Assembly: GCA_904063045.1 (NCBI GenBank)
Contig: CAJFCJ010000018.1
Coordinates: 558,001-622,000, forward strand
DNA length: 64,000 nt
DNA from: Dimorphilus gyrociliatus
Taxonomy: Eukaryota; Animalia; Annelida
Direction: 5' to 3'
The translations under genes and the position numbers were made by a program. This document shows positions 1 through 64,000 of the stretch, piece by piece; the stretch's first letter is position 1; every line of letters begins with the position of its first letter. The notes beneath the pieces are model-generated. The model searched no databases and was not told the DNA's origin. It saw only the letters and a program-made list of their open reading frames with translations.

Positions 1-708
1 GTCAATAAAAAGCCAATAAAGAGTTTAGTTATCATTTTATGATACGGGTTTGAAGTATAGTGTTTACCAGAAACAAACTTCATTCCTATTCTAGTAGATA
101 TACTCAATGCTAGGTAAAAAGAGGGAGAAGTTAAATTCAACAGCAAGTGGAAGACTGCTTCTTACTAGAATTTAAAAATAAAATGACTCTCTCCGAAATG
201 GGTTTGAATTTTAAAGTGACGCCATTCTGGTTACTTTTATATATGTTATTGATTTTTCTCGACACCCTCGAGGTGGATTTGATTATTGGAGTTAGCTTGT
301 CAAACCAGGCGTCATCTTAATGTCGAGACGTAATAGATCTATCAAGGGGGTAGAAGTAATTAGCAAGATCGATGTAAAATCTTTTCGAAAGAAAGTGAGA
401 GTCAAAAGCTGCTTACAGTTTAAACTCAACTTCTGAACTTGAAGAATAATAAGTGAAAAATGCGCGTGTCAAAGATGATTATGATCCGGAAGACGTAATT
501 TTTATCTGTCTTTTAAGCACACCTATATTCTATTTTGCACGATACAGTGAAATGCGAGATTTATTCACGTCATGTTTTCATTGAGTATATAACATATTAA
601 ACAGAAATAAGACGTCTATGTTGTATTCGCATAGTGGTACACCAAGTGGTAGACCAGACTCACTCTCCAGGTGACGCTATTTTCGTCTTTGTTAATTCTT
701 AACAGAAG

Positions 709-2998
709 ATGACTTCGAGCAGTAACAATTCATCAGTTGCTGATTATAGAAATGAAAAATTGGCTTTAATTGAAATATATGTTCTCTCATGCATTCTTTT
801 ATCTGCGATTGTTGGAAATTCGATTGTATTAGCATTACTCATCTATCGAAGAGGACGACGAAAATTAACTAATATAAAGTTGCTTATAATGCACTTGTCA
901 TTGGCAGATCTTTTCGTTGCGTTCTTCAACGTTTTACCTCAGTTGGCTTGGGATGTTACTTTTCGCTTTCAGGGACCAGATAGTTTGTGCCGGCTAGTAA
1001 AATACTTTCAGGTATTCTTATTAATTTTTTTTTGAAGCTAAGAATTTGCCAAGTTTCTTATTGAATTCGTTGCCTCCCGCAGGTAGTTGCCATGTTTGCT
1101 TCCTCCTATATTCTGGTTACGACAGCGGTAGATAGATATGTTGCAGTTTGTCACCCACTCGTTTCTCATACCATAGGACGAAAAAGGGTTTATGTTCTTA
1201 TCTCTGTAGCTTGGGTATTATCCTTAATTTTCTCCGGTGAGCTCCTATTTCCCTTATAATTTAAGAATATTCTTTTCGCAAATTATAAATATCATATTAT
1301 CAATACTCAAATTCCTATAAACTCAATCGTAAATATTTAGAACTATTTGTGCTTCTGTATTATTTTCATATATAAAAAAAGATGTTTGATGGTTAGAATT
1401 TATTGAAAACTTTTGGGATATTTTAAGAGAATGTTAAGTTTTACATTAATAACAACCAGTCCGAGCCAAATACTTTTAAATAACATATCATTTCTTCGAT
1501 ACTATTATATACATGCGCTCAGTGGTCTCATTTATCCTTCCAATTTTGTATAGATGCAAGCTGAGAAACCTGCAATATCCGAATTTTTGCCGAATATGCT
1601 AATTATTTTTGTTCTAAGATACCTTATATTTAATAATCTAACAAAATGTACTAATGTTAATGAAAAATTTTCATATGAAAATTTACAAGATAGATATATA
1701 CGGCTAAGAAGTTGATAAGGTTTAAGAAATTTTATGACGTCATAGTGATAAAAATCACAGAAGCTTTCTGCCTTCTGCTCATATTCCATTAATATCAGAT
1801 TCAGGGACATTGAACTGATACTAATAGCTAGATTTAATTATTCTTAGCTTTGTCCAGTAGAATAGTTCTTCATATTTTTAAGTTTAAATAGTTTAAATAG
1901 TTTTTGGGACTCAATATTATTAACATGATGCAACAACATGATTTGACTTTTAAAGATTCACTTATTAAATTTTTGCTACAAAAATTTTATTAGACATTTC
2001 TTTGTGATTGTATTCATCACAATATTGAACTTTACAGTGCCTCAGCTGTTCATTTTTTCAAAACAAAGAATACAAAATGCCACCACCGTTCTAGATTGTA
2101 TGGCATCTTTCCAGTTGGTTTGCAATATCATTTTGATACATTTAGTATTTATTATCCCCCCTATTTTAGACCTAATTGGACGCTAAAATTATATATTACA
2201 TGGATTTCTCTTGCTATTTATGTTCTGCCTACATTTATTCTGATCATTGCCTATTGGAAAATATGCAGTCGCGTATGGCAGAGTGTCAACTCAAAAACTC
2301 TTCGGAAACCTGAAAGTTCTACTCTACTTCGAGATAGTTCTGATTTTCCAAGAGCACATGTTCGAGTTATGTCGTCAAGTAAAGTGAAAACCGTGAAGCT
2401 CACGTTGACTGTAATTTTGTGCTATTTGGCATGTTGGACACCATTTTTTGTTGCACAGTTATGGGCCGCTTGGGATTCTGGAGCACCGTTTACAGGTACG
2501 ATTCAAATTTTCCACTTAACGACATTAAAATGAATTTCGGCACATAAATAATAAATCGCTGCCATAAATTTTACATTGTTCAAGCAAATTTAAACTAACA
2601 AATATACTGTAGATTATTGCAAACAACTGAAAATATAACACTATTTAATTTGCAATTTAATATTAGCATCTACAATATAACTTTCTAATTAAAGAAATTC
2701 AATAAGACTTGTTTTAGGCTTGAAAACGGATACAAGTGTCAATAATTAAACTGATTACAATAATGAATTCCTTTTAGGTCATGTATTCACCATAATTCTC
2801 CTACTGGCCAATTTGAACTCTACAACAAATCCAATTATCTATTTCCTCTTCTCTGAATCATTTACAAAGTGCTTAAAGAGACGACATCGAAGAGCGAGAG
2901 ACTCTACAGAATTGGTAGTACTGCCATCTACTGGTAGAAATGAATATCGGGATGAAAATTTAATAGAGTCTTCAAGTGTTCTCAACCGACCTTGTTAA
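709..2998 (+). CDS. Vasopressin/oxytocin-type (vasotocin/annetocin-like) neuropeptide GPCR, 5 exons, about 359 aa
   Basis: Exons 709-1011, 1083-1236, 2038-2113, 2170-2495 and 2778-2998 join in frame across GT-AG introns of 71, 801, 56 and 282 nt. Motifs include [68 protein letters not shown] and NPIIY. The TM2-ECL1 and TM6 segments are typical of OT/VP receptors. Confidence 0.9.
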
Positions 2999-5900
2999 TG
3001 ATTGTTTAATTAGTTTCTCTGTATGCAAATGGTTATGACATATATTTATTACGGAGTTACACATGGTGAAAAATGATGTTTTTACGGCACCTGTCGTATG
3101 ACCTTTACCATAGATAATCCGCTTAAATAAATGACAGCGCATAAAATTCTATGACAGCTTTTGTTAATGAAACATTGTGCAAAGTTATTGAATTATAATT
3201 TAATTTACATTTTAAAAAAAGTGACAACATTTTATTCATATTTAGATAGTTTTATTTGAATTCAAATGCACGTAGATATATCAGAATTCGCAAATTAAGA
3301 ATTACAAACTCTTTTATTTCATATACATAATTAATAAGAAAATCGATAAATTTTTTCTGAAACCACTTTACAAAGCGTCTTTTGACTCGACCTAAACCGC
3401 TGCGCGGATATGTTTAATGGCTTGTAGGCGGTATTCGGCCATGATAAAGCGAAACCGGTTTCTCAATAACGGTGTAAATCATCTTTGCTACAACTTCAAA
3501 TTGTCCTTTCAATAGCTCTATGAATAAAAAGAAATATAAATTTTTTTAGTCGTCGTCTCTGAAATCGATATAAGCAAATATAAATTCAACGTTGAGAGAA
3601 ATTTAGAGAAAATTTTAAAGTTTATCTTGTGCTAAAAAGTTTACAAGTTTTTTTTACATTCTCATTAATATTCACTAGTCCTTGGAGCATCTATAATCTT
3701 AAATTAAGTAACTCTTCTATTTGATTTTTGTAGTATAAAGATTTCTTGACCCAAATGTACCTGCCAGTAATGCCAGTTAGGGGATATTTAGGACCTATTC
3801 CTGATAAATTTAAGTTAAAAAAAGGGTTTACTCGCATAGGAGTAGGTAAAAGAAATTAAAAAGAAGATTCTCTTGATGAATCTAACTGATTTTAGGTATT
3901 GTTTAACATACATAATTAGTATAAACTATCATGCAGTAATAAATAATGCTGTATACAAAATATTTTATAAACATTGTTTATATTTCTATTCAGACACATA
4001 TCTGTATCTCTATATTAATTTAGATGCATATAGACTAATGTATCTATGCAGGCAGATAGACCATGTGGTCTATAAACGAATCGAATTAGGTCAGTGCTAT
4101 CTACCGTCTGTTAAACATTTTCTCACAATTTGTTTGTGGTAGCCCACCCGCAGTTCGTATGCAAATGTATGATCACATGGTACATTGACGAAAGCTGATT
4201 GGTGAACTGTTTAGCGGCTGTCTTATTTTGTAAAGTAAGTAATTTTGAGTCGAACATTTGGTGCGTAATATTATCAAGAAGTAATTTTGTCTGCTTGATG
4301 CAGAGAATGCACTGTTAAGTAAATCTCAACGAGAAAAAAAGAATAAAAAGGACCGGTAATTTGTACGACATAAAGAAAACATAAGGTTAGTTATAAAACG
4401 TATTTTTATTGTTATTTTACATGCACCGCGACACTTTGGATCGTGTTGCCCTGGTTAAAAACTTGAGCAACGATTAAAACAATTTAATTATTAAATAATT
4501 CAGACATCAAACAAGTGTATAAGAGACAAAAGAGCGTACTTCTAAAGTTTAAAGCGAAAAAATGAGATTTCTAAACCATTTATCTTGAAAATGAAACATA
4601 ATGAAATGTCAGCTATCATTGTGATAAAGAAATTGGAATTAAAAAAAGATTTTCAATAGTAGAATTGTTAAGCAAATAGCTAAAAATTATATCGATACAA
4701 AATTAAAAGATCATAACATGAGATTGAATTTGTATATCCGTACTGCTATTAGTCATTCTTCAAGCAGCCATGACAAAAATTGAGTATTAGAATAAAAAAG
4801 AACATTCGCTTTTCACATGAGGGCGGTTAGAAATTTGAAGTATAAACTCGTGTACATTTATTTCTATTGTAACAAGTGTACTTATGGTGATGTAACAGAT
4901 GGAAATTTTAAATATAATACACTTTGCATTACTTCTTTAGCCAGGTGTGCTTAATCGTATGACCCGAGTCGTTCATTCAATTCCACCTTAATTCAATATG
5001 CTGGTACGTTTAATTTATCATACATCGATAGATATTTGAAGTATATTTATTATTACGTCAAACACTCTTAAGTGTATGTCAAATTAAACTTGAATAATTT
5101 ACGGTGCCACTGTATTTAACAATTCACTGAATGAAACAATTATAACAGTACGCCTCTTATAATTTTCGATCATTTTTTGATACTTAACGTATTATAGAAC
5201 TTAAAAACACCATATCACTTACTAATGACATAAAATCATATAGATTAAATCTAAAACATCCTATAAAAATAACTGGAACCCTTTTCGAACATTTAAACAC
5301 GCAACTTTTCAATTCGTTTTTCTTGTCAATAAGTTGTTTGAATATAGGAAATGTGCTGACATAATTGATAATCGTTCAAGATAATTTTCTTGTAGATGAG
5401 ATAAAAATATACAATGATCCTTCATGTCAACAACAATAACTGTTAACAATATATAGAAAATTGCTCGACATTGTTGATTATCATTTTCGATAACTTCCTC
5501 GCAATGAAAAATCATTTATCACTTATAATTGGTTCTGTTCGATTTTATTTTCTTCATTCTTATTAACTTTATGACGTCTACAGTCTTAGGTTTTGCTTTT
5601 TCGAATATCAACAAAAATAAAAGGATTAATGTTTTAAAGTTTTCTTTGTAAAGACATTCCTAATTCTTAACTAAGTTATTTGGTCGCCCAATTTAAATTT
5701 CGACCACTATAAAACCCTAAATTTCGAAAGCGGGTATTAAAAATTGTACGCGGGTGTCAATCCGATTCTTTATCGAAATAAACTGAACAAAACTCCAAAT
5801 TTATCAGCTTCGTATTGAAAAATGCAATAAAAGCCGTATAAAGAAAAGGCCTAACTTAAAACAGTAGCTTCGTTCGTTGAGAGTCACAAGGGCCGGCCAC

Positions 5901-6590
5901 TTGAACATGCTAGTAAACAATTCACATTCAATATAAAGCTTTGATCTTTGCCGATTTATGACTCGATCACGGAATGCAAGGATTCGATGTCGTAACTTTT
6001 TATTTCCTTCTTTGAGTTCCAGTTATTCGGCATTCGAACAGTGAAACTGCTTGAGACAACAATTTTGTTCATTCGCAAATTTATCGACTGACCCATTTCG
6101 TTAGAACAATGTAACTATGGAGCGATAATTCAGGAATTTATATATTTGCACAGGCAAATATATCTATGTTTTAAGTGTTTGGATGTATTCTCCTAATTTT
6201 CAAATACTTGTGAGTATTCACTTTGCTGCTTCAAAATTCTGTATTTGAAAAATGTAACAAGAAGCTTATTCGCCTAAGAAGTAGGTCACTTTGAGCGACA
6301 GCTTTGTAGAAATAGATTTTACCAAGAGTCTATTCGATTATAAAAATAGAAACGTGTGCACTTGTTTGTATTTGACATAAGGAGAGATGTTTCGTATTAG
6401 CATTATTTCTCGTATAAAGTAAGACTACATAAATATATATATATGAGTAAAAATAGTAAATATATAAATTAATTTATTGTTTTACTGGGGCAGAATTGAA
6501 ATATAAAGACGGTAACAGTATTAAAATTCATATTGCAGTCTGTACATGTAAGCAGAGGCGTATTTTAAAATATCAAGATCAACTTTATTA

Positions 6591-6673
6591 AAACGCTTAT
6601 TGTTTTTACCCTGTAATCAGATGGGGTATATTACGAATCATCCCAGCTGATTCTAGGTAATAACAATACGTTT
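6591..6673 (+). ncRNA. Candidate MIR-10-family pre-miRNA 5' of Post2 (possibly miR-1991-like)
   Basis: Hand-folded stem of about 30 bp with a 12-nt loop (6628-6639). The 5' arm UUACCCUGUAAUCAGAUGGGGU (6606-6627) carries the miR-10 seed ACCCUGU and pairs with 6640-6660. Basal stems TATTGTT/AACAATA and AAACG/CGTTT extend it. Confidence 0.6.
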
Positions 6674-8260
6674 AACAAGCTTCAGGAGATAAAAAGCAGA
6701 CACTTTAATTAATGAAATTTTATATGCTCTTAACAATATTATTTTTCAATTATACTTTTATATATCTAAAACATAAAACACTTAATAGAAACAAATTTAC
6801 AAAACTGATTTTAAATTTAAGAACCTAATGAATTGACCAGTCCGTAGAAAAAAATTAAATAATGATAATATTCATTTGAACTCGGAAAGAATAAAATCGG
6901 AAGATATATAGAGTAATTGAAAATGCGAGGTGGATCTGCTTGAACGCACTATTTATTTTCTAAGGCTTCTAAGTTGTAAAACAATTAATTGAGAATTTTT
7001 AATGTAGAATACAAAAAGACAGCTGTTGCTTTTGTATGAACGTACAGAAAAAACATATACATATTTGAACATGAATACTATACTTAGATATACGGCATAC
7101 ATGTCTACATCTAGATATACATACACACACACATATATATATATATATATATCAAAAAATATAATTCAATGTTAATGCAATGTTCAAAATCCATACGATT
7201 TGTTAGTATCATGGTGTCCGATAATTAAAATTTTTTATGTGAAGATTTTCCTGTATGAAACCATAGAACTGTACTTAATGCATTGTTAACTTATATTTAA
7301 GGTTCATAGTTGAATAATTATGAGTACTCTTTAAGAAATTATTTTGATGTTTGAGCTCTCTAATATGAAAAACTTTCATACTACAAACTATAAATCAATA
7401 TAGCTCAGACTCTATCAATATTTTATCAATTTTTACAACATTTGCTACCGACAGACACAATTGTCTCTCTTGAATTTTATGACCAAATTCAGCGTCTGTT
7501 TTTCTTTCCGTCTTGTTCGTTTATTGCCCCTCCTTTCTTTAACTAACCGGCAAAATTGAATAGAAAGATTTTCTCGGATTAGTCCTATTGTTTAGTCGAA
7601 CCTGCCATAAACATTTTTATCTAAATTGTTACGCCATTTTTATATTTCTAATTTAGAAATTTAACGAAGAGCGTCATCAGCCTAAAAGAAGTTTGAGTGG
7701 ATGACCTAAATGCATAATGAGTGTTAACGCTTTCGCTTCTGCGTGTAGTTAAGTGCTGCGGCGCGCAGAGTTGTTGTGTATTTATACATAATTTTGAGTA
7801 GTAAAAATTCTTCAAAAATGAAATCTCTTTCAAAATAATGGAAATTAAAGACGCAAACTTCATATAATATACTAGAGACGCAAGACTGCTTTCTTTTTTA
7901 TTAGACATGTAACAATTTAGGGATTTTCAACCTCTGAGAGTTGGGATTCATCATACGCAAGCTGCAACTTACAGAAGAGAAAACGAAACTGTATTAAAAA
8001 ACTAAAGGACTTAGCTCTCTTTGGTTGAGGCAATTTAATTCGTTACATAGATAGGAAAATTCCTACGCCAATCGAGAAAAATAGTCCCCTAGCAAATTAT
8101 ATTACTGCGCGCATTTCGCACATCGCCATTTCCCTGCTGTGTCTCGAGCGCTTTTTTGAACAACTGCATTTAACTTTGAGGAAATTTCGCAAATGCCAAG
8201 AGATATACTCTACTTAGTGTTCTCGAAAGATCTTATGTGACTTGGTGACAGCGTAAATAT

Positions 8261-8279
8261 TGCCCTCTAGATGGCGCTA
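8261..8279 (+). promoter_or_regulatory. CTCF-like binding site at the posterior edge of the Hox cluster
   Basis: TGCCCTCTAGATGGCGCTA closely matches the CTCF core (CCnCnAGRKGGCGC), about 200 bp upstream of the Post2 ATG. Confidence 0.6.
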
Positions 8280-8479
8280 CTGTATCATACATTGTAATAA
8301 ACTCAAACAGTTTGTCTGCCAATACACTTGACCCGCATGGAAGGTCAAATAGTGATCGTTTAATACAATTTGGTAAGATAAATCACTGTTAGTTGGTTAT
8401 TTATGTGAGAAAATTTCTTCCAACTCTTTACAAGTGTTTTTTAATAATTTCATATTTTTTTTAATTAGGACTTAGAGAA

Positions 8480-9388
8480 ATGGAAACATCGGCTTCCACC
8501 GATCTCGATGTTGGGAGGCGTCCCATGATGAATGCATGGACTGCCTCAGACGCTCCTAATTTATCTCAGATACCGCAATTTTGCAATTTCACGGCAAACA
8601 CACCGTCTTGTAGTTCGATGAACTCATTTAATTCACCGAATCGTATCTCATCATATGCCCCAGAGTACTCGATGACGTCACAGCTTCAGCAGACTTTTCC
8701 CTCCATGAATCCAACCTTTAACTCGAGGACGAACTTACCTTTCTACAATGATATGTATGGACCGTCAGGAACTAGTAATGGTGGAGGTTTTGTTCCAACA
8801 GAATTTCCAGGAGGCATGGGTTCATTATCTAGATTTGAACAGGATCCTAATTTTTACGGCGATACCGCACCTCAAAGTGGAGGTAAGAGGCATGAAATTT
8901 AAGAATATAACTTTTGTAAAATTTTGAAAACTATTAAAAGTTACTAAAAATTAACGTTCGTCTGTAAGTAATTAAAATCTATAGTCTATATGGTTAGATT
9001 ACAATAATTGAATCCAGTATACAGCAAAAAAAGAGCTATTGTAACTTTCTATTCAGATCAACCTCGACAGAGGAAAAAACGTAAGCCTTATACTCGATAC
9101 CAAACTATGGTGTTGGAGTCGGAATTTTTGGGAAATTCCTATATAACTAGGCAAAAAAGATGGGAAATTTCATGTAAACTTCAGCTGACCGAACGACAGG
9201 TACATATGACTATAATATTTTTTAAAAAAAAAGAGATTAGCCATTATTTATCAATTTAGGTGAAAGTTTGGTTTCAAAATCGTCGAATGAAGAAAAAAAA
9301 ACTGGTTGAAAGATCGAAGACAATGATCAAAAATGATGGAATGGATGAGAAAAGAAGCAATAACATTAACGTCAACTCATTTGCATAA
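8480..9388 (+). CDS. Post2: Posterior Hox protein Post2, 3 exons, about 224 aa
   Basis: Exons 8480-8882, 9057-9199 and 9260-9388. The homeodomain [43 protein letters not shown]|[15 protein letters not shown] has the Post2-specific residues. A 60-nt intron lies between homeodomain codons 44 and 45. Confidence 0.95.
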
Positions 9389-9448
9389 TTTGCCATAATT
9401 TCCTGTGCCCTATATTTCTACTACTTTTTCGTGTATAGTTTGTGTAAA

Positions 9449-9468
9449 ATATATATATATATATATAT
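9449..9468. repeat. (AT)n microsatellite
   Basis: About 10 AT units just 3' of the Post2 stop codon. Confidence 0.8.
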
Positions 9469-12400
9469 TTACGAATCGAAGTGGCCTATATTTGTATTTG
9501 TGAGAAACATTATAGAATAATGTTAAATTTTTGTTTTGGTATGTGCTTTGACATAGCGGGCTAGTCTTTTTTCCAATATATTTTGTGCTTGTATTATGTA
9601 TTTTTAATCAATTTATTAGTGCTAATAAGAGATTTATTTATCCATACTTATATTCAGTATACAGTTGTATTTAATATTTTACATGTATTGTATGCGATTG
9701 TTTTTTTAATAAAAAAGATTGAAAATAGTTGAAATTTATATAGAAACGAAAAAATCTACTTTTTCTCCTTAAATCATTTCTTCAGTCGAATTTTTAGTTT
9801 TATGAAGCCTTTGGAGCCACCAAATCGGCGGGGGTTTTATTTTCAATATTAAATACCTGATGTAAATCTCTCTACCGGCTGTTTATGATGATTAATAATT
9901 TGATAAGAAACTTAATTGCAATATAAATCATTATTCGTGTAACTATGTATATATATATATACATATGTAGGGAAATTTATTTATATCTAATGCATATTCA
10001 TATGTTTAACATGCTGTTAAAACTTTTATTCAAAACAATTAAAATTCTCCCGAAAAATAAAATGATTAACATATTTCCATATTCCTTTTCCATTATACCC
10101 TTGTAAAACAAGAAATAAACTATTTTTCACAGCCAATGAAAAGGAATATCTAATGAAATATCTGTAGTCGATAGTAATTTCTTCATGACTAAGCACGAAA
10201 GTTTTAGCAGGATATGCACTCAAATCCTAATTACCTATTAATCTTCGTTGAGGTAGACAGTACAAAAAATTCTAAAAAGTTAAAACCGTCAAATTGCTTC
10301 AATATTTTTGCACCTGTGTGCGTTAACAAACCGTCGGCAAACTTCAAACGTTTGAAAGCGTCTGATAACAGTAAAAGGTCTACGTAAGAACGTCATAAAA
10401 TAATCGTGAATTGTATACGCTTCAGGACAGAACGAACTAAACATATGTTTTATTACATATATTCACTGCTTTGGTTATAGTTCTTACAGAGGACGCGTGG
10501 TTTATGTATATTGATATATGCAGGAGCAATTTTAGCAAGTATCCGTTAAAATCTTTCACCATTTCAATTTTTCAATGAGAAAGGATTAATTATGCATATT
10601 TAGATACGCTATTTTTATATAACATATACTTTATACCTTAATTTTTTACGTTATAGTTGAAATTTAATTAAAACTACTTTCCTTTGAGTAATAACAACAT
10701 TAGGTACTTCTTCAATATATACAAAAAAAGCACACTTTCCATTATAAAACCCCTTTCGATACTCTTCGAATTAAAAATTAATAATACGCTTTCTAGTTTG
10801 CTTTTATCCTTTATACTTTTATTATAAAACTTTTAACAAATAATAAAGTTTTTAACTTTCACAAAGTGGTATATGATTTGATATTTACCTGTAATTAAGA
10901 ACATTGATATCCTCTCATCTTTTCTGGAACGAAACAACAAATCCAACAAGCAAATTGAGCAGGCGAGTATAAATAAGGAAATAAGAGAATTTTTTATGAG
11001 AAAAAGTCAATTCTGATTGGTTTCATATACGAATTTATTCTCTTTTAACGATCCAGAGACGATTGTAACGAAACAATACGATCGTGCCTATTAGCGACAA
11101 TTTCATCCAAGTTTTACTGCTAGCTGAACAACTTTATTATCGTTTATATCGTTCTTTTCTTATACTTATAGACTTCAGGCCTATACTATTGTGGTTCTTT
11201 TTCTCCTTCAGCAATAATACGCTCGCACTTATGACTTCGACAAGATAAACATGCTTTCAAGCTGTCTGTAAATTCTCTTAATATCTATATAAGGCAGCTT
11301 AACGATTAACTTTTTTGTTTCCGCCTTTTCTCACAATTAACATTTTCTTCTCGTAATGTGTCAAAAATTGAATCGAGGACGCCATCTCTGTGTTCAATCC
11401 TACTGTTTGATAATTTTATAGTTTTCAGGGGGCAGCACCATCTTACCATCGCTATTACTTACCTTACATTTTCAAAAAAATTACATTTCTAGGCTTTAGT
11501 ATAAATAGACAGATATATACAAATCAGTACAATCGACGACAGTTAAGAGAATAGGCTATAAATTCTCCCTTAATAGGCTCATACACTTACTCCTGACAGT
11601 TGTCTTTGCAATTTCAAAGCTAGTGTATGAATTGAGAAGCAAATGTTATCTCTTCAAAGACTTTTTCCTATCCGAGTGTTTAAATCTTTAGTATGCTCCA
11701 CCTATAGATCGATTATTAAAGTGTATATCAAAGGAAAAAATCTGATATTGTAAAAAGACACTTTCTAGTTCATTGCAGTTTATAAAACAAATCTATAAAG
11801 CGAACTGATTGAATAGATCTTCTTCAAATTGAATACGATAGTTTTTAGTAAAAAGGAAAGATACAAAGAAATGATATATCTACCAGGTCTATGATAGATA
11901 TAAAATGACAAGAAGTTAATGCATGGATCATATGAAATGGGTAACCAGTTGAGAATATTAGCAACACAAAACAATTGGTTTCTGTCTGCAGAAAGAAACC
12001 AGAATTCGAAAGTAATTGATTACAACTAGAGCTCTTGAGAAAGGAGATATTCTTAAAGAAGCTGAAGATAAAAAATATAGCAAATGTTTACATTGAACTA
12101 TTCTGTCGCTTTTATTCTGTGTCAATGAACGTTAAAAAACCGGATCTTAATGTACAAGAATAAAAACAGATATTTTTAGAACAATTGAAAAAAAGAAAAA
12201 AACATAAGGGAATTCTAGATAAAGTTCTACCATGTAGTAACAATACTTTGAAACCACATATGTCAAAATCAATCATTATATGCCCTAAAACTCTTAAACG
12301 TTCTTTCTTAAACAGTTTCTAAATTTCCTAGAGCTAAGAACATTCTAAGAGTTTATTTATATTTTAAAATTACGTAAAACGACAGAATGGCTCGTTAGAA

Positions 12401-12863
12401 ACCTATAAAATCATGTGTGGTCTTTGTTGAGTCCGTGTTAACACTGCATAATAAAAATCGCAGATAAATATTCTTAAATGATAAATTGTGTTAAATTTTT
12501 TAATATTATCAAATTTTATTAAATTTTTATTACTATTAGTTACATTCTATCATGAACTTCTTGAAAGGATTCTCTTTCAAGTCGTTAATTTATATTCATT
12601 GCATATAGTATTCTGTAGAAAAGAACTTACAGCACATGTGGAACTTCGAAAGTAGTCCCAAAAAGAGTTAGTAATAAATTTTCTTAGCAACAGCAACTAC
12701 TGATTGGCTACTGAAAAAAATGATTTGCATAAGATTCACCGATAGATGGCATAATAGTTGCTCTCCCCTAACATGCTACCCTGCTGTGAACGAGTGATGT
12801 ATATTCATGTTTTTATGGTTCACTACTTTATTTAACACTTTGTTTTTTAACTAATACAAAATA

Positions 12864-14005
12864 ATGAACTATTTTCATAATTCTCTCATGCCTGGATTAT
12901 CCACTGTAGAGAGTGGTTTTTCAATGAGATATGACTATAATCAATATTCACACGAGCAAGCTATTCGAGATCAGCAATTTGTTCATATTGACGGTCAACT
13001 TCATCACAATCTGTCTCCTTGGAATGAACTGCAATCCGCCAATATTTCTCATTCAAGTTTCAACGGCGAAATTCACAACACTGAGCAAACCCATAACGGA
13101 ATTTGTTCAAACACAGTTTTTCAAGCCCCTGCTCCCTATTATCCGTGGATGGGAGTAGTTGGTAAGACATTTTTCCCTTAAAAAACGACTAGCTATAATT
13201 AATTAGTCAATCGAGATTTATTCCCCAAGATATGATAACATTTCTTGGCTTCTTTATGTAAAAACGATTTGATATATGTTCCACAATAAATGTTAGTAAT
13301 TTTATTGTTTATTTATAATACCATCTGCTGTCAATAATTTATAAAGTATACTTTATTAAGTATTATGATGTTGTAAAAGGGATCTTTAGTAATGAGGAAG
13401 AGTAAATATGGTATCTTTGTACAAATGTTACTTTGAGGAGTAAAACTAAAAGAAGTTCATCCTAGCATAGAGTATGTTGAGAAATAATTAGCTATTTGTA
13501 ACAGATGGTTTATATTCATACCTTTTTTTATAATTATGTATATAATTGGCCTCAATTGTATGTTTGGCATAAGCGGTTTTTAATGAGATTTAATCTAAAT
13601 TATATTTAATATACTTTCTACATAACTGCTTCAAGAGAAATTTAGAAATTCATTTTATCCTGACATTTGATAAATTTTAAGACGACTTTCCATCTCTTTT
13701 CTTACTTTGATGTCTATTGACTTTCCTCAGGTCCTAATTCAACACAGAGGAGAAGGGGAAGACAAACTTATAGCCGTTTTCAGACATTAGAACTAGAAAA
13801 GGAATTTCAATTTAACCATTATTTAACAAGGAAGCGACGCATTGAAATTGCTCATAACTTGTGTTTAACGGAAAGACAAATAAAAATTTGGTTCCAGAAT
13901 AGAAGAATGAAATTGAAAAAAGAGAGACAGCAAATTAAGGATATGAATAGTGTAAAGAATGATGGCAAAAAGAAAAATGAAAAGGAGAAAGTGATCACAA
14001 CATAA
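12864..14005 (+). CDS. Lox4: Central Hox protein Lox4, 2 exons, about 190 aa
   Basis: Exons 12864-13161 and 13731-14005. Sequence YYPWMGVV|[84 protein letters not shown] and the UbdA-like ERQQIK parapeptide identify Lox4 rather than Lox2. Confidence 0.93.
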
Positions 14006-17000
14006 AACATTGTTAGAGACTCTTCCATTGTCATTTATATAAATAAAGAGAATACTCTATGTGTAAAAGTTTTACTAACATATTAACGAAAACTTATTGC
14101 TGTGTGAAGATATAAATTGAAATATAATTAACGAATCTTATTGTGAACTTTGGTTTTTTAGTCAGAAATTTCAGTAAAATAAAAGGCATGTCTTAAGTGT
14201 TATATATCTAGTATGCTGTTAAAAATTTTACATGGTAAACTACAATTTCTATACTAGTTTTCAAATTAAGATAATACAGAGCATGTGGGTTTAATCAAAA
14301 ACGAGCTGTTGAAATTTTTCCAATATAAAAATTAAAAAATTTTATTTTAGGGCTAAAAAAGTGAATTTGATATCATATGAAGATAGGAAACAAACTTTCT
14401 TGGATTGTACAGGATTGATTGTATCTAATCAAAACGAACTAAGGGCCTGACAAAGGCATCTTAAGTTTGTGAGATAAACTGCTAATCGGTTTCCTCAAAT
14501 TCAGGGGCAGAGATTAAAGCTTAGTTGTACAGGGTTGTCTGGTAACCTACTTTTTGCATCACGTGATTGATTATCATAGCGTCGGCATTCACTTAACTAA
14601 TCTTATATACAAAAGCTGCAGGGCCTTCTCAAGATAACTCGTCATATTTTATGTCAAATGTCTGTCACAGGATTTGAATTTTATGCTGGTTCCCTTATAG
14701 CAATGTCAAAAGCCACAGGTGAATCATAACTTATCCCTCAGACCTGCTAGTGAGACTTCTAAGCAATTCTTCAATAGGCCCTTTTTGCTTTCGGTATTAA
14801 TATTCATCGCGCATTCAAACTAACTAAACTTAAAGCTTTCAGTCCGAACGTATTATTAAAGAGATAGGTGTTATCAATTGCTTTATTAATTCAGCTATTA
14901 TAATGCTAATAAATGTTATTTGGAGCTTAGAAATGGACATTTTTAAATACAAAATGTCAGTTTCTACCCTCCTACCCTCGACATTTTTTTCCTTAAAAAA
15001 AGATTAGAATTATGTAGTTAAAAGTTATCAATATATAATTTTCGAGATTATATATTTAAATAATCTCTTCTTTCTTTATGTTAATGATTCATATTCCTGA
15101 GCTAACATTAACTAGTACTAAAAATATTATGTAGTAAGAGATAAAATTCCATTCTACAACCCAACACCCTGAGGAGCCTTTCGGGATTTGCATAACAAAA
15201 GAATATAAAATCACGTGATATCTTTTGGAAGTAGTGATTGGTGGTTATATTTACTTTTTAAACCGTAATTTTTTGTACCTTTCATCTTTTAGGGCATTTT
15301 CACTCTTAAACAGTTTTACTTGAAGACGTGAGCTGTAAATATTAGTAGCTCAGCCAGGTACGTAATAAAAATAAAACATTTCAAATTTAATAAATTTTAT
15401 GGCATAAGTATTATCCTAATGAAAATATATATTTGGAATGGTATTAATAAATGACAAAGAGGTTCCCTATAAAAGAAAATTTGAATGATATTCCCTACGG
15501 CTCAGAAATTATTGTTTTTAAATCGAGCTTTCGGAAATTATTATTGATTGCTGGAGGTGCTTGAATCTACATAAAAATCGCATATGTTAGAGTTCCTACC
15601 AAGTCTGTATAATTTATAGTTTAGTAAATGTTTTTATTCTAAATAATGCCCATTGGATAAAAAATTTGAAATGATCAAAATAGGTAAAGGCCTGCTAATC
15701 AACTGTTCTTTAGCGAATAGCACTAAATTTATAATTGTAAAGTAAAAAATATTGACAATTTGTATCTATCTATAAATTGGCAAAGTTAAAGTTATTTGTA
15801 TGACTGTGAGCTTATTTATTTGATAGCTATTTCACATTAGAATGAATGAAATATAGTAATAAAAACTGTAAATTTCTCTCCAAGGCCTCAAAATAATTAT
15901 ATACTTTTCTATGTTCAGTAATTTAAAGTTAACTAAAACAAGCAACAACAAGCAATAAAGATTTCTTGTGTCTAGCTATAACATTTGTTTCTTCCTCCCA
16001 TTTAAGACTTTTTGCATGGCATTTTCACTAAAATTTGTCATTAGTTTTGTCAGCCAACAACAATTACAGCTCTCTTACAAAAAGAAATAGAAAATATTGA
16101 GGGAATTGCGCTTAATTTAGGGAAATTTTCTTACAGTATTAAAGCGATCATTGCATACTAATAAATGTGAATTTGATCCAGAATGAAATGAACAACTTAT
16201 GTCATTTTACTAACAAAAGATAGATACTTGAACCTATAAGAGTAGGAATCTAATAATACTTAATGATAAACCTAAATTCTTTCCTCATAGAAAATTCTTC
16301 CAGCATTTTCCAAAATAAATAGGTCAACATGGCGTCAGCAGACTTCTTCCAAGGCAATTGGGTTGCAAGCAGCTTATATACCTGATACCCAAGCTATTTT
16401 AAATAGAGCATCGTAAATAAATAATGAAAAGCCATTTAAGTTATATCATCAGCAGGCTTAACAACTATAAGCTATATATAATATTAAAAATATGCATTCC
16501 ATACATCGAACGTCTATTTCATCTTCTATTTCCCTCTTTAGACCAGTTAAGGAAAAGAAAAAAGTCAATTTGCATTACTATTTGGGTCAACGCGCAGATT
16601 TTTAACTGCTCTTAGAAAAGAGCAATTTGTTATTCCCTCGCCCACGATGCTAGACAGATACAGGATTCTGATAATAAAATCAAAAGTGGGGAATTCGTGA
16701 ATAACAACCGTTTCCTAGGAACTATTTCCAGTACAGGATTTATAAATTACGTTGAGGTCTTTTAACAATAGAAAAGACTTTTATTAAATTATAAAAAGCT
16801 AATGAATATTAGATATTTAAAAAATTAATTAGATAATTATTACATATAATAATTAGGCCTATTATTGAATTACTTTTGTATTCGGTATCTTGATTCTAGT
16901 CAGTTAAGAACTATTAATTATATTTTCAATACTTTGGCTTTAATATGAAAAATTTTCTCATCGGCAACGTTAGAGAGCTTGTACAGTAACTAGGTCATGT

Positions 17001-17877
17001 AAATTTTTATAGTGTACTTCAGTTAGATAACTAAAATTCGAGTGTCTGTTTTTTAATACAGACATATTTAATTGTTAATTTTTTTAATTCAACACCTTTA
17101 AAAATATTTTAAAGTATTCTTTGCTACATTTACTCAACAAAGATATAATACTTCTAACCCTTAAGGATAGAAATAAGCAGGAACTATTTTGTCCAAAAAA
17201 AATTCGACCTACTTTTTTGCCCATTTATAATTCCTTGTCTTCGCCTTTTCAATACGTATTTCCGTTAAAATATTCATTATGCTCTGCGTTCTGTTTTTTG
17301 CTTTTTGGTATATGTACATAAATTAATGCAAGTTTAGATTTTTGTACTGAAATTGGTTTAAAAAAGTAACTATTCTGGAATTTTGTTGTGCACCATATGT
17401 AAAACAAAGATTCGCCATCTGACTCATTATTCGATAGTTTTTCAGCGTAAAAATTGTTGTATAAACCGATAAATATCTACAATGACTTTACATTAATCAA
17501 ATATTTATTTTTGTAATGAATCCGTTGAATTTTCACCTAAAAACTAAGAAATTCTTCGTTTGCAGCTGTAATATTATTTATCATAAGTATTGCCAAAACG
17601 AACGTGTTGACAGAATTATTGATTGATAAAAACTAAGACAAACTGCAAGTGCAGTTCTGATCGGCATCACATTGTTTTCAACGTTTTCCCAGAACACATC
17701 TTGTTTATAAAACTTGGAGTTTAACTTTTAGAAATTTTTATCTGCGAATCTAAAAAATATTTAGCTTTTGTGCATAAAAAATTAATATCTATAGTTAGGA
17801 GAAACTGTGCAAAAGTAACCGTCAATTATTGACTAAATTTGGACTGTGTACAATTGATGAAAGAATATTTTAACAGG

Positions 17878-21244
<3,367 letters not shown>

Positions 21245-21662
21245 AATGTTGCAGTTGATATTGTATTCTCTTTCACTAAGTTTTTTTTCTATGAGGGTTT
21301 GTGTCTTATTACTGTCTTGTATTTGATTAGATTTTGTTTAGTTTCACCTCAAACCTTAAAAGTTAAGATATGTATCTAAACTATTTTTTAATACTAAAAA
21401 GTTCTTGTTTATACTTTTAAAAAAGCCAGGTGAATACTTCTATTGAAGAATTGTAGCGTATGCGATCTGGCTAAAAGTGAAGTACAGATGTAGTCTGAAT
21501 TATGTTCTAAGGTTCGTTATAAATAAAAATAACAAGTGATAAATATATGTAGCGGCTGTCTAAAGCGCAACTCTGTCTAAATGAGACTGCAGCTTAAGAT
21601 TAAGATCTTGAATATATTATTAAAATTGATCAGAGCATGAAAGTCGAATATGTACGGCATTC

Positions 21663-21745
21663 ACAACTGACTATGTACCCTGTAGAACCGAACTTGTGAA
21701 ATAAATTTAACCACAAGTTAGATTTTCAGGGTTCATAGACAGTTG
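21663..21745 (+). ncRNA. mir-10: mir-10 paralog pre-miRNA immediately 3' of Antp
   Basis: The 5' arm UACCCUGUAGAACCGAACUUGUG (21676-21698) is nearly identical to miR-10. The 3' arm CACAAGUUAGAUUUUCAGGGUUC is complementary, and basal stems CTATG/CATAG and CAACTG/CAGTTG extend the hairpin. Confidence 0.9.
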
Positions 21746-22764
21746 TATAATTCTATCCTTCTCAAAATCAAATACTGTAATGTATGATGACAGTTTCGGA
21801 GAAAATAGACGCTATCTTTCTTAAAGTGGACATTATTTTGGAGATATTATGACATAACAATAATAGTACCTTGCTTTCTGTATTAGAAAAGTTTTAGCGA
21901 GTATATTTGGGAATAAGTTCCTCTTTAATTTAGGCTAAAATAAATGTAAAAAAATGTATTTATGTGGAAAGAATCAAAACGATGCTTAGCCTTTAATTAT
22001 ATGAAAATTATACTTTATTTTGTAAGTCTTTGAGGGTAGTGTGTTCAAAAGTGCAGAAAAAGCTAAATTCTAATTAGAAAATAGATAACACCCAAACTCC
22101 AACTCCATTTTGAAACGTCACGCATATATTATGAACAAAATCACATGATACAGCATCTTACCACAATGGTATGTTGATTTTTGGCTCCCTCTGTGCATAT
22201 AAGCTTCTCGAATTTTGTAGTCTTGATCATGTAAATGGGTCAATTTGCCAAGTTTTATCATTTAAATTAGTATCTGTGCTTTAGTGTATCCACAGTTATC
22301 ATGGACATCTTACAGTCTGTTTATCAAAATAATATCTGGGTCAAAAGAGTAGCTAAAGCAAATTCCTGTATAAACGGACAGCCTGAAGAAAAATATTTTT
22401 CAAATATAAAGTCTTTTTAATTGCTTGTATAAAGTAATTTTAGCTCATTTGAAATGGTCAAGCATAGCAGGATATGTTAATGTTGGCTAGTAACGATCTA
22501 AATTACAAAAGTCCTTACTATATGCACATCTTTTTAGATCAAATAAATGAATAATTACGATTAAATTTAACTAGAAACCAAGAGAAGACAGAGAAAATAA
22601 ACGAGTTCGTGATTCATTGCTGCTTCCAAAATTTGGGTCAACGGTAAATGTGCCGAATGTTTGGAGGTCAAGCTATGAATCCAAAGAAGCAATTATGCTC
22701 TTGAGGAATGACTCTATCTATTGAAGTTAATTATTTATAGACTGTCTTTTATTAAGATAAACGT

Positions 22765-24027
22765 TGACCTACATTACGTTCGAATGTAATGGTGAAGGAG
22801 CGCATTTTATCCTTAGGAAAAATAAACAGAGCGGGCAAATCAAATTTAGGTTAGTTAGGTCACGTATATCCTAAAAATTACTGTGTAAAGCACATTTTCT
22901 GATTTGTCAAACCATGATTTAATATTTTAATTCGTAATTTATAAATATACACTGCACGTGATAGGAGTTCTGATTTCCTAATGCTCCTGGTATACAAGTT
23001 TGCGCAGGGCTTGACCTACTTTTCTACTCAGTAAAATTACGATTTAAAAAATAAGCAGACCACGAGAGATATTTAATAGGAAGAATTAGAGATAAATAAA
23101 TGACAAGACAAGTAATTTTTAAGGACATGGTAAATTTCAATAAAAGAATTTCTAGAGCATCATGTAAATTTTTAGAGAAATATTCATTTCTTTGTGCATA
23201 TATGAAAACGTTTCAATCATAAAAGTTCTTTCAGTTACCTTTTAGAATTAGCTTAAAATAACCAAACACTCCCAAGGTAATTCTCAATTTTCCCTATTGA
23301 CTTCCGTTTTTTTTCGATCAATTGTAATTAGAAATTATTTAGTCTACAATAAGCTAAGTATTTTTAAGCCATTTCCATTCGCTGACAAACGAAATTTGTA
23401 AAAACAAAGGTGTCATCTTATTCCCTAATACTTGCAGCGATTCATAGCTTTTTATTAATGGTAAACAGTCCGAATTCTTTACAGAAAGTACGAAAATTAT
23501 GAGTTGCAAGGCTCTAGAAACAAATAATATCTTTTTAGCGATAATGTGATTTTATAGGTTTAGTTAGCTTCATTAAGAGAACTACATTATTAGTTGAGAG
23601 CCTAATTAAACATCCTCATTTTATCTAACTATACTTTGATTACAACTTATTAGACTTGTATTCAGCATACAAAAATTTTTTTAAATATATATATACACAG
23701 TATATATATATATATATATATATCACCAAACAAGTCGCATTTTTTCATTGACCTAATTACCTTCATAACTATTTCACGAACAAAGGATTAGAGAGAGAAT
23801 GCTAAATAAGTTAATATCTAAATATTTTAAAGGTGGATCACAGGAATATTATAATAATGATATTGAAATAAAAATATTTTACCCTTAATTCGAGTGGATA
23901 TTTGAACAAATTAGCTGCAAATTGTTAATTCTCTTCGCTTGAGAAGGATTTTTATGTTGAATCATAGTTATATCCGTAAAATGAAATGGAACACAAAGAA
24001 AACATGGCGTCGTTTGAAAGTAGGTCA
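22765..24027. promoter_or_regulatory. Cluster of ROR/Rev-erb-type nuclear-receptor half-sites (putative enhancer)
   Basis: Five TAGGTCA sites (22765-, 22856+, 23012-, 23749-, 24021+), most with A/T-rich 5' extensions. Includes a DR3 (AGGTTA gtt AGGTCA, 22848-22862). Confidence 0.45.
23701..23722. repeat. (TA)n microsatellite
   Basis: About 11 TA units. Confidence 0.8.
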
Positions 24028-27000
24028 ATAGCAACGCTCAGGTTTTATGACCTTCTTAAACTGTGAAATTCGTCTCTAAGGCTGTAAGATGTCGTGTGCA
24101 TGTTTTTGAAAGAGAGAGTATTTTAACTAATTAATTATAGTGATTCAGTATGCCAGAGGATGTAACAATTGTCTTTTTCCCGGCAAACGAAGACGGCAGT
24201 TTGTATATTGTATAATAACCAAGTAGTAGATACTTATTTTTTTCGGCAAGAAAAAAATGAATAAAAGTATTGAATTCTAATCAATAGCACAAACACGATG
24301 CAAATTTAAATTTATTTTAGCAGTTACTAATGAAAGATTATCATGGTTCAGAAATTCTCTTAAAGAAAAAGCAATTGGAGATGATTACCAGCAGTTCGTT
24401 GGGGGTCTGCTAGAAGTTAGTGCATGTTTTCTTTGACATCAAAATGAAAAAAAGCGAACGAAACCTTTCGAGGTCACGTTTTACGTTGGTTAAGCTCAAG
24501 GAATACCAGAAATTACTATAAATTTACAATAAATTACATAAATATAATATATATTATAAATAACCTATCGAGATACTTATGAATTTATTTTCATTTGTCT
24601 TCCAAAATAAAATTTAACAAAATATATCGCTCATAAATTGACTAAGAAATAATAGAACAGCAACGGGAGAAAGTACATTTGTGTCGTTTTTTTGGCCAAA
24701 AGCTTCTCGAGTAAAATTCTATAAACGTAAATTATTGCTATTACGTGTGTTTGTTCTAGCGAATGAAGAAATTCTTAGTAAATTGATATAGATCATGGCT
24801 ATTCTTGAAGTAGCAAGTTTGACCAGAAGTCGAAATTCTAGCTTGTCTGAAAAATAATTTGTATTTACAATCATCACCTTGCCCCAAATAGTTTAACATC
24901 TTTTATGTTTGAATGTTGAAAGATTGTTTGCTAAAATTGACGACTGCTTAATCATTCGATATTTTCGTTTAAGACCCATGCCTATGAAACTAGTAAAATT
25001 TATCTCAATAATACTTTGGACAAATGGTACCAAAAGAACGCTTAAGCCGTCTCTATGGAGAAAGCTTATGCAAATTTCCCGCAAAGAAATTGAGCTACAA
25101 TGCGTGAAATCCACGAAAGATAATCTATAACAGGCAATTTTCATTTTATTTGTTTCAAATACGAAAATGAGCAACATTACAACGTAAAAAAACTGATTGT
25201 TGTTTTATTTATTTAAGCTAAAATCGGGATGCTGTTCGAAATTTATGTTTCTTTATGTTTTTTAAATGAAATTTCTACTTTTGATGGGAGATTTCTTTTT
25301 TTTTTAATTCGATTACTTGACTTTTAATGTCAGTTTAAAATAATTAGTAATTTTTACTATTTGACATTAATGTGAATTATTATGTTAAAAGTTGATTCTT
25401 TAACAAACGAAAACAATCTATTTTCAATGAATTGTCATACCACAGTTAATTGATTAATGCCTAATACACACGCCTTACTAACAAAAATATCACATAAAAC
25501 TGTAAAAAACTACCACATTGTTCTTCAATCAGTCGATATTATAATAAAGAAAATCGTCCTAATAGTGTTAATTGAAAAGCAATACTAACACTTTCGATTT
25601 TAAATTGCAAAGTACAACTGAATATCTGTATTTAGAAAAAAGATGAAAAAGCTCATTCCAATTTTGACTGCTTAAGATTGTTTTCATAAATTTTGCTATG
25701 CTTATCGAGTGGACGAAGCGGTGCGAAAGTGTTAAAATTGGGGAAGAGAGAGCTAACGTACACTCTTTTCGTATATGGATTAGTTCATTTTACTGCGCTC
25801 AAAGTTTTAGATATGCGCACTAGTTGACCTTGGAAAAAGCTTACAGTCGAAAGCGGAACGATCCGATTTTAAAGTGTCCCATGGAAATTTGTACTATAGA
25901 AGTAAAATATTAAACTATTCTACTAAATAGCTTGAACGTCGAAATTTAACTTGCTTTAAGAAGAAACCAATAAACTCTCGCGCACATTTTAAAATAACGC
26001 CTACTTTTCAGTTTGCTAAAAATGTATTTCAATTAAATTATTAAGCAAAAATCAAAAAACACCAATATTTCTATCACAAAACGCTCATATGAATTACCCT
26101 TTTGTGGTACGAAAGAAAGCGGGATAGATTAAATGGAAAGGAACGTAGAGAATAAAGAAGGCCTATAGTATCCAATCCAATATAACTTTACAACATTATA
26201 AAATCGGCCGCAAAATGTCTTGGCATGCCATTTTGAAATACTAATTTCTTTATAAATGCGATCTTTTCGTAGATAACTCCGGACCAAACAACTAAGGAAG
26301 AAAGAGTATTTTTTGCCCTGATTTTTCACTTTTTCAACAGGTGGAAGTTATAGAAATTAAGAGCATTTCAACTTTTGATCTCGTCCGCTGTATACAAGAA
26401 AAGACGATAACCTAAATAGTCGGCAGAAAAAGGATACATTCATAGTTAAAAGCTTGTTGGTACTTATTCATTTGTCGATTCACAACCCGCATGAAATAAT
26501 CCATTTGGGCTTTTAATAAGATAAAAAAATATATGGTTCAATAAGGGCACAGTTTCAATACCGCTTGATTTCATAGACAGCGATTGCGCCCAGCATTATG
26601 ATTTAAAAATTTTCTATTTATTTCAAATTTCCTTTATTGATGCAAAACATCACAAATCATCTAAAAAATGTTTCATAACCTTGAACCACAATTATCCTCA
26701 TTAACGAGTTGTACTTAATAAATTACAGAATGTTTTCAGCACATTATTTTTCTATCAATAACTCTATAATCAAAAGCTAAACTTCGTATAGAAATATAAA
26801 ACATATTTCATAGCGCTGTCGTTAAATAATTATCGGTAAAAAGACCAATTCAGGCCACTGATATGCATGAATGTTTATTAATTGAATACAAATTCAACAT
26901 TAATACATGGACACATGAAACGGTAAGTCAGTTCAATATCTACAATATATAATTTCTCTTGGCAATCAATATACGCTCGGCTATATGTCCGTGGCTTAAA

Positions 27001-28030
27001 TCATAAAATTGATATTTCGAATCGCTTGTAATAAAATTATAACTCGACCTTTGCAGGAAATGATTGAAGGTGTTACGAATGAGATATTTCCAACAAGTGT
27101 TTAAGTAATAATACTATTAGTAAAATTCTGACCGAAAATATACTTTATTTGTTTCTAATGACAAAACAACAGTTATATCTTGTTTTATGACAAATACGCA
27201 CCACACAACCTTCTCGGAACTTCCGGTAATATGTTATATTAAAGAGTTACGGAGTAGAGGAAGCGACTCGATACAAAAATAGTCACATTTTAAAAGGTAA
27301 AGTTAAAGCTTTCTAAAGATGAAGCTGGTTTAGAAAATATGCATAAAACGCTGTAGGATAAAAGTTATTTTAGGGTATAAAAAAATAAATAGAGGCAGTC
27401 GACCGAATGCATACGTGTTGAATATAGAGAAAAATCAATGACACTATTTCTCCTTGGGTATATGTGATTGTCTTTGTTGAATAAAATTTACTTCACTTTC
27501 TTTTAATCCAGTGAGATTCGTAGTTGAAACTGTTCACCTTATTCAACAAAATGTCTGAAGTGTACTGTGTATCCATACAAAGAACAAAAAGCCTCCGCTA
27601 TAAACTCACACAAACTAGTCGTATAAATTTTCAAAATGGTTTATTTTTATCGTTATATTATAACGCCAAAGAATATCGCTTTGTTTGGTTACACGTGTGT
27701 GTCCAACCAACGATCGTAAAAGAAAGTCAGCGTCTATTAAATTCGTCTATTTACTAATAATAGTGATATTATAGAAGTTAGTATTGAAGAAGTCATTAAG
27801 TATCTGAAAACTAACAACTGCTATTGAAATTTGCTTTGATTGATGAAAACGTATTCAGTCATATGTATTATAAATGTAAATGGATTGATTCGAAAATGTT
27901 GGTCTATGTTAAATGGTGATTTCATGGGCCAATATTGATATATCAAAAAAATACAAAGTAAAACCCGCATAGAGAAAAAAGCTAAAAATCAAGTGAATCA
28001 AGCAAGCGACGGAAAGGTAATGACAGAATT

Positions 28031-28158
28031 GCCAGAAGATGGCGCCTGCACTATACAGCGGACAGCGGTCAGGATTAATTAGGATCGTAGTAGTCACGTG
28101 ACAACCCGCTTCTCGCTGATAGGCTGGTTAGCTTATTGACCCTGGGTCATTGCATAAT
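28031..28158 (+). promoter_or_regulatory. Lox5 proximal promoter
   Basis: A locally GC-rich stretch 65-190 bp before the ATG. It contains a CTCF/YY1-like CCAGAAGATGGCGC (28032), a palindromic E-box GTCACGTGAC (28093-28102) and an everted half-site pair TGACCC-T-GGGTCA (28137-28149). Confidence 0.5.
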
Positions 28159-28222
28159 GAGCTAATGGCGGCTGTTGAGATACTTCTAGGCTACGAGCTC
28201 GCAAATCATTCTCTGCTCGGAC

Positions 28223-30801
<2,579 letters not shown>

Positions 30802-31306
30802 GTATTCATCATAGCAAAACATAAACTGTTAAGCTTCTCTCTGAAGCGATTAGATATGTAAAATTGTATTGTTGCTGAATTTTGCTTTGGTATTGTGAGA
30901 AAAGTATTGAAACGAAAGGGTAAACTTAAAATCAAAGCAAACGGTTGCGACATTTAACTGTTATTGCCTTTCCCTCTCTTAATAACACACATGACAATTC
31001 TTCCGAATTCTCAGGGAAACAGAATAAATTCCTTATATTAAAATATATTATATCAGTAATATATATGCATAATTACAGTATATATATATATATATATATA
31101 TTCACTGTAAGTATGAATATACTAAGTTTATAATAAGACAATATATGGATCATATATAATTCTATCTTTCTCATAAAAACGTCGTTGGCCGTAGAATTTG
31201 AGCGTTAAACTTCCTTATTGTTCATTCTAGTCGGCGCTTGAGAATATTATGTACAAAATGCTTATTAATCGTTATCATCATTTTTTCAGACACTCATAGA
31301 AATACA

Positions 31307-31309
<3 letters not shown>

Positions 31310-31350
<41 letters not shown>
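31310..31350. repeat. (AT)n microsatellite, longest in the window
   Basis: About 20 AT units 3' of Lox5. A second run of about 11 units lies near 31079-31100. Confidence 0.85.
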
Positions 31351-31354
<4 letters not shown>

Positions 31355-34057
31355 CCCCTTAACTTAAATAAATACTTAGTAAACGTATAAAGAAGATTAT
31401 GTATAAAGTATCTGAAAGCGTTTTCTTAGCGAAATAACTACCTCATTTGCTTTTGGAAGCTGTAGCAGTTATTGCTGTATCTAAGAGAATTTGGTCGTAC
31501 ACTAATAAATCAAGAATTTTATTATTTTTTGTTACATTGCTGTTTAGCTATTTTTGACAGACTTGTACAAAATATAAACACAACAAAAACCCATAGCTTT
31601 TGATGTAAGTACAATACCCGAACCTATACAGTCAGGGTTTTTGTTGCTCATATGTATATACGGCATGGATAATGTAAAAATAAAAATAATAATACATGTA
31701 TATATGTTCAAATATCATACATTTCTGTACATAACTATAACTACAATTAATTTTTATTTTGTATATTGTAGCATGTGTGATGCTTTGCATGTTGAGTTTG
31801 TATTCAGAATCATTATTGAAATACATGCATATTTTCCATTAATTTTTTAAAAGCCAAATTACTGTAGAGAAAACAATATTATCCAAAAAAAAGTTTTTAC
31901 TTCTTTCAAATGGCCATTCAAGTATTTTCTTTGCAATGATCCTCTTCACTTTTCCCTATCAAAAGGGAAAAGAATGTTTTTGTATCATCTTATTTAAATA
32001 TTGCGCCAAAATTTATCATTAGCATGGTTTCCAGTTCAATCCCATTGGAGAAAGCGTCAGTGAAACATAGTACAGCACAAGGCATCTGCCAGTTGGTTCC
32101 ATTCTGAAACAAAAATATACATTCACTCATTAAGCAAATACCATTCTTGAAAGTAAAATGTTTATTTTATGCTTCGTAACCTTCGTAAAAGTCAGTGTGT
32201 CTAATATATAAATATAGCTACGAAAATTACTAGAAATCATTTAGGATGCTAATTTGAAAAAGCCCAGGGTTTTGCGCAAAAATAACTGATATGCGGCAAC
32301 CTATCACAATAACATACGTTATTGTTATTTAAAAGAAAAAAACGTGTTTAATGCTGTATAAATGAATATCTTGGATTTACGTTTTATGAGCCTCTCTTTG
32401 TCGTACCCGGTTGTATAGTTACAACTTGGTGCACAACTTTGATAAAGGGTATTCAATGTATTTCGATCATACAAGTTTGGTGACTATAAACTACGAAAAC
32501 GTATTATGGACGAGTTATATTCTACGTTACTGCTAAGAATTTTAAGGACGCTTGTAGACCAAAATTATATAAAATACAAGACAACTCTGATAGGCCAAAA
32601 ATCAATAGGTAATTTATCTATGAGATTTTGGATGTGGCTATTTGATCACTAAAAATAATCAGCCTCATATAATGAAGTTTGATGAAAATTGCTATCAAAT
32701 TATTTAGCGATCTAATTAAAATGTCTTTCCCATAACCGGCCAATTTAAAAAGCGTTGTAAATAACTTTGAACTAAGGGATTAACTAATAGCAAATATTGT
32801 GAACTAAAATTAATGGGAAAATTTTGTGTTAGCCCTGATACAGTGAAATTAAATCTAACAGTATTTACTTAATAATGTCACGTAGCAAGTATAAAATGGA
32901 ATGGAAAGTGCGTTAAGTACGGTTTTGTGAGTATTTTTTTGGTTTATATAATTGAGACGATATGCATTTAGGCTCTCTGAACATACTTCAAAGTCAAAGA
33001 AGTGTTTCATTAATCTCTTTCAAGTCTACAATATATGCAAAACAGCCGGGCCACCAGGGTGGCTTATTAAGTAGGCTGCCACGCATGCGCAAAGCATATT
33101 ATTGGCCTATCACGCTCTACGATCGGCGCGCAAAATAAAACAACAAAAGACTTTCTACTTGTACATTTTCATCGTAAGACATTATACACTAAACAGCATA
33201 GATATAGAAGTATCTACATTTTTTTATGATATCGGTGTTATTATAAAAGTACATATTAAAAAATGAGAAAGTTCTTAGTGAGTTCCTTAGCTGCTTAGAT
33301 AAATTTTTAAAAAATTAAAAGTTAGGGGATTCTTTTTATCAAAAATGTGGCAGTTTTTTTATAAACATCTAAATAAAGGCGTCACATCTCCTGCAGAGTA
33401 AGACGTCTATTTGATGACAAGCAATCATTTTGAGAGGAGGATAGAAAATTTAACAATTTATGTTTGACCTGAATTTGTCCCACTCAACCTCCGACCCTTT
33501 CATAATAAACGTTCCCAAATGTCACAAACTAAAAAGAAAGATTTAGTGTCTTCAAACCAATAATTTAAGCTCATCAGCATTGAAAATCCTTCTAAGTGTT
33601 ATTACAAAGCCCCTTCGTTAGGTTAGGCCTCAGAGATGAATAATTTAGCCGTTGTACATGTATTCATTTTTTATGAGAAATGAAAACAAGTTTGGGGTGA
33701 ATAATGAGCCGAAATAGAATTTGTATGCGGTCTTTTTCTATCTACGAAAAGGAATTATTCATAGGTAATACAATTAACAGTTATATATTAGTTAATTGTC
33801 TTCCATGTTATCTCTTACGAATACTCTTTCTTAATTCTTTATTCGTACACTTTTCTTTAAAGGGCCTAGAACTAAGCTTATATATGGGTCTTTTGTTATC
33901 AATTTTCGAAGCACGTTTCTTAATTACGGTTATTACATGAGAAAATTCTCTCCTGAATTATTCTAATTGTGATTTATATACCATTTTTGAAAGAAACTGT
34001 TGGCAAATTCTTCTCACAACAATGTAACTCAGTAACAACCGCCATTTCTTTCTGCCT

Positions 34058-34081
34058 ATTGGTGAGAAAGTGTCACGTGAC
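34058..34081 (+). promoter_or_regulatory. Scr promoter CCAAT/E-box module (NF-Y/USF type)
   Basis: ATTGG (34058-34062), then 11 nt, then CACGTG (34074-34079) within GTCACGTGAC, about 140 bp before the ATG. A YY1-like CCGCCATTT lies at 34039. Confidence 0.6.
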
Positions 34082-34221
34082 ACAACAGCTTTAGAATAAT
34101 TAGATGCTGTTCTAGCTAAGAAAAATCACTGTCTCTCATTTCGGTCATCCATCATTCTATTTAAATGGATTTTTGGTAATTAATTATTAATGTGCGTGTT
34201 AAAATTAAAAGTTGGTAAACC

Positions 34222-35602
34222 ATGAGTTCATACTTGGTCAACAATTACACTTTCGATTATGGTAATAGAAACGAATTTGGAGATTTGCAGATCCCAAGAA
34301 ACTATCCTAATGGACAGTTTACTAATGACACATTATTCCCAACAAATTTTTTTTCGGAACAACAGATTCCTGCTCCTACTGAAAAGATACAGACATTTGA
34401 AAATTTCAGACAATATTCAACAGAAAAAATTTTGAATCCAGGGGTTCCGAAAATGAATGTCGAGACATATGATGATAAGAATAACCTTCCAATCCCTGTT
34501 TATCCATGGATGAAAAGAATTCATTCTCTACCTGGTTCGTTTAGCATTGTAACAAATCTTGTGAAGAAAATCAATTAACTAGCCTTATCTTCAAGTACTA
34601 GTACGCTCTTAATTTGTAGATTAGATAGCATAGACATACTTCCTTTAAGGCACGACTATTTATATTTTGTTCAATATATATTTACGCTTCTAAAAATTAA
34701 ATATCGGTTGTATAAAATATATAATATTATGGACGTTAAAATATTTAAAAAATGCCTTTAAAAGAAAAATTTTGCACAAATGACAATTCGCAATGAAGTA
34801 ACAATAAAAAGCTGTAATCTCATATAGGTAAATGAAGAGTTTGATTGAAAATTCTTATCGAACACTTTATCGTTAATGCAAGTTCCTCAGTATGATGGCC
34901 AAAAATAGATTGTAAAAAATTGGCTGTTTCTATGTAAATATTTAAGTAAAATCCAAACTGAGCAATGTGAATTTGCCTCTTTTTTCAAAAATATTATGTA
35001 ATAGTTTATATTATTAGCCAAAAATGCTATTTAATTTATTATTTACTGTTTTCATAGAAGTCCGTATAATATTTCCTAGATCCTAAGAACGATTTGAAAA
35101 GGAATAGAACGTCTTACACTCGACACCAAACTCTTGAGCTAGAAAAAGAGTTTCATTTTAACCGTTATTTAACTAGACGTCGACGTATCGAAATCGCTCA
35201 CACTCTTAATTTAACAGAGAGGCAGATAAAAATATGGTTTCAGGTAAAAAACTGTTACTTATAGCATAATTTGCTACATTGTAGTGTTAGACTAAATTTT
35301 AATTATTTAGTCAAGGAATGTTTTCGATTTCAAACCCTTAAAATTTAACAGAGCCTCCTATAAATTATACTCTGTTTTGCATATATAATCTTACAAGTAT
35401 AATTTAAACAATCGCATTTGTTGTGAAAAACATGCAATAATTGTAAAAGAAAATATGTAAAACTTGATGGGAAGTGTTTATAATCTACAACAAAATTTGC
35501 TTGCAGAATAGGAGAATGAAATGGAAACGCGAGCAGAAAGTGGGTCAAGAAGAAAAGCTCACTACTAATATAGCCCAACCACTACAGACAACGGCGTTTT
35601 AA
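34222..35602 (+). CDS. Scr: Hox5/Sex combs reduced protein, 3 exons, about 190 aa
   Basis: Exons 34222-34534 (MSSY..., [10 protein letters not shown]), 35080-35243 ([49 protein letters not shown]) and 35507-35602 ([11 protein letters not shown]...). The RTSY arm and position between Lox5 and Dfd indicate Scr. Confidence 0.9.
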
Positions 35603-37198
35603 ATATGTGTACATTTTTTGTAATAAAGATGATTATCATTAATGTATTGTATGCTATTGATAATTTTTGACTAAAATATAACGTTTAAGCTGAAAAAAAA
35701 ATTGATTCTTAAATGTGCCATTCCAATTATTTTTAAGGCTTTTGAGCTGCAATGCGGAATAAATCGATCGACAATTCGACAATAAACAAATTATGAATAC
35801 TACGAATGCAGCAATTTTGTTAAAACGCCGAAAAAGAAAGATGTGCTGTCTCAGGCGACCTCGTGGCCATGATGGCATTGGTTAGCTGCGTCTGATTCTT
35901 TATAGGACATTCATTAAGATAAATTTCTTAAAAGTCTTCCCCACGCTTGGGTTCCGATTCATTTCGAGAAAATTACTAATAGAAACGAGATACAAAGATA
36001 GCCTAAAATTACATAATCAACATGACTCCAATCTGATGCAAAATTTTATTAAAATTGTTATTCAATTCGTTAATATGTTGTATATCTCAAAAGAAACTTG
36101 ATGATTTATAAGTTTTTAAAAAAACATGTTATGTGTTGGCTTCTAGGAATTATGGATTCTATCTATAAAAAAGACACTATCTAATTCCATAGACAGACGA
36201 AAATAACTTTGGCTTAAAATCTATTTTTACGGATGATATATATCTATCGTAAGCGAATTATAAAACCTCTTTGTGAACAAACAGATGAATTATTATAAAT
36301 TTTCCTAACCAGTTTCGTTTATTTGATTATCTACTCTTCTACGGTACACTATTTGAATACAGAACTTGTTATTAAGCTTTCACGGGCTCAGCGTCAAAGG
36401 AATTTCTGACCTCTTTGTCAGATCACCAAGGGCTTTCTTTGCCGATACACAAAGCATGAATAAGCCGAGAATAAATCTACATATTATTTAATAAACACAT
36501 ATTTTTATTCAATGCAAAGGCAAACATACAAGATAAAGAGATAGAATGACTTTCCTTATCTCAGGTTATATTCAACTTAATATTAATTGAAAGAAAGCAC
36601 TGTCGTTTATTAGGGCAGACTCATAAATTTTTGTAAACAAATGTCAATTAAGAAGATTGTGCACACGATTGTGTTATTTTATACTTTCATATTCTTTCAG
36701 ACAACATCGTTGTTAATGCATGCCCTATATTATGTAGGGATTTAAACCGTATTATAAAAAAACTGGGGCGTAGTAACAGCCACTCGCTAAAGGATCAGTG
36801 TAAATAAGGAGATAATAAGAGTTGGGTCACAGGAAGATGAAAATGGGCGGTCATTCGAATGATCCGAAGATAAATGAAGCTTGACGAATGATACACATGC
36901 ATTATCCCTCATCTTCCCTCATTTTAACACGTCTTTCTTCATTATCTTCTCATTCAGCTCGCTTTCACTCATTTAGGACAAGTAAAATGAGGTCAACGTT
37001 GCTGTTAAAAGAATATTGCTATTCCAAATATACTCTGATTTTTCCCTCCAGATGTGTTTGTTTTGTACATATCTTGCTTTTTTTTAATCTTACTTTGTTA
37101 TTTTACATGAATATCTAATTTGTCAGAGCGAGCTGCACTCTGCTTGTACTCTTCCCTTACAACAGACCGCTAATATTTGAATGTATATTAGATTTCTC

Positions 37199-38685
37199 TG
37201 ACCTACTTTCTCGAATTTTATGTAGAGGGGCATGTGTGCAAACGTCAGTGTCAAGGAACGCATATATGCGTTGGTTGTTTAGCAAACTGTTGTTGATAAA
37301 AAAAATTAGGTATTAAACTGATATGTTTAAAAAAAAGAAAAATAGGTCACATCTTATTTGTGATCTCTAGGTTCTAAAATATTTTAGAGTATAAAATAGT
37401 CTTGAAGCAGTTAGGATATACACACTATGGTGGAATGGTTAAGTAGGTCATTGAAAAATAATGAATTCTAACAAAGCGTAGCTGTCGACGCTTTTTTATC
37501 GATTACAAACCAACCGAGATATCGCCTAAGTCACTTGTCAGTATAACAAATTTGAGAAGGGAAAACAAAATATTGAGAAGATATGTAAAAATAGGTCAAC
37601 AAAAAAAGAAATCAATAGCACGTTTGCGGAGGGATCATTGTAGATAGAAACCACTATTCTGATAGATTGTTTACCATAATATGAATAATATTCATGGAAA
37701 ATTCCAATTTTTCCCTCAGTAAATACCCCTAAAACAACCTGTCAATTACCAGGTCATGATCAACTAGGTCGATATATGTAAACATTTACAAAATTTATCA
37801 AACACTAAAATATAACACTGAATTTACCTTTTGTTTAAAATGGCATATCCATAATTCACGACATTTAAGACACGCTCATCACATAGACGTCGATGTGAAA
37901 ATAAACTTGGAAAAGGCTACGTTAGGTCAAACTGCCCATTGACACAGTTTAACCGTAGCCGTTACAAAATTTGCATATTTTCAAATTTATAGAGTGCGCT
38001 TGGGAATTTACGATCAGATATACTAGTAGAAGAAATAAATAAGTTAAATAAAGGTAATAAAATTGGCTCTAAATGTTTTATTAAAACTAAGGATAAAAAA
38101 GTTTAAGAGGATTAATTGTTAATATTTATTTTGATTAAAGAACATTGAATCGAAAACAAGATAACTGAAAGTTTAAAGTGTTTTCCAGATCTTCCTGAAG
38201 ACAATTTAGAAAATGTTAGTTTTCTTATAAATCGAAACACATCTTAATACTCTTTAACTGGTACAAGAATCTATATATTTTTTTGACGTATTTTAATATC
38301 CAGTAATGAATAACCGTGTGCACCAATTTATCATTCACAAAGCGTACTTTAGAAATTGCGTTAGGCAACCTATGGAAAGATTTCTTCGATTGTAAAGCCT
38401 TTGCAGAGCTGACCTAGTTTGCAGCAAGCCTCAATCATCAATTTCTCACCGGAAATCAACTTCCGACGCAAAAATCCCTAAGGGTAGACGTCGGATTCAA
38501 TCCGAAATTCTCGCACTGTTGTTTGGCAGAGACGCCTGGAAAATTGGACACTGAGGCAAATAATAAGGTTTGATTAAGGCCTATTGGTTTAAACGAGATT
38601 CTTCTATAAATTTATTTTGAAGCACGAAAAAGTTATATACTTAGAAAATGAAAATATCATGACATCGGTTAGAAGGGATGACCTA
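37199..38685. promoter_or_regulatory. Dense cluster of ROR/Rev-erb-type half-sites (putative enhancer) 3' of Scr
   Basis: Seven TAGGTCA sites (37199-, 37343+, 37444+, 37592+, 37923+, 38410-, 38679-) plus AGGTCATGATCA (37751) and AACTAGGTCG (37762) within 1.5 kb. Confidence 0.5.
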
Positions 38686-38893
38686 TAAAAATTCAAAATC
38701 CCTCTTCGAAATTGTATCCTAAAATGTTTTGCAAACGTTTAAAAGTTTATTCTTCAAAGTTTGGTGCCAGACCAAGCCTGAATATAACAGCTGCAGTTTT
38801 ATCTATGAAATCGATTTGGATCGATCGTAAAGTTAAAATAGGCCATCTCTAGCGTGAAAACATTGTCCACCGTTCTTTCATAATAGGCAGGTG

Positions 38894-38917
38894 ATTGGCG
38901 GAAAGGAGTCACGTGAT
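38894..38917 (+). promoter_or_regulatory. Orphan CCAAT/E-box module (putative unannotated promoter)
   Basis: ATTGG-N11-CACGTG with the same spacing and orientation as the Scr and Dfd promoter modules. Confidence 0.45.
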
Positions 38918-41900
38918 GCACGCTAAAAGTAAAAAATTACCACTTTTAGTTGACATTATTACCATGTAAATCATGAAATAATTGCTTTTTTCATTGCCGA
39001 CTTCTCTATTCAATAGCGTCAGTGTTATTTTGCGTTTGCTAGCGAGCGGATCTGCTTAAATTAGTCTATCGAACTTTAGAAAAAACCTACTCTTTGTTTA
39101 CAGCGTCAATTTCCGGTAAGTTTCTCCATGTGATGGACTCTCAATTAATTCTTTAATTTATGTAGAAACTCTGACCTGAATACTTTACTTAAGCTAATCT
39201 TGATCAAGTATTCTTACTCGTTAGTTAAAACCAGGTTTTATCAATGTAAATTTAGGAAACAATAATGTATTGCTTTTTCACAAGGATTTTTCTCTGGGTG
39301 CTTAAACGCTTACACTTGTTGAAATAAAATATGCAGCTGTAGCTTCATTTAAGTTAGTTCAATCATTTACAAAACTATTTACTCTTAAAAATTTAACATA
39401 CCTTCTGACTTACTGATTTGAAATGCACACATATAATATTTTCAAGTTAAAACAACAAACGCAGCTATTCCTTTCTAAAATGCATATTCTGAATGGGGTC
39501 TTGTGTAGAATGAAACAAAATCATGGAGGTCTATAGACTTGCGAAAATGTTTTATTGTACTGGCTATAAAACGTATCTTAAAGCCCTCGCCGTCGTTTGA
39601 AATAAAGGAAGATAACATATAATAGGTCCTGGTAAATTTACAAGATACAATTAAATTGTAATAGGGCACTAAAGTTTTGTAGTTGTCGAATCTCTACGTT
39701 CAATCATATTGTATCTTTAGAGTTGAAAACAGAAATATCTTTAATATTTGTTTATCATTGGTTTGTTTATATAACATTTGAGAATGTTCCACACCACCTT
39801 GTCGCTATTCGTTTTAGTCTATTTAACTTCACAATTTATAAAAATAAATACATTAATTAATGCACAATCTGAGAAACAGGAACGTGAATTGGGTTCCAGT
39901 ATGGATCGTTGATTATTTTAACTTTTAATAACATTATAACACTAAATTTTTGTCAGCAAAATAATCAGCGGAAAAAACACAGCTACAAACACACGCTAGA
40001 CGATCATTAATCATTCCTATCTTTTGTAGGAAGCGTATTGATTACGACTGAAATACTTTCAAGATATCTGTTAAAATGTTAATTGTAGGCCTATTTGATA
40101 CATCTTACAATATATAAAATATTACATTTTAATAAGAACAGTCTTATATTCCAGAAAGTATGTATGAAGGTTTGTGTTGGCATTATAAACTGCTGTTAGC
40201 TGATTGTTGTAGTAAATTAAAATGCAATTGTTTTCAGCAACAGCACTAAGTCGAATTCGCTTGAATTTTTATTACACAGTGGTAGCATTCATAGTTTCTG
40301 AAAAAATACCTATTTATGCTATTACGTACTGGTATATCCTCCATATATGTATAACCCGCAGTAATGGCTTTTGAAAGGTTTACCCGCACTATGTTCAGCC
40401 TTCTTACCCAGACAATTATGCAAATTTCTTTTTTTTAACTGTATAACGCATGAAAAATTTATAAAGCTTCTGTACTGCCCTAGGTTTTGCGCCATGTGTG
40501 TTCCTAACAGGTGTTTCCGCTGTACTGAATACCCTAAAAATATTTTTCTATATTCCGATACATAAATTCTTTTAAGTAGGTTTTATAAATAAATTTGTAT
40601 ATTCAAAAATATTTATAAATAACAATTTCCATTAGAGAAATTATCTAACACAAAGATCATCAGTGAAAATTGCTTGAGAAATAAATTGCCGAAACGAATT
40701 TTGAATAAAAAAGAGATTTAAAAAAAGAAGCGATGTCCAGTTAACATCCAGCAGTCGCAGCTGCCACGCAATTTTCATCTCCTCCAATCATTTATCACTC
40801 GTTGTTTTTTCCATTTATATTCAATCGTCCTTTATTCTGGTTTAAGAAAACGTTTAATTCACTTTTGAGTATAAAATTTCACTTGGTATTTAGTTTATCT
40901 GCAAGGAAAATCTAATGAAATAGTTATTATTAGGAACATTATATTTATTTTCACAGAAGAGCGAAATTTCAAGTTTGCTATATATATATAAATAAGATAT
41001 GAAAGGGTGTGATCAGCGAAATAGCTCAATATGCTATAATTAACATTCAAATGTAATTATTTATTATATTTCAAACACAAAAATAGCTCAGAACATTCAG
41101 ATTTTACAATATAATTCTTTCTTTTTGTAAAGGATCAAGTTTCAGGATTGATCTCTCTTATAGGCCTTCAAATTCGTAATACGAAATTTATTTATGTGCT
41201 CTACACGTCAATATATTTCATTAATCTATCAATAAAACACATTAACTAAAAATTTAACTTTAAAAATGCTGCGGACATTTCTGAGGACGCGTGAGGACAA
41301 CAAATCTGACCTAGTTTCTATAACGCCGAAATAAGAAAAATGGCGTTCTTTGTGCAACGGAAAATATAAACATTTGTATTTTCTTCTCTAAGAAGGCAAT
41401 CAAAGCTTCTAAATTGTATCTAGATTGTTACTGAAAAAAATTATTTATATGAAGAGGTTAAAAATTATGGATAAATAGCTATATTTCGTTTAAAATCAAA
41501 ACTTCTGCAGTCCTTATTCAAAAACAGAACATGGCGTTCTTACCTGATGAGGAAAGTAGGACAAGGAAGAAATAAGGTAAGTATAGAAAAGAAATAGTTT
41601 CTACTTTACATTTAGAAATGTAGCCAACTTGTCCTTAGTATCAGGTCAAGTCGTAAAATTTGCAATTTCAATAGACTTTATTGCTTTATTACCGATTGCC
41701 CGTTGAGCAGTGGAACACCAACAGAACGTTCTTTTGTAAAAGCTAAACATTCAATGGCTGTCTTCAAACAAGTAATTCGTCGAGAATATCTTATAAGCCT
41801 GCATTTATTGCTGGCCTTTTTTATAGAAAGTGATAAGTCTGAACATTTACGACGTTTCTTTTTTGAATTTAGTTATAAATTTAGACAAGATATTGTAAAA

Positions 41901-42300
41901 GAGAGTTGGAACCACTTCGCTTTCAAAATACCCCATGTTAGTATCTAGATATTTCATTAAGTTTTCTATTCAGGCTAGTAACTTATAAAAAAAAGATCTT
42001 ACATAAAAAAGCTATTTATCGTTCTTAGGAACAAAATTTCGATACTTTGTCATGTTGTGTATTTCAGTCAAGTCAACGGATATATTATAATCGTTTGAGA
42101 CTTAAAATAGGTTTAATGAGTTCGAAATTACCGAGTTATGAGTAATTTTAGTTAAAGTATTTCCGTCTGTAGTATTTAAGCTTTAAAACACTATTTCTTT
42201 TTCAATATTTTAGATAAATTCGTTAGTGCCTCCACAAAAAGTAAAAAATGGTATTAAAATGTTAAAAGCGATGTAAAGAATCACCACCCTTAAAACTCGG

Positions 42301-42372
42301 CGTAAGACAAACCCTGTAGATCCGAAGATGTTTAATATTAGACAAATTCGAGTCTACAGAGTGTATATTACG
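42301..42372 (+). ncRNA. mir-10: mir-10 pre-miRNA at the canonical Scr-Dfd position
   Basis: The 5' arm AACCCUGUAGAUCCGAAGAUGU (42310-42331) and 3' arm CAAAUUCGAGUCUACAGAGUGU resemble miR-10-5p and -3p and pair along their length. Basal stem CGTAA/TTACG. The position between Hox5 and Hox4 is the conserved bilaterian mir-10 site. Confidence 0.92.
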
Positions 42373-44347
42373 CTGTAAATACAGCATTTTCCGAGCCGAA
42401 AAAAAAGATATTGGTGGCGCCATCTCCGAGGCTCTATGAGAACTAATGCATAAACAAAATCACATGATCAGCGGCCATTCTGACCTATTTTGGGGTAATA
42501 ATTTATATCAGACATATATTCTAGTTTTTATACACAATTTTCGGTGAAAATAAGTCTGTAGCTTAGCGCCATCTTTTTGTTAACCTTATGAAAATTATTA
42601 GAACTTTTTTGATATAACTATGCAGTAAAATCCGTTGTAAAATTATCTAAATGTTTCATTCTTCAAATTGTACATTACACTGGCAAGAAAGACAAATGTC
42701 CTATTTTGTTCTTAAAATTTATTAAAAAATCATGACAAAAATCTTTAAAACTGTCTTTAAGATGTTTCTTTAAGAAAATGCTAAAAAACAAGAATCTAGG
42801 TCGCCAGATATCCAATCTGTCGTGCAAGATTTGATATCTAGAACAAACGTCATGTAAACGAAAAAACACTCTTAGAAAAAGGTTTTTACAAAGGTATATA
42901 TATTATATACATATATATATATATATATTGCAAATGTAACAAAATGTATCAAAACGATGTTTATGTAAACATAAATTTCGTACCAATTAGTATGTTATCT
43001 TAAGGTTTGTTTATAAATGCACGATACTTTCCATTTTACTTGTAATTTCAAATGAATGTCAATTTCATTCGTCTTTAGCATTATTCGAAAAAAAATTTAA
43101 ATTCCTTCTTAAAGCTTTATTTATGCAAACGTTTGAAATTACAAATTTTTAGATTATATCACGAATATAAAACAATAGAAAGAGTAAAAACAATAGCAGG
43201 AGACTGACTGACGAATAAAATACGGCTAGGCAGTCGAATGTTTGTCAGCGCAGCGTGACAGATTCGACCTAATTCGTGAAAATTATCGCCGGCTTGCAGT
43301 TTGTCAAAGTAAGACGCACTACACTAAAGAATATTAATGAGGCGTTTTTAATATTTTAGGCGGGTAATAAATATTGAATTGATGCACTCGCGTACAATTA
43401 GAAAATGCAGAAAAGAGCAAAATAGGTCGATTGGCCTTGGATAAAAAGGGCGCCAGAGTTATAAATATTTTAGGGACGAACTAGGAAGAAAATCCTACTT
43501 AGCAAGTCGGCGGCTTAAAAGGAACCGAGTGCTGATGAGGCGTAGCCTCTGGTGGATTGCATTTAATTTAGGTCTCTTCTCAAGAGATTTCATCAGCTTT
43601 CGTCCGCTCTTATCTTTCTCTCCATTCTCTATCTCGGCTAGCCCTAAACTCTACAGGGAAATTGCAGACTACTTAGCCCAAGTGCGTTGGCTGTTTGCCG
43701 TGTCAACAGGAGACATACGCGCGAGCAGGCGACGAATATTCATCATAAAATCATTAGGGAACGTTGCGAGTGATGAATGAGGGACGAAGGGAATGTTGAA
43801 AATTTTCGCAACAAAATAAACGTTTTTTGACCTAGTTTTCTTTAGATTCTTCTACCTATCATTTTTCGTGATAAATACAGTTTTTAAGTTTGCTCAAAGT
43901 GCAGCGCAGACAGGCTGGAGTGTTTTTGCTCTATTGACTTTTGATCTCGTCAGTTTTGCACTTGACTACTGTTTGCTAGCGCTTTTTGCTGGCGCCTGTT
44001 TCCTCTATTCCCTCGCTTTTCACTATCTAGGTCGTTTTTCATCTTTCCATTTCCTTCTAGCTTGACCTTTTTTCTCCAAAATTCATAGCATGTGACCTCA
44101 ATAAGCCGCCCTTTATTTATTATTTCCAAGGTTTCTTTGAGTTAGGGACAAGTATGCAATTCAAAAGATATTGATAATTTTAATCGAAACAGATTAATTT
44201 TGTTTTAAAGTTAACGCTCAAAAATAAAACAGAAAAAAACTGTTCGAAAATTTTGAATAATACCACCTAAGGGGAATGGGACGGAAAATATATTGAAAAG
44301 TTTTATGTGTATTGATATTTCGTTTTGAATAAATTTTCAACCGATCT

Positions 44348-44369
44348 ATTGGCTGCTCACAGTCACGTG
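44348..44369 (+). promoter_or_regulatory. Orphan CCAAT/E-box module
   Basis: ATTGG (44348-44352), then 11 nt, then CACGTG (44364-44369). Confidence 0.4.
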
Positions 44370-47084
44370 CCTCATCACATGACATTAAGAAAGAATATGA
44401 TTAAGCGTCCAATTGTTTACGCTTTATGCAAAAGCGAAATGAATGATAATCGAAAAACTCTCATATCCTAGAAAAAATGATGAATGATTTTAAAAAGTAC
44501 CAGTAACTTTATAGGCACTAGCGTTTTAATGTATTCGTTGGTAGTTTCATTACACAAATTTATGCAATCTTGTGACAGTTTGTAATTTGATGATCGGATC
44601 ATCTTATTGAGCTGAGGAGAAGAACTAATTTTTCATAACGCACAGTTTACCAATCAATCTATAAATGATTTATTTAAAGAAATAGACAATTATTTAGAAT
44701 TTCCTTCAACAAAACCATAAAACCCTGTGAAACTATCCGTCTTCAAAAGTCTATTCGGAAAAAAGAAAAATTTAGCCGCGAGGAGACGGCAATCGACAGC
44801 TCATTACTACAAAGTGATTGAAAGTAAAGCTGCATAGAGCGCTGGGACTGCAATGCGCTATCTGATTACCGCAAAAACATTGCGGTTCTCTTCTGGATTG
44901 CGTGCTTCTATTCGTTCGCATAATTTGCCCCCAACAGAGTGACAATGACAGTTAGAGACGATCGGTATAGAATAATAAGAATATAAATCATGCGCGTCGC
45001 CGAAATACCGTCGCTTGGTGATACTATTAAATACAGGGTTAAATAATACCATGTAGGTCAGGTTACGCTATTTAAAAAAATGTTATTTGTAGGTTTGTTA
45101 ATTTTTCTTTTTTCGGTGAGAACGATAAGATCGGGTAAACTATTTATTTATAGTAGAAAGAAATTAGGTCGCGTCAATATCGTGTATTGTAGAAGCGGAT
45201 CTATTTGACTGCAGAACCGAATGATTAATAGCAGTAGCGCTTTAGCTATGTATATTTTCTGATCCTGCACTGTTATTTGCACTGATTTTAAAATTTAGGC
45301 CAACGCGCAAGACTCTGCGCATTGAAAAAAATCGTTTTTCAGTAAGGAATCTATTTTTAAAATAAAACTGAAACGAATATTTAGCGATTACCCAATAAAT
45401 ATTTGTTAATTATTAGAAACAAATAGTCAAGTTTTAACTCCATTAAAATATAATGTAATATTCAAAGATAGATACTTATTCTATAATTGAAGTTATTATT
45501 GAACCATTCGTGTATAATATCAGATATACAACTCGTTCGTATTTATTCAACATTCCCTGCCAATAAAATTATCTCCCTCATACATTTATTTTTCTTGTCA
45601 AACTTTTATGATTATTTTATATTCTGTTACTGTTGTGCATTATGAGCAAGCACATAACAATTATTGTTATGTCTTTTTCATGAGGTTAATAGTTAAAAGG
45701 AAATATAAAAGTATCATTATGGCACTTCCTATTAAAATACACTAATAAAAGGCCATAAACTCGCTAACCTATAGCTAAACGAACAAGCATTACAAGATAC
45801 CCGTATTTGTCTGATAAAAAAGGTTAAAAATATCTTTTTATTAATGGTCTCTGCCTAAGTTTGTTTTAGACTTATATTCATGTGTTTTATTATTTTAGAC
45901 ACTCTGTTTCCAAGGTAGCAATTTTATATAATGAAATAATGGTGATTGCGTGTTTATGCTATATGTTGTAACTTGGCAACAAATTGCATATGTGCCCTCA
46001 GGCTCCTTACTGCACTTAACCTAAGGAGATCCGTCCGATTCCCTCAAACACTTTATGCAAGCCATTCATATATTACACGTAACAGACTTAATTTTCTAAA
46101 AGCAGCATATGTATCTCTGGTGCAAAAGTATTTTTTCCATTATGAAAGTTCATTTACCGAAATCTATATATATATATTTTTTTTGATGTTTGATATTGAT
46201 CCACTTTGATGTTGCATGCAATACATTCCGTCGCTATCTGTTCATTTAAAATGGCGCCGTCTTAAATTGGACTATTAATGTTCATTTGTTCAAAAGAATC
46301 AGTGACTCGCTAAAAAAGAAGTTGATAAAATAGCTTTCCTTATACGAGACGAAGAAATAAAATTATAAAGATAAAAAAAATGGGAAAAGGAGAGAAATTA
46401 TTTCATTTTACAAAGTTTTCTTTTAAAAAAAAAAGCTTTACTATTATAACGACTGTGGACTATTTCGTTTCTAATGTAACATTCTCATTTCGAAAATTAG
46501 ATTATAACACAAATAATTCAGTACAGACTTATTATATATATATTATATTTAACTGTAAAAAATTTTTGCAATCAACTATTGTAAACAGCTTTTGAATAAA
46601 TCGATGGGCTTTTCATAAAAAAAATACTTTCATGATATTTTCATTCTTTAATACAATATACAACACAATATGTTGCCAATGTCGTCAGAAAATGTCCTGA
46701 AGATGTCGCTACTGATGTTGGATTTGCTTGACTTATGATCAAATACAATAGAAACCTCAAGTTTTGGAAAAGGAATCTTAAAAGAAATGGAAAGTTAAAC
46801 TTGAAGAAACACCCTATAAAAAATCTCACACCTCTTGCTATGAAATGTTCACCAATCAATGAGTAACTGAAAAATAGGCCTAGAAATAAAAAACTCGTTT
46901 AGCGCCAGAGGCGATCCTGTGCATTTGAAAAATCGACGGAGCGTGCAAATTGCGGTGCAGAACGGCATAAGAAAATCGAAAGAATTTTCCTTCTCATTCG
47001 ATTCCCTGCACCGTTGAATACAATCAATGACGTAATTTTAAAGATAGGCCTGAAAATGCAAATATAGACGTTTTCGTAAAAATT

Positions 47085-47115
47085 TTCTGGTCACGTGATA
47101 GGGCGGAGTAGCGTC
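47085..47115 (+). promoter_or_regulatory. E-box plus GC-box, possible upstream Dfd promoter
   Basis: GGTCACGTGAT is followed directly by GGGCGGAG in a locally CpG-rich stretch about 1.7 kb upstream of the Dfd ATG. Confidence 0.3.
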
Positions 47116-47998
47116 GATCGGTGATTACGCGCGGGAATCGAAATAGAACGTAGGCGTTCTATTTGGGAATTACTCCTTCTTTTTGGGAATCAAAATTATA
47201 CAGCATAAATTTTTCTCGCGTTTTCTTAAAAATTTTCCTTGAAGAAACTATTACAATCAATTCGACAAAAAATCTAAAGTTTAAAAAATTATCTAGGGAA
47301 TAACAGTATCTAAGAGATTATCTTTTATTCTGCACCGTAGTGCCGTGCGCATTGCGGCTGTAAATGTTGCAAATCTTAGCCAGCAAAATCGGATTATCTA
47401 GCTCTTTCTTTTGAATAATACTTGATCGCCTTTGGTTCTGAAAGGGAATGGATTGATCAGGACATGGCAGCTGTAGAGTTTGGCATGCAGCGGCGTTTGT
47501 TTACAATTTGTAATATATACAAACAATGTGAGCTAAACTTAAAGGTCAAGCATTGGTCGCAAGAGTTTTGCATAAACTATATTATGAAGTTTCCTAACGC
47601 TTCCGTTTATAATATTTTATTTCTGTTTGTAAATAAGATCTTCAGTTTACACAATAAATTTTTCATTTTGTCTTTCTTTTTACCTTAAGACAATCACCTT
47701 CTGGCCGTATTGTAATAACAAAACTTTCTCTAGATTGGTACTATCTCTATAAAAAAGAGGATGGTCATATTGTGTAAGAAGCAATTTATAAAAAAAGAAA
47801 TCGTTCATATAAAAAAATATTACGCTTACATAAGCAATAAAAAAGCAAACTAATTTTTCCGATTTACTTTCATGGTATAATAAACTTTTAAATTTTTAAA
47901 CGAAAAAATTTCTACAGTTTGTATCTAAATATATTAGTGTATAAATATACAAAAAACTGTATACGTATATTTTTTTACCGATCTCCCCTCTCCGTAAT

Positions 47999-48016
47999 AT
48001 GGCGCCCTCTAGCGAC
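47999..48016 (-). promoter_or_regulatory. CTCF-like site upstream of Dfd
   Basis: The minus strand reads GTCGCTAGAGGGCGCCAT, a close match to the CTCF core. Confidence 0.55.
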
Positions 48017-48674
48017 TACAGTATTAACAGTATTATATGGTTTTTAGCTGCGTACAAATCTTAAGATAAAATCTATGTGTATCAATAATAAAATGCATTG
48101 ACGATTTATATGCATCGATAAAAAGTAGATATTCATATTGAGATACTAGAATTGCCTAATATTTCCTAGATATTGAATGTAAAATTAATTATGTTAGACA
48201 CCTGGTTGGTTGAAGTTTTAACATAGTGACGCAAATTTACATAAATTTCACATTATGTCTTAATTAAGTATTTGTATATTGGAGAAACATGTTTACTTTT
48301 GCTATAATACTCCCCGATTTATCATTATAACCCATTCGTCGCCATAGTCACCAAACTATGCGGGTAAATATCGAACTTTGTGGGGTTCGAACGTTTTTTT
48401 CAGGGCCATCTGCTCTTTTACTTAAAGCGTTTCTTCTGAGCCCCTTAATTGTTTTATTAGGGCTCTTCGAAAAGAAGTTTTACGAGTCAACCACGTCACG
48501 CCTCATTAGTACTCTTTTTTTCAGTTAAACAGGAAATGGGAACGCTATCCGTTCCATATTATGTTATGTTCAAAATAATGAAGACGAAAATTGTAAAAAT
48601 TTGAGAGGTCAACTTCGGTAAAAGCAGCGTGCACATTATTGTTGTTACTAGACGAAATGAGTAAGCGGTACCTG

Positions 48675-48698
48675 ATTGGTCGCGAGTTATCACGTGAT
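48675..48698 (+). promoter_or_regulatory. Dfd promoter CCAAT/E-box module (NF-Y/USF type)
   Basis: ATTGG (48675-48679), then 11 nt, then CACGTG (48691-48696), about 80 bp before the ATG. Confidence 0.6.
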
Positions 48699-48778
48699 CA
48701 GTCAGCGGGAGGGACTATACTGTGTACGGCTGGACTGAGCAAGGAAAAATTATTTGCGATCTAAGCATCGCGAAATTA

Positions 48779-50017
48779 ATGACTATGAGTTCGTTCGTAA
48801 TCAATAATCAACATTATTCGGAACCGAAATTTCCTCCTCCCGCAGAAGAGTATGCTCAGACAGCCTCTAACTATTTGCAGAATGCGGTTATGCATCCGGA
48901 TTATGTTTATGGAAGGCAGCAAAGTTTTACTGGAGCATTTCCGAGGAGTTATCCGGAAATTGACAGTTTTGCTTATCACTGTCCTCAAATGAATATAAAT
49001 TCTCCTGATATTGCATCCTCAAGTAACTTGCAGAATGGATATTCTGCTCAAAATCGGAGCCCTGTAGCGTCTACGCCGTCTCCGGAAAATTCGACGCCGC
49101 CAGATAATCACTCGACGTCCCAGACGAGTACCGTTATTTATCCATGGATGAAAAAAGTGCACAGTACAACTGGTAGGACAGTTATATCTAGATTCGTCAA
49201 TACATTAATATATTTAATTTAAGTATTCTAGAAACCTTTAATACTCAGTAGTTATTTTAAAATACATTATGTTTCATGAGGCTAACGAGGTCTCTAATGA
49301 TAATAGACTTTCGGCTATTTCAATCATTGCGTAATCATCGACCGATAAAATGTTAGTTTGAGTAGATTTTGATTAATGTTTCAGGTGATTTATCTTTTTT
49401 ATGCGCTATATTCCTGTTTTGATAATGGACGCCACCTAACGATAATCTATTAAACTAAATTCAATTTGCTATATACAATATTGAATTCACTCGATATTTT
49501 CTATTGATAACGATTAAATATAGATGACCTTCATAAAATCGATATTCGTATACAATTGAGAATTTGTTATATAATCAGCCAACATGTGTTTTAATGCACA
49601 TTTGATACGATAGTTTTAGTTTCATGTACTATAAGAGCATTTTTAGTGTAAAAATGAGATGTAACAACTGAATAGACTTGTATGGAAATTATAAAACACT
49701 TTTTGATTACTTTGACTTTTTTTCAAATAGGAACCGGTTACGGTGGGGACTCAAAAAGAACCCGGACCGCCTACACCAGACATCAAATTTTAGAATTAGA
49801 AAAAGAATTCCATTTTAATCGCTATCTCACCAGGCGACGACGCATTGAAATTGCCCACGCTCTTTGCTTGACAGAACGCCAAATAAAAATCTGGTTCCAA
49901 AACCGAAGAATGAAATATAAGAAAGAGCATCGTCTGCCTAATACAAAAGGAAGATCTGATGAATCGTTATTGGATGATCTAGACAATTCGGAGATGCATG
50001 AACTTAATAATCCATAA
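48779..50017 (+). CDS. Dfd: Hox4/Deformed protein, 2 exons, about 226 aa
   Basis: Exons 48779-49172 (MTMSSFVIN...[11 protein letters not shown]..., [10 protein letters not shown]) and 49731-50017 ([66 protein letters not shown]). The PKFPP N-terminal motif and LPNTK parapeptide are Hox4-diagnostic. Confidence 0.96.
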
Positions 50018-52455
50018 ACTTAAGATGGGTTAACAAGTTGTCAGGGATACCTCATTTGTTCGTCTATTTAAGTATTCGCTGTTTACGCATGACAGTTGTG
50101 CAAAGACTATATATACAACGTAAGTTCGGATTTGTACATACACTTACATATACGCATTAATACGTACATGGATATTGTAACTAAAGCATTCATACTAAAA
50201 TTTTAAATATATATATATATACACTTATTGTATATATATTTTATATATAAAAGTGTATATGTTACTTGCTTAAAATCATTCAAAAAAACCAGTCATGTAA
50301 ATATATTTCTGTGAACATTCTTACATAAACTCATTTCATCTTGCCTGTGCGTTTAATTTCAAAATTTTACATCAAATATAAAAATGTATTTCCATAAACT
50401 AGAAGACGACAGGATATTTCCATATACATATTTATTTTTCTATATAAACATATAAAATTTAGAGTAGAATCTCCTTTCTTTATCAATGTTGTGCCGTGCG
50501 TGATTGTGCCATTATATAACAATAATAAGAATACCACTGATAATAATTGCAACGATAATATTTTCACAATAAGGAAATCAATAACAACGATAACATGTCT
50601 AAACCCTTTTGTACATACTTTATTAAAACATAGGTTGTATTAAGTTATATTTAGGTTTTCTTTTAATAGTCGTACAGATATTTTTACACGAATCATCAGT
50701 CGATTTTATAGCTAAGACACTAGGAGGGAAAATATCTATTTTGTTCCATACACAAAAATCTTATCGAGATCAGTAATAGATACAAAAAAAAGATAATTTT
50801 TTTAAGCAAAAGAAACAATATCGAAAGAAAAAACATGAGACGTATCTCTTTTCTATGAAACTTAAAATCCTACTAAAAACAGATTCTTAAAAAAAACATT
50901 GAATTTGTCAAGCGCTTTGTCTTTCCAACGATAAATTGTTTTGCCTGCTGCACAGTATTATGTGTAGAATTCTTAATTTCGTAGGCTTTTCGAGAGAGGA
51001 AAATGCTTTTTATATTCCTTCTAAAAGATGAACTCTTATTTCAACTTTCTTTTTCCATTAACCTTAGTCCCATTCAGCAAAAATATAATTAAATGGGACT
51101 ACAGCTTCTTTTTAAGAATAACAGAATAACTATCAATCAAAAGCTGACAAACAATAAGAGACTAATGTAAGGTGAGTTACAGAATACAAACTACAAATAT
51201 TTCTTTTCCTGCAAGAATGGATTTAAAGACGTTCAATGCTCGAAACAAATGAAATCCTTTGGAATTTCAAGTACAACACGCAATACGCTCATTATCCTTA
51301 CTTGATTTATAATTATAGCTCAAAGCGTCGTCTTGACCTACTTTTAGCTGAAATTCTTATATGCAAATAAAAAGGCGTTTATAAATGAAAATTGAATATT
51401 CTATAAGAAACGCATTTAGCTCTGCTCAAGGCGTAAAAGATAAATAGTGTTCAGCTGCCATTGCAAACAAAGTAACACTGAACGTTATGCTAAAGAAGGT
51501 CAAGGGTTACTGACCAATTCGACCGTGTTCAAACAGACTGTTCCCTTTCGAGTATTAGCTAGAAAAAATGGAAAATTTTATCTCTTTTGAATTCAGGTCA
51601 CGTCTCTGTGACGTCATAGGACGGTGTTGACAGATATGCGTTACTGGCAAAGAAAGATAGGCAAATAGAATATTTCGATCGATCGAAAAAGAAGACGTTC
51701 AATATACCCCATCAATTACACGAATCTTGCAAAGGATTTATTGTTACGACCTTTTTATTACCGTTTTATTACCCATCACTTAGTATGTAACTGTAAGTAC
51801 ATATACTTTATTAGTTAACCAAGGATATGTAAATTAGTTGACGCCATATTGATCGACCGTCCAATAATTGGACGCAACAAAGCGTCACGTGATACACGAT
51901 TGCGTCATAGTGGGCTGACAGTATCTTTAGGGCTGAGTGAATCACTAGAAAGGCATGATGGATAGTGATCGAAATAAATTATATATGAACATTATATTTT
52001 ACAGAAGTCTTGATCAAGACAATAAACTTTTTACGATTACTACTCAATAATCTTTTTTCCATTATTAATATTTTGAAACTTTTGAAGTCTATTCTAAATC
52101 GCTCAACAAATTTGAAAAAAATAAGTAATAAATCCAGCATCAATTATGAATAATAAAAATGATCATAGATAGAGATTGTAAAATGAAGCAGCTGCTACGA
52201 TACATATGCATCCGAGACCTATTAATAGAAAACGAATGCCTCTATCAGTTTAGATATATAGGCCTGATGATTGCCAATAAATAATATACAAATGAACGGT
52301 TTTATGTAATATATATAGTCTATATTCAAGTTATTGATCTGTTACTGTAAATGATTTAATTTTCGATCTAAACCCATATTCTGATCATTAAACTTCACCT
52401 TTATAATCATTCGTCATTTTGATATAATGTCATTATAGAAATTACTGCTTCTGTG

Positions 52456-52477
52456 ATTGGCCGATTTAGACCACGTG
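52456..52477 (+). promoter_or_regulatory. Orphan CCAAT/E-box module 3' of Dfd
   Basis: ATTGG (52456-52460), then 11 nt, then CACGTG (52472-52477). Confidence 0.4.
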
Positions 52478-55451
52478 ATTCATGAAATATAGGCAATTTA
52501 CGTTTTATTTCATATATATTCCTGTGTTTTCAGATTTTTGTTCAGTTTGTTTCGAGAACATTGTATATTTCGAATACTTTGCTTTATATTAGGGTGGATA
52601 TAAATAAACACCTACTACTATTTGGAACATATTTGAAGTGTTAGTGGATTAAATACAAATGTCGCTTTCGGATACACTCTCGTGCTAGATACTTACAATA
52701 TATCATAAATCGATACTGAAACATAGTAAAATTTATTTTCAAAAAGAAAATTGTTATTATTTTCATATTACCCATATATGGAGGATGATATTGGTGATAT
52801 TGCCTTCACCCGGGTATTATCGTTGAAATTGCCCCTATATTTACTATACTTAATTATCCTTGCTCAGTTAAATCAAGTCTGGATAAGATCTGTTCAATTT
52901 AGTTCCTACAATACGCATGTGTAATTCTCTTTGAAAGCAGATGTGCTCTTACTATAAGATGTAAATTATATATATAGGCATTAACATACAAAATGAAGAT
53001 CATGTATATATACATATGTATATATAATTATATGCATAAATATTCTGGAAATAAACTATAATTTGCACCCAATGAAGACTATTTGGAAAAGAAAACTCTT
53101 CTAAATTCACTTAAAAAATCGTTAATTTAAAAAAAGCAATTTCATTTAATATTAATTTGTAAAATCTCCTTTAAGGGAAGCTGTTTTTTTTCATTATACT
53201 ATAGATAAAGTGTGAAAAAGTAGATTTTAAGTAAATAGATCGTAAGAAAAATAATGCAAGAACCGAACTTCTTATACAGCATAACAAAAAGATATTTCAA
53301 AACGAAATAATTACCAGAATGTCTTCTCACATAGATTTTCCCCGATTATCCGTTAAATTTAGTTAGGTTGGGTGTATACATATCGAAATCGTGTTTAAAA
53401 ATGAACAAATTTCCCTCATTAAACTTCTCCTGACCGGGTCGAACTACTCGCAAATATGACTTTGTAACAAAAGCAAGTCGTTAAAACTCAATTTCGCCCC
53501 TTTTTGTTAAAAAGTTTACGACTAGTTTTATTAGGCATTTTACGACTCTTGTTTTTATTGTATAGAGCAACTTTTTGCTTCGTGTAAATTCTGACAAAAA
53601 CGGACGAAATAAAATCTTCACATTTCATGTAGTTGATCTAATTATACTGGATTATTAATTGGGGAGAAGAGAGCCTTCCTAAAAGCCACAGGGAGTTCTA
53701 ACACTCTACCCTTAAATGTAGTTAATATAATATAATTTTCCTAAGATAAATAAAAAAGAGAGGAACATTTTACCCACCGCATAGCGTGAAACATGATATG
53801 TTTATATCACGTGATCGGAAAAGTAGGTCAGAACCGGGTTGGAAAATTTGTAACGAAACGCGTGAAGAATTTTTCTCTGTGTGTTTTTTTCACACGGCAA
53901 TAGCCTTTTCGATAGGAGAAAAAGTGTTCTTAGTCGGAACAATGATATTCATTAAGTTACTATGTGAAAAGATATTGCTTCTTTATAATTGATAATGGAT
54001 CAGAGCTTTTTAAAATAATTCTAAATAATCCATACCGCTGGCAAGTCTTTTACACACAACTTAATCACATTTTTTCTTTGAAAAGCTTATCAAAACTATA
54101 CTTTGATCAATTCAAGATAGGAACAACACGAACTTGTTAAATAGGTCAACATTAGCTTACATATAAACGGTTTTGCTTGTGTTCTTTCTACTGATAAAAC
54201 CACGTTTAATTCATCCCTAGAGTTTCTCTTTTTGTTTTTTTAATGCAGACAAGCCAAGAATACTATAGCAAAAACAGTTTTTACATTGTAACGTTGCCTT
54301 AGCAGGGCACATTTGGTGGTCACGGTGAAGAAAATGAGTCGTAAACAAGCCGTTTTGAATGACTCAATTAGACATGGGTTGTTAATTCGCTTAATTTACT
54401 AGACAGGAACTGTTTTTTGCAGCTGGAAATATTTTCTATAGAAAAAATGCCCTATTTTCTTAGCACGAGAAAAGATTTTTCTCTCTCTCCTTCTCTCTCA
54501 ATAAAATCTCATTCAATCAACGAGTCTGAGAAGGTTGATTGACAAGGCAAAATCAAGCGAAATACGGGATTCGTGTTTCCATGGAAACAGCCAAATAACA
54601 GATCTGTAACGATAGGGGTGGCAGATTAGAAACTTTTCTTGCTATTTTTTTCGCGTTCGAACTTTTCTTTTAATGAGAAACGTTGTATGGAATACAAATT
54701 AAATATTTACACGCTTTTTACGGTTCCTTTTAATCAATTACACTCAACACGTTTCCAAAGTCCAATATTTAAATTTTTTATGAAACTGTAAATTAGTGTA
54801 TATTATGGTTGTGGATTAAATATTATTTCACTATTCACTTTGGGAGATCTTACATTTTTAATCTCATTGGCTATGCAATGAAATTCGTTATGGAATATCT
54901 TTATTTTAAAATCTAATTAAAAAGCGCTAAACCGGTCTTTGTTTTACTGTAGTAGCAGTATTAACGAATTTTTTGTAGCTTTTTTATATAAAAAAGAAGC
55001 TTCATAGTCAAAATCTAATTAGAACGATTTATACTGCAGCAGACGCACGGCAGACGAAATGTGCGATGCATATCGCAAACTGCAACTTTCTATTGATTTA
55101 TTCGATTTCGTTCTTTGTAGTCATTTCTATAGTTTTGAGAGTTATTATCCTTTTTAGAATAAGCTAAAAACTAAAGAATAGTAACTGCAAAATAACATTG
55201 GTCCTGTGTATTCAGATATGTTTTAAGTATAAATACAAGCATATAAATATTATATATATTATACAAACTGTATAATGACAAAATAATAATAAAAAATATT
55301 TATATACAGTACAGATCACTCTGAAATATGTATGGACAAATAAAGAGACGTGTAGACATATTCTAGCTCTATATATATATATATATATTTCTGTCTAAAG
55401 CCTTATAAATATTCATCAGTACGTGCATGCGCAGAAGGAATGGTCGAATGA

Positions 55452-55535
55452 GCATTCTTTTTATACCTGTAGAATCGAGCTTCTGCCTCTTTTTTCTGAC
55501 ATAAACCCGGATCTACAGGGTCTAAATAAGGATGC
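55452..55535 (-). ncRNA. mir-993: mir-993 pre-miRNA (MIR-10 family), antisense to the Hox genes
   Basis: On the minus strand the 5' arm is GACCCUGUAGAUCCGGGUUUAUG and the 3' arm is AGAAGCUCGAUUCUACAGGUAU (55463-55484). These match miR-993-5p and -3p and form a hairpin. The position 3' of Hox4, toward Hox3, is the known protostome mir-993 site. Confidence 0.9.
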
Positions 55536-58500
55536 AAAATTATCTGGAGTTTGCTCTATCGTAATAAGTAAAGCGCTCACACTGACACGAATTGAGTTAA
55601 AAAAAATAGTGCGTTTGTCTTTCGTCCATCAAGTGCTAATTAACAATTAACTCTAGTGTATTGAGCGGCGTTACACTAAGCGTCTCTAACAACGTCTCCA
55701 TAGAAAATAATTTATTTACGAAAATAGCGTCCCCTGGCGTAGGCGCCAACTCTAATCTTTGTCTGAGTTTTTTTTACAACCGCCATATTGGATTTTGTAT
55801 TTTTTAAAATTATGGTTGTTAACAAAAGAAAACTCTTGTTAGCTAAATAATATTTCTTATATAATATTTAATTAAACAAACAAGTATAAAAAATCGGAAA
55901 AAAGCTTGAAAAATTGCTAATTTCGTTCCACTAACCTAGAGCAACTTAATTACAACGAAAAGTTTTACCATTCTACTCCCAACAAGCAATCGTTAAGAAT
56001 ACTCACTGTAGAATTTTTATAAACATTCGGAATGAAGTTAAATGCTTCTTTTGTTATTTTTATGGCCCGGCCGTAAATACTTGGCGTTCGCTAAGCGGCA
56101 GCCATGTTGAATGGTGCTGAGTGCGTACGTGGAGTGTCAGTGATGGTCATTTTTCATTTTTATGTTCTTCAACGATTCGTCGAAAAACTGTACAGTAGCT
56201 AAGGAGCTGTAATTAAACCTATAGAATAATATTATTCAATATTTTCTAAGCGACCCTTCTGATAAATGAGGTCGCCTTTTGTCCGTCATCTGCGTATAAT
56301 TCTGCGCTTTTTTTGCTATTTAGAAGAGTAAATTAGGCCTGATTTTGACATTAAAAAGCCAATGCCTCTGGTAAGGTGAAACAATTGAAAAATTGAAACA
56401 ATCTGACTGTGTTTATCGTATATTTTTCAGTTTCGAATATATAAAGTACTCCCAACTCTAACAAACTAGTAAAGCTCATAATTTGTTAACTTTATTCAAT
56501 TTCTTTTAAAATATAACGTAACAAAAACGAAATTGAAAAATTTCGTTTATAAATTAACTATAATAACGACTTTATTTCGATATTTTCTTCTTGTTTTAAA
56601 AAGTGAAAGTGTAAAAGTAAATAATTTGTTTTATGTTAACTTTTTATAGAATATTTCGTTTTATATATCATACATCATAGAAATTTAACAATTAAACTTT
56701 TAAAAGTAAGAAGCTACAGAAGGAATAATGGTTTTTTATTCGAATATCTAGAGCCATACATTCAGATATTAAGTGCCAGCAATTTTTTGTGAGTTAAAGG
56801 GAAAACTTTTAGCAACATATATCTAGATTAAGTCTTGTGATTTTTTCCCTAAAGATGATGGATTACTAATGTTTTTCCTCCTAAAAATAATGTTTATCTT
56901 AAACATGAAGTTACCTATTTAAAATGAGGTCTTTATAAAATAATAAAAAAAGTAGGTCATAAATGTATGAACGGAGCCCGTATATTATGCTTGTGGCCAA
57001 TGGTCAGTTTCATTATACTCACCTGTCTAAGTTTAGTGATTGATATGCAGGTATAGTCATCTGTCTTTGTCACACTCACGTCCGGTTCGCTTTCATGTTT
57101 ACCGACAAGTTTACGTCGTCTTATTACTGTTTATTTAACAAAATATTACTATTGAATTGAATTGCAGGTTTAAGCGGATCAACTCTGAATCGATTTCTAT
57201 GGATTGCCTTAAAAATTAATCTCAAAAGTAGATAGTCTTCAATTACATAAAAAAATATTTAACATTTACATTTCTTAGGTTATTAGCATTAATGAAGACA
57301 GACACCTGCAAAATATTCTATTAACTGATTTATCATAACTGAGTTAATTTTATAATCAATGGAAATAGAATATTTTCTAAAAAATTTAAAAAAGACTGTG
57401 CAAAGGAAAAGTACTTTCACCATTAAAAAGCGCCATCTTTCTGATTTTTAAGAAAACTTTCCGTCCATTCGGTTTTAAGAGGACATGATACTTTACTTAA
57501 TACTTTGTAAGAAAAAAGTAGGAAAAAGTAAAAGACTGTAGCATTTGTTTCTTTTTCATTTCAATTTTCTGGTAGGGTGTCTATGAGCAAATATACTAAG
57601 AGAATATGATATAAATAAATTTTATAATAAATTGACTGTCGTGATTATAAAATTTGCACGCTTCTTACTCGTATGTCATCATTATGCGCTTCATTGATCA
57701 CTTCTCGCGTGGCGTTGCGTCATCTATCACTAAAGTTTACACTTGTTGTCAAACTTAATAGTCTTTGAAGTTCCAAGTGTTTAAATATCAATGACATATT
57801 AACAATACTTAGTGATTATGTTCACACTTAATTGATATAGCTTTTTTTAGCAATCAATACTACTATTAAAAAATAATATTTTTGCAAGCGCTTTCAATTT
57901 ATGTATTTTTTCGGCGTAGTTTCCAGCATTTCAGTAACATTTCGCCTCGCATTGGAACGAGATAAATATAATATTTTAATAGTGTCAGATATATGAGATA
58001 GATGGCGAAGGTAGTACCTTATAGTTCTCTAGTGAGACTACAGATGGCATTACGAATACATTAGCAAAAAACTTTAAATAGGTCACGCTACAATTTTTCC
58101 AACATGTGAAACGTGATACTTTGTTTGAATATCTTTTAAATTAATTGTTTTAGCATTTAGATTATTTTTTATTTAGGAGTTTTCAACTTTTATTCCATGT
58201 TAAAAAACATATAATTTTTAAATGAATATTGCAAAAGTGTAAAAATTTCACTCACTTTCGAATATATAAAATAAAAATTATAAAACTTTCACTTCTGAAT
58301 CAGTTCTTTCACTCTTTTTTTTCTAAATTGGACGCATATAAAAATAAGAGCCGTAAAGGAAGAGGAAAGTAAATAAGCAATTAGCCGAGCATCTCAGCGG
58401 ATTAGTCACAAACGAATGTAATCAGATGAATCTTCACGCTCTAGAACACACTATATCTTTTCTTGCCCTTTTTTTTATTCTCAACATCAGCGTTCTACAT

Positions 58501-61500
58501 TTATATTTATACATATATACAGCTACGTTACCGAAATGTTAAAAATATTACTTGCTTTGATTAAAGTGCTTAATGAAAAAAATGCTGCCAAAGCTCTAGT
58601 AAATACGAATAAAAAGTTGATTAATATAAATGAAAACAATTTGTAAAACATCTTTTTACATAGTTATTTATATATTATACTTGAATAGCTAATTGGCAAG
58701 ACTTACTACGCACAGTAAGGCACGTAACAAGTAGGGTTCCGCTGATATCGTAACACTTATATTACGTAATTCGTTGGGTAACTAACAGCGTAAATCACAA
58801 ACGGTACATCCGCCAGATTTTAAACGAGTTTTAAACGACGCTTTTATGCAAATTATCAAACATATTTAAAATATTTTCTAAGAATGTAAGCTTACCGATG
58901 CTAGTTGACAATCAGCCTTATTATCCTCTACTGAACTGTCAACGTTTGAGGAAAGCTTTTCATTTACTTCATTTAAATTTTACAACGTAGGCAATTAACG
59001 AAAAAAGGATCTGTCTTCCAAATAACGTTATCTGAGCCTCCTTAGCAGGGGGGACTTAGTTTACAACTCGAAAACAAGATTTCCTTTTAATGTAATTAAG
59101 CATATCTAGGCAGATGTTTATAATGAAAGAATTACTATTCAAGTCTTGATTAAAAATTTAATGAAAAATCGTTTTAGAAAACCTCTTAAAACACCGATCG
59201 GTGATTTTCGTTAAAAACAGGGTCGTGTTTTGAACAGCCTTTGTTATGGCGATCTTTAAAGCGCATTAATTTGCATTTTATGGCGAGTTGTTTCGCATAC
59301 TAATTAGCTACTTGATAATTTACTCTTCGCATCGCTTGTTCTTGTATTCGTTGTCATAAATTTAGCGTGAAAATGTTTTATAAAGTACTGTAATTTACAA
59401 TGTTGGATGTACAACAAAGATGAAATGTTCTAATTTTAAGAAAGCTGAGCTTACATGGTATATTAAGTTTTTACCAGATAACACCATCAAATTAAATTAT
59501 ACTTTTTTCATATACATGTAAAATAAAATATTTCATGCTATAGTGACCTATAATTCACCCTTTCACCTCATTATTTTCAATCGAATAATGGTATTATAAA
59601 TATTAATGGTACATAGTTCTCTTTTCTTTTTTCCAAAAAATTTGCGACAAGCTGTCAGCAAACTGGCAAACTGCCTCTCCGATATAGGCAAAGAGGACCA
59701 AATGTTCCACTTAGAGATCTTCGTTTTAAATCGTTTTAGCGGAAACTGCTAAGGAAAAGAGAATTTTTTTAGATTGCATTGCGTCTTGTGGGGCCTGGCT
59801 ACGTGTTAATCCGTTTACGTTAGACACGCGCATATCAACAGCGAAATCGATAATAATTTAGCCCGGTTTCGTCCGAAAGGATCAGATTAGGATAGTGCAT
59901 AATTGCGTACTGCCTTCTACGCGTGTTCGATTTTTTCTCGAATTGGAATTTAGAGTAGAGTTTTTTATTAATCCTTTATTCTCGCCGGTAAGAATCTGTG
60001 GATTTTTTTGGGCGTTTTCCCTGGAGAAACTCTGCAAACGGTTTTTGCATTTCGGGCACATTTTTGAGGTAAATCGCTGGAGAATTATCGCTCCGAGATG
60101 CGTTTGTATATTTTGTAGTTATTTCTTCTATCAAAAAACTTCATGGGGGTCGACCAATTTTATTCTTAAGTCGAAAACAATGTCATTTTAAGTACTACAG
60201 TGAAAAAATTCGAAATTCTAAAGAAAAGTTTGAATGATTCAAGATTTTTTTTAATTTAAATTAAAGTAATATTGAATTGATAAAATATTGTTTATTATTA
60301 TTTTCGAAACGATACTAGTAGTTTTAATTTATACTACTTTTTCCCCATTAATAAGGAAAATTTACTACTAGTACGATATTTCTAGCATAATAAATAAAAT
60401 GATCAATTTGTTTTCAATTCAACATCTTTTATAGATAATTTATTTGTTTTTATGATTGAAAGGGAATATGTCTTTCAATATCATTTTATATATATGAAAT
60501 TCTGTCGGCTAAAGTTAGAGGTAAAGTAGGTCATATGGTAAGCAGGTGGTGCGTATTGCTAACGGCCACGGGAAGACAGAAGAAAGATAAGGTGAGAAGC
60601 GGAGGAAAGTAAAGATAAGATAAAAAACACAGAAAGTATATTTTATATTTTGATGGTACGCCAGATTCTTGTTTTAATACTGAGGGGACATTTGATTTAT
60701 CTATGTTGATTTAATTATCATAATATGTCTTTTATAAATTCAAGTTTTTTCTTTACAAAAAATAGAAAATGTTTTCTTTTTTAATACGTTTTCGTTTTCT
60801 ACTTTTCCAATGACATATTTTTAAACCGGAACAGAGAGAAGCTTTCAACATTCTCGGCAGTTGCATATGAATAGCACTCGAGTTGAAAAGGAAGGCTGCT
60901 AATATGCAAATGAGGTTCGAATGCATGCGCCCCCATTGCTCAGATTCGAGTGTCATCATTCATTGCTCACCCTTTCTACTTTGCAGATAGAATTTCAAGG
61001 TATGTATCTATATATTAGCACTTTACTAATTCAAATCATTTAAGCGTAATCTGGGCTCACATTTAGTTTATATACCACTTCAATGCCATAAATAATGATG
61101 ATTGCTTTTAATGATCACGGGTTAAAGGTTAAACTGTCTCTGATATCATTCTTTTTCCGATCCCTTCAATTATGACGTCATTCCGTGAAAAGTTTTTTTA
61201 TAAAATTAGTAGCGACTTTAACAGTAGGTACCGTACATTCCCAATTGCGTCATTTATTACATCATTTAAAGGCAATTTGAATTGTGGTATACTGGTAAAA
61301 TGTACAAGAACTATTTTTCTTAGACAGTCTAAAGTACAATTTTCTGTTCTGATTGTAAGATTTGATCCATTAAAGAATATTTCTTTACAAGGAAAAACCT
61401 GTTTTTACTTTTTATATTCATGTTTAACTACAAGGCGCTGCAAGAAATATATTTACAATCTAACGACAAAGTTCTTTATTTTAAATAAAAATGTCTTAGA

Positions 61501-64000
61501 CAGATTGTGAAAGCTATAAACGAATTTATCTATGATTTTAAAGTAAAAACTTGGATAAAACTATATTATACTTAAGTAATTTTTTCGACTTTTAAAGACA
61601 TTTAGCATGAGTTTTTCACTAGCAAAAAAAGTATAATTACTATTGCCGGAAGCTCTTTCTATAAGACATATGCTAGTTGAAACAATATGCGGGTGGAATA
61701 ATATATTATACCCATCGATTTCAAACACGTGCATACCTCATATATTGTGAATAATTGGTTCATATCTCTTTCAAAGCTAGACGAAACATATTGATGTCTA
61801 AATACAATAAAAAATAAAATGAAAATGTTTGCCAAGCATAAAAAATGTATATTTAATTTAAAATAGATGACAAGGTTAGGTCAAAAGCGGAACAGTTAAG
61901 AGGTCACTATTTTTGAGATTTAGCAGGCTCTAGGAAAGTATTATCTACTGATCTCTGTGAACATATACTATTTAAAAGCTAAATATTGTTTGACTATGTT
62001 CGCTTAACATATTACAATAGATGTATATTGATTTAATTGGTAAGAATTTATGAGTCTGAGTTTTCTTTAAACTAGGTTACGCCTATAGCATTATAGGTAA
62101 GAAGCGAATCTGTGAAGCCCTTAAGTATTTTTAGGATTAAGCTACAAGTAGATATTCAATAGTTATAGAAAACTATTATAAATAAAACTAAGCAGAAAGA
62201 AATTGAAGGAGAAAGCTTAATTTAAGTAGAAAAGATATGTAATTTAGCAAAAATCGGATATTTTTGAAAGAGAGCTTTAAAATCGTTCGATCTGAATGAA
62301 ATGTAAACACTCAACTATAAAAAATCAAATATCATTTTTGTTACGTATAATAATTAATAGAAAATTTGAAAATAATGATAATTTAAACTTACCTTGCTGA
62401 ATGCTTTATTTCGTGGCGATTTCTTTTTTTCAGCGGCCATTTTGCTTTAAGTAGGTCATTAATCAACAAGCAGCGCCCTCTGTAAATACATTCGATAAAT
62501 ATTATATTGAGGGGTTTTTTCTTACAAAATCCAACTTTTTTCTCAGCTAAACGTGAACTGAGATAATTATCTAGAAAAAAACAACTTCTGTAAGCCATTT
62601 GGCAAATAAATGCAAGATGCGCACGCATCGAATCACGCGCATTTCTAGAAACTCGGACAGATGAAAGCAATTTATTCAACGTTCCATCAGTCATGCTTTA
62701 TTTGTCAATTATATGATTCTTTCGTTCGAAGTTGGGCTATAATTCGATTTTAGAAGAACGTTCGGTGTACATCGATTTGATTAAATAGGTCAAAAGGCAT
62801 CGTCTTATGTATTTCTTTGAAGTTTTCTTAAATATTTTGACTGACAAGGCAGGAGTTTAACAGATGTTCTTGTTTATAAAACGGATCCATTTGAACACGG
62901 CTGGAACATTTACAACGCTTAGTTTGCTCTTTGTCTATTATATATTGATATATATATGCATAATTCAATGAAAAGTGAATAAATGTAGCCTTCATAATGA
63001 TAAATTAATGACGATATCATTTGAAATCGTAAATAATGCTACTATGCTATTTAAATAAAAAATGTTCTTCCTCTGGTTTAAAAATTATCAAACGGGTATA
63101 GATAACAGGGCAGAACCTTTTTTAATTTAATTTATACCTTTATTTCGTTTTTTAGGACTCTTAGGATTTTATAGGTCAACTATTATATTCTATTATTATC
63201 AGGTTACTCTTATATAAACTCTTTAAGGTCAATCTTAAAATTTTAATTATATTTGTACGGTATTAAATTGGTATTGATTTTTTAAATAATTACAAAGGTC
63301 AGAAACTTTTTGAAAAGTTTGTCATCCTGCATTGATATAGATAATAATTCAGATGGTGCGACAGCGGGTGAAGCGCATGAGCGACTTCGTTTCACATCAA
63401 TGCGCATTGCCGCCATGTTCGATTTTGCTCAAGTTTCTTTTTTGTAAACGCAGTTTATCAAGTTAACTATATTACTATGTTACATTCTTTATAAAGGTAT
63501 GGTATTAACGTATTTTTTTCCCAATATTTCAATGTCTCTCTATCAGATATATATAGTACTTTTATAAAAAGTTTCACTTTGTATTGTTTCCAGTCGATAT
63601 TTTACGCATAGAACTTGATAATTATTATTATATTTTTAATTAGTTAACTTTTTATTCTTTTGTAACCGAAATATGTAATAATGAATTTCGTTTTCACTAT
63701 TAAACATTTCTTGGTTTTAAACTTTAATAGATTCGCAATCAGACGATAGATGGCACAACGAGTTGCTTTTTAAAATAGAATCAGCGCGTCTAAATTGTTC
63801 TTTTCTAGAGTCTTATATTACACGGATATATAAGAGACATAAAGCAAGAATTAAATACCATGAAATGGGTTTTAAAACTCTTATAATTCTTACACAGTTA
63901 TTAAGCAGGAATAAAATAAAATAGATATCCTATAAACGAGTAAATATAAGATTAGTTGTTATTATGGAGATAAATTGAAGGGATAAAGCATTGCGATTTA

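Follow-up and report, generated by a model that had tools for sequence, protein, structure and literature searches.

Hox genes and mir-10-family hairpins of the window

We analysed a window of 64,000 nt of contig CAJFCJ010000018.1 from the Hox cluster of the tiny marine worm Dimorphilus gyrociliatus. Homeodomain and hexapeptide scans identified six Hox genes on the plus strand, arranged from posterior to anterior (Table 1), whose names were inferred from signature peptides, canonical cluster orientation and PMC7854359. The Hox complement of the species comprises nine genes and lacks lox2 and post1 (PMC7854359). As comparator served one close relative, represented by one collinear contig of 86 kb with ~71% identity over aligned positions. 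This contig ends at about 55.1 kb of the window, and the conservation test covers the sites up to there.

Three hairpins were assigned to the mir-10 family (Rfam RF00104). The hairpin 3' of Antp is predicted to fold at -25.7 kcal/mol and shows 75% identity to the sequence of the relative, which retains the seed, and the one at the canonical Scr/Dfd position (fold -21.5) is 99% identical amid ~71%-identical surroundings. For the hairpin in the Dfd-Hox3 gap the predicted fold is -25.2 on the minus strand versus -14.4 on the plus strand. The intergenic gaps contain spliced non-coding transcripts running across them, and the site cluster at 37199..38685 overlaps an exon and an intron of a minus-strand spliced transcript.

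Table 1. Hox genes, mir-10-family hairpins and T(A/G)GGTCA sites in the window, with the state of the sites in the close relative
Feature	Position	Strand	Evidence or sites	State in the relative
Six Hox genes	8480..50014	+	homeodomain and hexapeptide scans
Post2	8480-9385	+	posterior-type signature peptide
Lox4	12864-14002	+
Antp	17839-21241	+
Lox5	28223-30798	+	signature KLTGP
Scr	34222-35600	+
Dfd	48722-50014	+	signature LPNTK
mir-10-family hairpin 3' of Antp	21669-21741	+	RF00104, 48 bits, above gathering score
mir-10 hairpin, canonical Scr/Dfd position	42303-42369	+	RF00104, 31.3 bits, E 0.0015
mir-10-family hairpin, Dfd-Hox3 gap	55456-55529	-	RF00104, 45.8 bits, just below gathering score
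TAGGTCA outside array	2775..2781	+	probable splice acceptor ...ttttag/GTCA of GPCR gene	not conserved
Posterior edge of array, between GPCR gene and Post2	4087..7708		TAGGTCA 4087(+), 6282(+), 7702(-); TGGGTCA 6089(-)	4087, 6282 exact; 7702 is TGGGTCA; 6089 is TAGGTCA
Lox4-Antp gap	16316..16997	+	extended sites 16316-16326 (TAAATAGGTCA), 16579-16589 (TGGGTCA type), 16987-16997	16320 kept; 16583, 16991 not
Antp-Lox5 gap, site cluster	22232..24027	both	8 T(A/G)GGTCA in 1.8 kb: 22236, 22337, 22634, 22765(-), 22856, 23012(-), 23749(-), 24021	22765, 22856, 24021 exact; 22337, 22634 G to A; 22236, 23012, 23749 absent
Scr-Dfd gap, densest cluster	37199..38685	both	7 TAGGTCA in 1.5 kb: 37199(-), 37343, 37444, 37592, 37923, 38410(-), 38679(-)	37199, 37444 (small shift), 37923, 38410 kept; 37592 is TGGGTCA; 37343, 38679 absent
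Scr-Dfd gap, four spaced sites	41307..45060		41307(-), 42481(-), 43828(-), 45054(+)	4/4 exact; substitutions at -1 (N) and +7 only
Downstream of Dfd	51334..54148		51334(-), 53824(+), 54142(+)	3/3 exact
Dfd-Hox3 gap	56949..63178		8 TAGGTCA: 56953, 58079, 59544(-), 60527, 61877, 62452, 62786, 63172; full WAWN extension on five

Enrichment and layout of extended TAGGTCA sites

The heptamer TAGGTCA occurs 33 times in the window (21 on the plus and 12 on the minus strand), exactly as counted in the original prediction, whose coordinates all agree with ours, its list mixing heptamer starts from the two strands. Dinucleotide shuffles of the window, a background proposed earlier as a check, gave 5.12 ± 2.27 copies with a maximum of 12, close to the previous zero-order expectation of 6-7, and none of 100 shuffles reached the observed number, a strong excess in the window. 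The full RORE pattern WAWNTRGGTCA was found 27 times versus 1.13 ± 1.08 after shuffling (0/100 shuffles reaching the observed count), and the A/T-rich 5' extension that had been claimed is real. When 7-mers were ranked by over-representation, TAGGTCA came highest after the (TA)n microsatellite.

The receptors NR1F (ROR/HR3) and NR1D (Rev-erb/E75) recognise an extended half-site, contacting the half-site itself through their zinc-finger core and the A/T-rich 5' flank through a C-terminal extension. Among the 33 copies of TAGGTCA, position -4 is A or T in 28, -3 is A in 27, and -2 is A in 23 and T in 7 (A/T in 30/33), while -1 is a free base (A10/C4/G12/T7). Enrichment among the half-site variants compared is restricted to T-AGGTCA (33 vs 4.9 expected) and T-GGGTCA (9 vs 2.6); with A, C or G preceding AGGTCA, counts of 10/5/7 against 6.4/2.6/2.5 represent a rise of only ~1.6- to 2.8-fold. 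A second half-site within 0-10 bp, even generously defined, accompanies 2 of the 42 T(A/G)GGTCA sites, indicating that the sites are monomeric. The sites thus combine a T before the half-site, W-A-W plus a free base, A or G as first base, and no obligatory second half-site, as in a RORE.

Extended half-sites of the NR5A/ERR type (FTZ-F1/SF-1/ERR), with TCA or TNA 5' of AGGTCA, do not account for the array: TCAAGGTCA does not occur in the window, YCAAGGYCA occurs twice, and CAAGGTCA once versus 1.0 expected. AAAGGTCA was found 4 times versus 2.5 expected. The absence of NR5A/ERR-type extensions and the lack of NR4A-type enrichment are consistent with the RORE reading. Direct repeats as in RAREs were rejected as well: among the 42 sites, no DR2 and a single DR5-like pair (59544) were found. 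The 40-bp flanks of all 33 TAGGTCA copies are mutually unrelated, which speaks against a dispersed repeat, MITE or satellite. Outside coding sequence the strand split is 20+/12- (P = 0.22), i.e. without bias, and whichever way a site points, the conserved extension is on its 5' side; an element acting at the RNA level (miRNA seed match, RBP site) was rejected on these grounds. No enrichment of A after TAGGTCA was found among the window sites, and no partner word near the sites was significantly enriched after multiple testing. A YY1-like ATGGCG/ATGGCC core lies within 25 bp of five sites.

TAGGTCA is absent from all six Hox gene bodies, introns included. The avoidance of coding exons noted in the original prediction holds except for the copy at 2775, which resembles a splice acceptor and lacks the A-rich extension. 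Its two empty zones, 7.7-16.3 kb and 24.0-37.2 kb, are indeed free of TAGGTCA, with TGGGTCA variants at 28143, 35541 and 36823. The placement of the sites in miRNA-bearing gaps was likewise borne out, with one mir-10-family hairpin in each of the three motif-rich gaps. The Antp-Lox5 site cluster lies 0.5-2.3 kb downstream of the hairpin of its gap, and site 42481 is 112 bp downstream of the conserved mir-10 hairpin. Outside the dense clusters many sites are spaced at ~1-2.5 kb.

Conservation and posterior limit of the array

Conservation, also proposed earlier as a check, was examined in the Hox cluster of the one relative. There, 15-17 of 24 non-coding TAGGTCA sites are kept exactly and two more have become TGGGTCA, well above the 18.5% retention of other 7-mers, both globally and locally within ±150 bp (P = 2e-6 to 3e-8). 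TAGGTCA is the fourth most conserved of 1388 frequent words, the top three being motifs known from open chromatin of the species. Identity per position is highest at -3 and -2 (0.92/0.83) and in the core (0.79-0.96) and low at the degenerate -1 (0.50) and at +7 (0.46); most flanking positions fall in the range 0.5-0.8. Five orthologous sites differ by an A/G exchange at the purine position; the exchanges go both ways and leave the remaining bases of the site unchanged. Turnover between the two species amounts to 17 shared and 5-8 lineage-specific sites. Judged from this alignment, the sites are under purifying selection, and their conservation footprint mirrors which positions of the motif are degenerate.

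On the contig of the relative, a 39.65-kb non-Hox posterior flank contains no site, versus 28 in the 46.7-kb Hox part (P = 3e-8 by length, 4e-6 by ORF-free length), this one-sided, gene-dense flank of ~40 kb standing in for a genome-wide background. The first site appears, after 39.65 kb without any, in the region matching 4087..7708. Equal density elsewhere, which would speak against the original prediction, is thus not seen on this flank. In ORF-free DNA the numbers are 0 in 22 kb of flank versus 28 in 40 kb inside; TCACGTGA, AGATGGCG, TAGGCCT and other regulatory words likewise occur more often in the Hox part than in this gene-dense flank, and regulatory richness therefore accounts for some of the contrast. 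In the sequences compared, the posterior edge of the array coincides with that of the cluster. A separate 20-kb Hox-like locus, a low-power test, showed no enrichment (2 sites vs 1.8 expected). Taken together, the enrichment, the unrelated flanks, the specificity, the conservation and the one-sided bound indicate selected, monomeric, RORE-type sites.

Candidate binders and a probable shared input to the cluster

Given that the relative keeps most copies and lacks them in the 40 kb beyond the posterior end, a single factor probably supplies the entire Hox cluster with a shared input. We put at roughly 60% the probability that the ~40 candidate monomeric W-A-W-N-T-(A/G)-GGTCA sites are NR1F/NR1D-type elements providing this common input, and the ROR/Rev-erb-type monomer reading of the original prediction passes every sequence-level test run. 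On this reading, the DNA-binding domains of putative D. gyrociliatus HR3/ROR and E75/Rev-erb proteins would be expected to bind AAAGTAGGTCA. The array would be bound either by one receptor or by an activator and a repressor that compete for each site, and the bound array would provide a common input to every Hox gene and to the mir-10 genes in between, which could be a cluster-wide on/off signal layered over gene-specific promoters. The dense clusters at 22.2-24.0 kb and 37.2-38.7 kb would serve as enhancers or silencers, and the sites spaced at ~1-2.5 kb elsewhere as distributed docking points.

RORE/RevRE elements are known from the vertebrate circadian clock, e.g. the Bmal1 promoter, where the activator ROR and the repressor Rev-erb compete. 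The array shares with them the (A/T)A(A/T)NT(A/G)GGTCA extended half-site, which is bound by monomers in the clock system, but known targets have 1-2 promoter sites, whereas here ~40, seen in sequence, extend over >60 kb of a developmental cluster. Vertebrate Hox RAREs (RAR/RXR) are likewise nuclear-receptor sites in or beside a Hox cluster and share a hormonal or temporal input among Hox genes; those are DR2/DR5 heterodimer sites, few per cluster, in contrast to the far more numerous, monomeric, RORE-type sites of Dimorphilus. As in Drosophila segmentation enhancers with clustered sites for a single transcription factor, there are many orientation-independent copies with partial turnover and maintained density, but those enhancers are usually modules of 0.5-1 kb, whereas here two modules lie inside a larger array, whose limit is the posterior edge of the cluster. 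In insects, the activator HR3 and the repressor E75 compete as monomers for the same element (PMC4263706). In C. elegans, NHR-23 (ROR) and NHR-85 (Rev-erb) drive pulses of lin-4 transcription (bioRxiv 10.1101/2022.09.26.509508), a link of this receptor class to a developmental-timing miRNA that parallels the presence of a mir-10-family hairpin in every motif-rich gap. The nematode system, however, is phase-locked to moulting and uses a single upstream element, whereas Dimorphilus does not moult and its sites are not concentrated at the hairpins.

Genuine monomer elements read by another nuclear receptor, either lineage-specific or one with a C-terminal extension such as E78/NR1E, are possible but unlikely. 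Motif identity does not separate receptors with a common P-box and a similar extension; yet the consensus does not deviate from the textbook RORE/RevRE at any informative position, the A/G tolerance included, and NR1F and NR1D are conserved in lophotrochozoans, HR3/ROR and E75/Rev-erb genes being documented in molluscs (PMC4388693). It is quite improbable that the word is read by an architectural or chromatin factor other than a receptor, for example at docking sites that help to build the 80-kb Hox TAD or that recruit Polycomb/Trithorax-type complexes, even though the array ends together with the cluster on the posterior side, many sites lie at 1-2.5 kb intervals and not in classical enhancers, and YY1-like cores accompany five of them. 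We know of no non-receptor factor that reads WAWNT(A/G)GGTCA, and partner words lack significant enrichment. The span of the array is comparable to the 80-kb TAD, but the motif at TAD boundaries is YY1-like and not TAGGTCA (2026 preprint).

It is very unlikely that TAGGTCA is a regulatory word used generally in this genome, common near every developmental gene that has long intergenic regions and in no way Hox-specific. The 25 ten-mer and first four twelve-mer de novo HOMER motifs listed for adult-stage ATAC-seq peaks include AGATGGCGCY, TCACGTGACC, GGTCAAGGTC and NDTAGGCCTA but not TAGGTCA (PMC7854359). Other words, TAGGCCT among them, share the preference for the Hox part, yet the ORF-free flank of the relative is devoid of sites. 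The shuffles (0/100 for each pattern), the unrelated flanks, the lack of strand bias and of A enrichment after the site, and the selection on a DNA-type 5' extension largely refute an origin of the enrichment by chance, from composition or from a decayed dispersed repeat. They likewise largely refute a function at the RNA level, for instance as a miRNA seed match in Hox transcripts, although TAGGTCA is complementary to a UGACCUA seed and spliced transcripts cross the gaps.

Under the NR1F/NR1D reading, a shared input would agree with published data that most Hox genes of this species become active nearly simultaneously (PMC7854359) and that its Hox cluster lies within an 80-kb TAD (2026 preprint). 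Joint activation is easier to reconcile with a common switch than with the nuclear-receptor oscillator that the original prediction suggested may gate the cluster. Rather unlikely, in our estimation, is the further-reaching proposal that a single ROR/HR3-Rev-erb/E75-type switch acting through ~40 sites turns the whole Hox cluster and its mir-10 genes on and off as a unit, gated by a hormone or metabolite and replacing temporal collinearity in a miniaturised annelid, which would give the moulting/clock receptor pair a role in developmental timing outside Ecdysozoa.

A literature search found no paper describing such an array. Outside vertebrates and flies it is still an open question how whole Hox clusters are activated, and recent studies of annelids suggest control at the level of the cluster (a Hox TAD, a distal enhancer) with the transcription factors unnamed. 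The array is a concrete candidate input: selected, built from one defined receptor-type site and ending at the posterior edge of the cluster, it is directly testable in a species whose Hox genes fire together. An HR3/E75-like binder would mean that the ROR/Rev-erb timing module also operates in a spiralian that does not moult and is linked there to the regulation of Hox and mir-10 genes.

Count and form of the TAGGTCA sites

Motif search of the window recovered 33 TAGGTCA heptamers (21 on + and 12 on -), in count and coordinates the same as in the original prediction, compared to 5.12 ± 2.27 in dinucleotide shuffles, none of 100 of which reached this number. Since GC content is flat along the window (29-34%), composition does not explain the count, and in an unbiased k-mer scan of the window TAGGTCA was the top over-represented 7-mer once the (TA)n microsatellite was set aside. 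The A/T-rich 5' extension of RORE type that had been claimed was borne out: counted upstream from the heptamer, position -4 is A or T in 28/33 sites, -3 is A in 27/33 and -2 is A in 23/33 or T in 7/33, while -1 is unconstrained (A10/C4/G12/T7); the bases 3' of the heptamer have background composition. Matches to the complete pattern WAWNTRGGTCA number 27 versus 1.13 ± 1.08 expected, and all fall within 16.3-62.8 kb of the window. As monomers, the nuclear receptors ROR/HR3 (NR1F) and Rev-erb/E75 (NR1D) classically bind (A/T)A(A/T)NT(A/G)GGTCA.

Strong enrichment is limited to T-AGGTCA (33 vs 4.9) and T-GGGTCA (9 vs 2.6); A-, C- and G-AGGTCA occur 10, 5 and 7 times versus 6.4, 2.6 and 2.5 expected, approximately 1.6- to 2.8-fold. 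The NR5A/ERR-type TCAAGGTCA had no match in the window, and the NR4A-type AAAGGTCA had 4 versus 2.5 expected. A second half-site lies within 10 bp of only 2/42 T[AG]GGTCA sites, which implies that the sites are monomeric, and a dimeric DR, IR or RevDR2 arrangement was rejected on this count. The sites cluster modestly along the window, with 11 gaps between neighbours below 400 bp (P = 0.018). Separately, a palindrome lies 75 bp upstream of the start codon of Lox5: TGACCC-T-GGGTCA, which joins two outward-facing nuclear-receptor half-sites. Its surrounding 36 bp are 97% identical in the related taxon compared below; judged by its sequence, it may be a site for a receptor dimer, separate from the array of monomer sites.

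A composite element with a partner word was also rejected, as no 5- or 6-mer within ±40 bp was significant after multiple testing. A YY1-like ATGGCG/ATGGCC core lies 2-25 bp from TAGGTCA in 5/32 sites (e.g. TAGGTCA-AC-ATGGCG and TAGGTCA-GA-ATGGCC), which overall is not significant. A 2026 preprint describes an 80-kb TAD that encloses the Hox cluster, and finds YY1-like motifs at TAD boundaries. That a non-receptor architectural factor binds the array appears quite improbable.

Conservation of the sites in a close relative

The Dfd first exon, used as a protein query, matched an ORF with 96% identity on the Logan contig SRR23372228_118940 (86,354 nt), which was rebuilt by stepwise exact look-ups with overlapping pieces joined without conflicts. 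This contig of a closely related taxon aligns collinearly with the window from ~-36 kb to 55.1 kb, with 71% identity over aligned positions. Conservation counts cover the window up to 55.1 kb; the last eight sites on the right and the array's anterior boundary lie beyond. SRR23372229 and SRR23372216 are 99.96-100% identical to the relative and hence represent the same taxon, which gives one independent comparator only. No homologues were found with the ORF at 61172-61510 of the window as query.

The relative keeps 15 of the 24 non-coding TAGGTCA of the window inside the overlap under strict column-wise comparison and 17 when small alignment shifts are allowed; besides these 17, two read TGGGTCA and five are absent. 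Other non-coding 7-mers are conserved at 18.5% (GC-matched, 19.4%; within ±150 bp of the sites, 18.5%), corresponding to P = 2e-6 (strict) to 3e-8. When both purine variants are counted, 24/34 sites persist, and A and G are exchanged at five sites in both directions, as would be predicted for a binder that accepts both purines. Eight lineage-specific TAGGTCA in the relative imply site turnover at roughly constant density, and the exonic/splice-site TAGGTCA at 2775 is not conserved. Aggregated over the sites, identity reaches 0.92 at -3 and 0.83 at -2, drops to 0.50 at -1, the degenerate position, and is 0.79-0.96 over the heptamer and 0.46 at +7, the base following it, with flanks mostly at 0.5-0.8; this profile is the footprint of the motif.

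In conservation, TAGGTCA ranked fourth of the 1388 words that occur at least 10 times in non-coding DNA, after TCACGTG (23 non-coding, 83%), AGATGGC (11, 82%) and CCAATCA (12, 67%). These three match the open-chromatin de novo motifs TCACGTGACC, AGATGGCGCY and ACCAATCASC in the published HOMER table for D. gyrociliatus (PMC7854359). CACGTGA and CCAATCA words occur window-wide, e.g. at 34-52 kb.

Distribution of the sites in and around the Hox cluster

Homeodomain and hexapeptide scans located six Hox genes in the window, all on the + strand. Based on signature peptides (posterior-type RKPY... in gene 1, KLTGP in gene 4, LPNTK in gene 6) and the canonical orientation of Hox clusters, their order is probably Post2, Lox4, Antp, Lox5, Scr, Dfd. 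This set of genes agrees with the compact nine-gene Hox cluster published for the species, which lacks lox2 and post1 (PMC7854359). No TAGGTCA lies in the bodies, introns included, of the six genes. As originally proposed, the motif-rich gaps bear miRNAs, with one mir-10-family hairpin in each of three such gaps. The mir-10-type seed ACCCTGTA is common to these and to a fourth hairpin outside the posterior end.

Features of the window, with TAGGTCA counts per interval
Feature	Position	Strand	Remark
GPCR gene	0.7-3.3 kb		outside posterior end of cluster
GPCR-Post2 interval			3 TAGGTCA
Post2-Lox4 interval			0 TAGGTCA
Lox4-Antp interval			2 TAGGTCA
Antp-Lox5 interval			5 TAGGTCA; 9 counting TGGGTCA
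Lox5-Scr interval			0 TAGGTCA
Scr-Dfd interval			11 TAGGTCA
Dfd to window end			11 TAGGTCA
mir-10-type hairpin, fourth	6591-6673	+	86% conserved
mir-10-family hairpin	21669-21741	+	sole one of four above Rfam gathering score
mir-10 hairpin	42303-42369	+	canonical Scr-Dfd position; 99% identical in relative, surroundings ~71%
mir-10-family hairpin	55456-55529	-	good fold on minus strand only; antisense to Hox genes
TAGGTCA and YY1-like core	16320-16340, 23998-24027, 42470-42491, 62428-62458		proximity
TGACCC-T-GGGTCA palindrome	28137-28150
Antisense transcript	32074-42200	-	spliced, non-coding
Introns of antisense transcript	38551-38640; 38923-39090 or 38923-39401; 40899-41692; 41540-41605	-	GT..AG

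The Scr-Dfd gap is also crossed by an antisense transcript, in whose region no ORF of at least 90 aa was found. A loose end at 37828 mapping to 32074-32103 implies a further intron, 32104-37827, which encloses the whole Scr gene. The evidence for this transcript comes from Logan contigs of four runs (X2-X5), labelled 'DNA?' yet behaving as RNA assemblies.

The first 39,650 nt of the relative's contig contain neither TAGGTCA nor WAWNTRGGTCA, compared to 28 and 23 in the other 46.7 kb, with the array starting ~0.9 kb beyond the GPCR gene. For 0/28 sites to fall in the flank by chance, P = 3e-8 when the two parts are weighted by length and 4e-6 when only ORF-free length is counted; the background here is a one-sided local flank and not genome-wide. 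Equal motif density across the genome had been named as counting against the original prediction, and for this single flank the densities clearly differ. Besides the GPCR gene, the posterior flank contains over ten non-Hox genes (including GCN1-like HEAT, HEXIM, two PP2C exons, Arf-family GTPase, F-box/LRR, C2H2 zinc finger and BRCT), so that outside Post2 a gene-dense housekeeping flank changes abruptly to a gene-poor, motif-rich Hox domain. Other regulatory words are also commoner in the cluster than in the flank (TCACGTGA 9 vs 1, AGATGGCG 6 vs 1), and part of the contrast thus stems from the cluster being rich in regulatory sequence; 28 versus 0 is unmatched by any other word. At a more distant Hox-like locus with large introns (20 kb, ENA contig), a low-power test, TAGGTCA occurs twice versus 1.8 expected and WAWNTRGGTCA is absent. 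That the motif is a genome-wide regulatory word is very unlikely. Within the cluster the array extends across the intergenic DNA, and the posterior flank has none of it.

The 40-bp flanks of all TAGGTCA copies, aligned in motif orientation, are mutually unrelated and the array is therefore not a dispersed repeat, an explanation that the original prediction had itself raised. An RNA or miRNA-target reading was rejected as well, because strand bias is absent (20 on +, 12 on -; P = 0.22) and A after the site is not enriched. Chance, a repeat or an RNA element as the source of the array is hardly conceivable. By the criteria of sequence comparison, the array consists of selected, monomeric, RORE-type sites on double-stranded DNA.

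Candidate binders and proposed input to the cluster

Nuclear receptors are mentioned neither in the genome paper (PMC7854359) nor in the 2026 TAD preprint, and a literature search pairing RORE-type elements with Hox returned nothing relevant. An annelid ATAC study named NKX and GATA motifs for the Owenia and Capitella Hox clusters. HR3, ROR, E75 and Rev-erb are encoded in molluscs (PMC4388693), and NHR-23/NHR-85 acting on lin-4 in C. elegans provides a precedent (bioRxiv 10.1101/2022.09.26.509508). The oscillator reading of the array is not supported by the present data.

We propose that the array is bound by an activator of ROR/HR3 type, a repressor of Rev-erb/E75 type, or both; another nuclear receptor as the binder is considered unlikely. 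According to the genome paper (PMC7854359), most Hox genes of this species start transcription together at late gastrula, and temporal collinearity is lacking. The bound receptor or receptors may give the Hox and mir-10 genes a shared input, which would fit simultaneous activation.
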